Origin: Rhodothermales bacterium
GTDB lineage: Bacteria > Bacteroidota > Rhodothermia > Rhodothermales > UBA10348
Length of the DNA: 64,000 nt
NCBI GenBank assembly: GCA_028284865.1
Contig: JANQQV010000020.1
Span: forward strand, 368,760-432,759
Direction of reading: 5' to 3'
This document shows, in pieces, positions 1 to 64,000 of this stretch (position 1 is its first letter; the number at the start of each line of letters is the position of its first letter). The position numbers and the translations under genes are program-made. The notes beneath the pieces are model-generated. The model was not told where the DNA came from. It made no database searches and saw only the letters and a list, made by a program, of their open reading frames with translations.

Positions 1-2
1 CG

Positions 3-569
3 CTGATCGTCTATCCGATGGCATCGAATCCCGGCCCAACCGTGGTCGCCCGGGTATTGCCAGGCCGGATTCCGGATGCGTTGGCTGCTGCCGAATCGAT
101 CTGGTCCACGGTCTACCCGGACTACCCATTCGGATATTCATTCCTGGACGAGGAATTCCAACAGATCTATCAGCGTGATCAGACCACCGGTCAAGTGGTC
201 AATATTTTCGCCACGCTGGCCATCCTGATCGCGTGTTTGGGACTGTTTGGTCTGGCGTCCTACGCGACGTCACAACGTATCAAGGAAATCGGCGTCAGGA
301 AGGTCCTCGGTGCTTCTGCGCCATCCGTAGTGCGTCTGCTGGTCGTCGACTTCGCCAAGTGGGTCCTGGTCGCAAATGTCTTTGCATGGCCGCTGGCGTG
401 GTACATGTCGTCCCGCTGGTTGGAAGGCTTCGCTTACCGGATAGATGTCGATCCCGTGCTGCTGTTGATTGGCAGCCTGATCGCCCTGGCCATTTCGGTA
501 CTGACTGTCTTATCGCAGACGCTGTCTGCGGCGCGGATGAATCCAGCCGTGGCACTTCGATACGAGTAG
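3..569 (+). CDS. ABC transporter permease, MacB/FtsX family (C-terminal part; 5'-truncated by window edge)
   Basis: Frame is open from the window start. Motifs PFGYSFLDEEF, ILIACLGLFGL, QRIKEIGVRKVLGAS and C-terminal AARMNPAVALRYE are typical of Bacteroidota FtsX-like permeases. Confidence 0.9.
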   Translation: MIVYPMASNPGPTVVARVLPGRIPDALAAAESIWSTVYPDYPFGYSFLDEEFQQIYQRDQTTGQVVNIFATLAILIACLGLFGLASYATSQRIKEIGVRKVLGASAPSVVRLLVVDFAKWVLVANVFAWPLAWYMSSRWLEGFAYRIDVDPVLLLIGSLIALAISVLTVLSQTLSAARMNPAVALRYE

Positions 570-579
570 TTTCCGCGAG

Positions 580-1467
580 CTACCGTTGGAAACCGGGCGC
601 TTCGAACAAATGCTTCACATCATCCGGAGTGAGTACTCGGTCGAAAAACGCCAAGTCGTCGAGCGCCCCCGCGAAAAAAAGAGGGTGCTGGCCCTCTGAT
701 GCGACACGCTTACCCAAGACGACCGGGCCGAATCCGTAATCCAACGCCTCTGCGCCTCCCGAATAACTCGGTCTCGGGGCTGGTAGGCCATTGACATATA
801 TGGTCATGACGATCACGGACTCAACAGAGTCCACAACCGCCACAACATGATGCCATTCCCTTGCTTCGAGCGGGATATTCGAGTGCAAGGTTTTACGGGA
901 GCCAGACCCCATCAGACCACCGTCACCCACACTCACCGCTGGCGCTCCGGTGTGACTATCGAATGTCAAAAAGACACCGGTATTGTGGCTGTCCTGGAAA
1001 CTCGTGGTAATCAATCCAGCAGTCTGCCGAGTTTGGTCCAGACTCACCCAATACGAAACGGAAATTGGAAGTGGAATCTGAAGTGCTCGACCTTGGGAGA
1101 TCGTAGCGAAGTCATCCACACCATCAAACCAGAGAGCCCCAGCACTATTTCCGTGACGATCGGGTACGTAGTGAGGCCCCTCCAATATGGCAAAATGCTG
1201 ACCACCAGCTGCGTCCTCGGGAGATCCGTCGAAAGGCAGCCACGCCAACAGGTCATCTTCGTAGACGCTTGTCAAGTCCTCTTCCTGGTCGCCTGACCGC
1301 TCTCCTCGAGTACTTCGGTCAGCGTCGCGACTCGGAGAATAGATGGTGGTCGAATCGCAACCACCAAATAGAATGGCGCTACCCAGGACCAGAATGAGGA
1401 AACTGAGACGACCCACAGGAACTCGACCGTGAAAACAACAGGCAGGATACCTCTTCAAACTAGACAA
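580..1467 (-). CDS. LamG/concanavalin A-like domain lipoprotein
   Basis: Lipobox-like ILFGGC, then DRHGNSAGALWFDGVDD, WHHVVAV, IYVNG and FAGALDDLAFFDRVL (Laminin_G_3 pattern). The true start may be a GTG slightly downstream. Confidence 0.8.
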   Translation of the reverse strand: MSSLKRYPACCFHGRVPVGRLSFLILVLGSAILFGGCDSTTIYSPSRDADRSTRGERSGDQEEDLTSVYEDDLLAWLPFDGSPEDAAGGQHFAILEGPHYVPDRHGNSAGALWFDGVDDFATISQGRALQIPLPISVSYWVSLDQTRQTAGLITTSFQDSHNTGVFLTFDSHTGAPAVSVGDGGLMGSGSRKTLHSNIPLEAREWHHVVAVVDSVESVIVMTIYVNGLPAPRPSYSGGAEALDYGFGPVVLGKRVASEGQHPLFFAGALDDLAFFDRVLTPDDVKHLFEAPGFQR

Positions 1468-1523
1468 CCGCCTGAACTCTCAAAAGGCATCAATCCCGGC
1501 CCCTCCGGACCTTCGACAATGAC

Positions 1524-2060
1524 CTACTCGAACGAGCGCGAGTCTGCTTCGGCAATTACCCAACGGAAGGACAGCATCCGTGGAATCGGGTCCTCTCCGA
1601 AGACCACTTTGTAGTAGTCCGTAATGTTCAATTTGCCCCAATGACCATCCCGTGTCTGGAAGACAGCGGTGCGTGAAGGAAGCGCAGTGATGATGTGCGA
1701 ATTGAAGTCGTAGTGGAACCAGCGAGACTCTGCGTCACTGGGCAACTGCGACGTTCCATCCTCGTCTTCCGAATACCCTTCTTCTGGCGCTGCGTCAACA
1801 CCGTCGAAAGCCGAGTCCAGCATCTGGGACGGGCCATTGAACTTGACCGATGTGCCCTGGAAGGCTACATCCCAGGCACCAAAGCTCGCTTCCTGCTCAG
1901 AGGCGACACGGTTCTCAGCCAGATTGTAAAACACCCAGCCATCGTCAGAAACGTCCACATGCTGGGCAAACTGGGCATCCTGGGCCTGGGCGATTCCTGC
2001 GAGTGCAAACAGAATCGCGAACAATGAAGCGTTGATTCGTGTGATGGAACGTGCAATCAT
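1524..2060 (-). CDS. hmuY: HmuY-family heme-binding protein
   Basis: WVFYNL, WDVAF, WFHYDFNSH, FQTRDGHWGKLNITDYY and SFRW match the HmuY pattern. Start placed at ATG 2060 (MIARS...), which gives a Sec signal ending AQA-Q. Confidence 0.75.
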   Translation of the reverse strand: MIARSITRINASLFAILFALAGIAQAQDAQFAQHVDVSDDGWVFYNLAENRVASEQEASFGAWDVAFQGTSVKFNGPSQMLDSAFDGVDAAPEEGYSEDEDGTSQLPSDAESRWFHYDFNSHIITALPSRTAVFQTRDGHWGKLNITDYYKVVFGEDPIPRMLSFRWVIAEADSRSFE

Positions 2061-2150
2061 GACGTCGATCGGAAGGTTGAAGTAATTGATTCCCAACTCC
2101 GTGACTGGGATCATGGCATATTACCTCCCCCCGCCAGCAGGTTCCGAATC

Positions 2151-3545
2151 TTGAATCGCCTTCACCGATATTTTGGGCTGCTACTCCTCGTAGCAATCAG
2201 CTTCGTGGCAGCCAGCTGTTCGCCAGCTCCGCAATCTCCCAACCTCATCATCCTGTTTTCGGATGATGCCGGCTATGCCGACTTCGGATTCCACGGCAGC
2301 GACCTCATCCGAACGCCGCATCTGGATCGACTTGCGTCCTCCGGTGTCCAGTTCAGCAATGGCTATGTCACGGCATCGGTCTGCTCCCCTTCCCGAGCCG
2401 GTCTCATGACAGGTCGCTATCAGCAGCGCTTCGGACACGAATTGAATCTGCCCGGAAAGCCTGACCCCACGGTCCCGGATTCAATGAGGGGGCTACCGCT
2501 TTCCGAGAGAACGATCGCCGACTGGTTGTCCGACGCTGGCTATGCGACCGGTCTGATCGGTAAATGGCACTTGGGCCTGGAGGACCACTTCCACCCCATC
2601 AACCGGGGCTTTGACGAGTTCTTCGGGATGCGAAAAGGAAGCGGTCCTTACTACACGGGGCGTAATCAAACGATCGAGGACGGCATGACGCGGGTTCATG
2701 CGGATTCACTCGATTATCTGACGGATGAGTTCGGTACGCGCGCCATCGATTTCATCGATCGGAACCAGGAGGATCCATTTTTTCTTTTCGTCTCGTTTAC
2801 CACTCCTCACACGCCCATGCATGCTCCCGAGGCCATGATGCCTGAGGAGCGACCTCGATTCGAAACCCAGGTCCGAGCACGATACAGCGCCATGATGCGA
2901 TCCCTGGATGACAATGTGGGGCGCATCCTGGAGGCGCTGGATACCAGAGGCCTCCGAGAGAACACGCTGATCTTCTTCGCGAACGATAACGGAGGCGCCA
3001 TGCCATTCAATGGATCGTTGAATGCGCCCCTTCGAGGCGCCAAAGGGACAGCGCTGGAAGGTGGTAACCGGGTGCCTTTCGTCATGTCGTGGCCGGGAAC
3101 GGTTCCGGGCAATCGCATCGTGCACGACCCGGTCATCACGCTCGACATTCTACCGACCTTCTTAGCTGCGGCTGGCGCGCCGATGCCTGCCGATCGAACG
3201 CTGGACGGCGCGGACCTGATGCCCCTCCTGACGGGCGTCTCTGAGACCGCACCACACGACACCCTTTTCTGGAAGATGCAGTGGGGTGCTGCTGTCCGCG
3301 CTGGAAAATGGAAGCTCGTTCGCACCCCGTCCGAAGAGCACTGGCTGTTCAATCTGGATGAGGACGTCGCAGAAGCCAATGACCTGTCCGAGGATCATCC
3401 GGAAATCTTGGAACGTCTTCGATCATCACTGGAAGCCTGGGAAACGACGCATCCGGCGCCCATTTGGCTAATCGACGATGGCTGGCACGCTCGAACCCTC
3501 GAGCGGTACGACCAGACGGTGGTGGACGGCTTCGTCAGGAACTGA
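2151..3545 (+). CDS. Cys-type formylglycine sulfatase (arylsulfatase-like), lipoprotein
   Basis: PNLIILFSDDAGY, CSPSRAGLMTGRY, GKWHLG, NDNGG and GAKG..LEGGNRVP motifs; lipobox VAASC. Confidence 0.92.
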   Translation: MNRLHRYFGLLLLVAISFVAASCSPAPQSPNLIILFSDDAGYADFGFHGSDLIRTPHLDRLASSGVQFSNGYVTASVCSPSRAGLMTGRYQQRFGHELNLPGKPDPTVPDSMRGLPLSERTIADWLSDAGYATGLIGKWHLGLEDHFHPINRGFDEFFGMRKGSGPYYTGRNQTIEDGMTRVHADSLDYLTDEFGTRAIDFIDRNQEDPFFLFVSFTTPHTPMHAPEAMMPEERPRFETQVRARYSAMMRSLDDNVGRILEALDTRGLRENTLIFFANDNGGAMPFNGSLNAPLRGAKGTALEGGNRVPFVMSWPGTVPGNRIVHDPVITLDILPTFLAAAGAPMPADRTLDGADLMPLLTGVSETAPHDTLFWKMQWGAAVRAGKWKLVRTPSEEHWLFNLDEDVAEANDLSEDHPEILERLRSSLEAWETTHPAPIWLIDDGWHARTLERYDQTVVDGFVRN

Positions 3546-3588
3546 TCGGTCAGGAAGCGAGGTCGGCGCGCCGTACACCTAGGACCAT

Positions 3589-5391
3589 CTACTCCTCGAG
3601 GTCCGACCCGTTCATCGCCAAACGATGGGCATCGTGGTAGTGATGGATCAGCTGCGCCCAATCAAAATGCTGGGCGAAGTTCTCGGCACGGTTTCGCTGC
3701 GCGATTCGTTGGCGCTGACTCTGCTGGCAGAACTTGAACATCATGTCCGCCAACTGCCGAGCAGATTCGTCGCGCTCTTTTCCTTTCCGATCAACTACAT
3801 ACAGGCCCGCCCGTTGATGCAGGCGACGATACTCAGCTGCGTACGCACCGAATCCTGCCAGGTCTGAGCTGATCGCAGGAATACCCAGAGCCAGTGTCTC
3901 CAAAGGCGTGTAGCCCCATGGCTCGTACGAACTCGGGAAGACACCCAGGTGGCAACCGCGGATGAGCTCTTCGTAGTCCATTCCGAACAAGGGGTTGGCT
4001 GAGTCAACGAAATCGGGGTGGTAAACGATTTTGACCTTGTCGTGGGCATTGTTGAACAGCTCCAGCTCTCGAAGCTTGTTCAATACTTCGTCTCCTCCAT
4101 CGTCCAATACGTCATGGGTAACAATGGGCGGAAGCCAGTCCCGATTCCAGGCATGCTGCGCACGGCGAATACGCAGCTTCCAGTAGTCAGGCACCATCTC
4201 ATTCAAGTCGATATTTCCTCCCGACGCCAGCCGCTCCGTCAGCGTTTTCTGCACCTCATCCGTGACGCTTCGGGCAATGACTTCGAATTCCCTGAACATG
4301 TTTGCATATTCCAGCGAATGGACGGCCATGTTCCGAACCGGGCGCTTGGTGATCAGGAGGAAAATCACCGTTTTGGGCGACTTGAGATCCTGGAGACGTT
4401 GATTGAGCATGGACAGCGCCTCGAGCGTGAGGTCCATGCCCTTGTTCTTGAACTCGAATCGACCCGATGTGAAGAAGTACAGCGTTTGGGAAAGGTCGAA
4501 GGAGTACGATGGAAAGAAGTATCCCATCGTGAATTTGTGCAGCTTGGAGCGATTCTCTGCATGGCGCTGCTGCAGGTAGTGCAGCGCCTGGAAACGTTTG
4601 GTATTCAGCCCGTTCGGAACCAACACATCGGGCTTTCTTTCCAGGAGATGGATGCATTCCTGACCCGTGATACCCGAGACGGTCGTGAACACATCTGCGC
4701 TCTGTGCCGCGGCTTTTTCCAGTCCATGCTGAGCCGCGATCCCGAATTCCTCTGCAGAGGCCTCGGCGTCAAATTCAGGTAGCCGGCTGTAGAAACGCTC
4801 CTCGTTCATTGCCAGATAGCGTCCGATGAGCGTGGCGTGCGTGGTGAATACCGTCCCCCCCTTCCATCCCGCATCTTTCATCAGAGGTAGGGCGACAGCC
4901 GCCATCCACTCATGGAAGTGCGCAAGAATCTCGGATTCATCGTGGCAGGCAGCAAAATGTTTGAAAAAGGCCTCGACGCCCACCGACAACGCGACGACGT
5001 CCATCACCAGTTCATCATTCCTGGGGATCTCGATTCCAAGAAGGGTCTCGATGCGTTGTGCCTGCGATTCGGCTTGAGGCCGCAGCGGGTCCAATCCGAG
5101 GAGAATCGCACGTGGTTGACCGGAGACCTGCCATCGCCCGACCCTCACTTCAAGCCCATCGTTGCGAAGGGCTTCGGCAGCCGTGTCAATCGCGTCCCCA
5201 AGGATCTCGTCTTCGAACTCGATGGCGGCTTGCGAGTCGTTCAGGGGACCGAGGAGCGCATACTGTTCTCCCCACTCCTCCACCATGTTCGGCGCCTTGG
5301 AGCGAAGCACTGTGTAGATCCCGCCTACTTTATTGCAGACTTCCCATCCGGCCTCGATGAGGTATGTACTTGCTGATCGTTTGGCTGTCAT
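3589..5391 (-). CDS. Glycogen/starch synthase, GT3 family (yeast/animal-type)
   Basis: EAGWEVCNKVGGIYTV, HFHEW, FTTHATLIGR, SGRFEFKNKG and GCHLGVFPSSYEPWGYTPLE are GT3 signatures. Start placed at MTAKRS (5391). Confidence 0.92.
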   Translation of the reverse strand: MTAKRSASTYLIEAGWEVCNKVGGIYTVLRSKAPNMVEEWGEQYALLGPLNDSQAAIEFEDEILGDAIDTAAEALRNDGLEVRVGRWQVSGQPRAILLGLDPLRPQAESQAQRIETLLGIEIPRNDELVMDVVALSVGVEAFFKHFAACHDESEILAHFHEWMAAVALPLMKDAGWKGGTVFTTHATLIGRYLAMNEERFYSRLPEFDAEASAEEFGIAAQHGLEKAAAQSADVFTTVSGITGQECIHLLERKPDVLVPNGLNTKRFQALHYLQQRHAENRSKLHKFTMGYFFPSYSFDLSQTLYFFTSGRFEFKNKGMDLTLEALSMLNQRLQDLKSPKTVIFLLITKRPVRNMAVHSLEYANMFREFEVIARSVTDEVQKTLTERLASGGNIDLNEMVPDYWKLRIRRAQHAWNRDWLPPIVTHDVLDDGGDEVLNKLRELELFNNAHDKVKIVYHPDFVDSANPLFGMDYEELIRGCHLGVFPSSYEPWGYTPLETLALGIPAISSDLAGFGAYAAEYRRLHQRAGLYVVDRKGKERDESARQLADMMFKFCQQSQRQRIAQRNRAENFAQHFDWAQLIHHYHDAHRLAMNGSDLEE

Positions 5392-5577
5392 GTGCCTTCC
5401 CAGGTCTGTGTTCGGCTCGAGATTCTGATTGACGGGAATCTTTGTGCAAGCACGAAATGCGGGCCTTGATGATCCCAGTCCCGAGTGTCCGATTTCACGT
5501 ATTCGCCACAGCTCCAAGGTAACACGGCGAACGGCATCCGGACTCAGGGATACCGCAGAAAAGATGCCATCAGCGCC

Positions 5578-6315
5578 ATGAACAACCTATCCAACTCACC
5601 CATCCTGTCCGTCTCTGATTTGAGCAAGTCCTACCAGGAAGGCTCAAAGTCCCGTGATGTTCTCCAAGGGCTATCCTTCGAGATCAATCGCGGAGAATTG
5701 ATCGTGTTGCTCGGACGCAGCGGCTCGGGCAAAAGCACACTGCTGAACATGATCAGCGGGATGGACGCGCCGACATCAGGCTCGATCCGGTTTCAAAACA
5801 CCGATCTGACATCCCTGACCGAGAGCCAGCGCACGCTCTTCAGAAGGCACTCGATCGGCATCATCTTCCAGTCCTTCAATCTCATCCCCACACTTACAGT
5901 CGAGGAGAACATCCTGCTGCCCCTCGAGCTTGATGGCTCGGTTACCCCAGAGCAGCGAAAGAAAGCACTGGATGTTCTGGATGAGGTTGGCCTCGGAGAT
6001 CGCAATCGCAGTTTTCCCGATCTCCTTTCGGGTGGCGAACAGCAACGAGTAGCCATTGCTCGGGCGTTGGCGCATGATCCCATGCTGATACTGGCGGACG
6101 AACCAACCGGAAACCTGGACTTCAGGACGGCCGAGGTGGTCATGACCATTCTTGAGCGCATCGTCCACGACAAGGAGCGCACCATGCTCATCGCCACGCA
6201 TGATCGCGACATCATCGGTCTGGCAGATCGCGTTCTGGAGCTGCGCGAAGGCGTGCTTCACGAGATCGACCCAACCAGTTACGCGACTCACCAGTCCGGC
6301 TCGCTCGCCGGCTGA
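5578..6315 (+). CDS. ABC transporter ATP-binding protein (LolD/MacB-type)
   Basis: Walker A GRSGSGKS, signature LSGGEQQRVAIARAL, Walker B ILADEPTGNLD and H-loop ATHD. Confidence 0.95.
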   Translation: MNNLSNSPILSVSDLSKSYQEGSKSRDVLQGLSFEINRGELIVLLGRSGSGKSTLLNMISGMDAPTSGSIRFQNTDLTSLTESQRTLFRRHSIGIIFQSFNLIPTLTVEENILLPLELDGSVTPEQRKKALDVLDEVGLGDRNRSFPDLLSGGEQQRVAIARALAHDPMLILADEPTGNLDFRTAEVVMTILERIVHDKERTMLIATHDRDIIGLADRVLELREGVLHEIDPTSYATHQSGSLAG

Positions 6316-6349
6316 TGGGGGCTTTGAACTACTGACCCGCAGACTCGTC

Positions 6350-8932
6350 ATGTCATCGCAGCCATCGATCCCACCCTTCTGGCCACGACGCATCCTTCGA
6401 AGGAGCAGTCGCCGATATCTGGCTCGGCATCCCCTCCTCATGGCCCTCTCCATCCTGGGGGTCGCCGTGGGCGTCGCTGTGGTTGTGGGTATTGATCTGG
6501 CGAATACAAGCGCTCGAACGGCCTTCAAGCTGTCCACGGAAACCGTCGCCGGGAGAGCGACTCACGCTCTCGTGGCAGGCAACGGGCAGCTTTCAGACTC
6601 GGTGTTCACCAGCCTGAGAGTGGACGTCGGTTACCGTGATTCTGCTCCAGCCATTGAAGGATCTGTCCGCATGGGCGCGCCCGATGGGCAGGTCGTGCAG
6701 GTACTCGGGATTGATCCCCTGGCCGAAGAACCTTTCCGCTCCTTTACCGGCGGTCCCCAATCCAACCTGAATCTGGGCCGCTTCATGGGCCAAGTCCCCG
6801 CGGTACTCCTCTCTGAGCCCACCGCTTCTCGACTTTCCCTGTCGGAAGGGTCTTCATTCTCCGTGTGGAAAGAAGGTCGTGAAGTCGAGTTGGTTATCGA
6901 GGGCTTCCTTCCTTCTGACTCCGACCTGGACGCCGCAGCGCTTGATAATCTGCTGATCACGGATATCTCGACGGCTCAAGCCCTCTTGGCCATGCCAGGC
7001 GAATTGACCCGCATTGATCTCATTTTGCCGGACTCGCCCGCAGACGAAGCGGTCATTCAGGAGATCAAATCATGGCTACCTGCTAACGTCGAACTTCGGG
7101 CCGCGGCAACGCGAACCGGAACGCTCGACCAGATGACACGAGCCTTTTCCCTGAACCTGACGGCCATGAGCCTGCTGGCGCTGGTCGTAGGCATGTTCTT
7201 GATCTACAACACCATGACCTTCTCTGTCGTGCAGCGTCGGCCCCTCCTCGGCAGACTACGCGCGGTAGGGGTCACACGGCGGGAAATGGTGTGGATGGTG
7301 TTGGGAGAAGCGGCCATGATCGGCACCGTGGGGTCCATCATCGGTGTGGCAGGTGGAGTGCTGTTGGGCAACGCCCTGGTTGGCCTCGTCACGCAAACCA
7401 TCAATGACCTCTATTTCGTCGTACGCATCCGGGAATTGGATCTCTCGATGTGGACGCTCCTCAAAGGTATGGCCGTAGGCCTTGGTAGCACGATTCTGTC
7501 GGCGTTGCCACCCGCTCGTGAAGCCACGCGAACCTCTCCAAGCATGGTGCTCAAACGGTCGACGTCCGAATCGAGTACCCGCGAGAAGATCCCCAGCCTT
7601 CTCATCGCAGGACTGGGCCTCTTGGTACTCGGGGCCGCCATCCTGTGGCTGTCTGGCCAGAGCATCGCATGGAGCTACCTCGGTATCCTCGCGGTGATTC
7701 TTGCCTTCGCTTGTTGGACACCTCCATTGGTACTCTGGGGAGCGCGTTTGATGCGACCCGTTCTGGGTCGATTCTTCGGAATCATTGGCCGCATGGGAGC
7801 CTCCGGCATTGAGCAGTCCCTGAGTCGATCTGCCATAGCCGTTGTGGCCCTTACGATTGCGGTTTCAGCCACAACAGGCGTTGGAGTCATGGTGGACTCC
7901 TTTCGGACGACCGTGAACACCTGGCTGACGTATTCGCTTGAAGCGGACATCTACATCTCTCCTCCCGGGGATGTATTCCGCAGGAACGACGCCACCATTC
8001 TGAAAACGGCAGAAGAGAGCATCCGCACGGCCCCGGGCGTAGCCGAGGTCTACTCGGTTCGAACCGCTCGCGTCACGATCGATGGCCGCGAGTCGGATCT
8101 GATCGTCACGGAGCCCCGTCCTCGTGAACTTGAGCCCGGTCGGTACAAGAGTCGCATGTCGGGGGATCATCGCTCAGCCATGCGAGAGCGTGATGTAGTG
8201 ATGGTTTCGGAACCCTATGCGTTCCTCTACAACGTGGATGTCGGCGATACGCTGGAGATTGTGACGAAAACAGGACCGACACCATTCGAAGTCGGTGCGA
8301 TTTACTACGACTACGCTTCGGACCTGGGACTCGTGCAGATGACCCGGTCGCGATACGACATTCATTTCGATGACCCACTGGTATCCGGTCTGGCTGTTTA
8401 CGTCGAAACGGGCCTCGACCCTTCCGCGATCACAGAAGACCTCCGGACCCGCACCGCCTCCATCCAGGGGCTGAATATCCGATCGAACCGCGATCTGCGT
8501 CAGGCTTCGCTCGATGTGTTCGACCAGACCTTCACCGTCACGACCGTCTTGCGACTGTTGGCCATCCTTGTGGCTTTTGTAGGCGTGTTGACCGCATTGA
8601 TGGCCCTCCAGCTGGAGCGTTCCCGGGAGCTGGCGGTGCTTCGGGCCAACGGTATGACCCCAGGGCAAGTCGGACGGATGATCACCGTCCAGACCTCCTC
8701 GATGGGACTGCTGGCAGGGATTCTGTCTGTGCCACTGGGTTTGGTCCTTGCATGGCTGTTGATCTATGTGATCAACCAACGCTCGTTCGGCTGGACGCTC
8801 CAATTCCAGATCGACGGCGCGATTCTGCTGCAGGCTGTCCTCTTGGCCATTGTAGCTGCTGCTCTCGCGGCCATTTATCCCGCCATCTCCATGGGGAAAA
8901 CGAACCCGACCGAGGCATTGCGAACAGAATGA
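6350..8932 (+). CDS. ABC transporter permease with duplicated MacB/FtsX domains (AttF/G-like)
   Basis: Two FtsX repeats (VVQRRPLLGRLRAVG; LERSRELAVLRANGMT) and C-terminal VINQRSFGWTL. Start set at MSSQPS (6350). Confidence 0.9.
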   Translation: MSSQPSIPPFWPRRILRRSSRRYLARHPLLMALSILGVAVGVAVVVGIDLANTSARTAFKLSTETVAGRATHALVAGNGQLSDSVFTSLRVDVGYRDSAPAIEGSVRMGAPDGQVVQVLGIDPLAEEPFRSFTGGPQSNLNLGRFMGQVPAVLLSEPTASRLSLSEGSSFSVWKEGREVELVIEGFLPSDSDLDAAALDNLLITDISTAQALLAMPGELTRIDLILPDSPADEAVIQEIKSWLPANVELRAAATRTGTLDQMTRAFSLNLTAMSLLALVVGMFLIYNTMTFSVVQRRPLLGRLRAVGVTRREMVWMVLGEAAMIGTVGSIIGVAGGVLLGNALVGLVTQTINDLYFVVRIRELDLSMWTLLKGMAVGLGSTILSALPPAREATRTSPSMVLKRSTSESSTREKIPSLLIAGLGLLVLGAAILWLSGQSIAWSYLGILAVILAFACWTPPLVLWGARLMRPVLGRFFGIIGRMGASGIEQSLSRSAIAVVALTIAVSATTGVGVMVDSFRTTVNTWLTYSLEADIYISPPGDVFRRNDATILKTAEESIRTAPGVAEVYSVRTARVTIDGRESDLIVTEPRPRELEPGRYKSRMSGDHRSAMRERDVVMVSEPYAFLYNVDVGDTLEIVTKTGPTPFEVGAIYYDYASDLGLVQMTRSRYDIHFDDPLVSGLAVYVETGLDPSAITEDLRTRTASIQGLNIRSNRDLRQASLDVFDQTFTVTTVLRLLAILVAFVGVLTALMALQLERSRELAVLRANGMTPGQVGRMITVQTSSMGLLAGILSVPLGLVLAWLLIYVINQRSFGWTLQFQIDGAILLQAVLLAIVAAALAAIYPAISMGKTNPTEALRTE

Positions 8933-10143
8933 GACGATCATTGAACAAGATGCAGAATGCGCGTCTGCCGATGGCTGGTATGGCCGTGGCTTGGCTGCTG
9001 GTTGTGGGAGTCGTTATTGCGGGCTGCGGTACAGCACCGACGCCGGAAAACCAGGATGAACCTCTCGAGCTCGCCGCAGCGATGGGCGGCGACACGTTGG
9101 GATACGCACGCGCGGACCAGGTTCGGGAATTTGATTTCCCGACGGACTACGGCGCGCATCCGGACTACAAAACCGAGTGGTGGTACTTCACGGGAAACCT
9201 GTTCTCTGACGAAGGCCGCCGATTTGGCTACGAAATGGTCGTCTTTCGCACCGCCATGGCGCCGGAGGACACCACTCAAACGCCAATTGCATCCGACTGG
9301 ACCACACGACAGCTTTATATGGGTCACTTTTCGCTGGCTGATCCTGAAACGGGCGATTTCCACGCGTTTGAGCGATTCAGCCGCGGTGGTGCTGGGCTGG
9401 CAGGGGCTGAATCTCCTCCCTTCCGGATCTGGCTGAACGACTGGACGATGGCTTCGATGGATGCATTCAATCCTGACGAACTGTTCCCTATTCGCTTGCA
9501 GGCTCAAGAAGACGGTGTTGCGATCGACCTCACCCTGAACGCGATCAAGCCTATCGTCCTTCAGGGAGATCGTGGCTGGGACCCGAAAGGTGCTGGCGCA
9601 GGAAATGCCAGCTACTACTACTCATTCACCCGAATGGAAACGACAGGGACCGTCACGATTCCGGATGGCACGTTCGACATCACCGGGCAGAGTTGGAAAG
9701 ACCACGAGTGGAGTACGTCAGCGCTTGGTCCAGACGAAACGGGTTGGGACTGGTTTGCCCTTCAGTTGGACGACGGTCGAGACATCATGTACTACCAGCT
9801 GCGTCGTGAAGACGGATCGGTCAGCCCATTTACGGGCGGTTCATTCATCGAAGTGGACGGGTCGAAGCGGCACTTGACCACAGGCGAAGTGGAGCTGATC
9901 GTGCTGGACACCTGGCAAAGCGATGTCAGCGGCGCTGAATATCCCGTTCGCTGGGAGCTGAACATCCCGGCCGAAGACCTTGCATTGGAGATTAGTGCTG
10001 TTCAACCCAACCAGGAGCTAAACGTCTCCGTGCGATACTGGGAAGGGGCCGTGGACATTTCCGGCAGGTATGGAGACCAGCCCGCAAGTGGCGTCGGGTA
10101 CGTTGAGCTGACGGGGTACGACACACAGCAGCTCCCGCAGTAG
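8929..10143 (+). CDS. AttH/CrtC-like lipocalin-fold lipoprotein
   Basis: FPTDYGAHPDYKTEWWYFTGNL, ASYYYS, WKDHEWS, GWDWFALQLDDG, YWEGAV and GYVELTGY motifs; lipobox IAGC; ATGA overlap with the upstream permease stop. Confidence 0.88.
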   Translation: MRRSLNKMQNARLPMAGMAVAWLLVVGVVIAGCGTAPTPENQDEPLELAAAMGGDTLGYARADQVREFDFPTDYGAHPDYKTEWWYFTGNLFSDEGRRFGYEMVVFRTAMAPEDTTQTPIASDWTTRQLYMGHFSLADPETGDFHAFERFSRGGAGLAGAESPPFRIWLNDWTMASMDAFNPDELFPIRLQAQEDGVAIDLTLNAIKPIVLQGDRGWDPKGAGAGNASYYYSFTRMETTGTVTIPDGTFDITGQSWKDHEWSTSALGPDETGWDWFALQLDDGRDIMYYQLRREDGSVSPFTGGSFIEVDGSKRHLTTGEVELIVLDTWQSDVSGAEYPVRWELNIPAEDLALEISAVQPNQELNVSVRYWEGAVDISGRYGDQPASGVGYVELTGYDTQQLPQ

Positions 10144-10190
10144 GGACGGTAAGCCCTGGCGCAACCCTGGGCAAACCCCCACAGAATGCA

Positions 10191-10224
10191 AAAAGCCGGC
10201 TCTTCGCAAGAAGAGCCGGCTTTT
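10191..10224. terminator. Bidirectional rho-independent terminator
   Basis: AAAAGCCGGCTCTTC-GCAA-GAAGAGCCGGCTTTT between the convergent attH-like gene and tRNA-Leu. Confidence 0.85.
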
Positions 10225-10256
10225 CCTTTGCTTCGCAGCATTGCTGATCGGCAATG

Positions 10257-10340
10257 TGCCCAGGAGAGGACTCGAACCTCCACGTCCTAATGGACACTAG
10301 GTCCTGAACCTAGCGCGTCTACCAATTCCGCCACCTGGGC
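10257..10340 (-). tRNA. tRNA-Leu (anticodon CAG)
   Basis: Reverse complement GCCCAGGTGGCGGAATTGGTAGACGCGCTAGGTTCAGGACCTAGTGTCCATTAGGACGTGGAGGTTCGAGTCCTCTCCTGGGCA forms a cloverleaf with a long variable arm. CCA is not encoded. Confidence 0.97.
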
Positions 10341-10385
10341 CTGTAGACTTCCGTTCCCGTCCGGAGAACAGCGAAACGGACGCCA

Positions 10386-10415
10386 ATGGTACGACAAAAA
10401 GCGGGCGCAGGTCAA
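10386..10415 (-). promoter_or_regulatory. Putative sigma70-type promoter of tRNA-Leu
   Basis: Minus strand TTGACC-N18-TACCAT about 45 bp upstream of the tRNA 5' end. Confidence 0.5.
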
Positions 10416-10585
10416 CCCGGATTCCTCTTTTCGCAACCCCTTCACGACTCATACGATACACGCAGAAGTCGGAACTGCTGGTGCTGTATGTCCGACAACC
10501 GTATCATTGCGGCGAGGCAAACGGAATGCACGCCTCGCCCTGATCGTCTCCGACTTGTAACCCTGCTCACCCCACTCTCGATCGC

Positions 10586-12802
10586 ATGCGTCGTCTATCT
10601 CCGCTCCTTCTGCTGATTCTCATTGTTTCGCCGGCCTTCGGTCAGTCGCAGATTCCTGAAGCTCCATCGTTCGAAGCCGTTTTCACCGATGCTGCTCCTC
10701 GCGTCGATGGTCACCTGGACGACGCAATTTGGGATCAGATTTCGCCCATGGATGATTTCGTCCAACGCTGGCCCAACGAAGGCGCCGAGCCGACAGAATA
10801 CAGCTGGGCAAAAGTGGCTTACGACCGCGACAACCTGTATTTCGCATTCAACTTCACGGACAAAGAGCCGCATTTGATCCGCGCCAAGAACATGGAGCGC
10901 GGCGGACGAAACGACCGCGACGATCACGCCTACATCGGGATCGACACCTTCCTCGATGGACGCAATGCCTTCCTGTTTGAGATGAATGCCCTGGGCACGC
11001 AGGATGACGCGCTTATCGCTGACGAGAACATGACAATCGACTCCTATTCGTGGGATGCCGTGTTCGCCAGCGAAACGCAGATCACGGACAAGGGATGGAC
11101 GATGGAAGTACGGATTCCTTTTCGCCAATTGCGATTCCCGGAGGGTGATGAACTGACATTCGGCCTGTTCATGCGTCGTACGGTCAACCGCAAGAATGAA
11201 ATCCAGAACTGGCCCCTCATCCCGCTTACCTATGGTTCGGGCTATTCGGACGACATGAAGACAGTATCCCGTTATGGGCGACTGACTGGCATCAAGAATA
11301 TTCGCCGAGGCAAGAACATCGAGTTCAAGCCGTATATCATTACCGGTGCACAGGAAGTCCGTCCCGATCTTCGCTTCGAGCGAACCGAGTCAGATAATAG
11401 CTACGATGCGGGATTCGATGTCAAGTACGGCATCACGTCCAACCTGACGCTCGACTTCACCGTCAATACGGACTTTGCCCAGGTCGAAGCTGACAATGCG
11501 CAGGTCAACCTGACACGTTTCTCCCTCTTCTTTCCTGAAAAACGAGAGTTCTTCCTCGAGCGTTCAGGCATCTTTGAGCATGGCGATTCCCGTCGCACAC
11601 AGACGTTCTTCTCCCGTCGGATAGGATTGACGGAGTCGATTCTGGCGGGGACACGGCTGACCGGACAGGTCGGACGCTTCAACGTCGGTGTATTGAACAT
11701 CGAAACGGGTCCGGCGGAAGGTACGCTGGGTGAAAAGCTCGGCCGAATCTTCGGCGATGAGTCGGCAAACAACGCCGTCGCACGCGTCCAGACAAACTTC
11801 GGCCGTCGAGGCTCGGCAGGTGTGATCCTGACCAGCTACGATCGCGGTGACGACTGGAACAGAGCCATTGGATTCGATGTGCGCCAGCGCTTCGGATCGG
11901 CATCCAGCGCCGATGTGTGGTTCACCAACGTGACGGACGACAATCCGGACCATGAGGACTGGGCAGGATCGGCAGCCGTCTCGTTCCGCAACGACATCTA
12001 CGGCGCCTCCCTCTCCTACACGAGCGTTGGTGAGAACTATCGCCCTGCGCTCGGCTTCGTACGCCGTCGCGACATGCGACAGACGATCAGTACGGCCACG
12101 TACTCACCGTTCTTCGATAATGGCCCATTCCGCCAGGGAACGGCCCACGTGATGGGTATTCACACGAATGGACAGGACGGTGAATTGCAGTCCTGGTCCG
12201 TGAATCCATCCATCGGGCTCACCTCCCAGGCTCGGATGCAGGTCCGCCTTTCAGGCTCCCATGAATTCGACCGATTGGAAAGTGGTTTCCGGATTCGTCC
12301 TGATGCTGAAATCCGTCCGGATGACTACACGTTTACGCGTATCGGTGCTCGCTTCAATACCGACCCCGGCAAGCGCCTTTCAGGTGGTGCCAACTTCGAA
12401 ACGGGTGGCTTCTATGGTGGTGACCGCTTTGACTGGGGCGTCAACGCCGGCTGGCGTCAGTCGAAATACCTCACGCTGGGTGCAAACCTCAGCAAGAGTG
12501 ACGTGGACCTGCCTATCGCGAACGGTGAATTCAGTGCTACCACGGCGTCTGTGGACATCCTGGCCAGCGTGAGCCGCAAGCTGTTCGCCAAGGCCCTGAT
12601 CCAGTATGACAACTTCTCGCGCGATGTGAATGCGAACATTCGCATCAACTGGATCCATACGCCGGGCTCGGACCTCTTCCTCGTGCTGAACACGTCCTGG
12701 CACGCTACCGGCGACAATGAGATGCTCTTCGACCCTCGTGCTGACTTCCTGATGAACAGCACGGTCGGGGTTGCCAAGCTCACGTATCTGATCTTGCTCT
12801 AA
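10586..12802 (+). CDS. DUF5916 family outer-membrane protein with N-terminal CBM9-like domain
   Basis: Signal peptide; PRVDGHLDDAIW, YDRDNLY and GWTMEVRIPF (CBM9-like); LDFTVNTDFAQVEAD, FFPEKREFFLE and FFSRRIG (DUF5916). Confidence 0.85.
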   Translation: MRRLSPLLLLILIVSPAFGQSQIPEAPSFEAVFTDAAPRVDGHLDDAIWDQISPMDDFVQRWPNEGAEPTEYSWAKVAYDRDNLYFAFNFTDKEPHLIRAKNMERGGRNDRDDHAYIGIDTFLDGRNAFLFEMNALGTQDDALIADENMTIDSYSWDAVFASETQITDKGWTMEVRIPFRQLRFPEGDELTFGLFMRRTVNRKNEIQNWPLIPLTYGSGYSDDMKTVSRYGRLTGIKNIRRGKNIEFKPYIITGAQEVRPDLRFERTESDNSYDAGFDVKYGITSNLTLDFTVNTDFAQVEADNAQVNLTRFSLFFPEKREFFLERSGIFEHGDSRRTQTFFSRRIGLTESILAGTRLTGQVGRFNVGVLNIETGPAEGTLGEKLGRIFGDESANNAVARVQTNFGRRGSAGVILTSYDRGDDWNRAIGFDVRQRFGSASSADVWFTNVTDDNPDHEDWAGSAAVSFRNDIYGASLSYTSVGENYRPALGFVRRRDMRQTISTATYSPFFDNGPFRQGTAHVMGIHTNGQDGELQSWSVNPSIGLTSQARMQVRLSGSHEFDRLESGFRIRPDAEIRPDDYTFTRIGARFNTDPGKRLSGGANFETGGFYGGDRFDWGVNAGWRQSKYLTLGANLSKSDVDLPIANGEFSATTASVDILASVSRKLFAKALIQYDNFSRDVNANIRINWIHTPGSDLFLVLNTSWHATGDNEMLFDPRADFLMNSTVGVAKLTYLILL

Positions 12803-12808
12803 ACGGAG

Positions 12809-12837
12809 TTGGGCGGCGGATGAAATCCGCCGCCCAA
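12809..12837. terminator. Stem-loop terminator between convergent genes
   Basis: TTGGGCGGCGGA-TGAAA-TCCGCCGCCCAA directly after the DUF5916 stop. Confidence 0.65.
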
Positions 12838-12883
12838 ACAGCTTCCGTCGAGGTCTCAACTGCGCGCACGAGCCGGTTTGGCG

Positions 12884-13297
12884 CTACTGGATGTTCGACT
12901 CTTCCTCGACAGACCGGAGATCTTTCGTCTTTGGATGAGTCGCCATCAGCTCTCCAGTGGGTTCATAGAAGGACAGGCTGACGATCTTCCCGTCTTCATC
13001 CCTGTTGAACTGAAACTCCGGGATGGAGTGGCCTCCCTGTGCTTGGACGACGGCTCCAGGTGGAATAACGATTTCGAATCGATCATCGCCGAGATATCCC
13101 AGCTCGACTGAATTCTGCATTCCCGTTCGGAAGTAAGTAAGCACGCCGTCGGCGAGCTGCACGTCGCGGCCTTCGTAGGATCCCTGGTATTCGGCTAGAT
13201 CAATCTTCTCTTCTTCAGCGTCCTGGGCGAGGACTGTGCCGGGAATGAAGGCAAGTGCCATCAGCACGGCAAACAGGATGGATGTGAATCGATACAT
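12884..13297 (-). CDS. Small secreted protein resembling the stand-alone C-terminal beta-domain of S41/serine hydrolases
   Basis: Signal peptide MYRFTSILFAVLMALAFIPGTVLA-Q; LAEYQGSYEGRDVQLADGVLTY...LGDDRFE...FQFNRDEDGKIVSL. Confidence 0.6.
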   Translation of the reverse strand: MYRFTSILFAVLMALAFIPGTVLAQDAEEEKIDLAEYQGSYEGRDVQLADGVLTYFRTGMQNSVELGYLGDDRFEIVIPPGAVVQAQGGHSIPEFQFNRDEDGKIVSLSFYEPTGELMATHPKTKDLRSVEEESNIQ

Positions 13298-13402
13298 CGT
13301 CAGTGTTGGAATGGTTGTGGTTGATACCACCCCACAATATGACCGCAACATGCGCGTTAACCTGACGAATACCTCTCGGAAACCAGTTTTTCCGCCGTTG
13401 TT

Positions 13403-14179
13403 ATGGAATCGTCAGCTTCTCCCTCGGGCTCATCCCCCTTCACGCCTTTCATTCTAGGCGGTGTCCGCGTAGATCCCGGTCTAAACGCTGTGTCGTGCGG
13501 GTCTACTATCGTCACGCTCGAACCTCAGGTGATGCGTTTATTGCTTTTTCTGAGCGATAACGTGGACGCCACGTGCAGTCGTGAGAATATCATGAGCTCG
13601 GTGTGGCCTGAGAGCGAACCCAATGAGGAAGCCCTCACCCAGGCCATTTCGAAACTGAGGAAGGCGCTTGGCGATGCTGATCGCTCAATCGTCACGACTG
13701 TCCGCAAGGTGGGCTATCGATTGAACGGGCCCGTGACGCGAGACAACGCGATCGAGGGAGAAGGCGAAGACATTGAAGCTGCTTCTCGCACGGATTCCCT
13801 TGTCACCGATGACTCGCCGCCGGCGAATGAAGACCGGGCCGCCAGCGGCAGCTTGCGTCGCGCACTTACCCCTAGACACTGGATTTGGAAAGCGGCTGCA
13901 GTAGTCCTCGTTGGCTTCGCCATCAGCCGGTTCAAGGTCGTGGCCGTTCATCATGACGGCGTTGATGGACCGCGTATGGTCGCTGTTCGCATGATGGACG
14001 ACGGCACCATGATCCGGTCTCACACGATCACGATTGATGCTGACTCTCTGGACGGACAGACGATGTCGTGGACGGCGAAGAAGTCGATTGTCCTTCCCGC
14101 AGATGCTACCGTTCTTCCGGAGCTTCCGCTGCACATAATGGAATTCGAAATCGAACGGGACGGTGAAGAATCTGACTGA
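13403..14179 (+). CDS. CadC/ToxR-like membrane-anchored winged-helix transcriptional regulator
   Basis: LEPQVMRLLLFL, SRENIMSSVW, LTQAISKLRKALGD and TVRKVGYRL (Trans_reg_C), then a linker, one TM helix and a short exported domain. Confidence 0.85.
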   Translation: MESSASPSGSSPFTPFILGGVRVDPGLNAVSCGSTIVTLEPQVMRLLLFLSDNVDATCSRENIMSSVWPESEPNEEALTQAISKLRKALGDADRSIVTTVRKVGYRLNGPVTRDNAIEGEGEDIEAASRTDSLVTDDSPPANEDRAASGSLRRALTPRHWIWKAAAVVLVGFAISRFKVVAVHHDGVDGPRMVAVRMMDDGTMIRSHTITIDADSLDGQTMSWTAKKSIVLPADATVLPELPLHIMEFEIERDGEESD

Positions 14180-14206
14180 CCCCTTTGATGACTCAGGGAT
14201 AAACAG

Positions 14207-14244
14207 AACGAGCGGGGCGCAGCTGATGCTGCGCCCCGCTCGTT
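14207..14244. terminator. Rho-independent terminator
   Basis: AACGAGCGGGGCGCAGC-TGAT-GCTGCGCCCCGCTCGTT(TT) between convergent genes. Confidence 0.8.
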
Positions 14245-14263
14245 TTAGCTACCTCATTTACGA

Positions 14264-14821
14264 TCAGTCCGTCGATTCCTCCGGAATGAATCGCGTCATG
14301 CGCATGATGTCGTCCGAGAAGAATCCCGGATCGCCCATGTGTCGCTCAACATACTGACGGACGTCCCGCGAGCGAGTCATTTGTGCCATGGCATCGCTGT
14401 AGTGAGCATCCTCAATGCCGCGGATCAGCAGGACATCGGGAGATTCGAGCTCATACTGGAAAAAGAACCACTCTCGACGATCATCCTCGTCACAATTGAC
14501 GCACTGCATGTTGGCAAACAGATAGGTGTCCAGATCGGACGAGAAGACACGCATACGAGCGGTGTCGTCTTCGTCGTCCTGGGTCTCCCATTCGACATAG
14601 TACTCGTGGTCATTGAAGGCCCAGATCCGAAGCCACGCCGCGTCGTCGCCTTCGCCAGCCGCGTACCACGTACCGGTTACGGCCATATCGACCGCCATTT
14701 CGTCTGGTTCGCCAAGAGGCGCACCTGCCCCCTCGCATCCAGTCAGGACAAGTCCTGCAATCAGAAATGAGGTCAACGCCAGCCGGCGAACGAAGGAGTG
14801 ATGGGTGGAAGTGAAACTCAT
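14264..14821 (-). CDS. Hypothetical lipoprotein
   Basis: Lipobox VLTGC followed by an acidic beta-rich domain with AVTGTW. Start set at MSFTS. Confidence 0.65.
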   Translation of the reverse strand: MSFTSTHHSFVRRLALTSFLIAGLVLTGCEGAGAPLGEPDEMAVDMAVTGTWYAAGEGDDAAWLRIWAFNDHEYYVEWETQDDEDDTARMRVFSSDLDTYLFANMQCVNCDEDDRREWFFFQYELESPDVLLIRGIEDAHYSDAMAQMTRSRDVRQYVERHMGDPGFFSDDIMRMTRFIPEESTD

Positions 14822-14960
14822 GAACAAACATCCGCCCTGATTGGGGCATTGGTTATACGGTTCCACTCACTAAGCCGCTAACGTCGCTTCAGCGGTAACC
14901 CCCCACGGGAGAATTCATCCAGGAGCGTTGTCCGGGGACGAATCGAGCCACTAGGTCCGA

Positions 14961-15344
14961 CTAGTCTTTCGCGAACGGGCCGAAAGGGATGTCTTCCTTG
15001 TGCAGCCAAAGCGTAACAGCGCTGCAGATGGTGACGACAATGGCCATGCCGAAAAGCGTACCGCCATCTCCCTGTACTTCGATGCCGAGGACGAACAAGT
15101 GGCTGAGAATGGCTCCAGCCATGACGCCGAGCGCGATGCCTGCCCCCATCCAAGCACGAGACGGTACCAACAGTAGAAGGCCAGCTACGAGTTCGACTAT
15201 TCCGCTACCAATGCGGCCCCACGGTTCGGCTCCCATCTGCTCGAAAATCCATACGCTCTCGGGCGCTCCGGTGAATTTGAAGAACAGAGTCTGGAGGAGA
15301 ATGACCGCAGCGACGATTCGAACGATCCAATCAAGAGCTTTCAT
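14961..15344 (-). CDS. DoxX-family membrane protein
   Basis: RIVAAVILLQTLFFKFTGAPESVWIF...EPWGRIGSGIVEL...MAGAILSHL. The longer ORF in the track runs through tRNA-Asn, so the start was moved to 15344. Confidence 0.85.
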   Translation of the reverse strand: MKALDWIVRIVAAVILLQTLFFKFTGAPESVWIFEQMGAEPWGRIGSGIVELVAGLLLLVPSRAWMGAGIALGVMAGAILSHLFVLGIEVQGDGGTLFGMAIVVTICSAVTLWLHKEDIPFGPFAKD

Positions 15345-15443
15345 GGAAGTGACGGGATGGTGATGATTGACGGGTTCATGCAACGAGCTTGGGTGTCCCT
15401 TCTCGGAAATCTGTTGCAGAAGTTGAAAAGGTCGCAAAGAGGG

Positions 15444-15474
15444 TTGTCCTCTGCAAAACAACGTCCTATCTTTG
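15444..15474 (+). promoter_or_regulatory. Putative Bacteroidota-type promoter (-7 TAnnTTTG) of tRNA-Asn
   Basis: TATCTTTG at 15467-15474, 28 bp before the tRNA, with TTG at 15444-15446. Confidence 0.45.
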
Positions 15475-15502
15475 CGCCCGCTTCCGCTACTACGAAGCAC
15501 AC

Positions 15503-15577
15503 TCCTCGGTAGCTCAGCGGTAGAGCATGCGGCTGTTAACCGCAGGGTCGTAGGTTCGAATCCTACCCGGGGAGCCA
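15503..15577 (+). tRNA. tRNA-Asn (anticodon GTT)
   Basis: TCCTCGGTAGCTCAGCGGTAGAGCATGCGGCTGTTAACCGCAGGGTCGTAGGTTCGAATCCTACCCGGGGAGCCA; canonical cloverleaf with encoded CCA. Confidence 0.97.
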
Positions 15578-15618
15578 AGAAAGGCAGACCAGCATTCGCT
15601 GGTCTGCCTTTCTTTTTT
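15578..15618 (+). terminator. Rho-independent terminator of tRNA-Asn
   Basis: AGAAAGGCAGACCAGC-ATTC-GCTGGTCTGCCTTTCT followed by a T-tract. Confidence 0.9.
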
Positions 15619-15758
15619 ACAGGTAGGGAGATCGGCATTCGCCGGTCTCCTTTTTTGTTTAATGGAAGGGTCGAGAGCTGTACCCGAGCGAAGGATATCC
15701 CCTCCGCCCCCTATCTTCCAGAATCACAAACCCTTCGGTTCCTACCCAAAACTCCGGA

Positions 15759-18059
15759 ATGGAGTCTTCGACTTCCACTGACACCTCCAACTCGACAGCC
15801 ACGAACGCCGATTCAGGCTCGTCCCGGGGCGATTCTGCCAATCTGAATGGCGGCCACGGGTTCGGAACGCTTCCCGTTTTCTTTGCGGGTATCAGCACGA
15901 TTCTCGGCGCAGTCATGTTTCTGCGGTTCGGGTATGCGGTTGGAAACGTAGGCTTGCTGGGCGCACTGGCCATCATTTTCCTCGGACACCTGGTCACAAT
16001 CCCGACCGCCCTGGCCATTGCGGAGATTGCCACCAACCGGAAGGTGGAAGGCGGCGGTGAGTACTTCATCATCTCCCGCTCGTTTGGTACCTCGATTGGT
16101 GGGGTAATCGGAATCTCGCTTTTCCTGTCCCAGGCGGTGTCGGTGGCCTTCTACATGATCGCCTTCGCCGAGGCGTTCAGTCCGGCTGCGCCGTGGATTG
16201 AGGAGACGTTGGGCTTCGGCTATGACCCGCGATTGATCTCCTTACCAGCTACCCTGGCCTTGATCGGTCTGATGCTTACAAAAGGCGCTGCTCTTGGCGT
16301 CAAGGCGCTCTACACGGTGGTGGCGACTCTTACGCTATCCCTGATCATGTTTTTCCTGGGCTCGCCCGTCGAGGGATTTGACCCCTCTCAGGTCAGCCTT
16401 TCCAGCGGTCTGGCAGACGCCGATCCATTCTTCCTCGTGTTCGCTATCGTCTTCCCTGCATTCACGGGAATGACGGCCGGCGTCGGACTTTCTGGAGATC
16501 TGGCAAACCCTCGAACCTCCATCCCACGCGGTACGCTGGCCGCGACGGTCGTGGGCATGCTGGTCTACATCTTCATCGTGTTCAAGCTGGTCTATTCGGC
16601 GCCCGCAGAATTGCTCGACTCCGACCAGCTAGCCATGTCCCGCATCGCAGTCTGGGGCCCCATCATATTCATCGGGCTGGGTGCGGCTACCCTCAGCTCG
16701 GCCATCGGCTCCATTCTGGTTGCACCGCGCACCCTGCAGGCGCTCGGTGGTGATGGCAGCGTTCCGTTCCGCAGTGCGAATCCATGGCTGGCAGCCGGTA
16801 ATGGTCCGGTCAACGAGCCACGAAATGCCACGCTGGTGACGGGCGCCATCGCCATGGTCATCGTGCTCCTCGGAAACGTGGATATCGTGGCGCGGCTGAT
16901 ATCCATGTTCTTCATGGTGACGTACGGTGCTCTCTGCGCCATCAGCTTCCTGGAGCACTTCGCAGCACGTCCCTCCTATCGACCGAGCTTCCGCTCACGC
17001 TGGTACATCAGTTTGTTTGGAGCCGTCATGTGTGCGCTGATGATGTTCCAGATGGATCCCATCTTCGCGCTGGCGGCCATCCTCGTCATGACAGGGCTCT
17101 ACCAGGTCGTCAAACGCTCTCACGTTGGCTCAGACGACCTCGCTGCCATGTTCCAGGGTGTGATGACACAGACATCGCGCTACATGCACATCCGGCTGCA
17201 GCGTCGTCGCAGGCGGGTCAATGACGATGAGTGGCGGCCGAGCGTCATCATGGTCAACGACAGGACGTTCGACAGACGCAGCCCACTCGAGTTCATGCGA
17301 TGGATGTGTCATCGCCACGGATTCGGGACGTATCTGCATTTCATCAAGGGGACGCTGAATTCGAAGTCGTACCGCGAGGCCCAATTGGTCCAAGCCAAGC
17401 TGGTCAAGATGGCCCGTACCCAGAAGTCACCGGTATACATGAACACGATCATCAGTCCTTCGATGATCAGCGCGCTGGCGCAGAGTCTTCAGGTACCTGG
17501 GGTTTCCGGACTCAGCAATAATGCGGTGATGTTCGAGTTTTCGCAGAACGATCCGCCCGAAGTTGTCACCGATGTGGTTAAATGGTGTGATTTCGCCGCA
17601 TCCACCCGGATGACGCTCATGGTATTGCGCCACGGCGACCTGCATTTCGGCGAACACAAGACCATCCACATCTGGCTCACCTGGAACGATCAGGAAAACG
17701 CCAACCTGATGATCCTGCTCTCCTACATCCTGCTGGGACATCCGGCCTGGAATGAGGCTGAAATCGAGGTATTCGTGGCCCTTCCAAGAGATCAGGTCGA
17801 TGAGCGTCGCGAAGAATTCGAACGCCTCATGACACAGGGCCGATTGCCCGTTTCGGAGAAAAACATTCGCTTCTTCCCCACCAACAACGTGGATGCTTTC
17901 CGACGACTGGTTGTGCGCTATTCCGGCTCGGCCGACCTCACCGTGGTCGGATTCGACATGGAAGGTCTCGAGGAACGCAAGGAAGACGTGTTCCGGAATC
18001 ACCCTGATCTGGGTGATATCCTCTTCGTGCACACGCCGCGCCAGATCGCGATGGAATAG
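15759..18059 (+). CDS. Cation-chloride cotransporter (SLC12/CCC family, APC superfamily)
   Basis: ISTILGAVMFLR, GGGEYFIISRSFG and FAIVFPAFTGMTAGVGLSGDLANPRTSIPRGT motifs, plus a long cytoplasmic C-terminal domain (WRPSV...IHIW). Confidence 0.85.
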   Translation: MESSTSTDTSNSTATNADSGSSRGDSANLNGGHGFGTLPVFFAGISTILGAVMFLRFGYAVGNVGLLGALAIIFLGHLVTIPTALAIAEIATNRKVEGGGEYFIISRSFGTSIGGVIGISLFLSQAVSVAFYMIAFAEAFSPAAPWIEETLGFGYDPRLISLPATLALIGLMLTKGAALGVKALYTVVATLTLSLIMFFLGSPVEGFDPSQVSLSSGLADADPFFLVFAIVFPAFTGMTAGVGLSGDLANPRTSIPRGTLAATVVGMLVYIFIVFKLVYSAPAELLDSDQLAMSRIAVWGPIIFIGLGAATLSSAIGSILVAPRTLQALGGDGSVPFRSANPWLAAGNGPVNEPRNATLVTGAIAMVIVLLGNVDIVARLISMFFMVTYGALCAISFLEHFAARPSYRPSFRSRWYISLFGAVMCALMMFQMDPIFALAAILVMTGLYQVVKRSHVGSDDLAAMFQGVMTQTSRYMHIRLQRRRRRVNDDEWRPSVIMVNDRTFDRRSPLEFMRWMCHRHGFGTYLHFIKGTLNSKSYREAQLVQAKLVKMARTQKSPVYMNTIISPSMISALAQSLQVPGVSGLSNNAVMFEFSQNDPPEVVTDVVKWCDFAASTRMTLMVLRHGDLHFGEHKTIHIWLTWNDQENANLMILLSYILLGHPAWNEAEIEVFVALPRDQVDERREEFERLMTQGRLPVSEKNIRFFPTNNVDAFRRLVVRYSGSADLTVVGFDMEGLEERKEDVFRNHPDLGDILFVHTPRQIAME

Positions 18060-18106
18060 TCAGGTGAACTGACGCGGGTGATACGCTCGTCACGCGAATC
18101 CTCAGA

Positions 18107-19897
18107 TCAGGACAGGCCGACCGTCTTTCCGTCCTCATCGATGTCGATGCGCATGAACGCCGGAATGGCTGGGAGGCCCGGCATGGTCATCATGTTGCCA
18201 ACCAGCGGATAAATGAACCCGGCACCCGCGCTCGCCCGAACTTCTCGAATCGGCAATGTGAATCCTTTCGGCGCACCTTTCAGAGTCGGGTCATGAGACA
18301 GTGAAAGGTGGGTCTTGGCCATGCAGATCGGGAGGTTGCCGAATCCCCCATCCTCATAGGCCTGGATCTGCTGATTCGCTTTCGCCTCGTACGACACACC
18401 GTCAGCTCCGTACACCTCGCGCGCGATCAATTCAATCTTCTCCTTGATGGACAGTTCGACGTCGTAAAGAAGGCGGAATTCGTTGGGCTGCTGTCCTGCC
18501 TTGACGACGGCACGCGCCAGGTCTTCTGCACCCTCACCTCCCCTGACGACGTGATACGAAGCTACCGCATCAGCAGCGCCCGCTTCGATCGCAGCGTTGC
18601 GCACCATGTCGATCTCGGCCTGCGTATCGGTTGGAAATACGTTCACCGCACACACGACGGGGACCCCGAACTTGCGCGCGATTCCGATGTGCGCCTTGAG
18701 GTTGGACAGGCCCGCCTCGAGTAGTCCGAGATTCTCCTCAACATACTCGCGAGGCAGATCCCAGCCTGCAACCACCTTGGAGCCGCCCCCGTGCATCTTC
18801 AGCGCTCGAATGGTGGATACCAGCACCACGACGTCAGGCGTCAGACCCGATGCCCGGCATTTGATGTCGAAAAATTTCTCCATGCCGATATCCGACCCGA
18901 AGCCCGCTTCCGTGACCACGTAGTCCGCGAGCTTCAGTGCGACCTGGTCCGCAACCACGGAATTCGTACCGGTCGCAATGTTGGCGAAGGGTCCCGCGTG
19001 CACGAAGGCCGGCTGACCTTCCAGGGTCTGCATGAGGGTAGGATTGATGGCCTCCTTCATGAGGACCGTCATGGCCCCTGCCACTCCCAGATCTTCGGTG
19101 GTGACCGGCTCTCCTGTGTGGCTGTAGGCCACGACAATGCGACCAATTCGCGCTCGCATGTCTTTGAGCGCGTCCGCGTACGATTGTCCGGTGACCAGCG
19201 CGAGGATGGCCATGATTTCCGAAGCCACGGTGATGTCGTAGCTGGCTTCGCGCAGGAAGCCATCGGCTTTCCGACCTTGACCAATAGTGATGTCACGCAG
19301 CGAGCGATCGTTGGCGTCGACAACGCGATTCCAGGTGATGGAATGTGGGTCGATATCCAGACGCGGCAATCCATCCGGGCGTTCGTCGCTCTGGGTCCGC
19401 TGCTTCCACCGATCTCCCGGATAATTGCGCTCGTGCATCATCCGGGTGTCGAGTGCGGCGGCGCACAGATTGTGCGCCGCCGTGATGGCGTGAATATCGC
19501 CCGTGAGGTGCAGGTTGAAGTCTTCCATCGGAATCACCTGCGAATATCCCCCTCCCGCTGCGCCACCCTTGATCGAAAAGGTGGGCCCCATGGAAGGCTG
19601 ACGCAGACAGACAATGGATGACTCACCAATCTGGCCGAGGCCTTGCGTCAGGCCAACAGCAGTGGTGGTCTTGCCTTCACCCAATGGTGTGGGTGTGATG
19701 GCCGTCACGACGACATATTTCCCGTTCTCACGATCCCGAAGCCTGCTGATCACGTCGAGGTGCACTTTGGCTTTCTGCGTCCCGTACGGGATCAGTTCTT
19801 CTTCCAGCAAGCCCATGCCTTCGGCGACCGAGCTGATCGGCTTGATGTCGGCCGCCTGGGCGATGTCGATGTCAGAAGGAAAGGGCTTCGAACTCAT
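18107..19897 (-). CDS. fhs: Formate--tetrahydrofolate ligase
   Basis: [44 protein letters not shown] and [11 protein letters not shown] motifs. Start at MSSKPF. Confidence 0.97.
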
Positions 19898-19963
19898 GGT
19901 ATGGTGTGCTGGGTGGTCGGGTACGGATTCTCGACGGCCAAAAGTCGGCCAACGGCCATGGGG

Positions 19964-19992
19964 TGTATAGCGTTGCGTTGCAAGGCACGCAA
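19964..19992 (-). promoter_or_regulatory. Putative sigma70-type promoter for fhs
   Basis: Minus strand TTGCGT-N17-TATACA about 65 bp upstream of the fhs ATG. Confidence 0.45.
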
Positions 19993-20104
19993 GCTTACGT
20001 CTTTTCCACGTCGAAGACTGTAGGGAATCCAACCACAGTATCCGGAAGTCGCCAACACAGGTCAGGATTCCCTTCTAGCGGAAGCTGCTGCAGACCGGAC
20101 TTGC

Positions 20105-21775
20105 CTACTGGAGCGCCGCGATTTCTTCCATCAGGCGCTCGTTGATGGTGATCGACGCTCCTTCCCGTAGCTCCGCGACCAGCTCGTACTCCGCCACAAA
20201 CGGCCGGAGACGGCGAGCGATATCTGCTTGATCGCGCTCCCAGTCGGGGGTGATCTGCTGCCGGTCAAGAATGCGGATAGCGGCCCAATCGTCGCGCCGA
20301 CCCACAAACACGGTCGAATCGACGGGCACCGTCGCTACATAGGGGGACCACTCAGGAATCGTCTCCAATCGCACATCGCGCATCTGGATGGGCCAATCGA
20401 CTCCCGATTCGACGGCCGCCTGCAGTGCTTCGGGCGAAACGGCGGTCACCGCGTCAAAGGACAACGATGCCATTCGGCGATTGGCCCAGCCCAGTCGATC
20501 AAAGGCGAGTCGGATGAGAGACGTGTCCACCTCGACCTCTTCAGTTCGAAGAGCCTCCCTCAACTGACGCGCCTTTTCCAATCGGACGCGCCGATCCACC
20601 TCAATCTCCCACTCTTCATCCCGCAGACGCTCTTCCTCTCCGGCTCTCGCAAGAGCTTCATTCCGTAGTGCACGACCCACAGAGGCTGCTGTTCGCTCCC
20701 TGGCTTCCCGCTGAGGGAGTGACTCGAACCAGAAGGCATAGTCACCGGCGGTGAAGGCTTGCATCTCCCCTTCCCACTCATAGGTCAGGAGCGGCGTGGA
20801 AGGATCGACGTCCCGTTTCCATGAGTCGTCAATCCGTGAGACAACCATCCCTCCCAGATCCTCAGGAGTCGGGTCAATCGCATTGATGAGGTCATTCAAT
20901 GCTCCGATGGCAGGCGCGTTGACGGTGACGTCCAACTGGGACATGAACGACTGCACGAACCGGTCACCTTCGAGTCTGCGCCGACGTTGACGGTACTGAC
21001 TGGATAGCCCGCTCCTCCGGGTGAGGTATGCTGATTCTGTCAGAAGCGGTTCCTGGATGATGTTCTCCAGGAAAATGATGTGATAGCCATAGCGCGTCCG
21101 TACAGGAGCAGACCATGTACCCGGCTCCATGCTGAAGGCCATCTCGGCAAAGGCATCGTCGACCGAATAGTACCCGACAGGGCCCAGGTATCCAGCCATG
21201 GAGTCCACGTCCGCCAGCCCGTACACATCACGCGCTTCTTCCAGAAAAGGCACACCAGACTGAAGCCGTGCATAGGAGGCCTGAGCTTGCTGAAGGGATG
21301 TGAAATAAAGGTGCCGGACAACCCGTTTCGACTGGTCCTTGATATACGCCTGGCGAAGCTGGACGTCCGTCGGAGCCGTCATCGTGTCCAGGAGCGCCGT
21401 TTCAAAAAAGCGGGATCCCAGCTCTTCTTTCTCAATCCGAAGCAGCGTCTCGCGGAATGCTTCCGTAGTGTCCCGTCTCTCGACTGAAAACTGCTGGGCC
21501 AACAGAATGGCATCGATCAGCTGCTCCAGATGAGCGGCCCGGGCCACGGCCGTGTCATTCGAGCCCGATCGAACCAGAAAGTCGATGTACGTCTGCTCGA
21601 ACCAGGAAACACTGATTCCAAAATCATCGACCGTAGCCACAATCCTGGGATCGCGATCCGGACCCGGTCCGGCATCGCCTGATCCACAACCGGCGATGAA
21701 CAGCAAAAGCGCCAGGCACCAAATAGGTGCCTGGCGCGAGATGATGCCGTTATGGGGGGCGCGTTTCGTGCTCAC
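20105..21775 (-). CDS. Parvulin-type peptidyl-prolyl isomerase / SurA-PrsA-like lipoprotein
   Basis: Lipobox FIAGC; IVATVDD; rotamase domain VRHLYF...GYLG...FAEMAFSMEPGTWSAPVRTRYGYHIIFL. GTG start lies 1 bp after the PorV-like stop. Confidence 0.82.
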   Translation of the reverse strand: MSTKRAPHNGIISRQAPIWCLALLLFIAGCGSGDAGPGPDRDPRIVATVDDFGISVSWFEQTYIDFLVRSGSNDTAVARAAHLEQLIDAILLAQQFSVERRDTTEAFRETLLRIEKEELGSRFFETALLDTMTAPTDVQLRQAYIKDQSKRVVRHLYFTSLQQAQASYARLQSGVPFLEEARDVYGLADVDSMAGYLGPVGYYSVDDAFAEMAFSMEPGTWSAPVRTRYGYHIIFLENIIQEPLLTESAYLTRRSGLSSQYRQRRRRLEGDRFVQSFMSQLDVTVNAPAIGALNDLINAIDPTPEDLGGMVVSRIDDSWKRDVDPSTPLLTYEWEGEMQAFTAGDYAFWFESLPQREARERTAASVGRALRNEALARAGEEERLRDEEWEIEVDRRVRLEKARQLREALRTEEVEVDTSLIRLAFDRLGWANRRMASLSFDAVTAVSPEALQAAVESGVDWPIQMRDVRLETIPEWSPYVATVPVDSTVFVGRRDDWAAIRILDRQQITPDWERDQADIARRLRPFVAEYELVAELREGASITINERLMEEIAALQ

Positions 21776-21776
21776 A

Positions 21777-22829
21777 TCAGAAGTAAATGCGGAAGTCCAT
21801 GGTCTGCGAGGAGTCCAGAAGATCGAACGGGACGTATGCGTAGTCAAATCCGAAGCGCACACCGGAGAGCTGCAGATCGAGGCCCGCACCATAGGACAGG
21901 TGCGAATCGACATTGTCGATGAACGCGTCCTTGTACCCCGCACGGGCGTTGAACGTCAGCATCCGGGTCATGTACTTGAACTGAGCGCCGAAGTCACCAT
22001 TGAGGTTGTTGTCGTTCGTCTGGTTGGCATCAGCCAGAATGACCAGCTCGGTAGCGTCGGTCTTGATGACCGGGAGCGAAATCCCAAACTTGAACGACAT
22101 GGGCAGATCCCACGCATCCATCTTGATGCGCGCGGGGATGCTTTCTGACGACCCGTCATGCTGCGGATCGAGATCGACCTGGATCTCAGAGTTGATGCCG
22201 CGCATCGTCATCTTCCCGCCGAAGTTCATGATGGAGGCAGCCACCTTGAGACCATTGAAGTAATCCGTCAGCAAGACGAATCCGACATCAATGGCCATCG
22301 TGCGTGCCCGCATGTCCCGAATGGACTGGCGAACAAGCTTCGTGGTACCACCAAAGTAGAAGTTCGGCGTCAGCGGCATGGCGTAGGTCAGACCCACGCT
22401 GAGGTCGGCCGCGCTGAAGGTCTCTCCCGTTCCCTCCGGGCGAGCGATCGTGCGGACCTTCATGGAGCCGTAATCGACCGAGGCGATGCTCAGACCAACT
22501 ACACCGGATCCACCGGCCGGAATGGTCAATCCAGCTGTGTTGTAGGTGATGCCGGCAATCCACTCGTTGTTGGAGAACATCAGGCCACTGCGCTGGCCAG
22601 AGCGATGCGCAATGGCAGCTCCTCCCGGATTCCAGAACAGGGCGTCTGCGCCCGTTGCCGTGGCTGTGTACGCGTGACCGAGCGAAAGACCCGGTGCTCC
22701 AGCTCCAAGCGTCAGGAACGTCGCAGCCGTCGTGCCGACACGACTCTGATCGTCACTCTGCCCCGAGTCCTGGGCATATGTCGATCCAACGAGGGCAAAC
22801 AGGATCAGTAAAGAGATTGTACGTCGCAT
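21777..22829 (-). CDS. PorV/PorQ-family outer-membrane beta-barrel (T9SS shuttle-like)
   Basis: Signal peptide; GTTAATFLTLGAGAPGLSLGHAYTA...ALFWNPGG (PorV/FadL-like N-terminal motif); amphipathic strands ending FDYAY...FRIYF; GGAGG RBS. Confidence 0.85.
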   Translation of the reverse strand: MRRTISLLILFALVGSTYAQDSGQSDDQSRVGTTAATFLTLGAGAPGLSLGHAYTATATGADALFWNPGGAAIAHRSGQRSGLMFSNNEWIAGITYNTAGLTIPAGGSGVVGLSIASVDYGSMKVRTIARPEGTGETFSAADLSVGLTYAMPLTPNFYFGGTTKLVRQSIRDMRARTMAIDVGFVLLTDYFNGLKVAASIMNFGGKMTMRGINSEIQVDLDPQHDGSSESIPARIKMDAWDLPMSFKFGISLPVIKTDATELVILADANQTNDNNLNGDFGAQFKYMTRMLTFNARAGYKDAFIDNVDSHLSYGAGLDLQLSGVRFGFDYAYVPFDLLDSSQTMDFRIYF

Positions 22830-22840
22830 GATGAGCCTCC

Positions 22841-25800
22841 CTATTTGACGACGGCAAATTTGCCGACGTGCTCGCCGATACCGGGAGCCTTGACGTGATA
22901 GATGTACACCCCGAATGCAATGTCCTGTCCTCCGCGGGTCTGAAGATCCCAGAACACAGAACCATTGTCTTCGGCCGAATTATGCTCGATCTCATCCACC
23001 AGTTCACCCCGCAGGTTGAAAATCGAGATGGTTGCCTGCTGAGGCAGGTTGATGAACTGCAAACGACGTTCGCCGCGACCGGATATCTGGCTACGCTGCT
23101 CAAAGCCGGAACCACCCACATAGGGGTTTGGCACAACGCCGATATCATCGAGCTCTTCCTCCGCCAACTGCACGTCCACAAAGGGCTCACGCAGCGTGAA
23201 CTGGAAGTAGTCGCCCGTGTGGAATTCCTTTTTTGGCGTGATGCGCAGGACAGTCCCGGGCCCAGGGGCTGTGGGAGTAGCACCATCCGGAGTTGAGAAG
23301 GACACACGATGCCTGAACTTGCGTTGGAATCCTTCACGATCCACAACGATCAAGTCGTCCTCGACGTCGAATTCGCGGTTGTTGTTGAGATCCTGGATCA
23401 GCAGCTCGACCACCTGATTGGTGGTGGCATTCAAGGCGAAGACCGGTACTGTTCCGTTGAGGAACCCGATTCCGAAACGCGGCAAGCGATACGTCGAATC
23501 CGCCGGGTTCACCCAGTGGACCTCGTAATCGTAAGTCGTTGGAACGTGCAGGCTGGTTGAATCAGGGCGAACATTGGCAATCCAGTTCGTCGAGACACCG
23601 TCCAGCGTTGTGGGGTCAAGGTTCACAAGCTCTGAAGCGGTGCCTGCGCTTCCCACGTAGCCCGTCTGCTCTTCGACAAACTCCAGGGCACCGGCCTGAA
23701 CTTCGTAGTTCTCCACTTCGACGATGAAGCCATCCACCATCGGGGGCTCATCGATCAACGCGTTGTTGCGAACGCGAATCTCGTTGGTTGCCATGTCCAC
23801 GATGTCGAATGTCGTCGTCACCTGGATATCCGCATTCGGATTGTCGCTGTCCTCACTCTTGAAGACGACGCGGTACGGATTGTTGGCCTTGATGTCGGCT
23901 CCTGAAATGATCCGGACTCCCATGCTTCCCGCTCCGACCCCTTCAGTGATCTGGGACAGATCCTCATTGACGGTTCCATCGACGAAACCGGCAGGTTTGC
24001 TTCGAGGAACGACGATAGCCGCATTTTGGGAGACACCGAGGACGTTCCCAGCCAGGTCCACGGAGATGTTGAAGATGTTCTCCTGTGGGTCAATTACCGG
24101 CTGACCGTCCTCCTGGATACCCCGATCGTACGCGACGAGTGCGTAGTAATACGTCATCCCGTTGCTCACGTCATCATCGACGAAGAAGAATGAAAGACCG
24201 GAGTTGTCGCCAAGGTCGTAGACGGCCTCATTTTCCAGGACCGTCACCGGACCTGAGATGTCATTGACCAGATCCCACTGCCCGATCGGCTCCATGAACG
24301 TCGGCGTACCGTCGACATTGGTGATCGTGCGGGCATCGGTCAGCAGTGGGTTCGTTCCCTTGTAGAGGCGGTAGCCCTCGAAGTCGAACTCCTGGCTGAA
24401 CCGGTCGAAGCTGGCCACGGAAGTCGTATCCCACGTGAGGACCACACGACCATCACCCGGAATGGCCGTCAACGTCGGCAGGAATGGAGCCTGAGCAAAG
24501 TTGTAGTCCGCGTCGTAGATGCTCTGGACCGTGCGGCGATTCTTGAAAAAGTCCTGCTCATCCTCACCAAAGACCCAGGCCGTCGAGAAGAAGTCCGTAC
24601 GCCCCGCAAACAGGTTGACAGGTCCCGAAACGAAGAGCAGGAAGGGCTCGATGTCCGCCTCAAAGGCATCTGCAGGCGTTCCGAGTGGGAACTGGGCGAA
24701 GTTCAGGATGCGGTCGAACATCCACGTGTCCTCGCGCAGGTTGTCCCCATTCTCGTAGAATGGACGCGATGAAAGGTCGAACCCAGTCAGACCGATCATG
24801 TCGGATTCTGCCACGTCGAGCTCATCGAAGTTGGGCTCTCCCGGATCGGGCATGCCGTTGGCTTCTCCTTCATCCGGACCCGGATAGTTCAGGTCGAACG
24901 GCCCTTTCCCATCAAGTCCAACGTCGTTGTTCACGGATTCCCCTGCATCCAGGATGCCGTTACCGTTGACATCGTCAAACGCCAACCAATCGAGGTTCTC
25001 ATCACCTGTCCACCACCGGCCGGCCTTGTAGGCTCGGGTTTCGGTCAGCGGGCCGTTGACAGCCTCAAAATTGATCAGGTCGTAATTGTTGGATACGTAC
25101 AGCTGGATGGCATCCTGACCTGCAATCAGCTGGCCCGGTCCACCGAACCGCTGCTCATCGATGATGCCGTCCTCATCGTTGTCCAGACCGTCTTCAGCAC
25201 GCGTCGGGCTCTCAAGGAACGCAAAACCCGTGTATCCCAGGTCATACAGCGTTCCATCCTGACGCTGACCGATTCCGTCCTGGTCCCAGCCATACGTGAC
25301 ATCCTCCTGGGCGTTGAATGCAGCGGTCTCATCACCTTCCTCGTTCCCCAGACCATAGTCCATGATCTGGGTGAAGAACATTCCTTCTGTACCGTCCAGG
25401 TTATAGCGATAGTCCGTCTCTGACGTGTTCGACATCCGATAGAGGATGAACATGACATCCTCAGCAAGGATGTTTGCCCACTGGAAAATGCGGACCTGAG
25501 TCTGCAGTCCCATTCCGCCGATGGTTGAATCCGATGGCGACGGATAGAACACGCCATACTGGGAGTTCGGCTGGCCCGTGACTCGGGAGACGTGATACTC
25601 CCGGTCAGAGTAGTCATCCATTACATAGAAGCTCTCCAGGTCGGCATTGAATACACCACGGCCGAAGAATCCATTCCACTGACCACCCCAGCCCGGATCA
25701 TCGGGGTTGTCGAGGCGATCTGGCCAGATTCCGGGCCAGGAATCCGGATCGTCAGAAAGGGCCGGTACTGGCTCAAGAAGACCAAGCGCGTTGATTCGAC

Positions 25801-26272
25801 GCGTGTTGTGGAAGCCGTCAAGAGGCAACCATCCCCAAAGCTCGCCGCCTGGTCCAAGACGCTTTCCAGCCTCTCGATACGTCAGGATGACCGGGTTGAC
25901 GAGGCTGTCGGGAGCACCATTGTAGAATGGCCACTTTTCACGCTCGGCCCGTACACGTCCAGCGGCCATGATGCCGACACCGTCAATGTGACGACCACCG
26001 ATTCCGCGAGGCCACACTCCCCAAGGGAGGTCATTCCAGCGCGAGAGTTCTCCGTGATTGCGGAAGTTGGTCTCGATCAGGTTACCGTCGAGAATACCGC
26101 GAGCGATCATCTCTTCGCTTCCGCGATATTCGGGAGGAATCTGCGTCTGGGCAGCTGCATCCATCGCGATGATTGACATCACGAGCACGCCCGCCAGCAG
26201 CAGGGAAAGAACGGAGTGGTGAGAAGCATGTCCCACCTGATTGCGCATCGTGCGTTTCATGAAGTTTGACAT
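22841..26272 (-). CDS. Large (1143 aa) secreted protein with Ca-binding Dx[DN]xDG repeats, FN3-like domain and atypical T9SS-like C-terminal domain
   Basis: Signal peptide (AAA-Q); DGLDNDEDGIIDE, DDVNGNGILD and DLNNNREFD; PTLTAIPGDGRVVLTWD...FEGYRLYK...YYYALVAYD (FN3-like); C-terminus VVPNPY...LQFINLP...ISIFNLRGELV...WDL...GVYIYHV...GKFAVVK. Confidence 0.75.
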   Translation of the reverse strand: MSNFMKRTMRNQVGHASHHSVLSLLLAGVLVMSIIAMDAAAQTQIPPEYRGSEEMIARGILDGNLIETNFRNHGELSRWNDLPWGVWPRGIGGRHIDGVGIMAAGRVRAEREKWPFYNGAPDSLVNPVILTYREAGKRLGPGGELWGWLPLDGFHNTRRINALGLLEPVPALSDDPDSWPGIWPDRLDNPDDPGWGGQWNGFFGRGVFNADLESFYVMDDYSDREYHVSRVTGQPNSQYGVFYPSPSDSTIGGMGLQTQVRIFQWANILAEDVMFILYRMSNTSETDYRYNLDGTEGMFFTQIMDYGLGNEEGDETAAFNAQEDVTYGWDQDGIGQRQDGTLYDLGYTGFAFLESPTRAEDGLDNDEDGIIDEQRFGGPGQLIAGQDAIQLYVSNNYDLINFEAVNGPLTETRAYKAGRWWTGDENLDWLAFDDVNGNGILDAGESVNNDVGLDGKGPFDLNYPGPDEGEANGMPDPGEPNFDELDVAESDMIGLTGFDLSSRPFYENGDNLREDTWMFDRILNFAQFPLGTPADAFEADIEPFLLFVSGPVNLFAGRTDFFSTAWVFGEDEQDFFKNRRTVQSIYDADYNFAQAPFLPTLTAIPGDGRVVLTWDTTSVASFDRFSQEFDFEGYRLYKGTNPLLTDARTITNVDGTPTFMEPIGQWDLVNDISGPVTVLENEAVYDLGDNSGLSFFFVDDDVSNGMTYYYALVAYDRGIQEDGQPVIDPQENIFNISVDLAGNVLGVSQNAAIVVPRSKPAGFVDGTVNEDLSQITEGVGAGSMGVRIISGADIKANNPYRVVFKSEDSDNPNADIQVTTTFDIVDMATNEIRVRNNALIDEPPMVDGFIVEVENYEVQAGALEFVEEQTGYVGSAGTASELVNLDPTTLDGVSTNWIANVRPDSTSLHVPTTYDYEVHWVNPADSTYRLPRFGIGFLNGTVPVFALNATTNQVVELLIQDLNNNREFDVEDDLIVVDREGFQRKFRHRVSFSTPDGATPTAPGPGTVLRITPKKEFHTGDYFQFTLREPFVDVQLAEEELDDIGVVPNPYVGGSGFEQRSQISGRGERRLQFINLPQQATISIFNLRGELVDEIEHNSAEDNGSVFWDLQTRGGQDIAFGVYIYHVKAPGIGEHVGKFAVVK

Positions 26273-26274
26273 GC

Positions 26275-29031
26275 TTAGAATGAGTATTGGAGTCCGAGGC
26301 TGACCTGACGAGGACCGGATACCCAGTCCGGACGAGCGAAATACTCGTCGAGGGAGTTCAGCCCTCCGATGGCAGCACCAGTAGCCCGGAATTGCTCTTT
26401 TTCGAGGGCTTCATCCCAGCTTCCCGTCGTGGCATACACCGCAAACTGGTTGGCTCGATCCCACAGATTCTGCACCTGAAGGAAGAGCTGGACATCCTGT
26501 TCGATGAATGGCGGCGTGTAGTAGGCTCGCAGGTCCGTCCAGAATTGAACGGGGCGATTGGCATTGTTCGGGCGCGTTGATCGCACGAAGCCGCGGACTG
26601 TCGTGTACGGCTCACCGGAACGCAGCCTGTTGACCATCGTCAGCGAAAGTCCTTCAATTGGAGCGATCGTGACGGTGCTGTTGAACACGTGGCGTCGATC
26701 CCAATTCAAGCGAACCAATGACAAGATCGGCTCCAGACCTGACTGGGCGCGCCCAAAGGCTTCACCCGGGTCAGAAGACGTTCCCTCTGCAAACTGCAGG
26801 GTGTAATCAAATGTCCAGGAGAGCATTCCGCCCGGACGATCGAACATCGAGAACGTGAAGCCGCGGATCGTTCCGAAGTCGCGGTTGATCCACTGCACGA
26901 CCTGGTCACCGGTTGGCGTCCGATCGATCTCCTGCCCCGTCAGATTGCGGACGTCCTTGGAGAAAATGGTGAGTTCCATTCCAATATCATCCGAGAGTCC
27001 CTGCTGCAGCCCCACTTCGAATGCGAGGGTACGCTCCGGCTCGAGCGCTGCGTTGCCGAACTGCACGCTGCTGGCCTGCGGATTGACCTCGTACTCTGGA
27101 TTGGTGTAGAGCAATGCAAGGGCAGGAATCTGGAAGAAGAGTCCTGCGGAGAAGCGCATCACCCCTGTCGATGAGATCGGGAAGGCGATTCCGATGCGTG
27201 GGCTGAGCTGCATGTCCGGATCCGGCTTCACGCGGTTCGAGATTGAATCCTGGGATGCAGGATCGAAAATGCGCTCCTGCTCTGCCTGGCGCCATTCGAC
27301 TGGCACATCAAAGTTCGAATTGAAATAGTCGAAGCGCAGACCGGCGTTCACGATCAATCCAGTGAACTCCATTTTGTCCTGGATGTAGGCGGCGAACTCG
27401 GTCGGCGTGGCATCCAGTCGGTTGTCGGCGAAACGGTCAGGCGAGATGGCAGGCTGATTTCCCGTGCGGGCCGAACGCTCGATACCGAATGAGCGGTTCT
27501 GCAATTTGTGCAGACGCGTCATGACCCCACCTTTCACGAGGTGACGTTTGTTGATCTGACTCGTGAAATCAGTCAGTATCGTGTGGGTGATCGTCAGCTG
27601 ATCATCCGTGAACAGATCGTTCCCTCCAACATCGAACGCATTCTGGCCGTCCAGATTGCGTTTCTGGGGCCACTGGTAGCGAGGATCCGTCGGGTCTTCG
27701 AACAGATAGTTGTCCCACTTGTCACGAAGCAGGCTGTAGGAAAGCTGTCCGAATGATTTGGTCCCAACTGTGTAGCGAAGAGCAGCGATGTGCGTCTGGC
27801 TGCCATAGTAGCCCGTGTTCAATCCACCAGGCACGTATTTGGCATCGTGACTGTACGGGCTTGTCTTGCCGTCCTGCCAGAACAGGTTGTATTCGAAACG
27901 GGTGTTGCCTGAAAGTCGGGCCGTCAGACCCGTATTGATGGAAAGGCGCTGATTGGTGCCCATGGACACGAAATCACCGTCTCCATTCGATTCAATATTC
28001 CACTCGGCGGAGTCGCGTCCGGTGTTCAGACCTACCGATGAGTCGGCTGGCGCAAAGAGACGGCGGCCAAACTGATTACCATTGTCGTCCAGCCAGCGGG
28101 TCGTGACCTGAAGCCCGACCTTTTCATTCAGGAGCGGGCCACCAAACGAGAACTGGACATCTGTCAGATTCCGCATGGGAGCCAGCTCGTTGTAGGTATA
28201 CGTGTCCGAAACGAAATCAGAAGCGCGCAGGTTGTCGCCAGGACCGGTCGTCCGATTCATGAACTCAAGTTCGCGATCAGAAACAAGCGATCCGGCATAC
28301 GCCAGTACGTTTCCTGACCATGAATCGGGAATATCTTTGGTGACGATGTTTACGACTCCAGACTGGGCCTGCCCGTACTCCGCGTTGAAGACCCCGCTGA
28401 TGACCTGCAGGTTCGAGACCATGTTCTGCTCGATTTCGAAGGAGGCCTGATTGTTGAATGCGTTGTTGATCGGAATACCGTTGATCAGGTAGGCCACCTC
28501 GCCGGAACGCCCACCGCGGAAACGACCATCCACGACACCCGCCTGCAGGTTGATGGCATCGTTGATTCCCAACACAGGAAGGGCTTCAAGCTGCTCCTCT
28601 CCCACGACAGCAGTTGTCGTGGTTCTGTCCGTCTGCACGATGGGGCGCTCAGCCGTGACGACAATCTCCTCCCCTTCCAGAATCTCCTCTCCAAGACGGA
28701 AGTCGACGCGCGTCGTCTGGTCGATGATCACCTCGATGTTCTCGATGAGCTGGGTCTGGAACCCGATGAATTGGGCCCTCACGGCATAGGTACCCGGACG
28801 AACGCGGATGATCACGTACTCCCCGTCCATGTCTGTAGCCGTTCCCTGGGTAGTGCCGTCGATGACCACGTTGACGCCTGGCAAAGGGTCTCCAGTGGCG
28901 GCGTCCACTACGCGCCCAGCAATTTTTCCGTAGATGGCGGCATCCTCCTCAGAGGGACTTGCTGTTGCCGTGAATCCGGTGCCAAGCAAGAGGAATAGCA
29001 GGGCGCCGAGAAGGGGTGACTTTGAAACCAT
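26275..29031 (-). CDS. TonB-dependent receptor with N-terminal CarboxypepD_reg-like domain
   Basis: GKIAGRVVDAATGDPLPGVNVVIDGT; TonB-box-like EEIVVTA; plug RGGRSGEVAYLINGIP...SGVFNAEYGQAQSGVVNIVTK; C-terminal Phe (LQYSF). Start at MVSKS. Confidence 0.92.
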   Translation of the reverse strand: MVSKSPLLGALLFLLLGTGFTATASPSEEDAAIYGKIAGRVVDAATGDPLPGVNVVIDGTTQGTATDMDGEYVIIRVRPGTYAVRAQFIGFQTQLIENIEVIIDQTTRVDFRLGEEILEGEEIVVTAERPIVQTDRTTTTAVVGEEQLEALPVLGINDAINLQAGVVDGRFRGGRSGEVAYLINGIPINNAFNNQASFEIEQNMVSNLQVISGVFNAEYGQAQSGVVNIVTKDIPDSWSGNVLAYAGSLVSDRELEFMNRTTGPGDNLRASDFVSDTYTYNELAPMRNLTDVQFSFGGPLLNEKVGLQVTTRWLDDNGNQFGRRLFAPADSSVGLNTGRDSAEWNIESNGDGDFVSMGTNQRLSINTGLTARLSGNTRFEYNLFWQDGKTSPYSHDAKYVPGGLNTGYYGSQTHIAALRYTVGTKSFGQLSYSLLRDKWDNYLFEDPTDPRYQWPQKRNLDGQNAFDVGGNDLFTDDQLTITHTILTDFTSQINKRHLVKGGVMTRLHKLQNRSFGIERSARTGNQPAISPDRFADNRLDATPTEFAAYIQDKMEFTGLIVNAGLRFDYFNSNFDVPVEWRQAEQERIFDPASQDSISNRVKPDPDMQLSPRIGIAFPISSTGVMRFSAGLFFQIPALALLYTNPEYEVNPQASSVQFGNAALEPERTLAFEVGLQQGLSDDIGMELTIFSKDVRNLTGQEIDRTPTGDQVVQWINRDFGTIRGFTFSMFDRPGGMLSWTFDYTLQFAEGTSSDPGEAFGRAQSGLEPILSLVRLNWDRRHVFNSTVTIAPIEGLSLTMVNRLRSGEPYTTVRGFVRSTRPNNANRPVQFWTDLRAYYTPPFIEQDVQLFLQVQNLWDRANQFAVYATTGSWDEALEKEQFRATGAAIGGLNSLDEYFARPDWVSGPRQVSLGLQYSF

Positions 29032-29070
29032 GGGATCCGGGGATTCCAGTTGAAAAGAACCGTCAACGAC

Positions 29071-29100
29071 GCGGGGCCTGCCTGAGAAGGCTGGCCCCGC
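29071..29100 (-). other. Intergenic GC-rich stem-loop (mRNA stabiliser or partial terminator)
   Basis: GCGGGGCC-AGCCT-TCTC-AGGCA-GGCCCCGC on the minus strand, with no U-tract, between the CBM protein and the receptor. Confidence 0.6.
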
Positions 29101-29127
29101 GTACACTCGACGGAATGTGCGATGTGC

Positions 29128-31368
29128 TTACTTCAGCAGCATCATGGTCCGCGTCTGGGTGAATTCACCTCCAGCCTGCAGACGATAGATGTACATACCG
29201 GAGGTCAGCTGCGACGCGTCAAACGTGACAGCGTGCGTGCCGGCCGGCATGGTACGTCCGTTGACCAGCGTGGCAACACGCTGTCCAAGCACATTGTAAA
29301 CGTCCAGGCGAACGTCCGAGGCGTTCGGGATGGAGAATTCAATGTTCGTGCTCGGGTTGAACGGGTTCGGGTAGTTCTGCTCAAGGGCGAACTCATATGG
29401 AAGAGCCGAATTGGCCTCTTCGATATCCGTAGCCGTCACAGCCGTACCAGCGATCGCGACAGGCTGCCAGGTCGACGGGTTGTTCCAAGCGCCCGGGCCG
29501 CCAAAGAGCGTCCAGTTGACCTGGGCTTCACGTCCACCACCAGCGTCCCGATCTCCCAGGGCGAGGTTGAATGGAATGACCTTGAGAGCGTCGCTTGCTG
29601 GGACAGCAAGTGGCTGGTCAGTCGTCGGATCCAATACGGATTCCAGCGGAATGGCGACGAGGAAACGATAGCCAGTGGCCGTTTTCTCAGCAGCTCCACC
29701 AGCACCCTGAACAGGACCGGATGCCGTCGAGCCCGTGGCACCAGCCGGATCAGCGTGAGACCAGATTCCGATACCCAGAACGTTGCCCGCTTCGTCAGCT
29801 TCCACCGCCATGCGGATCTGGAAGTCAGCGGTGTTTCCGCGGCCATACTGGCCATTCGGAGAGCGATTCAGCAAACCGCCACCGGGGACTTCGCGAACAT
29901 CGTAGTTACCGAAGAAGATTTCGAACGAGTCGAAATTCCAGGTGCCTGCGCCGTCGGCGTTGGCGCCAGGGAAACCAGCAACGTCATCTGTGACTTCTGC
30001 ATAGACATACAGGAATCCGAATTCGTCGATGGCCACTTTGGCCATGGCCGAGATATCGGCGGCCGCACCGTCACCAGTCGGTGCTGGAGCATCACCCGAT
30101 GTCCAGTGATCAGGGGTGATCATGAACGGCGCGTTGCCCGGGAATCCATCGTCGGAAATCGTGCCAGAGGCGACGTTATCGAAGATGGTCGTCGACTGCG
30201 CTTCCGTCAACACGCGAATGAACGGTGCTTCCGGGAGGTTCGGGTTGGCCACTTCACCTGAAGAACCGCCCACAAACGTGTTTTCAACGCCGAAGAGGCT
30301 CTTGGAGGTCACCGCGTAGTAGAACGGATCACCCGCCAGGGAAACGTGTGGCAGCTCAACCTGGTGGTCGATGGAAAACTCTGTGTCGTTGAACGATTTC
30401 GAGCCAATCAATGAGACGCTTCCAGCCAGAATATCCTGCGATGTAATCGGGCTCTCGGAGGCGTAAACGTTGTATCCACCAAAATCAGGATTTGGCGTCC
30501 AGCTGATCGTGTTGACATCGCCGTTGGCAGCAAATGACGCGCCACTCATGGCAATAGGGCCCTGTGTGGCCACCGACACGTCGGTGTTTGGACCACCGAT
30601 GTAAACGTCGTCGAGGTAGATCGGGCCGCCACCGGTGTTGTTGTCAAAGAAGACCGTCAGGCTGTAGACACCGTCCCACTGGAATTCTTCGAAACAGGCG
30701 TCACCGTTGCACTCGCCTGGGCCCCAAACGCCGAATCCACCAACGGACCAGGCACCGCCGTATGTCCACTGGGCTGCGTTGTCATCCAGCGGAGTCGCGA
30801 GGGCATTACCGTTGATGTCCTTGCCGACTTTGGCAGAGTCGAGTCCAGCGACAGTCGTCGGCGGCAGCGGAATGGCCAGATCGTGCCACTGTCCGTTGCG
30901 CATGGCTTCTGGAATGGTCCAATTGAGACGGGACTGGAGATCAGCCGTGCCATCGTTGGCCGGGCTGTCATCCGTTTTGTCGAACATGGTGATCCAGACA
31001 CCTGGCTGACCCGCATTGGCAGGGTCAACGAGAAGCTTCATGTAGAGCGTGTCTCCTTCCCCAGCACTCATGCCCACGTTCTGGGACATGTCAATGCCTT
31101 CCGACTTCGAGAACCGGTAGCCGTTCTCCGACCAGTTACCGTAGTCGTACTTGTGGACACGGTTGCCAGAAGTCGGATCCAGGGGATCAAGGACGATGGG
31201 AGCCGAGGCTTCAGGAATGAGGACGTTAGGTCCGTCGAAGAAGAAAATGAAATCGTCGCCGAGCTCAGTCATGCCGCTCTGGGCTGATGCCGGGACCGCA
31301 ATCATAGCGGTCAGGAGAAGCATCATGAACGGCAGCACAGCGACGCGCGTGGTAGCACTCGTGTTCAT
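29128..31368 (-). CDS. T9SS type A-sorted protein with CBM9-like sugar-binding domain(s)
   Basis: Signal peptide; FLYVYAEVTDD...DSFEIFF...GYRFLVAIPL...FNLALGDRD...AWNNPSTW (CBM9-like); canonical CTD FALEQNYPNPFNPST...YNVLGQRVATL...SGMYIYRL...MMLLK. Confidence 0.8.
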   Translation of the reverse strand: MNTSATTRVAVLPFMMLLLTAMIAVPASAQSGMTELGDDFIFFFDGPNVLIPEASAPIVLDPLDPTSGNRVHKYDYGNWSENGYRFSKSEGIDMSQNVGMSAGEGDTLYMKLLVDPANAGQPGVWITMFDKTDDSPANDGTADLQSRLNWTIPEAMRNGQWHDLAIPLPPTTVAGLDSAKVGKDINGNALATPLDDNAAQWTYGGAWSVGGFGVWGPGECNGDACFEEFQWDGVYSLTVFFDNNTGGGPIYLDDVYIGGPNTDVSVATQGPIAMSGASFAANGDVNTISWTPNPDFGGYNVYASESPITSQDILAGSVSLIGSKSFNDTEFSIDHQVELPHVSLAGDPFYYAVTSKSLFGVENTFVGGSSGEVANPNLPEAPFIRVLTEAQSTTIFDNVASGTISDDGFPGNAPFMITPDHWTSGDAPAPTGDGAAADISAMAKVAIDEFGFLYVYAEVTDDVAGFPGANADGAGTWNFDSFEIFFGNYDVREVPGGGLLNRSPNGQYGRGNTADFQIRMAVEADEAGNVLGIGIWSHADPAGATGSTASGPVQGAGGAAEKTATGYRFLVAIPLESVLDPTTDQPLAVPASDALKVIPFNLALGDRDAGGGREAQVNWTLFGGPGAWNNPSTWQPVAIAGTAVTATDIEEANSALPYEFALEQNYPNPFNPSTNIEFSIPNASDVRLDVYNVLGQRVATLVNGRTMPAGTHAVTFDASQLTSGMYIYRLQAGGEFTQTRTMMLLK

Positions 31369-31428
31369 TGCATTGCTTGATGGTTAGTTGTGGAGTACGG
31401 GTCCGGCAGGGGTTCAACCGGCCCCTCC

Positions 31429-31442
31429 TGAAAACCTTTTCA
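31429..31442. promoter_or_regulatory. LacI-family operator (copy 1)
   Basis: Near-palindrome TGAAAACCTTTTCA about 60 bp upstream of the CBM protein start. Confidence 0.75.
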
Positions 31443-31471
31443 CGATGAAGGTATTAACGCCCTCTCATAAA

Positions 31472-31485
31472 TGAAAACGTTTTCA
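31472..31485. promoter_or_regulatory. LacI-family operator (copy 2)
   Basis: Perfect palindrome TGAAAACGTTTTCA with central CG typical of LacI/GalR/CcpA sites, 43 bp from copy 1. Confidence 0.8.
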
Positions 31486-31519
31486 GGCCATTTTCAGTTT
31501 TCAGATCGTCAGATTTTCG

Positions 31520-33397
31520 TCAGCGCAACGGGACGCCGTCGCCAACCCGGATTACGGGCCGGGAAATGGTCCCTGTATCTGTTTGTACTACAAGGAAATA
31601 CATGCCCGGTGAAAGTCTGGTTGGCAAGTCCAGTCGGATGGTATCACCCTCGCGTCCGAGGGAATCGAATTCACGATTCATGACCTCCCTTCCCATGACA
31701 TCAACGAGTCTCACCGTCGCCGGATGATAGGCTTCACTTCCCAGTTCTACTAGCAGTCGATCGGTGAACGGATTTGGGTAGACTGAACGCATCAGATTGA
31801 CGCGTTCCGGATGCGTCTCCGTGGAGGTCGATGTTCCCAGTTGGAGCTCATATCGATTGATGTACACCCCGAAGCTCCTGTACCCGATTCGCAACGTCCG
31901 GATACCCTCTTCCAACCAAACACCGTCCAGGACTGCGTTCCGGAAGAATGTTGTCGAATTGGTAGACGAGTAGGCCAACTCCTCTCCCCAATCCTGTCCA
32001 TCGATGGCCAGGGTAAGCGAGCCATCCCGGGTCGCCGCCAGGCGTGCGATGAGGCGATAGGTTCCGCTCTCCGTCACGTTCACGGTGTATTCCGTCCACT
32101 CACGCAGGGTCACATTTTCCACGTTGTATCCCCCGCCGATATCGGCAGAGACGCCTATGTCCACTCCCTCATCTGCTCGTAGCGCTCCGACCGTATTCAA
32201 TGGGGTCAGTTCGAGGTAGGCTACACCGGGACCACCAAGATCATAGTATTCCGCTTCAAATTGACCGGGGATATCCGGCGCTTCCATCAGATAGGGAGCC
32301 TGACCACATGTATCTCCGACCTGGATATGAAGGGTGTCCGATTGTGCGGTCCATCCATCCTCGTCCAATGCATCAGCGCGGAGTTCATAGCAACCTGGAT
32401 GCACGTTTTCGAGCGACAGGTCGATGGAAGGACCACTTCCCATGGCAAGCAGACCGTCACCCTGATACAAAGCCAGAGAAGCGATTTCGGATACCGGATC
32501 GGTGGCTGTTGCCGTCAGGCTTACTGATTCACCGACATCATATTGCGTCTGCTCTCCTGCTGAAGCCACCGAGACAGACGGAGGGCCATGGGCGTCGGCA
32601 TAAACCCGTACGTAGTCAACCTCGAAGCTCGTTGGAAAGTCATTCGGCTCAACGCCTTGAGCACCACCCCACGTTCCACCGACCGCCAGGTTCAGGATCA
32701 AGTGAAACGGTTTGTCGAATGGCCAGCGGGTCCAGTTCGAAAGCCCTCGTTCGTACACCAGATTGACGTTGCCATCAACGTAGGTCGTAATACGCGTGGG
32801 CGTCCATTCCAGCGCGTAGACATGAAAGTCGGAGCGCGAGGTCGCGTTCATGAAAGTTGACGCCGGGTTATTGTTCAGCTGGTGATTGAGTGCATTCATG
32901 TGAACGGCCGAATGGGTCCGGTCCGGCTCATGGCCGACTCCTTCCATGATGTCAATCTCGCCGTTGTCCGGCCACCCTCCGTCTCCGTAGTTACTCTCGG
33001 ATGGCATCATCCAGATGGCTGGCCAGGTACCCAATCCTTCCGGAAGGCGTGCTCGCACCTCAAAACGACCGTACAACCAATCTCCTTTGCCCAATGTCCT
33101 CAGCCGGGCCGAGGTGTAGGGTGCTCCTGCAAATGATTCAGGGCGCGCCTCAATGATGAGCACACCATTCTCGATACGAGCATTCTCGGGGCGAGCGTCG
33201 GTGTAGTATTGGAGTTCTTGATTCCCCCATCCCCCACCACCAACTTGATAGGACCATTTGGTCTCATCGGGTTGGGTACCGGAGTCGAATTCATCACTCC
33301 AGACCAATTGCCAGTCCTGGGCGTGCGCGGACATACCAAGCAGCACGCATGTCAGACCCGCAATCAACCTTTTCACTCTGTTCGACCTCGTCATCAC
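31520..33397 (-). CDS. GH16 endo-beta-1,3(4)-glucanase (laminarinase-like) + Ig-like + CBM6-like + T9SS CTD
   Basis: WQLVWSDEF, WGNQELQYY, GTWPAIWMM, catalytic EIDIME, WPFDKPFHLILNLAVGG; IPGQFEAEYYD...EWTEYTVNV (CBM6-like); CTD VYPNPF...DVMGREV...GMYFLVV. Confidence 0.92.
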   Translation of the reverse strand: MMTRSNRVKRLIAGLTCVLLGMSAHAQDWQLVWSDEFDSGTQPDETKWSYQVGGGGWGNQELQYYTDARPENARIENGVLIIEARPESFAGAPYTSARLRTLGKGDWLYGRFEVRARLPEGLGTWPAIWMMPSESNYGDGGWPDNGEIDIMEGVGHEPDRTHSAVHMNALNHQLNNNPASTFMNATSRSDFHVYALEWTPTRITTYVDGNVNLVYERGLSNWTRWPFDKPFHLILNLAVGGTWGGAQGVEPNDFPTSFEVDYVRVYADAHGPPSVSVASAGEQTQYDVGESVSLTATATDPVSEIASLALYQGDGLLAMGSGPSIDLSLENVHPGCYELRADALDEDGWTAQSDTLHIQVGDTCGQAPYLMEAPDIPGQFEAEYYDLGGPGVAYLELTPLNTVGALRADEGVDIGVSADIGGGYNVENVTLREWTEYTVNVTESGTYRLIARLAATRDGSLTLAIDGQDWGEELAYSSTNSTTFFRNAVLDGVWLEEGIRTLRIGYRSFGVYINRYELQLGTSTSTETHPERVNLMRSVYPNPFTDRLLVELGSEAYHPATVRLVDVMGREVMNREFDSLGREGDTIRLDLPTRLSPGMYFLVVQTDTGTISRPVIRVGDGVPLR

Positions 33398-33466
33398 TCC
33401 TACCCTCCTGGGGCGCTTCTACAGTGAATGGTGTTCTGTCAGTCCCGATCGATCATCTGGCGACAC

Positions 33467-34465
33467 TCAGGAGGACGCACGGATGCGAAGCTCCACCGGC
33501 AGTTCGCTGGCATAGCTTTGCAGAACGTCGTCGCTTTCATTGGCGATGACCGCTTCAAGAAGCTTGACCGATCGCCGTCCCAGCTCCCGAATCGGAACGT
33601 GAACAGTGGTTAACGGCGGGAACGTGAATGCCGAACTGGGAATGTTGTCAAACCCGGTCAGCGATACATCTTCTGGAATCCTCAGCCCGGCGTCGCGAAT
33701 CGCACTCAAAGCGCCGACAGCCGCATCATCATTCGATGTCATGATGGCCGAAGGCGGCTCAGGCAAACCCAATAGGTATTTGGTGCCATCGTACCCGGCC
33801 TGCTGGGTGAACTCACCCTCGAAAATCAAGTCCTCATTGACAGGAATGCCTGAGACACGCAGTGCTTCCAGGAACCCTCTGAACCGTTCCTGAGCGTCAT
33901 AAGCATCGCGCGGACCCGTTATGAATCCGATTTTGGAATGTCCCGAAGCGATCAGATGTTCAGCCATCTGTCGCATTCCGCCAAAATTGTCGAATGAAAT
34001 GGTCGGCACTCTCTTACCCTCGGACCGGGTGTTGAGGAATACCAATGGGATCCCGCTGGGCGCGCGGTCCAGTACGGATTCCACGGTGAGCACGGGAGCC
34101 ATGACCAGAATGCCGTCCACTCTACGGTACATTCCTTTCAAAGCAGCTTCCAATTCGTCAGACGAGTTGTGCGAGGACGAAATCAAAAGCATCCGGCCGT
34201 CCTCTTGAGCTGCGCTGTCTATGCCATTCAGCAATTCGGCATAGAAGTCTCCGGATACATAGGGCAGTAGAATACCGATGGCCCCTGTTTGCCTGGAGTG
34301 CAAACTCTGTGCAGCCGGGTTGGGCGTGTACCCCAGCTCTGCCGCCGCCTCCAGCACACGTTCACGTTTGTCCGCGCGAACGTTGCAGGTGTCGTTGAGT
34401 ACACGGGAAACCGTCGAAATCGATACCTTTGCTCGCTCTGCTACGTCCCGTATCGTTGCTCCCAT
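33467..34465 (-). CDS. LacI-family transcriptional regulator
   Basis: TIRDVAERAKVSISTVSRVLN HTH, YTPNPAAQSL hinge and IPEDVSLTGFDN...PPLTTV. Confidence 0.96.
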   Translation of the reverse strand: MGATIRDVAERAKVSISTVSRVLNDTCNVRADKRERVLEAAAELGYTPNPAAQSLHSRQTGAIGILLPYVSGDFYAELLNGIDSAAQEDGRMLLISSSHNSSDELEAALKGMYRRVDGILVMAPVLTVESVLDRAPSGIPLVFLNTRSEGKRVPTISFDNFGGMRQMAEHLIASGHSKIGFITGPRDAYDAQERFRGFLEALRVSGIPVNEDLIFEGEFTQQAGYDGTKYLLGLPEPPSAIMTSNDDAAVGALSAIRDAGLRIPEDVSLTGFDNIPSSAFTFPPLTTVHVPIRELGRRSVKLLEAVIANESDDVLQSYASELPVELRIRASS

Positions 34466-34504
34466 CGTACCTCGTCATTGAGGCGGTTTCGCAACCGCAT
34501 CATG

Positions 34505-34528
34505 CATTCTGAAAACCTTTTCAGAATG
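34505..34528. promoter_or_regulatory. LacI-family operator (copy 3) in the lacI / SGNH divergent intergenic region
   Basis: Extended palindrome CATTCTGAAAA-CC-TTTTCAGAATG, overlapping a plus-strand TTCTGA-N17-TACACT promoter candidate (34507-34535). Confidence 0.8.
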
Positions 34529-34556
34529 ATACACTCTTGGCATTTTGAACGCAAGC

Positions 34557-36356
34557 ATGCCCAAATCGTCCAAAGAACGGGTTTTCACCGTTCTGCTTGT
34601 TCTCATCCCCGTCTTTCTGCTTCTTGCTCTGGAGATGGGTCTTCGGCTGTCCGGTTTCGCCGAATCGCGACGTAGTGCGCTCAAGCCGATCGATGGTGAA
34701 CCGGGATGGGTCGGGCTCAACCCAGAATATCCGGGCCGGTATTTCAGAGGCTTTCTTCCGGCAGTGGCTTTCACTCCATTTCGCGAAGTCAAGCCGGACA
34801 ACAGTGTTCGCGTGGTAGTCCTCGGTGGGTCTTCGACTGCCGGATTCCCTTATCAATGGTACCAAGGCTTCCCTTCGGGCTTGGAACGACGATTGACGGA
34901 CCAGTATGCAGGCCGCCCGGTCGAGGTCATCAATCTGGGGATGACGGCTGTCAACAGTTACACACTCTGGGACCTGGGGCGTCATGTTATCGACATGGAC
35001 CCCGACCTGGTCGTCATCTACGCTGGCCACAACGAATTCTATGGCGCATACGGTGCGGGCACCACGGCAGCGTGGTATCCGAAGTCCGCGTGGTTTGGAC
35101 GCATGTTGCTGACGCTGAAACGGTCGGCCATCGTCATGGGTATCGAGCGCATCCTCTTCGGGCCGCCTGACTATGGCCTGGACGCAGATCCGAACGAGCG
35201 CACTTTGATGGCCCGCGTGGTGCAGGACGCGGGAATCGTACTCGATGAGGATGTCTATTCCGCGGGAATCGCCCAGTTCGAATCCAACATGGAGCGGGTC
35301 CTGTCTTCCTATCAGGAAAACGGCATTCCGGTTGTGGTCGGCACTCTCGTCGCCAACCTCTCCGAACAGCATCCGCTCTCGCAGACAGTCGACGCTGTAG
35401 AGGCATTCGAAGCAGGCCGCCAGGCTCTTCAGGATGGGGACGTGGAAGAGGCACGAATTCGATTCATCGAGGCGCGGGACCTGGATCAGATACGATTTCG
35501 AGCCTCAACCGATATCAACGACATCATTCGGTCCTGGTCTGGTCGAGACGGCGTTTCGGTTGTAGACCTTGAGCCTGCATTTGAGGAGGCATCCACAACA
35601 GGAATCCCTGGATACGATTTGTTCACGGATCACCTCCACCCCACCGCGCGCGGATATGATTTGATTGCGGAGGAGCTTACTCCATCGGCGGTTGCGGCTC
35701 TCGAACAACGAGGGATTCGCCCCCGACCGCTGAATCTGGAATGGGACTCGACCATTCTGTTGGACGGCCTGTCGGAATCGGAGGCGGGGATTCTGATCGA
35801 CCGCCTCCTGTCAGACTATCCGTTCAATCTGGACGACGAACCGGGGGCGGCCACATCCAGATACCAGGAACTGATGGACGCTCGGCGTCAGTCCGGCAGC
35901 ATCTCAGATTCCCTTGCCATCAGTGTGATGACAACGGATATGCCCACACAAAACGCCCTTCTGGAGGGTGCGCGTCTGTACGAGTCCTCAGGCGACTCCC
36001 TGCAAGCCCTGCAATACTACCATTCGCTCTTCTATTGGCAGCCCTTCAATGCCACCTTGATGGAAGAGGTCATCGGGAGATACCTGACGGCTCCTACATG
36101 GGATGCCGTAACGGAAAAGCTGGCTTTGTACGGCGCCGCCCGATCAGATCAGCTGTACTTCTGGAACGCACTCGCGGTAACGCAGATACGCCAGGAGCGT
36201 TGGGAGTCAGCAGCCGTCGCCCTTCAACAGGCTGAGCGTCTTGATGACCGGTCGCCGGTCATGCTATACAACCGTGCTCGCCTGGAATTGGCCCAGGGCG
36301 ATACGCTCGCCGCACGCTCCACGTTGGAAGCTTACCGCTCTGCCACGCAGAACTAA
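34557..36356 (+). CDS. Membrane-anchored SGNH/GDSL hydrolase-fold protein with TPR repeats
   Basis: N-terminal TM helix; block I LGGSSTAG, block II VINLG, block III YAGHNE, block V DHLHP; TPR-like helices internally and at the C-terminus. Confidence 0.8.
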   Translation: MPKSSKERVFTVLLVLIPVFLLLALEMGLRLSGFAESRRSALKPIDGEPGWVGLNPEYPGRYFRGFLPAVAFTPFREVKPDNSVRVVVLGGSSTAGFPYQWYQGFPSGLERRLTDQYAGRPVEVINLGMTAVNSYTLWDLGRHVIDMDPDLVVIYAGHNEFYGAYGAGTTAAWYPKSAWFGRMLLTLKRSAIVMGIERILFGPPDYGLDADPNERTLMARVVQDAGIVLDEDVYSAGIAQFESNMERVLSSYQENGIPVVVGTLVANLSEQHPLSQTVDAVEAFEAGRQALQDGDVEEARIRFIEARDLDQIRFRASTDINDIIRSWSGRDGVSVVDLEPAFEEASTTGIPGYDLFTDHLHPTARGYDLIAEELTPSAVAALEQRGIRPRPLNLEWDSTILLDGLSESEAGILIDRLLSDYPFNLDDEPGAATSRYQELMDARRQSGSISDSLAISVMTTDMPTQNALLEGARLYESSGDSLQALQYYHSLFYWQPFNATLMEEVIGRYLTAPTWDAVTEKLALYGAARSDQLYFWNALAVTQIRQERWESAAVALQQAERLDDRSPVMLYNRARLELAQGDTLAARSTLEAYRSATQN

Positions 36357-36360
36357 CGGG

Positions 36361-36789
36361 CTATTCGCCAGAAGCTTGAGCCTTCTTGGCAGCCAGCCAC
36401 GCATCAACCGAGTACTTGCCCGGGCCCGTGAACACAAAGGCCAGCAACACCATCATGTTCTTGAAGGAGTGGCCTGGGTTGCCATTGCCCGATACGACAT
36501 GGCCGATCCAGGCAACGAGCATGGTGAACGCCAGCAGAAGCGACATCGGCATGAACAGGATGCCGAAGAGGATCAGCAGTGCACCAATCGACTCGGTGAA
36601 GGCGGCCATGAATCCCCAGAAAGTGGGCCAGAATTCGATTCCGAAGCGAGCCATCGCTCCTCCGAGACCTTCCCAGCGTTCTGGGCCACCAACCAGCTTG
36701 TCCCAGCCGTGGTAATAGATGAATCCAGCGCCGATACCGATGCGCGCGATGAGAAGTCCAAGGTCTAGGTGCTTGTAAATCGCTTTCAT
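36361..36789 (-). CDS. DoxX-family membrane protein
   Basis: DLGLLIARIGIG...HGWDKL...AAFTESIGALLILFG...GPGKYSVD. Confidence 0.9.
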   Translation of the reverse strand: MKAIYKHLDLGLLIARIGIGAGFIYYHGWDKLVGGPERWEGLGGAMARFGIEFWPTFWGFMAAFTESIGALLILFGILFMPMSLLLAFTMLVAWIGHVVSGNGNPGHSFKNMMVLLAFVFTGPGKYSVDAWLAAKKAQASGE

Positions 36790-36877
36790 GACGGGGAGAG
36801 AAAGTGGGGAAGTTTGAAATGTGTACCGATGGACCTGCTGGTGTTACGGCTTTTCCAACGGACATCCTTTCGGTTGG

Positions 36878-37756
36878 TCAAAACGCTGTGGGATACGCTG
36901 CCTGAATCATGGGTCCATCGGTCAATAGCCACTTGGACCGTGCTGAACTCTCAAGGAGAAGTCTGATGTCTTCTTCCTTTCCATTGACCAGAACGCTTCG
37001 AGCTACCAATCGGACACCGTGGCTATAGTCCACCCATCGATCGGTATGCCCTGTGTAGAGCGGCTGAATCGGACTTCCGTCCACTTGATGCCAGCCGTAG
37101 ATGGCAACGCGTCCCTCCAGATCATTCAGTCTGCCAGTCAACACGATGTCTTTCTTGTGCCCCGCAACCCAGGACCCGGACTCGATTCCCAAAGAGTCCC
37201 GCTGAGCCAGCAGCATGCCTGTATGCTGTGCGAAAACCGGTAAAGTGGTCATGGCATCACTCGGAGGAATCGGACGAGGTGCTACTTTTCGATCAGCCAT
37301 TGAGTGAATGAGATCCACCAACAACGCTGTCGGTAGAGTCATGTCCGTAGCGTCGGCAATGCGCTGGGCCGCCTGAGGAGACATCGGCATGAACAGGAAG
37401 TCGTCATCAGAACCAACGGCCAGATAGTCCGGCAAAACCCTGAATTCGAGCGATATCCAGTCTCCGCCATCCGGTCGCTCCGTCGTCAGACTTGATAAGC
37501 TCCGCAACCAGGACGGCACGTTTCCAGCCAGGATCTCAGCCACAACCTGCTCGTCGCGCGACTCGAGTGGTAGTGCGCTCCATCGTTCGATCAATTCACT
37601 CGCAGACCGGGCATCCGGGCTTCGAGCCGGTATCTCCCACACGGCGGGAATCGCGTCGGCGGAACTGTCACATCCCGACCACAGGAAGACGAGAAGTACA
37701 CCGCAAAACCCGCACGTGAGCATCCGTAATCGATATGCGTGGATACCATCGATCAT
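36878..37756 (-). CDS. Conserved hypothetical lipoprotein (putative enzyme; GHKKD / AIYGWH / DYSHG motifs)
   Basis: Lipobox-like WSGC; PDYLAVGSDDDF, AGHKKDIV, VAIYGWH, IQPL and DYSHGVRLV; ATGA overlap with the upstream VOC gene. Confidence 0.65.
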   Translation of the reverse strand: MIDGIHAYRLRMLTCGFCGVLLVFLWSGCDSSADAIPAVWEIPARSPDARSASELIERWSALPLESRDEQVVAEILAGNVPSWLRSLSSLTTERPDGGDWISLEFRVLPDYLAVGSDDDFLFMPMSPQAAQRIADATDMTLPTALLVDLIHSMADRKVAPRPIPPSDAMTTLPVFAQHTGMLLAQRDSLGIESGSWVAGHKKDIVLTGRLNDLEGRVAIYGWHQVDGSPIQPLYTGHTDRWVDYSHGVRLVARSVLVNGKEEDIRLLLESSARSKWLLTDGPMIQAAYPTAF

Positions 37757-38124
37757 ACATGTTGATCGATGAGAATCGCGTTTCCATCGGGATCCAGCAA
37801 TGTGAAACTTCCCGGCCCTTCGCTCGACTCGTCGACTTCAGTCGTAAGCTCCACCCCCCGTCGCTTGAGCTCGCTCTGTAGCGATCGAACGTCCGTAAAG
37901 CCTTCCAACGGCTGATTCTTGGCATCCCAGCCTGGATTGAAGGTCAGCACATTGCCTTCAAACATCCCCTGGAACAGACCGATCGTGTGGGATCCGTTTC
38001 GAAGGATCAACCAGTTCTGCTCTTGCACGCCACCAATCACCTCGAATCCAAGGTTCTCGTAAAACGAACGTGACTTCCCGATATCCTTGACGGACAAGCT
38101 GACGGAGAAAGCGCCCAGGTCCAT
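37753..38124 (-). CDS. VOC/glyoxalase-family protein
   Basis: SLSVKDIGKSRSFYENLGF...DPDGNAILIDQH. Confidence 0.88.
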   Translation of the reverse strand: MDLGAFSVSLSVKDIGKSRSFYENLGFEVIGGVQEQNWLILRNGSHTIGLFQGMFEGNVLTFNPGWDAKNQPLEGFTDVRSLQSELKRRGVELTTEVDESSEGPGSFTLLDPDGNAILIDQHV

Positions 38125-38128
38125 TATT

Positions 38129-38644
38129 CTATCCTCGTTCTTTGGTTGGATTCTTGTTGTAAGCTGCTGTCTGTCCCGGCGGGATGGTCATGAACTCCCA
38201 TGTTTCCGCCTTACCCATTCTCGCCATGACTACCATCTGCCCGACATGGTAGCTCAAGTGTGCCAGACTTCTCAGCAGCGCCGCTCGTACCGTCAACGGC
38301 TGTTGGCGGATGGTGATCATCCGATCCAGATCCGCATCCGACAACGATGAAATAGCGCCTTCCAGAATAGACCACGCTTCATTCCATAGGGCTTCGGCCT
38401 CCACGATTGACAGGTGAGCGATCGCAAACTCTCCTTCCCGATCCCGCCACTCTTTTTCGCCATCGCTTGTCAGAAAATCGGTGAACCGCGACAACAGGTT
38501 GCCGTGAAGATGTCGAACGAGCATCCCGATCGAATTTCCTCCTTCCACAGGGATGCGATTCAACACGTCATCATCCATCTGGCCCAGGATGGAGGTGATG
38601 TAGCCGGCATATCTTCGGAACTCGGCGTGGTAGGTATCAATCAT
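38129..38644 (-). CDS. DinB/DUF1572-family protein
   Basis: NSIGMLVRHLHGNLLSRFTDFLTSDGEKEWRDREGEF...RSLAHLSYHVGQ. Confidence 0.85.
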   Translation of the reverse strand: MIDTYHAEFRRYAGYITSILGQMDDDVLNRIPVEGGNSIGMLVRHLHGNLLSRFTDFLTSDGEKEWRDREGEFAIAHLSIVEAEALWNEAWSILEGAISSLSDADLDRMITIRQQPLTVRAALLRSLAHLSYHVGQMVVMARMGKAETWEFMTIPPGQTAAYNKNPTKERG

Positions 38645-38724
38645 GAGCTGTGGGTTGGGTAGATGGGTATGTTACGCAAGAATCCCCGTGCGAGTGAAAC
38701 GTCCGCTTTTCTGCATCGGCACTT

Positions 38725-38910
38725 TCAGGACAGATGGTTCTTTCGCCTGATCTTGATACCCAACAGCCATACTGCGCTGCCCAGAATCATCAGTACGGGG
38801 ATCCCCCCCGGCTCGTCTTCAATCATGATCATCGGGACCATGAGCGAGGCTCCCAGAATCCCCAACCCGGCAGCGATACCGGTCTCAATATGGGTGAACA
38901 GGTTTCTCAC
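38725..38910 (-). CDS. Small two-TM membrane protein
   Basis: Two hydrophobic helices flanking EDEPGGIP; 4-bp overlap with the upstream gene. Confidence 0.55.
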   Translation of the reverse strand: MRNLFTHIETGIAAGLGILGASLMVPMIMIEDEPGGIPVLMILGSAVWLLGIKIRRKNHLS

Positions 38911-39392
38911 GCAGAAGCCTCAAGAGTGTCATCAGAAGACTCATTCTCTCTTATCGCGGCCTGCTTGAACAACCAGGCGGCAAACAGGCATAGTCCCGAG
39001 AAAAACACCGTAATCCAGACCACGTCCCAGGGCCAGACCGGGCCGGAAACGCCAAGACCGCCCACCAATGCGACCAGGGCAATCATGATCAATGCAGCCG
39101 CAGACAGAGACATGATCCACGTCATATGCGCTGGACGAAATCGGATGGCCACTGCCGAAAAGAATGCGACCACCAGGACGACGAAGTAAAGCATGTTGAC
39201 GTCATTGTTCTCGGAGCCGATGATTCCCACCGCACCGTTTACCCAGAACAGCAGAAAGGCGGAAATCATGGTGACGGCCAAGCCGAAACGATAGTGACGG
39301 TTCGATGGAAGGCGTGACGCGAGAAACCGGAAAATGCCAAACAGGGCCAGACCGAACAGGCCCAGTAACAGGAATTCGAAAACGAGAGGCAT
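38907..39392 (-). CDS. Hypothetical integral membrane protein
   Basis: Five hydrophobic helices, including FLLFWVNGAVGIIGSENNDVNMLY. Start moved to MPLVFE because the longer ORF overlaps the divergent regulator. Confidence 0.7.
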   Translation of the reverse strand: MPLVFEFLLLGLFGLALFGIFRFLASRLPSNRHYRFGLAVTMISAFLLFWVNGAVGIIGSENNDVNMLYFVVLVVAFFSAVAIRFRPAHMTWIMSLSAAALIMIALVALVGGLGVSGPVWPWDVVWITVFFSGLCLFAAWLFKQAAIRENESSDDTLEASA

Positions 39393-39551
39393 GACAAGAG
39401 GATGGTTGGTTGATCGTATGTTGACATTTGAATCGAAAACCGAGTGCCTTTTTCGATGGGGACTGCGGCTCGATCGACAGTCCCAAACTGCAACCTGATG
39501 CAGTGAGGGACGTGAGCACCTTGTGATCAGTTGATGAGCATTCGCCATTTC

Positions 39552-40679
39552 ATGAGTTCCGGTCCGGAAAAAACACCCGAATCTGCTGAAGCCTATCACT
39601 TTGAAGGATTCCGCCTCGACGTGGAAGACCGGCAACTTTGGAGGGGACACGACCGGGTAGAGTTGAATGCCAGGTATCTCGACGCCCTTATCCTGCTCGT
39701 GCGGGAAAGCCCCAAACTGGTCGAGAAGGATCGCTTCTTTGAAGAAGTATGGCAGGATGTAGTCGTCAGCGACAGCGCGCTGTCCCAGTGCATCAAAGAA
39801 CTGCGCAAAGCTCTGGATGACGATGCTTCCAATCCCGGATTCATCCAGACGGTACCCCGACACGGGTATCGATTCATCGGAGCCGAGAACGCGAATCCCA
39901 CAGAACCCATCACTTCGGAGTCAGCCACTTCGAACTTGACCGCCTTGAAATGGGGTGGCGCGTCGACGGCCAACGTGAATCGAGCAACACTTCTGGCTCT
40001 GGCGGGCACCACCGGTGGAGCCCTTGCCGGACTTTTCGGAGGGATGCTTTACGGATTCAGCCTGTCTTCCCCTGAAGCAGGTATCGGGACACTTTCCACG
40101 CTCCTGGTTCTCGTTGGCATCAACATGTTGATGGGGCTGGCGGGTGCTGCAGGAATCAGCACCGGATGGGCCTTGGGTGTCTTGAAATCCGGCAAAGGGT
40201 CCCCGGCTGTTTCATGGATGCACGTCCTTGGAGCAACCTTGGGGGGCATGTTGATCGGATCCGGAGTGAAAATGCTGGGTGTCGATGCCTTCAATCTGTT
40301 TTTCGGGATTGCGCCTTCCGGCATCACCGGGGGTGTCGAAGGAGCTATTCTGGGAGCCGCAATCGTATTCGGAGTCTGGCTGGGACGCGGTCTTTCATTC
40401 GTTGCGGAAGCCTGGCGAAACGCGGCAGGTGCCGGAGTCGCTGGAGCCCTTGCCGGAGCCGTCATTCCGTTGACGGGAGGCAATCTGATGGGTGGCAGTT
40501 TGCGGCTGCTTGCCGACTCATTTCAGGAGTCGCGTCTTCCGGAGGATCCCTTCCATTCCCTGTTCGGGTCAATGGCTGTTGGACCGGCATCCGAGGCCAT
40601 TCTGGGCTCCGTCGAAGGCCTTGTTTTTGCTGCTTGCGTGGCGGGAGTCATCTCCTGGGCTGAGCGTCGATTCGCCTAG
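39552..40679 (+). CDS. Winged-helix (OmpR/CadC-type) regulator fused to a Gly-rich multi-TM domain
   Basis: YHFEGFRLD, LILLV, FFEEVW, LSQCIKELRKALDDDASNPGFIQTVPRHGYRF, followed by about 6-7 Gly/Ala-rich TM helices. Confidence 0.85.
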   Translation: MSSGPEKTPESAEAYHFEGFRLDVEDRQLWRGHDRVELNARYLDALILLVRESPKLVEKDRFFEEVWQDVVVSDSALSQCIKELRKALDDDASNPGFIQTVPRHGYRFIGAENANPTEPITSESATSNLTALKWGGASTANVNRATLLALAGTTGGALAGLFGGMLYGFSLSSPEAGIGTLSTLLVLVGINMLMGLAGAAGISTGWALGVLKSGKGSPAVSWMHVLGATLGGMLIGSGVKMLGVDAFNLFFGIAPSGITGGVEGAILGAAIVFGVWLGRGLSFVAEAWRNAAGAGVAGALAGAVIPLTGGNLMGGSLRLLADSFQESRLPEDPFHSLFGSMAVGPASEAILGSVEGLVFAACVAGVISWAERRFA

Positions 40680-40800
40680 AGAGTTGCGGCCAATTCGAGC
40701 TTACCTCTGATCTCGTTCTGGTAGTCGTCCCAGGCGGCATGTCAAGTCGCTGTTCTGCAAGGTGGACGCTATACTGTCCGCTCACCTATCCAAGCGATTC

Positions 40801-41964
40801 ATGCCCCTTCCCGACCTTCGTGCCCAGGCCACTTCGAGAACGGCCGACGAGCTGGTTAAGCATCTGAATGCGTTCGAGCTCGATCTCAAGTTCAGTGCAG
40901 GTATCTGGTTTCTCTCCCCTGCAGACAGCCGATTCCACGGCAAATACAAGCCCGACCTGCCCATCGAGGCCCGTCTGGAGGTTGCTGCCAGTCTGAAGGA
41001 TTATGGCCTGGGTGCGCTCGAAGCTCACTATCCGAACGAGATCAACGAGGACAACGTGGATCTCTGGATGGACTTTCAGAGGGATACCGGGATTCGTCTC
41101 GTGACGGTCATTCCCCTGCTTTTCTACGATCCGCAGTTTGAATTCGGCTCCCTGTCGAACCCGGATGCTGCACCCCGCAGAGTCGCCATCGAGCGTGCAA
41201 AAGAAGCCTTCCGTATGGCTCAGCGTGTTGGCGCCGATTTCTCGGTCATCTGGGCGGGGATTGATGGCTACGAGAATCCGTTCGGCATTGACCTGGCCGG
41301 GATGCGACAGCGATTCGTCGAGGGGATGGCCGAAGCGATTGACGAGGTGCCAGGGACTCGAGTCGCGTTCGAGCCCAAGCCTTACGAGCCCAGAGGTCGC
41401 CTTCTCTATGGACTGACACCCGAAGGCGTATTGCTTGGTCATCAGGTTGAAGCCCAGCTCAGCAACCCGCAAAATCGATCCCTCCTGAACGACGGACACA
41501 AGTTGGTGTGCATGAACCCGGAAGTGGGCCATGTCCTGATGGGCTTCGAAGATCTACCCTACGCACTTTCCTGGCCGCTCTCGGAAGGTCGCCTGGCCCA
41601 CACGCACTGGAATAGCCAGCCACTTGGCAACTACGATCAGGATCTGAATGTGGGCGTGATTTCGCCCGAACAGATGGAAGCGGGGCTCTATACCCTGAAG
41701 ATGCACGGGTATTCGGAGTGGTTTGGAATCGACATCAATCCAGAGCGCATGCCGGTAGATGTCGCTCTCAAGAATTCCATGGATGCCCTCCGGGCGGCGA
41801 ACGATCGCATCAATGGACTCGACCATGCGGCTGTCATCGAGGCGGCAGAGAATCCTTCGAAGCATCGCGGTTGGCTCGAAGCCTATTTGATCCGTCAACG
41901 AGCTCCCCGTGGATCGTCACTGCCGCCGATCGATCAGGCGCTTTCCACGTCAACGGGCGACTAG
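40801..41964 (+). CDS. xylA: Xylose isomerase-family TIM-barrel sugar isomerase (divergent XylA)
   Basis: KFSAGIW, WAGIDGY, FEPKPYEPR, NPEVGH and YDQDL metal/substrate motifs; lies 3 bp upstream of xylulokinase. Confidence 0.7.
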   Translation: MPLPDLRAQATSRTADELVKHLNAFELDLKFSAGIWFLSPADSRFHGKYKPDLPIEARLEVAASLKDYGLGALEAHYPNEINEDNVDLWMDFQRDTGIRLVTVIPLLFYDPQFEFGSLSNPDAAPRRVAIERAKEAFRMAQRVGADFSVIWAGIDGYENPFGIDLAGMRQRFVEGMAEAIDEVPGTRVAFEPKPYEPRGRLLYGLTPEGVLLGHQVEAQLSNPQNRSLLNDGHKLVCMNPEVGHVLMGFEDLPYALSWPLSEGRLAHTHWNSQPLGNYDQDLNVGVISPEQMEAGLYTLKMHGYSEWFGIDINPERMPVDVALKNSMDALRAANDRINGLDHAAVIEAAENPSKHRGWLEAYLIRQRAPRGSSLPPIDQALSTSTGD

Positions 41965-41967
41965 ACC

Positions 41968-43443
41968 ATGTGGCTGGGCATTGACGTCTCGACAACGGCC
42001 AGCAAGGCACTCCTTCTCGATGAAGAAGGAGTCGTCAGAGCTGTTGGGCGATCCGCACACACGCTCCAAACGCCGCGGCCGGGCTGGAGTGAACAAAGTC
42101 CGGACGAATGGTGGCGCGCCACCCAACACGCCATCCGGGAAGCCTGCGAGGAAGCAGGGTGCACCGGAGATGACATTCGCGGCGTTGGTCTTTCCGGCCA
42201 AATGCACGGTCTGGTTGCTCTCGATGGAGACCAGAACCCGATCCGGCCTGCCATCCTTTGGAATGATGGCCGTGCAGCCGACGAGTGCGATCTCATCAGG
42301 GCGCGCTTGGGTCTCGGATCTCTGATTCGACACACTGGCAATGATGCGTTCGCCGGCTTCACGGCGCCCAAACTGCTGTGGATGCGAACCCATGAACCCG
42401 ACTTGTTCGATCGTATCCAACACGTTCTGCTTCCCAAAGATTACATCCGCTTGAAGCTGAGCGGTGAACTGGCCACGGATCGAGCCGGAGCCGGTGGTAC
42501 GTTGCTGCTCGACCTCGAATCACGCGATTGGTCCGAGCCGGTCCTGAAAGCCCTGGAGCTACCAATGGAGTGGTTTCCAAGAACATACGAGGGTACGGAC
42601 ATGACGGGACGGGTCAGCGCCGACGCCGCCCGCTTGACCGGCCTCAAAGCGGGCACGCCGATTGTTGCTGGCGGCGGCGATCAGGCCGCGCAAGCGGTCG
42701 GCGTCGGCGCCATCAAACCTGATGTCTTCGCGCTCACCATCGGGACTTCTGGCGTCGTATTTGCCCCGACCGAACAGCCTTTCGTGGACCCTCATGGCCG
42801 GGTTCATGCCTTTCCTAATGCGATCCCGGACATGTGGCATGTCATGGGAGTCATGCTTTCTGCCGCAGGCAGTTTGCAGTGGTATCGCGATACGCTGGCA
42901 CCAGGAGTCGGTTTTGACGAACTCATTGCAGAAGCAGACTCCATTTCTCCTGGATCAGAGGGTCTGACTTTCCTGCCGTACCTCAGCGGCGAGCGCACGC
43001 CGCATGCCAACCCGAATGCCCGAGGTGCCTTTATCGGTCTCTCGTTGGCCCACTCCCGCGGACACCTGACGAGAGCTGTCCTGGAGGGCGTGGCGTTCGG
43101 CCTGAAGGATAATCTCGAGTTACTTCGGAACGCAGGACTGGCGATGCCCGCCGAACTTCGGGCCAGCGGAGGCGCCATGGGAAGTGCACTTTGGGGACAA
43201 ATCCTGTCTGACGTCCTAGCCATCTCGCTGGTTACCGTGGATGCCTCGGAGGGCGCCGCCTTGGGCGCAGCCATGTTGGCCGGCACGGGCTGTGGCGGTT
43301 GGGCAAACATCGATGAAGCTGCGAAAAACACAGTCCGGACTGGACCGATCATCGCGCCTTCAGCAACCGGGTCTGCTTCTTACTCCGCCGCGTACGAGCG
43401 ATTCACATCGTTGTATCCGGCCTTGCATCCCTCAACTGATTGA
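41968..43443 (+). CDS. xylB: Xylulokinase (FGGY family)
   Basis: LGIDVSTT, SGQMHG, ILWNDGR, GFTAPKLLW, LLPKDY, GGGDQAA and PYLSGERTPH. Confidence 0.92.
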   Translation: MWLGIDVSTTASKALLLDEEGVVRAVGRSAHTLQTPRPGWSEQSPDEWWRATQHAIREACEEAGCTGDDIRGVGLSGQMHGLVALDGDQNPIRPAILWNDGRAADECDLIRARLGLGSLIRHTGNDAFAGFTAPKLLWMRTHEPDLFDRIQHVLLPKDYIRLKLSGELATDRAGAGGTLLLDLESRDWSEPVLKALELPMEWFPRTYEGTDMTGRVSADAARLTGLKAGTPIVAGGGDQAAQAVGVGAIKPDVFALTIGTSGVVFAPTEQPFVDPHGRVHAFPNAIPDMWHVMGVMLSAAGSLQWYRDTLAPGVGFDELIAEADSISPGSEGLTFLPYLSGERTPHANPNARGAFIGLSLAHSRGHLTRAVLEGVAFGLKDNLELLRNAGLAMPAELRASGGAMGSALWGQILSDVLAISLVTVDASEGAALGAAMLAGTGCGGWANIDEAAKNTVRTGPIIAPSATGSASYSAAYERFTSLYPALHPSTD

Positions 43444-43592
43444 GTCAGCGCGTCCAATCCGCTCAATGGACGACGTGACGAATTGATGGTTCGATCCTAG
43501 ATTTGAGGTTCGTTCTCGCTCCTGCATGCATAATTGCTGCGCGCGGGATCGTGATGCGTTCGCTTCGCCCCTCAAGGATCCTCACCCAGATC

Positions 43593-44462
43593 ATGCGAAA
43601 ACACTCTCTGATTCATTCTTCGCTAATGGCCATCGTTCTCCTCGCGCTCACCGGCTGTGGACCCGTAGACGAGGCCCTGTCCGATGAGGACCCATCTTGG
43701 GAGACCACCTTCTTCGACGATTTCGACACGTTCAATCCTGAGAACTGGCAAGATCAGATCCTTTGGGTGAACGACGAAGATCAATGCTACCTGCGTGACG
43801 GGGAGCATGGTACGCGCGAAGTCTCGGACGGCACCCTCAAGGTGAGAGTCATTGATTTGGGCGAGCCCGTTGAATGCGACAACATGAGCAAGACGGGAGA
43901 GCAGCATCCACCCACTCGATATGTGGCCGGCCGGATTGCGTCCAAGAACTTGAAGGAATTCTCCGAAGGCCGGTGGACCGCCCGCCTGAAAGTTGAAGGC
44001 AGTGGTTCGGACGGGATGTTTCCGGCCTGGTGGCTACTGGGAGCGCGCAACAACGAGCCCCCGGTCCAGGAGGATGATGAGACGGTTTGCTGGCCTCAAT
44101 TCGGGTCAGGGGAAATCGACATTTTCGAGCATCATGGGACGGCCGCTCCTGAAGACAAGTATGTTGCTCGATCCATCATCGAATTGACCGATGAGCCCTG
44201 CAACGGAGATTGGTGGACCTACCAACGAAATCTTGAAGCGGATTTGGACGAGTTTCAGGAGTACGGAGTCGAATGGGCCGGTGACGATCTCATCTTTCTG
44301 TTGAACGGTCAGGAGGTCGCCCGAAACGATAGCCTTGGGACCGTGATCACGGAGCCCATGTTCGCCATCCTGAACTTTGCCAAGATCGACGCCTCACCCA
44401 TGGACACCACCTGGACCATGGAAGTCGATTGGGTCAAGCACGAGCGACGCATCGCCGATTGA
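43593..44462 (+). CDS. GH16-family glycoside hydrolase lipoprotein
   Basis: Lipobox ALTGC; FFDDF, GMFPAWWLLG, catalytic GEIDIFE and MEVDWVK. Confidence 0.8.
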   Translation: MRKHSLIHSSLMAIVLLALTGCGPVDEALSDEDPSWETTFFDDFDTFNPENWQDQILWVNDEDQCYLRDGEHGTREVSDGTLKVRVIDLGEPVECDNMSKTGEQHPPTRYVAGRIASKNLKEFSEGRWTARLKVEGSGSDGMFPAWWLLGARNNEPPVQEDDETVCWPQFGSGEIDIFEHHGTAAPEDKYVARSIIELTDEPCNGDWWTYQRNLEADLDEFQEYGVEWAGDDLIFLLNGQEVARNDSLGTVITEPMFAILNFAKIDASPMDTTWTMEVDWVKHERRIAD

Positions 44463-44524
44463 GAATCGAGCGTGGCTCGAGGGCAAAGTCGTCAATCGAC
44501 CCCTGCCCTACTTGGAGATCTGCG

Positions 44525-45061
44525 TCACCAGTACTCCGGGTGATCAAACCCAGGCACGCATTGGCCACGCTCGGTGATTCGGGGAAGGGCTGAGCCATCC
44601 AGGGTCTGCCCCAGCCATCCGTGGGGCAAAGACAATGGATGTGGCGCAGCAATCAGAGACTCTGTGATCGGTTCGTATCCAAATCGCTTGTAATAGGATG
44701 GATCGCCATACGTGATGGTGATCACCTTGCTTTGTGAGCGTAGTTCGTCCAGGCCGTGTCGGATCAGACGCGACCCAACTCCACTGCCTTGGAATTCCGG
44801 GTGCACGGCCACCGGTGCCAACAACCAGATCGGATCCCGATCCGCATAGCTGACGCTGGAGAAGAAGATGCCCCCAGCCAGCTGCTGCTGATCCACTGCC
44901 ACGAATCCGAATACCTGCTGGCCATCTTCTGCATCAACAAGGTCTTGAGTCAACTTTCGGATGACGCGCCCCTCCTCCTCTCCTTCCGAAGCAGTAAACG
45001 TGTCGGCGAACACCGTGACGACTTCGGGGCCGTCGGGTGTGACGAATTGTCTGAGTTCCAT
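44525..45061 (-). CDS. GNAT N-acetyltransferase (YhbS-like)
   Basis: LLAPVAVHPEFQGSGVGSRLI and YGDPSYYKRFGY. Confidence 0.9.
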   Translation of the reverse strand: MELRQFVTPDGPEVVTVFADTFTASEGEEEGRVIRKLTQDLVDAEDGQQVFGFVAVDQQQLAGGIFFSSVSYADRDPIWLLAPVAVHPEFQGSGVGSRLIRHGLDELRSQSKVITITYGDPSYYKRFGYEPITESLIAAPHPLSLPHGWLGQTLDGSALPRITERGQCVPGFDHPEYW

Positions 45062-45140
45062 GCGATCTGAAGTGCGTACAACGGTCCGAAATGACCCGCC
45101 TTCTGAGGGGCGATGGCAAGGTCACATGGCTAAAATGGGG

Positions 45141-45638
45141 TCAATGATCGTCCAGATCAAGCTTCAATTGAGGCAGAAATCGCCCAGGGATGCTGCCAGA
45201 CGCAGTTTCGCCAACCCGAATAGCGCCAAATGCTTGGTAGAATGCCTCTGCGCCGGGGTCACTCTGAATATGCAACGTTGTGATCTGCTCATTCGCAGAC
45301 CAGGAAGTCACGGCCTCCATCAGCGAACGTCCCACGCCTTTTCCCACATGAGCCGGGGCAACAAACAGAGCATCTAGATCGCCCGACCCGTCCTCAAGAC
45401 GCTCAACGGCCGCATATCCGACTAGACCTTCGTTCGATTCCGCCACCAAATAGTGGTACCGCGGATCTTCCAATTGCGAACTAGGAACGGTCAGCTCTTC
45501 GCGACATGCCTCCATGAAGGCATCCGAATAACCATGAATGGCCTTGGAGCGTAAGGCAATATCGCTCAAGGTCTCGGCGTCGTCCGGCCGCCCTTTACGG
45601 ATAATCCAGTCCCCTCGTGACTCCTTCTCGCTGTCCAT
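45141..45638 (-). CDS. GNAT N-acetyltransferase
   Basis: RSKAIHGY, LFVAPAHVGKGVGRSL and SDPGAEAFYQAFG. Confidence 0.9.
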   Translation of the reverse strand: MDSEKESRGDWIIRKGRPDDAETLSDIALRSKAIHGYSDAFMEACREELTVPSSQLEDPRYHYLVAESNEGLVGYAAVERLEDGSGDLDALFVAPAHVGKGVGRSLMEAVTSWSANEQITTLHIQSDPGAEAFYQAFGAIRVGETASGSIPGRFLPQLKLDLDDH

Positions 45639-45656
45639 TTCAGAAGAACCGTGATG

Positions 45657-45995
45657 CTACTCAATCCACATCCAATCGATCAACGGACCGTCATCCGACG
45701 CGGCCACGCTGACCTGGACCAGTATTTCGTCATCGTGCGCTTTGGATGTCAGCACGTACAGGAATACCGGTTGGCCTGATCGCATGAACGAGCCGAGGTA
45801 ACGACGACGCTCAATGGCTCTGAGCGGACCACCCAGGTCGCGGGAGGCGTTGACGAATGCCTCTGCTGAAACCTGTTGCCGGAAAGACTCCGAGACAATG
45901 TTGCTGAAGAGCGCATAGTCCCCCGAAGCGTGTGCTTTCAATGCCTCGACAACCAGCGGGTCGACTTCCGTATGATGTATGGGTTCGATGCTCAT
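45657..45995 (-). CDS. Hypothetical protein
   Basis: Co-directional 112-aa ORF packed between neighbours; protein-like composition. Confidence 0.6.
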   Translation of the reverse strand: MSIEPIHHTEVDPLVVEALKAHASGDYALFSNIVSESFRQQVSAEAFVNASRDLGGPLRAIERRRYLGSFMRSGQPVFLYVLTSKAHDDEILVQVSVAASDDGPLIDWMWIE

Positions 45996-46005
45996 GGCGC
46001 ACGTC

Positions 46006-46152
46006 TTATTCGCCGGACATCAACTGCTCCCGACGATCATACCCCAAACCAAAAACGATACCAAGAGCAATCCCCAGTCCGACATTGCCGAGCGCTGCAC
46101 CCAGCGCAACGCCAAGGGCAAGGCCGATTCCAACTCCTTTGTTCTTCTGCAT
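46006..46152 (-). CDS. Small (48 aa) glycine-zipper membrane peptide (not in ORF track)
   Basis: Hand translation MQKNKGVGIGLALGVALGAALGNVGLGIALGIVFGLGYDRREQLMSGE*; the stop is 10 bp before the next ATG. Confidence 0.65.
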   Translation of the reverse strand: MQKNKGVGIGLALGVALGAALGNVGLGIALGIVFGLGYDRREQLMSGE

Positions 46153-46260
46153 GTCAACTTGCTCAACTGATTGATTCAATGCTAGGCCTACGATGTCCGA
46201 CGCAGCGAAGTTACCCTTATGACCGAGGCGGGAGTCGATTCGACCTTGAACATTGAATCA

Positions 46261-46626
46261 TCAAATCTCGCCCGCCTGCTTCTCATCAATCAGCGAGAAG
46301 ATGTTGCCGGAAGGATCCCACACGGAGCAGGTCCTTCCTCCCCATTCGTGGACTTCAATGCCGGAAGTCTTGAACCCAGCGGAGACAACACGCTCGATCA
46401 CCTCATCAAGGGCATCCGTCGCGATGAATAGGCCTGAGTGACCCGAACCGAAGTACTCTTCCGTCCACTCGTAGACTTTCAACACCATCCCGCCCAGGTT
46501 GTAGTTCGTAAATCGGTGCGGGGTACTTGCGAAATCACGGTCGACGCTCAAACCGATCACGTCCTCGTAGAAAACCTTGGAAGCCGCGTAGTCTTTGGCA
46601 TGGAATGACGTGAATAGAGCTTTCAT
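46261..46626 (-). CDS. VOC/glyoxalase-family protein
   Basis: KDYAASKVFYEDVIGL...HEWGGRTCSVWDPSGN. Start at MKALF. Confidence 0.85.
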   Translation of the reverse strand: MKALFTSFHAKDYAASKVFYEDVIGLSVDRDFASTPHRFTNYNLGGMVLKVYEWTEEYFGSGHSGLFIATDALDEVIERVVSAGFKTSGIEVHEWGGRTCSVWDPSGNIFSLIDEKQAGEI

Positions 46627-46719
46627 GGCGTGCTTTGTTCGATGAACGGGACGGCACCGCGTTGGTCGCGATCGTAGCTTTCTCAGGTTAGTCTTCGCCA
46701 AGCCACTCCGCAACCGTCC

Positions 46720-47841
46720 ATGGGCCGTTCATTCACATACCTGATTCTGCTCTTGCTGGCGATTCCTATGGTGGCCTGCTCAAGCTCTCCTACCGACTCG
46801 GGAGATTCGGACGAGCCTGACTTCCCAACAGCTGAGCAAGTCTTGGCCGCCATGGGAGACGGTTTCAACCTGGGAAATGTATTCGAGAATGGAGGCAATC
46901 CACCCACATTCGGAGCGTCTCAACCTGTCATAGCGGCTTACGAATTGGCTGGCATGCAGCACGTGCGCATCCCGGTGACATGGATGGACGAGTTCGGTGG
47001 AGATCATCTTGCCGATCAGGACGGAAACGTCAATTTCAGCCATTCCCGATTCCAGGAGCTCAAGCGAACCATCGATTTCGCCCTGGCCCGTGATCTGTAC
47101 GTCATTATCAACGCCCATCACGAGCGATCCTTCAAGGAGCACTACGACGGAAGCGCAGCATTCGACAACCGGTTCACGACGCTCTGGACGAACATTGCCA
47201 ACTACTTCGCGGACTACGACCACCGGCTGGTTTTCGAGTTGTTGAACGAGCCTGAAGGAGCTTTTGGTGGTTGGGGTGGCTCGGTCGGACCCACGGATCC
47301 ACTGGGATACGAGCGAACCCGTCACATCTACCAGATCGGCGTCCAAGCCGTTCGCGCTACCGGAGGAACCAATGCGCAGCGGACGATTCTCATCGGTACC
47401 AATGTGCATGGAAATCACCAGTACATCGACGAAGTCTATCCGACTATCGCGGCCGTGCCCGGTGGCGGCAGTGATCCCTACATCGCCATCGAACTCCATA
47501 CCTACGATCCGTGGGAGTTCTGTGGTCAGGATGGCAGCAACAGCGCCTTTCCAGGTGTCCAGGCCATTGAAAGCGGGATGCGCAGCGTCATCGCTCATGC
47601 CCGGACACTGGGCGTGCCGGTCCACTATGGCGAATTCGGGGTCGGACGTCGCGAGGATCAGTCAGCGCGCAATACGGACCTGGTCAGAAGCTTCTATCGC
47701 ACCATCGCCCGTGTTGCCCGCGAAGAGAACATTCCGCATTCTGCCTGGGACGATCGCGGTTGGTTCGGCCTCGTGACCGGCAATAGCCAGTCAGGCTACG
47801 AATTCCTGTACGATATCGTACCCACCATGCTGGAAGACTGA
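46720..47841 (+). CDS. GH5 endoglucanase/cellulase-family lipoprotein
   Basis: Lipobox MVAC; GFNLGN, HVRIPVTW, IINAHH, acid/base FELLNEP, HTYDPW and nucleophile YGEFG. Confidence 0.9.
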   Translation: MGRSFTYLILLLLAIPMVACSSSPTDSGDSDEPDFPTAEQVLAAMGDGFNLGNVFENGGNPPTFGASQPVIAAYELAGMQHVRIPVTWMDEFGGDHLADQDGNVNFSHSRFQELKRTIDFALARDLYVIINAHHERSFKEHYDGSAAFDNRFTTLWTNIANYFADYDHRLVFELLNEPEGAFGGWGGSVGPTDPLGYERTRHIYQIGVQAVRATGGTNAQRTILIGTNVHGNHQYIDEVYPTIAAVPGGGSDPYIAIELHTYDPWEFCGQDGSNSAFPGVQAIESGMRSVIAHARTLGVPVHYGEFGVGRREDQSARNTDLVRSFYRTIARVAREENIPHSAWDDRGWFGLVTGNSQSGYEFLYDIVPTMLED

Positions 47842-47859
47842 GCTGGATGAGGCATTCAG

Positions 47860-47935
47860 CCGGCCAATTCTGTGCTCATCACGTTGCCGGCCGATTCTGG
47901 GCTCGTCACTTTACCGGCCGATTCTGGGCTCGTCA
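47860..47935. repeat. 27-bp tandem repeat (2.8 copies)
   Basis: CCGGCCAATTCTGTGCTCATCACGTTG / CCGGCCGATTCTGGGCTCGTCACTTTA / CCGGCCGATTCTGGGCTCGTCA. Confidence 0.85.
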
Positions 47936-49228
47936 TGCGACCAACTGCTTCAGCGCATCGACCAGCTTGGCGAGATCCGGGGGCAAGTTGTAAAGGGCCG
48001 GAGTCACGCGAACACAGTCGCCCGCGGCAACTCCAGTCCGCGCAACGGTGAATATTCCAAAGTCCTCGACCAGTTGACGAACCAATGCACGGTTTGCATC
48101 CCCTGACGTCCCGCCGTTCAAGCGGAAACTGGTGATGGCACCAATCAGCTCGTCGTTTTCCGGTGTCAGGACATCCACACCTTCAACATCCCGAACTTCC
48201 TGAACCCATAGGTCGCGCAGATAGCGGATGCGTGCGTACTTGTTTTCCCAACCGATCGATTCCTGGAAATCCAGGGCGTCTGGCACAGTAAGGATGGTGG
48301 CGAAGTTCATCGTGCCCGTATGCAAGCGGCTGTAGATCGAATCCAGACTTCCTGGGTCGCCATGCGCCCGGTCGATGCCACTCAGACCAGCTTCGCGGAT
48401 CACCATGGCCCCGACACCAATAGGCGCACCGATCCACTTGTGCAGATTCAATCCCACGTAGTCGGCACCGAACCCGTCGATATCGAGCGGAATGTGGCCC
48501 CAGGAATGGGCGGCATCCACTACGACATCGATCCCTCGTGAACGAGCGAGCGCTGTGATCTCTCGAACCGGATGAATCAGGCCCGTCTTGTTGTTCGCGT
48601 GGGTCAGAAGCAGAAAACGCGTTCGCGGGTGCGCGTTCAACGCTTCCCGATACGCCTCAACGATCTGCTCCACCGTCTCAGCAGGCTCAGGAATGACCAA
48701 CCGAGCTACTTCAGCTCCCTTTCTGACGGCCAGCTCGTCCATCGCCTGCTGCATGGCCGGATAATCCAGATCGGCATACATCACCGTCTCCCCTGGCTCC
48801 AGACGATTGTACTGACTGATCAATGCCTGAAGGGCTTCTGTCGCATTCCGTGAGAAGGCGATTTCGCCTGATGAGATGCCCAAAGCTGCAGCTACGCGTT
48901 CCGTGATGTCCCGGGCTTCCCGGTTGAAACGGGTACGTGCGTAGTAAGAACTCTCCCGATTAACGCGGATGGTGTTGCGATGGAATGCTTCCAATACCGG
49001 GGTCGCCATCATGCCCCAATAGCCGCCCTCTAGATTGGTGACCTCGTCGGTGACGTCGTATTGAGCGGCGACCTGCTCCCAGTACGTTTCGTCACGTGCA
49101 ACGACTGCCGCCGCATCGTGGCGTGCTGCAGGCATCGTCGGTCGGGGCCGTCCCGAGGCTGGGACCGGGAGAGCGAGCGCAGCCGAGGCCAGGCCAGCGC
49201 GACGTAGGAATTGGCGACGAGAGGTCAT
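47933..49228 (-). CDS. PLP-dependent aminotransferase class V (isopenicillin-N epimerase / cysteine desulfhydrase-like) with Tat signal
   Basis: Tat motif SRRQFL; RNATEAL, VDAAHSWG and NLHKW (PLP lysine). Confidence 0.88.
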   Translation of the reverse strand: MTSRRQFLRRAGLASAALALPVPASGRPRPTMPAARHDAAAVVARDETYWEQVAAQYDVTDEVTNLEGGYWGMMATPVLEAFHRNTIRVNRESSYYARTRFNREARDITERVAAALGISSGEIAFSRNATEALQALISQYNRLEPGETVMYADLDYPAMQQAMDELAVRKGAEVARLVIPEPAETVEQIVEAYREALNAHPRTRFLLLTHANNKTGLIHPVREITALARSRGIDVVVDAAHSWGHIPLDIDGFGADYVGLNLHKWIGAPIGVGAMVIREAGLSGIDRAHGDPGSLDSIYSRLHTGTMNFATILTVPDALDFQESIGWENKYARIRYLRDLWVQEVRDVEGVDVLTPENDELIGAITSFRLNGGTSGDANRALVRQLVEDFGIFTVARTGVAAGDCVRVTPALYNLPPDLAKLVDALKQLVA

Positions 49229-49250
49229 GGGTTGCGAAGATTAGGCCGTG

Positions 49251-50129
49251 CTAATGGCGACGGAAAGCGAGGCCTTCCTTGAAGTCATCAGATCCGTCTT
49301 TCCGTACCAATTCCCCACCGCACATGTTGCAGCATCGTGCGTCATCCTCATGCCCCTCCTTCATGCAATGGGGGCACACACGTGGATTGACACCTCGTTT
49401 GGCGTTGATGAGCTCGGCGGACACGATCCCGGTGGGTACGGCGATGATCGCATAGCCGGCAATCATGACCAAGGCGGCCATGAATTGGCCCAAATTGGTT
49501 GTTGGACTGATGTCTCCGTACCCGACTGTGGTAATCGTGACAATCGCCCAGTAAATGCTCCTAGGGATACTGTCGAACTGGCTGGCTCCGGCCCCCCTCC
49601 CTTCGATCAGATACATGAACGATCCGATGACGATCACGGAGAGCAGCACGAAATACAGGAAAACGGCAATCTTCTGGCGGCTACGCAATAAGGCCGCAGA
49701 AATGATATCTCCCTGATACAGAAAGTTGTGCAGCTTGAAAATCCTGAAGACCCTGAGTAGACGAAGCACACGGATGACGGCTCCGACCTGGGATCCAGCA
49801 AATAGCAGACTGAGATAGGTCGGTAGAATCGAGAGGAGATCAATGACGCCGTAAAAACTCGTGATGTACTTCAGCGGCCGCAGCGCACAGTAGATCCGGA
49901 TCGCGTACTCGATGGTGAAGAAGACGGTGAAGATCCACTCCAACGCATAGAAGAGCTCGTGATACTGCGCATCCAGCGACGGAATACTCTCCAGAAAAAC
50001 CGTCGTCACACTGGCCAGGATCATCACCAGGAGCCAGATATCGAAGGTCCTCCCCGTTGACGAGTCGGCCTCGAAAATGATGTGATACAGCTTCGCCTGC
50101 AGGGGCGACAGTCGTCGTTCGCTTTTCAT
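49251..50129 (-). CDS. Voltage-gated potassium channel (ion transporter)
   Basis: S4 RVLRLLRVFRIFKL, selectivity filter TITTVGYGD and C-terminal CxxC...CxxC. Start at MKSERR. Confidence 0.93.
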   Translation of the reverse strand: MKSERRLSPLQAKLYHIIFEADSSTGRTFDIWLLVMILASVTTVFLESIPSLDAQYHELFYALEWIFTVFFTIEYAIRIYCALRPLKYITSFYGVIDLLSILPTYLSLLFAGSQVGAVIRVLRLLRVFRIFKLHNFLYQGDIISAALLRSRQKIAVFLYFVLLSVIVIGSFMYLIEGRGAGASQFDSIPRSIYWAIVTITTVGYGDISPTTNLGQFMAALVMIAGYAIIAVPTGIVSAELINAKRGVNPRVCPHCMKEGHEDDARCCNMCGGELVRKDGSDDFKEGLAFRRH

Positions 50130-50291
50130 GACGAAATGGCTAGATCGAGCACTTGTATTTCCGGCATCCCCCACGGCAGCCGTCCTTTCTCGGCCTTTCA
50201 GCTGAAAAGGACGGCCCTTGGGCATCATGCCCGGAATGATGCCCAAGGGTAGGGTCCTTCCCCAAGTAGCGCAACCGGGGATTCTCGCACA

Positions 50292-50699
50292 TCAACGAGC
50301 AAACAATCGCTCAAGCGCATCCTGCTGCGTCTTGGACAGTCCCTCGAGCATGCTGTCCGCGACATGCTCTACGGTTGTCGTCGAATCCTCCAACAAGGTT
50401 TTGCCGGCATCGGTTAATGCGACGAGACTCTTGCGGGCATCCCGGGGATGCGATTCTTTGCGAACCATGCCGAGCTTCTCCATGGGAGCGAGAATGCGGG
50501 TCACTCCTGATGCAGTACGTCCAACAGAACGAGCCAACTCTATGCGCGGCATCGTGGATGTCGGGCTCTGCGATAACTGGAAGAGCACTTGGTACTCGGT
50601 ATAACTGATACCATGGATGCTGAGATTGGCATCCATTCGTTTCAATGCGTCGGTACTGAATTGCACCATCGACATGAAAATGAAGTCTGAATTACTCAT
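50292..50699 (-). CDS. MarR-family transcriptional regulator
   Basis: ELARSVGRTASGVTRIL...MVRKESHPRDARKSLVALTDAG. Confidence 0.92.
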   Translation of the reverse strand: MSNSDFIFMSMVQFSTDALKRMDANLSIHGISYTEYQVLFQLSQSPTSTMPRIELARSVGRTASGVTRILAPMEKLGMVRKESHPRDARKSLVALTDAGKTLLEDSTTTVEHVADSMLEGLSKTQQDALERLFAR

Positions 50700-50717
50700 G
50701 ATCTTATTATTGCTTTA

Positions 50718-50735
50718 TACTTGACCGCTCAAGTA
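50718..50735. promoter_or_regulatory. Putative MarR operator (autoregulation)
   Basis: Palindrome TACTTGA-CCGC-TCAAGTA 18 bp upstream of the marR ATG, in an AT-rich patch. Confidence 0.6.
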
Positions 50736-50752
50736 CACCGCAATTTTGATCA

Positions 50753-51193
50753 TTACCCAAGTGGGCGCTGCATGGTCACCATGTCCCACCCAGGTCCGTA
50801 TCCGTCCTTATTCACTGCGACGGTTTGAAAGCCGAATTGCTCGAAGAATCCCATGACGCTTGGGATGGTCCTGAGTCGAGCATACTGGAGGCCCTCAGCA
50901 CCTGACATATCCTTCAAGCGATATGTCATCAGTGCCTTACCCAGTCCCTGACCGTGATGATCACGATGGACTATGCCCCAGGTCAGCGCAGCGATTTCAG
51001 ATGAGTCCTTTGCCCACCCTCCGCAGGCTACGACGGCATCACCCTGTTCACCGACGAAGTACACACCCGGCAATTCGTCGAGGAATTGCTCGAACTCGGA
51101 GCGATCGGCCACTGAAAAGAATTCCGGAGTGTTGCTAGTCAGCAATACCAGACAGGAATCCCGGTCCTCAGGAGTGTATGGTCTGATTTTCAT
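50753..51193 (-). CDS. GNAT N-acetyltransferase
   Basis: LTWGIVHRDHHGQGLGKAL and GFFEQFGF. Confidence 0.88.
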   Translation of the reverse strand: MKIRPYTPEDRDSCLVLLTSNTPEFFSVADRSEFEQFLDELPGVYFVGEQGDAVVACGGWAKDSSEIAALTWGIVHRDHHGQGLGKALMTYRLKDMSGAEGLQYARLRTIPSVMGFFEQFGFQTVAVNKDGYGPGWDMVTMQRPLG

Positions 51194-51238
51194 AGGTACC
51201 GTGTCCTTACGGAATCGACTAGGATCTTCGCCTCGCGC

Positions 51239-51583
51239 CTACACCAGGCAATCTATCCAGTCCAAGGCCATGTGGATGAGAAGTCCCAGGCTGGCAAGGT
51301 AAATCACCCACCATACGTTGCGCGGTTTCTCATCCCGCATCCGTCGGTGCATCAACAGGGAAACCACGAAAGCAACGACGTAGGTAGCAATCAGCGGCTC
51401 CGCATGAAACGGGTGGAAGCCGATTGAACACCGCTCAGGATCGTAGATCGGATCTGCAAACAGATGGTCCAGATCAACCGCCATCGTGGCAATCATGATT
51501 GTGAACGCAGAACGCCACAGCTTCCGATAGAAAACGCCCGCCACTACAAGCGGAATGATGAAGTGAAGTGCAATGTGAACCAC
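51239..51583 (-). CDS. DUF6122-like membrane protein
   Basis: HIALHF, TMAVDLDHLFADPIYDPERCSIGFHPFH and IHMALD. Confidence 0.75.
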   Translation of the reverse strand: MVHIALHFIIPLVVAGVFYRKLWRSAFTIMIATMAVDLDHLFADPIYDPERCSIGFHPFHAEPLIATYVVAFVVSLLMHRRMRDEKPRNVWWVIYLASLGLLIHMALDWIDCLV

Positions 51584-51586
51584 GAA

Positions 51587-52207
51587 TCAGCGCTCCTGAG
51601 CACCTTTACCGGCAATGATCTTGTCCCGGAATTTCGCGATCCGGGCGATGCGCGTTTCGGGCTTTTTAGCCCCATTCAGATTGATGACATAGCTGCGCTG
51701 TCGGCCTGGTGTCAATCGATTGAACGCTTCGGCCAATTCAACATCAGCATCCAGTGCTTCGGACAACTCTTCAGGGTAATCCAGTCTGATCGCCTCCTTT
51801 GGCGGCTTGCTGCCCGCTTTCGCGTAGCCAATGGCTTCGTCCAGATAGGAAAGGACGATGGGCTTCAACTCCCGCACCTGGTCATTCCGGGTAAACCGAA
51901 TCATGTCTGGATGACGCGTATTGGCGCCTTGCTTTTCCAGCACTTGGTGGGTATCGGTCATGAGTGCGGCATTAAAAAAGCTCAATCGAAAGTCCTTCCG
52001 GAAAGCGCCGATGATCACAATATTCCGACCCGCCGCCATGTAGCATGGGTGCGCCCATTTGAGCGTTTCCTCCAACCCAGCTTCCAGACAGAGCTGTCGG
52101 AGAGCCTCCAGTCCGGAAGTCCAATGTCGGGTTGAGCAATCAGATGTGGCATACCGCTCACATCGACCACAGCCATTGACAAAATACTCCTCGATGTCTG
52201 TGATCAT
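51587..52207 (-). CDS. YdeI/OmpD-associated family protein
   Basis: LEETLKWAHPCY, LSFFNAALM and AFNRLTPGRQRSY...AKKPETRIARI. Start at MITDIE with an ATGA overlap. Confidence 0.88.
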   Translation of the reverse strand: MITDIEEYFVNGCGRCERYATSDCSTRHWTSGLEALRQLCLEAGLEETLKWAHPCYMAAGRNIVIIGAFRKDFRLSFFNAALMTDTHQVLEKQGANTRHPDMIRFTRNDQVRELKPIVLSYLDEAIGYAKAGSKPPKEAIRLDYPEELSEALDADVELAEAFNRLTPGRQRSYVINLNGAKKPETRIARIAKFRDKIIAGKGAQER

Positions 52208-52986
52208 GCCGCGTTGTCCCCATCGGATGACCCTGGTCGTGGGCTTGCTTGCTCCTGAACCTCCACGTTCTTCCGAATCGCCACGTTCTTCCGAATTTCC
52301 TGGCCCATCGCTGACGCCCACAATCGGTAGATGCCTGGCCCAGGATGAAAACCATCCGTCGCCATCATGGATTCGTCCGCCTCGAATTCAATAGGCACAA
52401 AGGTGCATCCTTCCTCGGCACACGCATTCCTCAGAGCCGCGCTGAAGGTGTCCGCCTTGCTTCCCAGAAACCACCTCAAAGGCTGCGGGAGGGCCGGAAA
52501 TGACTTTACCGGAGGCAGCCCTGAGACCACAATGAGCGGATCCTCGAAGCGGTCCCTGATGATGGTGAAGAGTTGCCTCTGTTGATCCAGCCAATCATTG
52601 ATCCCTATGCCGGAAGTAACGTCGTTGACACCGAACACGGATACGACGACATCAAACGGCTGACGATCAATCCGATCGATACTCCGAAGGACGTTGGCGG
52701 TCTTGGCGCCGGTTCGGGCATGAAGATGCCACGCCACTCCTGACCACTCCGAAACCCGTGACAGCAGTACGCCCAGCAAGGCTTCATCTTGTGACTCCGC
52801 TCCTACTCCGGCGGCAGATGAGTCACCAAGGATAAGCAGACGCAGGCGCGGCTCGGGGCCACTGGCCCCTTCCCGCTCTCCGGGTGGCTCCGGCAATCGC
52901 GGAATACTCTGCCGAACCCTCCACCCCTGGAGGAGAAGGAACGGACCCAGAAGCACGGTCAGGATAGGGTTAGGCATGGGATTCAA
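52204..52986 (-). CDS. SGNH/GDSL lipase-family hydrolase
   Basis: LGDSSAAGVG, GVND and DGFHP. The C-terminal tail has an 18-bp duplication (IRKNVA IRKNVE). Confidence 0.9.
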   Translation of the reverse strand: MNPMPNPILTVLLGPFLLLQGWRVRQSIPRLPEPPGEREGASGPEPRLRLLILGDSSAAGVGAESQDEALLGVLLSRVSEWSGVAWHLHARTGAKTANVLRSIDRIDRQPFDVVVSVFGVNDVTSGIGINDWLDQQRQLFTIIRDRFEDPLIVVSGLPPVKSFPALPQPLRWFLGSKADTFSAALRNACAEEGCTFVPIEFEADESMMATDGFHPGPGIYRLWASAMGQEIRKNVAIRKNVEVQEQASPRPGSSDGDNAA

Positions 52987-53373
52987 TCAGGACAGCAGTC
53001 TGTCCCACTCATTCTGGTCGAAATGCCCCCTGGCAATACGAATCAGCCCATGGTCGCCAAATTCCAGCGCTTCGTACCCGCTCAGGTGAATGGATTTGCC
53101 GGTGCCTCCGGGCCCGGTGTTCGTTCCTCGCATGGTCCAATACCACTTCGTTTCGCCCTCTTCCTCGATGATCCGGTCACAACGCACGTCCAAGTCTGGA
53201 AAATCAGTCATGAATGCGTTGGCGACTTCCGCGATCGCTTCGTGACCGACGGCGGGCAGGCCGTCATTGATGACAAGCACCCCATCCTTGGTAAAGAACG
53301 CAGCCACGGATGCAGGGTCGCCGCTGCTCCAGGCTTCCGCGTACCGGTCTCCGAATTCCTGCAAGGACTGCAT
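52987..53373 (-). CDS. SnoaL/NTF2-like (ester cyclase) protein
   Basis: YAEAWSSGD...FPDL...WTMRGTNTGP...IHLSG. Start at MQSLQ. Confidence 0.82.
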   Translation of the reverse strand: MQSLQEFGDRYAEAWSSGDPASVAAFFTKDGVLVINDGLPAVGHEAIAEVANAFMTDFPDLDVRCDRIIEEEGETKWYWTMRGTNTGPGGTGKSIHLSGYEALEFGDHGLIRIARGHFDQNEWDRLLS

Positions 53374-53384
53374 ATCACCCGCGG

Positions 53385-53873
53385 TCAAAACACGCCGTTC
53401 TGATTGCGGACCTGTCCGCCCGTCATGAGGACGTAGAATCGCATGAATGCGTCGAGTGGCTGAATGGCGTCCCAATGCTCAAGGATCTCGCCGTCCACCA
53501 CCCGCCATGAATCGATGATGTTCAGCCCTTTTCCATCGTTGCCGCGATGGCTCTTGTTAACCGTGGCGTGCGAATGGAACGTCACCGTGTCACCGTCGGC
53601 GGTGATGCGCTTGACGTCGTATCCGTAATCCGGAAAACGATTGGCAAATGCCTCCACGTAATCAATCAGAGCCAGAATGCCGTCCGGGATGTTTCGATTG
53701 TGCTGCACGTAGTTCGCATCACCGAATTCCTTGCGGACGTAATCGAAATCGTGGTCGTTCATGAGATGCTGAACGAACTCCGCGATCCGTTCCGCATTGG
53801 TCCGTTCTTTCTCGGTCCAGTGATCTTGTTTGAGCGCTTCAAAATCGACGTTCAATGTGTTCATTCGGGTCAT
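53385..53873 (-). CDS. SnoaL/NTF2-like protein
   Basis: YVQHNRNIPDG...ADGDTVTFH...DSWRVVDGEILEHWD. Confidence 0.85.
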   Translation of the reverse strand: MTRMNTLNVDFEALKQDHWTEKERTNAERIAEFVQHLMNDHDFDYVRKEFGDANYVQHNRNIPDGILALIDYVEAFANRFPDYGYDVKRITADGDTVTFHSHATVNKSHRGNDGKGLNIIDSWRVVDGEILEHWDAIQPLDAFMRFYVLMTGGQVRNQNGVF

Positions 53874-54832
53874 CCTCCTGGAAGGGCTTCTACCAATTCG
53901 ACCATGCGCTTCAAGTGCTCTTCAGTCGGCATCTTGCCTCGACCGGCGCCCAGGTTGTCAAGCATATGCTTCGGATTGCTGGTGCCCGGTACGGCCACGG
54001 TTACGGCTGGATGGGCCACCACAAATTTGAGCATGAATTGCGCCCAAGAGTAGGCGTCGAATTCAGCAGCCCACTCGGGCAACGGGCGATCACCGATGCG
54101 TGACCACATACGCGTGCGACCGAACGGCAAATACACCATCACGCCAATCCCCAGCTCTTGAGCCAGCGGGAAAATCATCTCGGCAGCGTCCCGGTTGTCC
54201 ACGGCGTAATCGATCCCGATGAAGTCGATCGGGTACGAGCGCATGACTTCTGCCAGGCTTTCGTAGTCCCGGGTCGTCGTGATTCCGATGTGACGAATAC
54301 GCCCTGCTTCCTTGTACTCCTGGAGGATTCCCAGCTGAGTCGGAGGGTCTCCCATGTTGTGAACCTGATTCAGGTCGATGACGGGGACGCGCAGACGCTC
54401 AAATGAGCGCTCAATCTGTTCGCGAACCGCCGCCGGATCGGCAGCACCACCTCCGCGGCCCGCCACGTTGACTTTGGTCGCCCAGAAGATGTTTTCGCTG
54501 AAACCGTCCTCGTCAGCCCATTCCCCGGCGTAGATCTCGGACCCACCACGACCGTATCCAGCCGCACTGTCAAAGACACGACCTTCCCCTTCCGCGCCTT
54601 CCGCAAGCGCCTGGAGCACAGCTCGATGGCCGTCCAGCTCTTCGTGCGTCGCGTCAATATTGATCCACCGCCCGCCGAGGCCAATGATGGGAATAGGGAC
54701 TTCTGATGACGGAATCAGGCGCGTCATCAACGGATCGTCCATCAACAACCGGAGGGTACCTGGATTCAGGCCGATTGCAGCGCCTGCAGTAGCCACTGAG
54801 CTCAGGCGAAGCCATTCTCTGCGAGTGATCAT
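53870..54832 (-). CDS. Aldo/keto reductase with Tat-like N-terminus
   Basis: TRREWL; DSAAGYG, WATKV, IDLNQVHN, GRIRHIGIT and VPGTSNPKHMLDN. Confidence 0.88.
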   Translation of the reverse strand: MITRREWLRLSSVATAGAAIGLNPGTLRLLMDDPLMTRLIPSSEVPIPIIGLGGRWINIDATHEELDGHRAVLQALAEGAEGEGRVFDSAAGYGRGGSEIYAGEWADEDGFSENIFWATKVNVAGRGGGAADPAAVREQIERSFERLRVPVIDLNQVHNMGDPPTQLGILQEYKEAGRIRHIGITTTRDYESLAEVMRSYPIDFIGIDYAVDNRDAAEMIFPLAQELGIGVMVYLPFGRTRMWSRIGDRPLPEWAAEFDAYSWAQFMLKFVVAHPAVTVAVPGTSNPKHMLDNLGAGRGKMPTEEHLKRMVELVEALPGG

Positions 54833-55005
54833 GAGTCCATTCATTTGTGGGTGCACAACGGGCTGCCGCAAAGTACGTCAATGAGAAAAAAGCGTATACC
54901 GGAGGCGCCAAACCGTTCCTGATTGCATCCCTACACCATGAGAAACCCGCCCAAGAATGGTTAATCCGCTTGAGCCCAGTTCAAGGGGTTCATATTCTCC
55001 GGTCA

Positions 55006-57042
55006 ATGGCGGAGAAGGTTCAATTCAAGCGCAATGTCGGCCTGTTCATGGCCGTGATGATTGGTATCGGCGCCATGATGGGGCCGGGCGTGTTCGCCTT
55101 GCCCAGTGTCGTAGCCATGGACGCCGGGCCGCTGGGCATTCTGGCCTATCTCTTCATGGGCCTGCTCACGCTGTTCACGGCACTGAGCTATAGCGAACTC
55201 GGTGCCGCTATCCCCATTGCAGGTGGCGGCTACTCATTCGTCAGCCGTGGACTTCCCGATCCTGTGGCCTTCCTGGCAGGGTGGTTCTTCTGGATCGGCA
55301 ATACGCTTGCCTGCTCCCTCTACGTGGTCATTTTCGCCCTGACCATCCGGGACTATTTCTTTCCGGACGCGAGCATCATCCTGATTGTGGTGGTCACAAC
55401 GCTGGTCTTTACGGCGTCCAACCTGCGCGGACAGGTCGAAGCGCTCAAGATGATCACGCTCATGAACATCGTTGAGCTCGCAGTACTCATCGGGTTGGGC
55501 GTGCTGGGCGCTTTTGCCATTGAGCCGGCCAACCTCGAGCCGTTCGCACCCATGGGATGGGAGCCGCTGATTCCGACGATGGGGCTCATCTACATCTCCT
55601 ACGTCGGTTTCGACCTGATCACCGTGGCCGCAGAGGAGATCATCGATCCCGCCAGGAATATCCCGCGTGCCATATTGATCACGCTGGGTGTGGGCATCGT
55701 GATCTACGTGCTGGTGCTCTTTGTCATGATGGGCGTCGTGAACTACACCGAGCTGGCCGAGACCGACACGCCGTTCATTTTCGTGGCCGACTTCCTGTTT
55801 GGCGGCTGGGGCCGCACGGCCGGCATCATTGCCACCATCATGGCCAGTTTGTCAGCATTCTCTGTCACCCTCGGAGCGAGCTCCCGTGTCCTGTATGCTC
55901 TTGGACGGGACGGGCACTTCCCCGGCGTGTTCTCGCGGCTGCACACGCGGTTCAAGACGCCCCACATCGCCCTTTTCGTTTGTGCGGCGCTGGTCATGGT
56001 GTTTGGAGCCACGGGCATCGTCAACATTCTGGCCTCCGCCAGCAGCTTCGGCTACCTCGTCGCCATCGGCATCGTCAACTACGCGGTCATCGCGTTGCAC
56101 AACAAGATGCCCAATCTCAGGCGGCCGTTCAAAGTGATCATGTACCCGGTCGTTCCGGTGCTGGGTATCATCTCTTGTTGGTTTTTCGTACCCATGCTGG
56201 AGCCCCAGAGCCTGCTTCTAGGCGCTGCGCTGGCCGGTGTAGGCGGCATCCTCTACTTCGTGATGCCTGCCAACAGGGACCTGGTCAAACGATTACCGGA
56301 ACTTGTTCACCACATCAAAACACGACTTCGCATCTGGAGGAGACCCAACATGCAGGTACTCATCATTGGAGGCGGCAATCAGGGGATGAACATTGCGGAT
56401 CGACTCATCAAGCAGGATGAGTTCCGCATGATCTTCCGATCCGCCGAATACAAAGTGACGTTTGTCGAGAAAGATGAGGCTCGATGCGAAGAGCTGGAGC
56501 GGCGCTACAGCGTGCCCATTTTCCACGGTGATGGGACCAAGCTGGAGATTCTCGATCAGGTGGAACCCCAGAAAATGGATGTGGCCATTGCTGCTACCAA
56601 TCACGACGATCGCAACACGATCATGGCGTTGCAAGCACAGCGGTTGGGCATTCCACGGGTGATTGCCATCGCCCGGGATCCAGACTACGTCGAGTTACTG
56701 AAGTCCAGAGGCATCGTGTGTATCAGCGCGCCGTACGCTACGGCGGCAATGGTCGAGAATCACCTGGATCGTCCGGGAGTGGCCGATCTGTTCGAATTTG
56801 AATCCGGTGTGGCCAGTCTGATCGACATGCGCGTGCCAGAGAATGCACGCGTCGTCGGGAAGCGCATCAGCGATATCAACATTCCGTCGCAGTGCGTCGT
56901 TGCCGCCGTGATCAGGGACAAGGAGTTTGTCGTCCCGAGAGGCGATACGGAAGTCAAGGGAAACGACTACGTTGTTTTCGTAGGCCCCGTCGACTCGGTC
57001 CAGTCCGCTCACGCTGTGTTCTCGGAGTCCAAGACGGCTTGA
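55006..57042 (+). CDS. APC-family amino acid/cation permease fused to TrkA-type RCK_N + RCK_C domains
   Basis: IGAMMGPGVF, YSELGAAIPIAGGGY and AEEIIDPARNIPRAI (APC, about 12 TM); VLIIGGGNQG (RCK_N Rossmann); VAAVIRDKEFVVPRGDTEV (RCK_C). Confidence 0.88.
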   Translation: MAEKVQFKRNVGLFMAVMIGIGAMMGPGVFALPSVVAMDAGPLGILAYLFMGLLTLFTALSYSELGAAIPIAGGGYSFVSRGLPDPVAFLAGWFFWIGNTLACSLYVVIFALTIRDYFFPDASIILIVVVTTLVFTASNLRGQVEALKMITLMNIVELAVLIGLGVLGAFAIEPANLEPFAPMGWEPLIPTMGLIYISYVGFDLITVAAEEIIDPARNIPRAILITLGVGIVIYVLVLFVMMGVVNYTELAETDTPFIFVADFLFGGWGRTAGIIATIMASLSAFSVTLGASSRVLYALGRDGHFPGVFSRLHTRFKTPHIALFVCAALVMVFGATGIVNILASASSFGYLVAIGIVNYAVIALHNKMPNLRRPFKVIMYPVVPVLGIISCWFFVPMLEPQSLLLGAALAGVGGILYFVMPANRDLVKRLPELVHHIKTRLRIWRRPNMQVLIIGGGNQGMNIADRLIKQDEFRMIFRSAEYKVTFVEKDEARCEELERRYSVPIFHGDGTKLEILDQVEPQKMDVAIAATNHDDRNTIMALQAQRLGIPRVIAIARDPDYVELLKSRGIVCISAPYATAAMVENHLDRPGVADLFEFESGVASLIDMRVPENARVVGKRISDINIPSQCVVAAVIRDKEFVVPRGDTEVKGNDYVVFVGPVDSVQSAHAVFSESKTA

Positions 57043-57461
57043 GCCCTGTCCATCCGCTCGAAGGCTTCCGTAGCCTTGATTTCTGCGACCTTTTCAGCCA
57101 CCACCCAGCGTAGGCCCCAGCAGAAGAAATAGAAGGGCACGAATACACCGAGTCCGTACATCCAGGTGATCATGCGGGGATCCATTGTGATGCTTCTTGG
57201 AAGCAGATACCCGGCGAGAACCAAAACGACCAATGCTGCCGTCGTTTTGTACCAGCGCGCCTTGAAGAGCTCGACGACGATCAAAGGCACAAACACGATC
57301 ATCAACAGATAGAGCGCCGTAATCACCAACTGGATGGGTGCAAAGAACATGAGCACGATGCCCCAGCCCGACTTCACTTCGTAGCTCAGCCATCGATCCA
57401 GGCGAACAAGCGCCTCTTCTTCCCGGCTGCGCATCCCGAGCATGACGTGCGACTCATTCAT
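57009..57461 (-). CDS. Hypothetical membrane protein
   Basis: Three to four TM helices; ATGA overlap with the isochorismatase gene; 34-bp 3' overlap with the convergent permease. Confidence 0.6.
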   Translation of the reverse strand: MNESHVMLGMRSREEEALVRLDRWLSYEVKSGWGIVLMFFAPIQLVITALYLLMIVFVPLIVVELFKARWYKTTAALVVLVLAGYLLPRSITMDPRMITWMYGLGVFVPFYFFCWGLRWVVAEKVAEIKATEAFERMDRAQAVLDSENTA

Positions 57462-58048
57462 GGCGTGAGTCCTTCTCCACCCTGCTCCACCTCTCTGCCG
57501 GCTCGGGCATCCGGAAGCAAATCGTCGAGATCAACAATCTGCGCGATCTCGCGACCCAGGTACCGTAGCGTCACGTCATGGTGCTCGAGGTCCCACGAAC
57601 TGACACAATCCTCCACGATGGTCACTTCCAGGTCCCGCTGGTACGCGTCGATGGCAGCCATGCGAACGCATGCATGGGTATTGATGCCAGCCAGGACCAG
57701 ATGCGTAATGCCTGCATCTGCCAATTCGCTCTCCAGATCCGTTCCATGGAAGGCGCTGTAGCGCTTCTTGATGACTTCAGCGTCACTTGGATAGCGATCC
57801 AAATCGCTCAGGATCTCAGCGCCCGGCGTACCCGCCATTGTCATGCGGATCTGTTTCTGCCTCATCACGGGAAAGGCGTCGGACAGATCATCTTTAAACT
57901 CCTGCCGAACCCAGATGACCGGATGTCCTCGTTCCCTGGACCATCGCACCAGTTGATTAATTGCGGCAACGAGTTCCTTGCGTTGGCTCCGCAAGGGATC
58001 GTCCTGGAAGAAATCCTCCAGCATATCGATGACCAGTAGCGCTGTCAT
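57458..58048 (-). CDS. Isochorismatase-family cysteine hydrolase
   Basis: ALLVIDM, KKRYSAFHGT and GINTHACV (Asp-Lys-Cys triad). Confidence 0.92.
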   Translation of the reverse strand: MTALLVIDMLEDFFQDDPLRSQRKELVAAINQLVRWSRERGHPVIWVRQEFKDDLSDAFPVMRQKQIRMTMAGTPGAEILSDLDRYPSDAEVIKKRYSAFHGTDLESELADAGITHLVLAGINTHACVRMAAIDAYQRDLEVTIVEDCVSSWDLEHHDVTLRYLGREIAQIVDLDDLLPDARAGREVEQGGEGLTP

Positions 58049-58090
58049 TGCCGCGTTCGTTCCCCGGTTTTCAATGATCGACCGCTTCCA

Positions 58091-58594
58091 TCAACGGACG
58101 CGATCCGAAACAACAGGATGCAGCACCGCACCGGCATTCACAAATCCGCGCAGCTCTGATGACGGGCGTCCCACATCAACTCGTGTGTAAGCATCAGAGT
58201 CGAATATGGCTCGGAAGATGACCTCCCTGTCGGCCCAGCGTGCTGAATCGGCGTATTCGGTCATGAGCATGATATCCCAGCCCAGACCGGAGTCCGGCTC
58301 AGCGATGAGTGCATTGAACGACAGCACATCGCCATTCGCCAAGGCGATTTCCCTCGCCTGCGCCCAGTTCTCACGAATATTCCGGAGATACAGCTCCTCG
58401 CCGTCGGGAAGCAGCCGGATGAAGTCCACTGCCCAAATGGCCGTGGAATGGTCCGCCAGATCTTCAGGTCCATTCACCTGCGACGACGGGCCAGCCGGCT
58501 GGTCGGTGCACGCACTGATCATCATGATGGGAATGATCAACAAAATGGCGAACGCGCGTAGACGCTTGAGAAGGCCGAGACGTATGGAATCCAT
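58091..58594 (-). CDS. Hypothetical lipoprotein (dimeric alpha/beta-barrel-like)
   Basis: Lipobox ISAC; YLRNIRENW...WDIMLMTEY. Confidence 0.6.
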   Translation of the reverse strand: MDSIRLGLLKRLRAFAILLIIPIMMISACTDQPAGPSSQVNGPEDLADHSTAIWAVDFIRLLPDGEELYLRNIRENWAQAREIALANGDVLSFNALIAEPDSGLGWDIMLMTEYADSARWADREVIFRAIFDSDAYTRVDVGRPSSELRGFVNAGAVLHPVVSDRVR

Positions 58595-58695
58595 GATGCT
58601 GTGAGCGGGTCAGTTGGAGAACAGGTTGCCGGGGAAGATCGATGTCTTAGATTAGCCTTCGACCCGCAGAATATCCTGTCATTCGGTATCCAGAA

Positions 58696-58890
58696 ATGAA
58701 AACCCTCAAATGCGACTTGTGTGACGCGACGGCATCAGCCGACACTTTCGAACAATGGATGCAGGCCTTGATGCCGCACTACAAGGAAGCGCACGCGGAC
58801 GTCATGAACGATCCGACAAAGACCAAAGAGGATGGCGAACGCTGGATGAAGGAAAACCGGGTTCGATTCGAGGCGGCGCCAGAAGACTGA
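58696..58890 (+). CDS. Small metal-binding protein (DUF1059-like)
   Basis: CDLC...HYKEAH C2H2 arrangement. Confidence 0.65.
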   Translation: MKTLKCDLCDATASADTFEQWMQALMPHYKEAHADVMNDPTKTKEDGERWMKENRVRFEAAPED

Positions 58891-58993
58891 GTAGTCACGA
58901 AGATGTGACACTTTCGGCACATCCGGGATGGAAGAGCTGGAGTAGGTTGTCAGCACGAACCATCACCCAGCCCCGTCCCTTCCTGCCTCAACC

Positions 58994-60604
58994 ATGCGTC
59001 GTATCTTTTTTCTATGCGCTTTTGTGCTCTTCGGCGGGTTGTCGAATCCCGTGCGCAATGACCGACCGAATGTCCTGATCATCATTTCGGATGACGTTGG
59101 ACTGGACTCCTGGGAGCGAGCAGGCATTGGCAATTCGTTTGCCAGCACACCCAACCTGGACACCCTGGCCGATCAAGGGCTCACGTTCCGCAATGCGTGG
59201 ACGACGCCGACCTGCTCCCCGACTCGAGCGGCCCTCCTTTCTGGCCTGATCGGCAGCAAGAACGGCGTACTGGAGGTAGGCGACCAACTGGACCCTTCCT
59301 TCGAGACCCTGTTTGAGGCCGTGGACCGGCACACGGGAGGCGAATACGCAATCGGTGCCTTCGGGAAATGGCACATCGGTCCCAACCGGGACCTCGACAA
59401 TCCGAACGAACAGGGAGCGCACCATTTTCACGGATACATGGGTGGCGCGCCAAGTGACTACTCGAATTGGGATCAGGTCATCAATGGGTCTTCTTCGGAG
59501 ACCACGACCTATCTCACAACCGACATCACCTCTGCGGCCATCGACTGGAAACAGCAGCAGACCGGTCCGTGGATGATATGGATGGCGCACGCGGCCGCGC
59601 ACACGCCGTTTCATGCGCCCCCTGATTCGCTCCACACGCGCACATCCTTGGCAAGCGATCGGGATCAGTATCTGGCCATGATCGAGGCCTTGGACGCAGA
59701 GACCGGCCGGCTGGTTGATTCGCTTTCGCCCGCGGAAAGAGAAAACACGATCATCTTCTACGTCGGCGACAACGGGACGCCTGTTGGCGTTCTGGAAGGC
59801 TATCCGAATCGACGCGGAAAAGGCACCTTGTATCAGGGAGGAGTGAATGTGCCATTCATCGTTTCTGGTTTCGGGGTGACTCGCTCCGGTGAAATCGACC
59901 AGGCCCTTGTCCACACCATGGACATCCATGCAACGGTTCTTGATCTCCTCGGTGTGGAGCTGAATGGAGGGGTGAACAACAGCTTCAGCCTGGAGGAGCG
60001 CCTTCTCGATGCCTCCGGACGATCGCGTCCCTATCTGCTCACGGAGACAGGAAATGGGGCCGACTACCAGGTGGCCATTCGCGACGATCAATACAAAGTG
60101 ATCCGGCAATCCTCCGGCGAGACAACCTTCTTTGACCTCCTCGATGATCCGTTCGAGCGCACAGACCTCGCATCAATGACACTCTCGGCCGATCTGCAGT
60201 CCCGCTTGGACCAGTTGGTGGCCGAAGCCGACGTTCAGGTCAATGGATGGTCCTGCAATGATGGAATCCAGAATGGCGACGAAGATTCCATGACGTGTGC
60301 CGTGGAAACACGCACAGAGGAAGGCCTGCCGGGCTCAGGATTTGAGCTGGGATCGGTCTATCCCAACCCGTTTGTCGATCAACTCACCATTGAATCGGAA
60401 AGCAGCATGCCGATTTCGCGAGTGACCATGTTCACGCTGACGGGACAACGCGTTCAGTCGTGGGAGGCCTTTTCGCCCGAGCAAACAATGCAGCTGCACG
60501 TGAGCTCCCTTTCGGCAGGTATGTACGTGCTCCGCATTGAAAGCCACCTGGGCGGTCAGGGCAGCGTGCCGGCCGTGGAAACACGACTCGTCACGAAGCG
60601 CTGA
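58994..60604 (+). CDS. Cys-type sulfatase with T9SS type A C-terminal domain
   Basis: PNVLIIISDD, CSPTRAALLSG, GKWH, GDNGT and KGTLYQGGVNVP; CTD SVYPNPF...TLTGQRV...LSAGMYVLRI...LVTKR. Confidence 0.9.
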   Translation: MRRIFFLCAFVLFGGLSNPVRNDRPNVLIIISDDVGLDSWERAGIGNSFASTPNLDTLADQGLTFRNAWTTPTCSPTRAALLSGLIGSKNGVLEVGDQLDPSFETLFEAVDRHTGGEYAIGAFGKWHIGPNRDLDNPNEQGAHHFHGYMGGAPSDYSNWDQVINGSSSETTTYLTTDITSAAIDWKQQQTGPWMIWMAHAAAHTPFHAPPDSLHTRTSLASDRDQYLAMIEALDAETGRLVDSLSPAERENTIIFYVGDNGTPVGVLEGYPNRRGKGTLYQGGVNVPFIVSGFGVTRSGEIDQALVHTMDIHATVLDLLGVELNGGVNNSFSLEERLLDASGRSRPYLLTETGNGADYQVAIRDDQYKVIRQSSGETTFFDLLDDPFERTDLASMTLSADLQSRLDQLVAEADVQVNGWSCNDGIQNGDEDSMTCAVETRTEEGLPGSGFELGSVYPNPFVDQLTIESESSMPISRVTMFTLTGQRVQSWEAFSPEQTMQLHVSSLSAGMYVLRIESHLGGQGSVPAVETRLVTKR

Positions 60605-60625
60605 CCAAAACGCACTCCGCCTCGG

Positions 60626-61081
60626 TCACGACGACTGACGACGCCAGACCAGGACCACCAGCCAGAAGAGAAACACCGCGACGGGAAACTTCACGTCGGT
60701 GCTCATCACCTCCATGGTCGCCTTCCGTGTCATTGGGCCGTTGGGCCTGATCGTTGCCGCCAGTTCGCCATCTTGAGCCACGATGAAGCTGCGACTCAAT
60801 GCCCACTCGCTGGTCAACACCAGTGTGCCAGAGGCCGTCGTCACGTCAAACTTGCGCCGGAACGCGTTGGGCTTCCTGCCCGACACAATCACCTCTCCTT
60901 CCCGCTCCAGGGTCCACTGCCCGCTTCCTGGACCGTGCTTTCTGATCCGGTAAAGCTCACCATCGATCAACAAATCGCATTGTTCGCTGGACCACTTCTT
61001 GTCCAGGAATGCCTGGTGCTCGCCCGCTTTCAGGAAGAAATCCCAGGAAAAGGGGTTGTCCGGTTCAGCGGAGATGATCAT
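60626..61081 (-). CDS. Hypothetical protein (LURP-one/tubby C-terminal-like)
   Basis: Alternating beta-strands (KPNAFRRKFDV) ending in a hydrophobic C-terminal helix; TGATG coupling to the upstream gene. Confidence 0.55.
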   Translation of the reverse strand: MIISAEPDNPFSWDFFLKAGEHQAFLDKKWSSEQCDLLIDGELYRIRKHGPGSGQWTLEREGEVIVSGRKPNAFRRKFDVTTASGTLVLTSEWALSRSFIVAQDGELAATIRPNGPMTRKATMEVMSTDVKFPVAVFLFWLVVLVWRRQSS

Positions 61082-62373
61082 CAGAATCGGTCTCGATTTC
61101 CAATGCCGCCGAAGCGCGGATTCACCACATTGTTGAGCACGGACCCGAACCGGTAGCGGAATCCAAAACTGATGCCCGCTTCGTAATTCGTCTCAAGCTG
61201 TCGCCTTCGCAAGAGGACTTCCTCGAGGTCCGCATCGCCTTTGGGCAGGTTGATCTGGTCATGGATGAGCTCAAGCGACCCGCCGACCTCCACCGACAGC
61301 CCGCGCGTAATGCGCACTTCGAATTCTGCATCGAATTCGACGCTGTGCCGCGATAGATCGTGCAAGTACTGGGAGGCAATGAATCCGATTTCGATCTCAC
61401 CCCAGGGCTGGACCACTTCGTACCCGGCATTGATCAGGTGCTGGGGCAAGACCTCCTGGATTTCATTGTAGATCGTCGTGTCCGCCCATGTCACATGGGA
61501 CGCTCCAAGTCGGTAGGCCACCGTCAGCTGGCGACGATTGGCTTCGCGGTAGGGATACAGACTCCACTCAACGGCAGCCATGCCTCGGTATCGCCAGTCC
61601 ACATTTGAAAACGTGGAGGTCAGCACATCACCGTAGCCCCCAATCGACCAATGCGGGGATATACTCTTGACCGCATAGCTGGTAAAGCCGTCACGACGAG
61701 CCGTACTGGTGATGATCCCGGAGCTTCGCTCGAACCGGTCGTAGTTGTAGTTGAAGAAGGGTCTCAACTGGATCTTCCACGCCTCGGTGACTCGGCTCAC
61801 ATACACACCGTAGCGCGTGTCAAACGAACGGCGCTGGGACTCGAAGTCGGCACTCCCGTCCGAGTACATCTCGATGGTCCAGTAGTCCCAAGGATCCTCC
61901 GTCACAACCTCCATCTCTTCTGACACCTCGGCAACGGGAGTCACGTCAATGCTCAACCTGTCGCGGACCGGTGTTTGGAGGAGATAGGGAACGAGCACGG
62001 CTTCCAGCGTCTCGAGAAACCCATCCCGCTGCTCAGCCTCGGTCGCGTCGGCCGTGAACGTGTAGACCGTCGAGTAATCCATTCCTTCGAATCGGCGAAG
62101 ACCGTACACATCAAAGGTGTGTGCCTGACCACCTGAGCCTGTGTTCTCCCAAGTCACCAGAACGTGAACGTCGGCGACCTCCCGGTCCCGAACGTGATCG
62201 ACGTACGGCATCTCTTCCCGAATGAACGTCTCGGGACATCGATTGCAGTCCAGAAACAGTCCGAGTCGTGCGTTTTCAGCCGCCGTCTCCTGCGAGGCAG
62301 CTGGTTGAACAAAAGCGACGCTTACCAGGATCAGCACGAAACCGATGATCCAGCATGGATGAACTCGATGCAT
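61081..62373 (-). CDS. Hypothetical outer-membrane beta-barrel protein
   Basis: Signal peptide; N-domain LFLDCNRC...DHVRDREVADVHVLVT; DPWDYW; amphipathic strands; FGSVLNNVVNPRF. Confidence 0.7.
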   Translation of the reverse strand: MHRVHPCWIIGFVLILVSVAFVQPAASQETAAENARLGLFLDCNRCPETFIREEMPYVDHVRDREVADVHVLVTWENTGSGGQAHTFDVYGLRRFEGMDYSTVYTFTADATEAEQRDGFLETLEAVLVPYLLQTPVRDRLSIDVTPVAEVSEEMEVVTEDPWDYWTIEMYSDGSADFESQRRSFDTRYGVYVSRVTEAWKIQLRPFFNYNYDRFERSSGIITSTARRDGFTSYAVKSISPHWSIGGYGDVLTSTFSNVDWRYRGMAAVEWSLYPYREANRRQLTVAYRLGASHVTWADTTIYNEIQEVLPQHLINAGYEVVQPWGEIEIGFIASQYLHDLSRHSVEFDAEFEVRITRGLSVEVGGSLELIHDQINLPKGDADLEEVLLRRRQLETNYEAGISFGFRYRFGSVLNNVVNPRFGGIGNRDRF

Positions 62374-62495
62374 GAACGATTGCTTGTGGTTCGGGTGAGA
62401 ATGGATCAAAGGCTGGGTTGGATGGGCAATAACCAGCCTCGGCAGGGCTTCTCAATGTACGCGAAAGCGAGGGATTCCTTTCCGCCAGCGCGTGC

Positions 62496-63788
62496 TCAGG
62501 CTGGCTTCGCTGCAGGGTACAACGAAGTACCCGCTACATACCCGCTGGCCCAGGCCCATTGGAAATTCAGGCCGCCGATCGGGCCGTCCACATCGCAGAT
62601 CTCGCCGCATAGGAACAGGCCAGGATGAATTCGAGATTCCATGACCTTGAGGTTCACTTCGCTGAGCGGGACCCCACCTGCTGTCACTTCAGCGTAGCGA
62701 TAGCCCCGATCCCCTGTCACGTCCAGTCGCATTTCGGTCGCAGCTCCTGTCAGGCGCTTGCGATCCGCTTTGGGCAGTTGATCTCCCATGACAGCGGCGT
62801 CGACATCCGCTACGGCAAACAGCATACTGACCATGCGATCAGGCATGTGCTGTCGCAGGTATCGGCGTACAGAACTGTGACCAAGCGATTGTAGCGCGAC
62901 GTCCAGGTCTTGCCGAGTCAGTTCGGGCAACCAGTTCATCGTCAGATAGGCCTCGGGATCAGAATGAACCAGATCCAGATAGTATCGGCTGATATCGAGG
63001 ACTGAAGGGCCTGACAAGCCGAAATGGGTACACAAGGTCGAGTCGGTGAATGCGATGATGTGCTTTCCCGTCCCTGAGTGCAGTCGGATCGTGGCGGGAA
63101 CGGTGATCCCGCTCAGCCCGCAAACAGGGTCTTCGGGCGGCAGCGTCAGCGGAACGAGAGAAGGGAACGTCCTTGTGACCGTGTGACCGAACGCTTTTGC
63201 AAACTCGAACCCTTTCCCATCCGAACCTGAACGAGGAAGACTCTTCCCTCCTGTTGCCAGCACGAGTTTGTCACACTCGATGCGCCCCCACTCGCCGCTG
63301 ACCATGAATCCACCGCCGGTGCTTTCCCCGTCGATGGCATCGCTAGCACCATCCAACCTACTGACCGATTCAATCGATTCGACCCGCCGCGGATGCATCA
63401 GGTGAACGCCCGCACGGGCCACGGCGACCTTCAGCGCTTCCAGCACGTCGCGAGCGCTGTCGGTCGTGGGAAAGAGCTTTCCTGTCTCTTCCCGCTTCAG
63501 CTCCACGCCGAGTTCGCGGAAAAACTGCACCGTTTCAGGGACGTCGAATCGACGAAGAACCTTGGCGATGGCCGATGTACTGGATCCGGCATATCGCTTC
63601 GGGTCCACTTCAAAGTGCGTGACGTTGCAACGCCCTCCTCCCGCTACCAGAATCTTGGCGCCGATTTTCTTCGCCCCATCCAACAGCAGGATCGATTTGT
63701 CGGGATACGTCCTTCCCGCCCAGATCGCTGTCATCAATCCGGCGGCACCCGCCCCCACAATCACGACATCATGTCGCTCTTCTGCCAT
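62496..63788 (-). CDS. HI0933/YhiN/BaiN-family flavoprotein oxidoreductase
   Basis: VGAGAAGL, KILVAGGGRCNVT, LATGGKSLPRSGSDGKG, THFGLSGP, VTAGGV and GEICDVDGPIGGLNFQWAWASG. Confidence 0.93.
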   Translation of the reverse strand: MAEERHDVVIVGAGAAGLMTAIWAGRTYPDKSILLLDGAKKIGAKILVAGGGRCNVTHFEVDPKRYAGSSTSAIAKVLRRFDVPETVQFFRELGVELKREETGKLFPTTDSARDVLEALKVAVARAGVHLMHPRRVESIESVSRLDGASDAIDGESTGGGFMVSGEWGRIECDKLVLATGGKSLPRSGSDGKGFEFAKAFGHTVTRTFPSLVPLTLPPEDPVCGLSGITVPATIRLHSGTGKHIIAFTDSTLCTHFGLSGPSVLDISRYYLDLVHSDPEAYLTMNWLPELTRQDLDVALQSLGHSSVRRYLRQHMPDRMVSMLFAVADVDAAVMGDQLPKADRKRLTGAATEMRLDVTGDRGYRYAEVTAGGVPLSEVNLKVMESRIHPGLFLCGEICDVDGPIGGLNFQWAWASGYVAGTSLYPAAKPA

Positions 63789-63824
63789 CTGTCTCCCCTT
63801 AGATGACCGGTAGTTTCTCGTTGG

Positions 63825-63998
63825 TCAGTTTTGCACGCGTCGTCCCGTCAGCCCCTCCACTTCGAAAGAGACAAACTCACCCGCGCCATTGGCGGAAAAC
63901 GTGAACGTCTGACCGTCTTCGGGATCGAACAATGTGGATTCGTCTTCTGCCAGAAGTAGAAATGCCTCATCCACTGGCCCGCCTGCGTCCACGTACAG
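63825..63998 (-). CDS. C-terminal fragment of a protein running off the window (DUF3471-like beta-domain)
   Basis: Hand translation ...LYVDAGGPVDEAFLLLAEDESTLFDPEDGQTFTFSANGAGEFVSFEVEGLTGRRVQN*. Confidence 0.55.
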   Translation of the reverse strand: MYVDAGGPVDEAFLLLAEDESTLFDPEDGQTFTFSANGAGEFVSFEVEGLTGRRVQN

Positions 63999-64000
63999 AT

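What the first reader, a model, noticed from the sequence alone, without database searches (positions are those of the whole stretch)
20105..36356. SusD-less beta-glucan utilisation locus built from a TonB receptor, a giant T9SS-like cargo, a dedicated PorV-like barrel and a PPIase
Seen: the minus-strand string lacI > GH16-CBM6-CTD > CBM9-like-CTD > TonB receptor > 1143-aa protein > PorV-family > parvulin lipoprotein. Gaps between the last four genes are only 2, 11 and 1 bp. A divergent SGNH/TPR gene and three shared operators complete the locus. No SusD-like lipoprotein is encoded next to the receptor. Established: canonical Bacteroidota PULs pair SusC with a SusD lid, and PorV shuttles CTD-bearing T9SS cargo. 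Inference: this is an alternative glycan-uptake architecture in which the large secreted protein, held by its own PorV paralogue, takes the surface lid or substrate-capture role. The GH16 (EIDIME) points to laminarin/beta-1,3-glucan as substrate. This is the best candidate in the window for an undescribed system.
Basis: partly seen in the sequence, partly recalled or inferred. Interest (0 to 1): 0.82.

Follow-up and report, generated by a model that had tools for sequence, protein, structure and literature searches.

The report
SusD-free glycan uptake trio
This laminarin-type sugar-harvesting gene cluster lacks the usual SusD partner; its outer-membrane transporter always sits beside an unnamed large secreted protein and a dedicated PorV-like barrel, a trio repeated in this genome and conserved in relatives of the Bacteroidetes.

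Summary
Gene order, the 2/11/1-bp gaps, three LacI operators (TGAAAACSTTTTCA) and the lack of SusD are all in the sequence. The genome (97.7% complete, Rhodothermales by homologue names) has no SusD hit at all.

The conserved unit is a trio, not a quartet: TonB-dependent transporter (TBDT), the 1143-aa protein ("BIG") and a PorV/PorQ-family barrel.
- It was complete in 60 of 60 related loci with enough flank, and in 10 of 10 more divergent loci.
- It spans Rhodothermales, Balneolales, Ignavibacteria, Calditrichaceae and Neomarinimicrobiota.
- It occurs 3 times in this genome beside different CAZymes (GH16; GH13/CBM20; GHL10).
- The PPIase is accessory (44 of 61 loci).

BIG has no Pfam family. 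Its N-terminal domain models confidently (pLDDT 93) as a galactose-mutarotase-like supersandwich. Its C-terminal domain resembles the retained CTDs of PorZ and PorU and is predicted to dock on the PorV-like barrel (0.91; best control 0.00).

The same operator precedes an MFS transporter and a GH149 beta-1,3-oligoglucan phosphorylase homologue, which supports laminarin as substrate.

A lid or capture role for BIG is inferred, not shown. Nine literature searches found no description of the trio. I rate it a new variant of a known kind, of high interest.

The parts
34510..34523 (.). LacI-type operator O1 (TGAAAACCTTTTCA) in the divergent lacI / SGNH-TPR intergenic region
   Evidence: 3 sites in the window against 0.08 expected
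34545..36356 (+). Divergent SGNH/GDSL hydrolase with C-terminal TPR and an N-terminal membrane helix; probably in the regulon (it shares operator O1)
   Evidence: PF13472 58.5 bits; TPR_16; N-terminus; homologue within 8 kb in 11 of 35 PPIase-bearing loci with a full upstream flank
33467..34465 (-). LacI-family repressor
   Evidence: PF00356 67.2 bits, Peripla_BP_3 121.6 bits
31520..33397 (-). Secreted GH16 endo-beta-glucanase with Big_7, CBM6 and a type-A T9SS CTD
   Evidence: EIDIME at residue 147
31429..31485 (.). Two LacI-type operators (31429-31442 and 31472-31485) upstream of the CBM9-like gene, ahead of the transporter operon
29128..31368 (-). CBM9-like surface protein with a type-A T9SS CTD; the most constant neighbour upstream of the trio
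   Evidence: homologue upstream in 29 of 35 PPIase-bearing loci with a full flank; CBM9_1 in 12 of 55 flanking proteins
26275..29106 (-). TonB-dependent transporter (CarboxypepD_reg extension, plug, barrel); not SusC family; likely start at 29031
   Evidence: full-length paralogues only in the other trios of the genome (35-37% identity)
22841..26272 (-). BIG: 1143-aa secreted protein. Signal peptide; galactose-mutarotase-like supersandwich with acidic DxDxDG inserts (residues 42-600); FN3-like domain (about 601-760); variable beta-sandwich region (761-1030); PorZ/PorU-like CTD (about 1045-1143)
21777..22829 (-). Dedicated PorV/PorQ-family outer-membrane barrel, predicted to hold the CTD of BIG
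   Evidence: NF033709 142.6 bits, cut-off 90; 0.91 against 0.00; distinct from the housekeeping PorV beside PorU on contig C19
21709..21737 (-). Terminator-like hairpin with a T run, 40 nt after the PorV-like stop and inside the PPIase signal-peptide coding part
   Evidence: a hairpin plus T run recurs at the same place with other sequences in L024, L025, L029, L051 and L053
20105..21775 (-). Parvulin-type PPIase lipoprotein; an accessory gene of the orthologous subgroup
   Evidence: present in 44 of 61 loci with at least 2.9 kb downstream; only one copy in the genome

Best explanation
The locus is a LacI-repressed beta-1,3-glucan (laminarin-type) utilisation system.

**Outer-membrane core.** It is a conserved three-gene module that stands where Bacteroidia have SusC/SusD.
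- A non-SusC TonB-dependent transporter.
- A roughly 1100-aa protein of an unnamed family (BIG).
- A dedicated PorV/PorQ-family barrel.

**Proposed working.**
1. BIG crosses the inner membrane by Sec and the outer membrane by the type IX secretion system.
2. Its atypical C-terminal domain is not cut off. It stays bound to the co-encoded PorV-like barrel, as the PorZ CTD stays on PorQ and the PorU CTD on PorV. BIG is therefore a stably anchored surface protein.
3. Its N-terminal supersandwich and conserved FN3 domain work with the neighbouring transporter as the extracellular glycan-binding or capping partner. The variable middle region may carry specificity.
4. The CTD-bearing GH16 and the CBM9-like protein cut and hold the polymer at the surface.
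5. Oligosaccharides pass the TBDT. An MFS transporter and a GH149 phosphorylase of the same regulon, encoded elsewhere, take them on.

**Shown here by computation:** gene content, operators, synteny, paralogy, folds and the predicted CTD-barrel docking.
**Inferred:** surface retention, contact between BIG and the TBDT, glycan binding by BIG, and co-induction.
For: **1. Conserved unit**
- A TBDT lies directly upstream of BIG in 67 of 67 loci with at least 2.7 kb of flank.
- A PorV-like gene lies adjacent in 69 of 69 loci with at least 1.1 kb of flank.
- The full trio is present in 60 of 60 loci with both flanks, and in 10 of 10 further, more divergent loci.
- Record titles name Rhodothermales, Balneolales, Ignavibacteria/Melioribacteraceae, Calditrichaceae and Candidatus Neomarinimicrobiota.

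**2. PUL-like modularity**
- This genome has three full trios: the window; contig C22 (LacI > GH13-CTD > trio > CBM20-CTD > MFS > GH13); and C23:316-336k (GHL10-CTD, FG-GAP-CTD, trio, Amidase_2-CTD).
- Five other genomes hold about 4 to 8 BIG genes each.
- Of 55 immediate same-strand neighbours in 33 loci, 40 carry Por_Secre_tail, 12 CBM9, 9 GH16, 9 malectin and 4 CBM_4_9, plus single GH9, GH5 and GHL10 hits.
- An Ignavibacteria locus reads SSF, CBM9-CTD, trio, GH16-malectin-CTD, GH3.

**3. No SusD**
- None in the locus or the genome.
- In 301 genomes sampled from the phylum, BIG was found in 130 and SusD in 166: both 77, BIG only 53, SusD only 89, neither 82.
- Families f15, f21, f24 and f25 have SusD in 44 of 45 genomes and BIG in 0 of 45. 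Families f18 and f30 have BIG in 12 of 12 and SusD in 0 of 12.

**4. Anchoring of BIG**
- Its C-terminus misses the generic CTD models (no Pfam hit). It hits the tails of PorZ (E 1.3e-5) and PorU (E 4.5e-3).
- By fold it matches the PorZ CTD (Z 12.1, rmsd 2.6, 92 aligned, 26% identity) and the PorU CTD (Z 10.1, 90 aligned).
- The complex model of the PorV-like barrel with BIG residues 1030-1143 scores 0.91, with a best control of 0.00. That mark was reached by 58 of 80 solved complexes and 2 of 110 mismatched pairs. The runs agree in at least 85% of contacts, and the partner's pLDDT is at least 80.
- A review states that PorU and PorZ keep their CTDs bound to PorV and PorQ (PMC10202324, passages read).
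- The genome has SprA, PorU and a separate housekeeping PorV.

**5. Sugar-related fold**
- Residues 42-600 model at pLDDT 93.1 and pTM 0.92.
- They match the non-catalytic N-terminal supersandwich of GH15, GH94, GH65, GH116 and GH149 enzymes and of galactose mutarotases. The best match is 9ju0, Z 19.4, rmsd 3.5, 265 aligned.

**6. Substrate**
- GH16 carries EIDIME.
- A perfect operator at C23:3149 stands ahead of an MFS_2 transporter (201 bits). The next gene matches the GH149 beta-1,3-oligosaccharide phosphorylase 6hq6 (E = 0, 1029 bits, residues 28-1151).

**7. Conservation pattern**
- The N-domain, FN3 and CTD are conserved across diverse members (mean top-residue frequency 0.45, 0.54 and 0.60).
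- Residues 761-1030 are variable (0.31; 13 of 270 columns at 0.8 or more).
Against: - No experiment and no expression data. No RNA run holds the stretch.
- Contact between BIG and the TBDT was not tested, because the pair exceeds the predictor's size limit.
- PorV-substrate complexes have been solved (entries listed with 6h3i). The docking score may therefore reflect family likeness, although the PorV-like protein matches PorV only at E 0.006.
- The supersandwich fold shows no function. It is catalytic in aldose epimerases, and the GH174 fucanase match covers most of that chain (Z 14.3).
- The high conservation of the N-domain across loci for different glycans argues against it being the specificity-determining binding site.
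- If BIG is tethered by its C-terminus, three sandwich domains separate the N-domain from the membrane. That suits a reaching capture arm as well as a lid.
- 77 of the 301 sampled genomes have both BIG and SusD, so the two systems are not exclusive.
- The 80 loci are the best 80 of 558 matches and are therefore biased towards close relatives. The 10 divergent loci were picked by me.
- The PorV-like tree leaves the backbone unresolved. The trio-linked barrels fall in two supported clades, not demonstrably one.
Confidence: 0.6

Rival explanations
1. BIG is a surface enzyme of an undescribed family (glycanase, lyase or epimerase-like), with the supersandwich as catalytic domain. It is not a binding or capping partner of the transporter. 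The PorV-like barrel merely anchors it.
For: The fold is catalytic in galactose mutarotases (3mwx, Z 14.0). The GH174 endo-1,3-fucanase match covers chain residues 73-374 of a 449-residue chain (Z 14.3). Many invariant acidic residues lie in the N-domain, including D211, E213, D220, D272, E354 and D364/D366/D368.
Against: No sequence match to any Pfam or NCBIfam catalytic family or to any solved chain (profile search). The best fold matches are the non-catalytic N-terminal domains of multi-domain enzymes, whose catalytic (alpha/alpha)6 part BIG lacks. The N-domain is conserved in loci aimed at beta-glucan, starch and other glycans, which is unusual for a substrate-specific active site. The DxDxDG runs look like calcium sites; that reading is recalled, not tested.
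Confidence: 0.15
2. The PorV-like barrel is a local shuttle or anchor for all CTD cargo of the locus (GH16, CBM9-like protein and BIG). BIG is one more surface glycan-binding protein with no physical coupling to the TBDT. The gene order reflects co-regulation only.
For: PorV is known as a shuttle for CTD cargo (PMC10202324). 40 of 55 flanking proteins carry a CTD. A TBDT and a PorV-like gene lie side by side without BIG between them at C18:94926-98836.
Against: BIG's CTD is a distinct subtype shared by proteins that sit next to PorV-like genes. The 767-aa protein of the alginate locus shares only this CTD, at 44% identity. The flanking CAZymes carry the generic PF18962 tail that BIG lacks. The strict adjacency of TBDT, BIG and PorV-like genes across at least three phylum-level lineages, with gaps of a few bases, and the co-duplication of all three genes (full-length TBDT paralogues occur only in trios) point to a functional unit.
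Confidence: 0.2
3. The trio does not import nutrients. The CarboxypepD_reg-type TBDT would instead work in export or surface assembly, as reported for Oar of Myxococcus (recalled, not checked here). Alternatively, BIG is an adhesin or surface-layer component.
For: The TBDT has the CarboxypepD_reg-plus-barrel architecture. It has no close solved relative apart from the N-terminal extension.
Against: The trio is consistently embedded in CAZyme, CBM, sugar-transporter and LacI contexts. In the window, two of the three operators stand ahead of the operon that ends with the trio, and the same motif precedes a sugar transporter and phosphorylase. BIG already carries its own T9SS signal.
Confidence: 0.05

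Closest known systems
SusC/SusD-type polysaccharide utilisation loci of Bacteroidia
   Same: A regulator, surface endo-glycanase, carbohydrate-binding surface proteins and a TonB-dependent transporter with an N-terminal CarboxypepD_reg-type extension are clustered. There are several paralogous loci per genome, each with its own CAZymes.
   Different: There is no SusD anywhere in the genome. The TBDT fails the SusC/RagA model (70.4 bits against 368.25). The partner is not a lipoprotein but a Sec/T9SS-type protein with a CTD, encoded with its own PorV/PorQ-family barrel. The surface enzymes are T9SS cargo rather than lipoproteins.
Alternate (non-SusD) lids of non-SusC TBDTs in Bacteroides (Price, Deutschbauer and Arkin, bioRxiv 10.1101/2023.03.17.533168; abstract and Discussion read)
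   Same: A non-SusC TBDT has a conserved adjacent gene for an extracellular partner unrelated to SusD.
   Different: Those partners are lipoproteins (DUF4625, DUF4876, DUF4374, BtuG, a pectin-lyase-like protein) that the authors link to small substrates. Here the partner is a roughly 1100-aa CTD protein with a dedicated barrel, in loci for polysaccharides.
PorZ-PorQ and PorU-PorV pairs of the T9SS attachment complex; type-B CTD proteins with a cognate PorP/SprF barrel (review PMC10202324, passages read)
   Same: A CTD-bearing surface protein is encoded with, or bound to, a cognate PorV-like barrel, and the CTD is retained as the anchor. BIG's CTD is nearest to the PorZ and PorU tails. The barrel belongs to the PorV/PorQ family.
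   Different: The barrel fails the PorV and PorQ equivalog cut-offs (36.7 against 250; 70.6 against 220). It is additional to the housekeeping PorU-PorV pair on contig C19. The pair is coupled to a TBDT and to CAZymes, not to the secretion machinery or to gliding.
CUT loci (carbohydrate utilisation with TonB-dependent receptors) of Xanthomonas and aquatic Proteobacteria (PMC1790865; only the search listing and the start of the abstract seen; the locus definition is recalled)
   Same: SusD-less TBDT-based sugar scavenging with a regulator, degradative enzymes and an inner-membrane transporter.
   Different: As far as I recall, CUT loci have no T9SS, no CTD proteins and no dedicated extracellular partner or PorV-like barrel.

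Membership tests
SusD/RagB (PF07980, PF14322) | A SusD-family lipoprotein encoded next to the transporter | tested here: not met
   No hit among the locus proteins. No six-frame hit in the 97.72%-complete genome, while the control genome Bacteroides thetaiotaomicron rings.
SusC/RagA TonB-linked outer membrane protein (TIGR04056) | Score over the curated cut-off along the whole model | tested here: not met
   70.4 bits against a cut-off of 368.25. Only model positions 2-121 of 981 are matched, i.e. the N-terminal extension. The only solved relative is an 85-residue SusC N-terminal domain.
TonB-dependent receptor (generic) | Plug domain plus C-terminal beta-barrel | tested here: met
   PF07715 28.3 bits (cut-off 23.9); PF14905 40.1 bits (cut-off 27); the protein ends in ...LGLQYSF.
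PorV/PorQ family (NF033709) | Score over the subfamily cut-off | tested here: met
   142.6 bits against a cut-off of 90, residues 33-341.
T9SS PorV proper (NF033710) or PorQ proper (NF033711) | Score over the equivalog cut-off | tested here: not met
   PorV 36.7 against 250; PorQ 70.6 against 220. The housekeeping PorV is at C19:11493-12542, right after PorU.
T9SS type-A C-terminal sorting domain (PF18962 / TIGR04183), for BIG | A sequence match to the CTD model | tested here: not met
   No hit at E up to 0.01. Only the PorZ tail (E 1.3e-5) and the PorU tail (E 4.5e-3) match.
T9SS CTD fold (as in PorZ and PorU) | A C-terminal beta-sandwich superposable on solved CTDs | tested here: met
   5m11_A: Z 12.1, rmsd 2.6, 92 aligned, 26% identity. 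6za2_B: Z 10.1, 90 aligned, 22% identity.
Glycoside hydrolase family 16 | GH16 domain with the catalytic E-x-D-x-x-E motif | tested here: met
   PF00722 82.4 bits; EIDIME at residue 147.
LacI-family repressor with palindromic operator | HTH_LacI plus a periplasmic-binding-like domain; cognate palindromes in promoter regions | tested here: met
   There are 3 sites in the window against 0.08 expected. Binding itself was not tested.
Galactose mutarotase-like / GH-type carbohydrate-binding supersandwich (fold level only) | A large beta-supersandwich superposable on the N-terminal domains of GH15, GH94 and GH65 enzymes | tested here: met
   Z 19.4 (9ju0), 19.2 (8rf9), 18.4 (4zle, 6ggy), 18.1 (1lf6). 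240-275 of 559 residues aligned, with a model pLDDT of 93. There is no sequence-level family, so sugar binding is inferred.
Canonical Bacteroidota PUL (defined by a SusC/SusD pair) | A tandem susC-susD pair | tested here: not met
   See the first two rows. By that definition the locus is not a PUL, although it works like one.

The most novel reading that the evidence does not exclude
The TBDT-BIG-PorV-like trio is a second, T9SS-assembled solution to outer-membrane glycan import. It is the main PUL core of the FCB lineages outside Bacteroidia (Rhodothermia, Ignavibacteria, Calditrichota, Marinimicrobia). In it, a secreted protein anchored by its retained CTD on a private PorQ-like barrel caps or feeds the transporter, as the SusD lipoprotein does in Bacteroidia. 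This would tie type IX secretion directly to the assembly of nutrient transporters. It would also explain how SusD-poor lineages take up polysaccharides.
Probability: 0.35. Interest if true: 0.9.

Novelty: new variant of a known kind. Interest (0 to 1): 0.8.

Why it matters
**Detection of glycan loci.** Glycan foraging by Bacteroidota is usually detected through SusC/SusD pairs, so lineages with few or no SusD genes look poor in PULs. One paper reports susCD "scarcely detected" in CAZyme clusters of Ignavibacteriales and none in Kapabacteria (PMC10576277, passage read).

**Size of the family.** BIG is large and wholly unannotated.
- A profile search of 1.84 billion cluster representatives gave 1253 at E up to 1e-30 and 4677 at E up to 1e-10.
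- None of the 120 listed homologues has a Pfam domain. Those that carry a name are called "hypothetical protein".

**What a marker would give.** The family marks transporter loci for laminarin, starch, cellulose-type and other glycans in marine and sediment lineages. It would provide:
- a new marker for PUL-like loci in metagenomes;
- a new role for PorV/PorQ paralogues and retained CTDs;
- a testable alternative to the SusD lid.

Tried and rejected
1. **Rhodothermus marinus xylan locus (lead rejected).** The published table lists Rmar_1067-1073 as LacI, two CTD enzymes, TBDT, CTD hypothetical, hypothetical (PMC6987092). I took it at first for the same trio. In a same-order genome (handle G008), a locus with that gene order, those sizes and two GH10 hits has no BIG hit and no PorV-like hit at E up to 0.01. 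Its TBDT matches the window's only over residues 42-322.
2. **Whole-protein fold of BIG.** The model was mediocre (pLDDT 69, pTM 0.42). Its Foldseek hits were generic strings of Ig/FN3 domains with TM below 0.1. The N-domain had to be folded alone with a deeper alignment.
3. **Foldseek on the N-domain.** It gave only weak matches (TM 0.2-0.3). VIA-align made the supersandwich clear.
4. **ESM Atlas.** The nearest clusters are uncharacterised, with no common Pfam family.
5. **Sequence searches of solved structures.** BIG profile: none. TBDT: only an 85-residue SusC N-terminal domain. PorV-like protein: PorV at E 0.0061.
6. **Expression.** No RNA holder is listed. The only holder is a DNA run that may be the source of the assembly.
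7. **Operator pattern.** My first pattern was one base too long and found nothing.
8. **PorV-family tree.** The trio-linked barrels form two supported clades (100 and 96 SH-aLRT). Their union is unresolved against the long branches of the other paralogues, so a single origin is neither shown nor excluded.
10. **Supplementary files.** Fig. S5 of PMC10576277 (CAZyme cluster layouts of Ignavibacteriales) and the supplements of PMC6987092 may show related layouts that I could not see.
11. **Literature.** Searches found no paper describing a TBDT with a CTD protein and a PorV-like barrel. A 2026 review of bacterial glycoside transporters has no occurrence of PorV, T9SS, type IX, Rhodotherm or Ignavibacter (PMC13543919). 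Subscription journals are not covered.

Full report
**1. What is in the window**

- a LacI-family repressor;
- a GH16-Big_7-CBM6 enzyme with a type-A T9SS C-terminal domain (CTD);
- a CBM9-like CTD protein;
- a TonB-dependent transporter (TBDT) with a CarboxypepD_reg extension, plug and barrel;
- a 1143-aa ORF with no Pfam hit, called BIG here;
- a PorV/PorQ-family barrel (NF033709, 142.6 bits, cut-off 90);
- a parvulin-type PPIase.

Read from the GTG at 21775, the PPIase has a lipoprotein-like signal peptide. An SGNH/TPR gene diverges from lacI. The gaps of 2, 11 and 1 bp are as stated.

Three copies of the palindrome TGAAAACSTTTTCA lie at 31429, 31472 and 34510. Shuffles predict 0.08. The GH16 has the motif EIDIME at residue 147.

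No protein of the locus hits SusD. The TBDT scores 70.4 bits on the SusC/RagA model, whose cut-off is 368.25, and only over the N-terminal extension.

- The TBDT probably starts at 29031.
- A strong terminator-like hairpin lies 40 nt after the PorV-like stop, inside the PPIase signal-peptide coding part.

**2. The organism and its machinery**

Named homologues of BIG come from Rhodothermales. The window's genome has 3.48 Mb in 28 contigs and is 97.72% complete.
- It has no six-frame match to PF07980 or PF14322.
- It has a type IX secretion system: SprA (1932 bits), PorU (965 bits), and directly after PorU a housekeeping PorV (340 bits).
- Nine PorV-family genes pass the family cut-off. Four of them lie next to TBDTs.

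**3. The conserved unit is a trio**

*In this genome.* Full-length relatives of the window's TBDT (35-37% identity), of BIG (31-33%) and of the PorV-like barrel (34-35%) occur together at two further places.
- Contig C22 reads LacI > GH13-CTD > TBDT > BIG > PorV-like > CBM20-CTD > MFS > GH13, a starch-type locus.
- C23:316-336k reads GHL10-CTD, FG-GAP-CTD, TBDT, BIG, PorV-like, Amidase_2-CTD.
- The other roughly twenty TBDTs of the genome match only at the N-terminus.
- The PPIase has no second copy.

*In other genomes.* A scan of one genome per prokaryotic species found 558 stretches encoding a relative, and the best 80 were kept.
- Of those 80, a TBDT lies directly upstream in 67 of the 67 with at least 2.7 kb of flank.
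- A PorV-like gene is adjacent in 69 of the 69 with at least 1.1 kb of flank.
- The trio is complete in 60 of the 60 with both flanks.
- The PPIase is present in 44 of the 61 with at least 2.9 kb downstream.
- In two loci (L061, L079) the order is TBDT, PorV-like, BIG, PPIase.

These 80 loci are biased towards close relatives. I therefore fetched ten more divergent hits from the phylum sample, and all ten have the trio.

Record titles name Rhodothermales, Balneolales, Ignavibacteria/Melioribacteraceae, Calditrichaceae and Candidatus Neomarinimicrobiota. Two records labelled Chitinophagales (L048, L064) carry 53-54% identical orthologues with the PPIase. I did not check their taxonomy.

**4. 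Context says glycan use**

I examined 55 immediate same-strand neighbours from 33 loci. These were 23 of the 80 loci plus the ten divergent ones, taking neighbours of at least 200 aa within 700 bp. Pfam hits among them:
- Por_Secre_tail, 40;
- CBM9, 12;
- GH16, 9;
- malectin, 9;
- CBM_4_9, 4;
- sugar-type solute-binding proteins, 3;
- LacI, 2;
- CBM20, 2;
- single hits to GH9, GH5 and GHL10.

Other examples:
- An Ignavibacteria locus reads SSF transporter, CBM9-CTD, trio, GH16-malectin-CTD, GH3.
- A Calditrichaceae locus has CBM9-CTD, the trio and GH9-CTD.
- Five genomes searched in full hold about 4 to 8 BIG genes each.

This multiplicity and the changing CAZyme company are the hallmarks of PULs.

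**5. BIG and SusD across the phylum**

In 301 genomes drawn evenly from the phylum, BIG was found in 130 at E up to 1e-20 and SusD in 166. Only two BIG candidates were scored per genome, so copy numbers are lower bounds. The split is both 77, BIG only 53, SusD only 89 and neither 82.

By (unnamed) family:

| Family | BIG | SusD |
|---|---|---|
| f15 | 0/16 | 15/16 |
| f21 | 0/22 | 22/22 |
| f24 | 0/4 | 4/4 |
| f25 | 0/3 | 3/3 |
| f18 | 5/5 | 0/5 |
| f30 | 7/7 | 0/7 |
| f20 | 7/7 | 1/7 |
| f26 | 16/16 | 5/16 |
| f12 | 35/49 | 48/49 |
| f1 (own family) | 2/2 | 0/2 |

The two systems are partly complementary and co-exist in the window's class. Related genomes are not independent, so I attach no statistic.

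**6. What BIG is**

*Sequence searches.* BIG has a signal peptide without a lipobox.
- The search returned 1520 homologues at E up to 0.001. None of the 120 listed has a Pfam domain. Those that carry a name are called "hypothetical protein", and one also "FlgD Ig-like domain-containing protein".
- A profile search of 1.84 billion cluster representatives gave 8963, 4677 and 1253 hits at E up to 1e-3, 1e-10 and 1e-30. The weaker hits may be CTD-only.

*Folds.* The whole-protein model is mediocre (pLDDT 69). Its C-terminal half is confident: an FN3-like domain, beta-sandwiches and a CTD.

Residues 42-600, folded with an 83-sequence alignment, give pLDDT 93.1 and pTM 0.92.
- This domain matches the N-terminal, non-catalytic supersandwich of GH15, GH94, GH65, GH116, GH149 and GH161 enzymes and of galactose mutarotases.
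- The best matches are 9ju0 (Z 19.4, rmsd 3.5, 265 aligned), 8rf9 (19.2), 4zle and 6ggy (18.4) and 1lf6 (18.1).
- About half of the domain aligns. The rest is inserts that include invariant acidic runs such as D364/D366/D368-G369. I take these to be calcium sites, which is recalled and not tested.
- BIG has no catalytic (alpha/alpha)6 domain.

*Conservation.* Across 47 diverse members the N-domain, FN3 and CTD are conserved (mean top-residue frequency 0.45, 0.54 and 0.60). Residues 761-1030 are variable (0.31).

**7. How BIG is held**

- BIG's C-terminus misses the generic CTD models. It matches the tails of PorZ and PorU.
- By fold it matches the PorZ CTD (Z 12.1, rmsd 2.6, 92 aligned, 26% identity) and the PorU CTD (Z 10.1, 90 aligned).
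- According to a T9SS review, these are the two CTD proteins whose CTDs are not removed and stay bound to PorQ and PorV. The review also suggests that cognate PorV-like barrels protect CTDs from cleavage (PMC10202324, passages read).
- A complex model of the PorV-like barrel with BIG residues 1030-1143 scored 0.91, with a best control of 0.00. That mark was reached by 58 of 80 solved complexes and 2 of 110 mismatched pairs. The runs agree in at least 85% of contacts, and the partner's pLDDT is at least 80.
- PorV complexes have been solved, so part of this may be family likeness. The barrel matches PorV only at E 0.006 by sequence.
- In G008, an alginate-type locus reads PfkB kinase, TBDT, a 767-aa CTD protein, PorV-like barrel, FadL-like protein, PL6-type lyase and PL17-type lyase. 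The 767-aa protein shares only this CTD with BIG, at 44% identity over 96 columns.
- The CTD subtype and the PorV-like barrel therefore travel together even when the rest of the protein differs.

**8. Substrate and regulon**

With at most one mismatch, the palindrome occurs six times in the genome. Three are in the locus. A perfect copy at C23:3149 precedes two genes:
- an MFS_2 sugar transporter (201 bits);
- an 1158-aa protein matching the solved GH149 beta-1,3-oligosaccharide phosphorylase 6hq6 (E = 0, 1029 bits, residues 28-1151).

Together with GH16, this supports laminarin-type beta-1,3-glucan as the substrate. The pathway would run through surface cleavage, TBDT, MFS transporter and cytoplasmic phosphorolysis.

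**9. Best explanation and its limits**

The locus works like a PUL in which the SusC/SusD pair is replaced by a non-SusC TBDT, BIG and a private PorV/PorQ-like anchor.
- I put about 0.85 on the trio being a glycan-uptake module.
- I put about 0.7 on BIG being anchored through a retained CTD.
- I put about 0.5 on BIG acting directly with the TBDT as binder or cap.
- Overall I give 0.6.

The lid idea is open. The strong conservation of the N-domain in loci for different glycans fits a constant docking surface. A C-terminal tether with three spacer domains fits a reaching capture arm equally well.

The PPIase is an accessory of one orthologous subgroup. A hairpin followed by a T run lies between the PorV-like gene and the body of the PPIase gene. 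It recurs at that place with unrelated sequences in L024, L025, L029, L051 and L053. This suggests attenuation at that point.

**10. Comparison with the literature**

- The nearest known systems are SusCD PULs; the alternate lipoprotein lids of non-SusC TBDTs in Bacteroides (abstract and Discussion read); the PorZ-PorQ and PorU-PorV pairs; and CUT loci (listing only).
- Nine searches found no description of the trio.
- A 2026 review of glycoside transporters does not mention PorV or T9SS.
- A paddy-soil study notes that susCD is scarce in CAZyme clusters of Ignavibacteriales.
- An early lead, that the R. marinus xylan locus has the same trio, was tested and rejected.
No RNA run was found.

**11. 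Verdict**

This is a real and widely conserved feature. It is a new variant of TBDT-centred glycan utilisation, built with T9SS parts. It is computationally well supported as a module, and the molecular role of BIG remains to be tested.

Noticed in passing
G000 contig C23:2962-8186 (outside the window, about 366 kb upstream of its first base): The same LacI operator, as a perfect palindrome (at C23:3149), precedes an MFS_2 sugar transporter and an 1158-aa homologue of the GH149 beta-1,3-oligosaccharide phosphorylase 6hq6. This is a distant second operon of the same regulon.
   Followed up: yes
window 21709-21737 (minus strand); L024, L025, L029, L051 and L053 at the same relative place: A terminator-like hairpin plus T run lies just after the PorV-like stop. 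In the window and in L053 it sits inside the coding part of the PPIase signal peptide (elsewhere not checked). The structure recurs with unrelated sequences in other lineages, so it may be an attenuator. No formal covariation test was made.
   Followed up: partly
L119 (G008:C1:1338000-1357999), about 10594-18246: An alginate-type locus (PfkB kinase, PL6-, PL17- and heparinase-like lyases) has a variant module: TBDT, a 767-aa protein sharing only the BIG-type CTD (44% identity), a PorV-like barrel and a FadL-like barrel.
   Followed up: partly
G000 C18:94926-98836 with contig C28: A TBDT and a PorV-like gene lie directly adjacent with no BIG between them. Contig C28 ends in the same peptide that opens the last ORF of C18, so the two contigs abut. 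C28 carries a 703-aa BIG-like CTD protein a few genes upstream.
   Followed up: partly
G000 C18:284-7152 and C15:220-3744 (both at contig ends): Two proteins of about 1100-1170 aa share only the BIG-type CTD (40-42% identity). They carry a further short tail after it, ending ...KKR(I/V)QLN(T/N)F. One follows an 1137-aa TBDT. The contig ends hide what comes next.
   Followed up: no
L121 (G008:C1:1220000-1239999): A xylan-type locus has two GH10 genes and a TBDT followed by CTD-bearing proteins. Its layout is like the published Rhodothermus marinus table, but it has no BIG or PorV-like homologue. Similar-looking strings can hide different partners.
   Followed up: yes
window 18107-20032 and 15759-18059: Directly downstream of the locus lie a formate-tetrahydrofolate ligase (854 bits) and, on the other strand, a 766-aa amino-acid-permease/SLC12-like transporter. 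Neither appears related to the locus.
   Followed up: no
L106, L119 and other G+C-rich loci: Long spurious antisense ORFs (for example 1119 aa and 1152 aa) overlie the real TBDT genes and mislead a longest-ORF gene call. Homology, not length, had to decide.
   Followed up: yes
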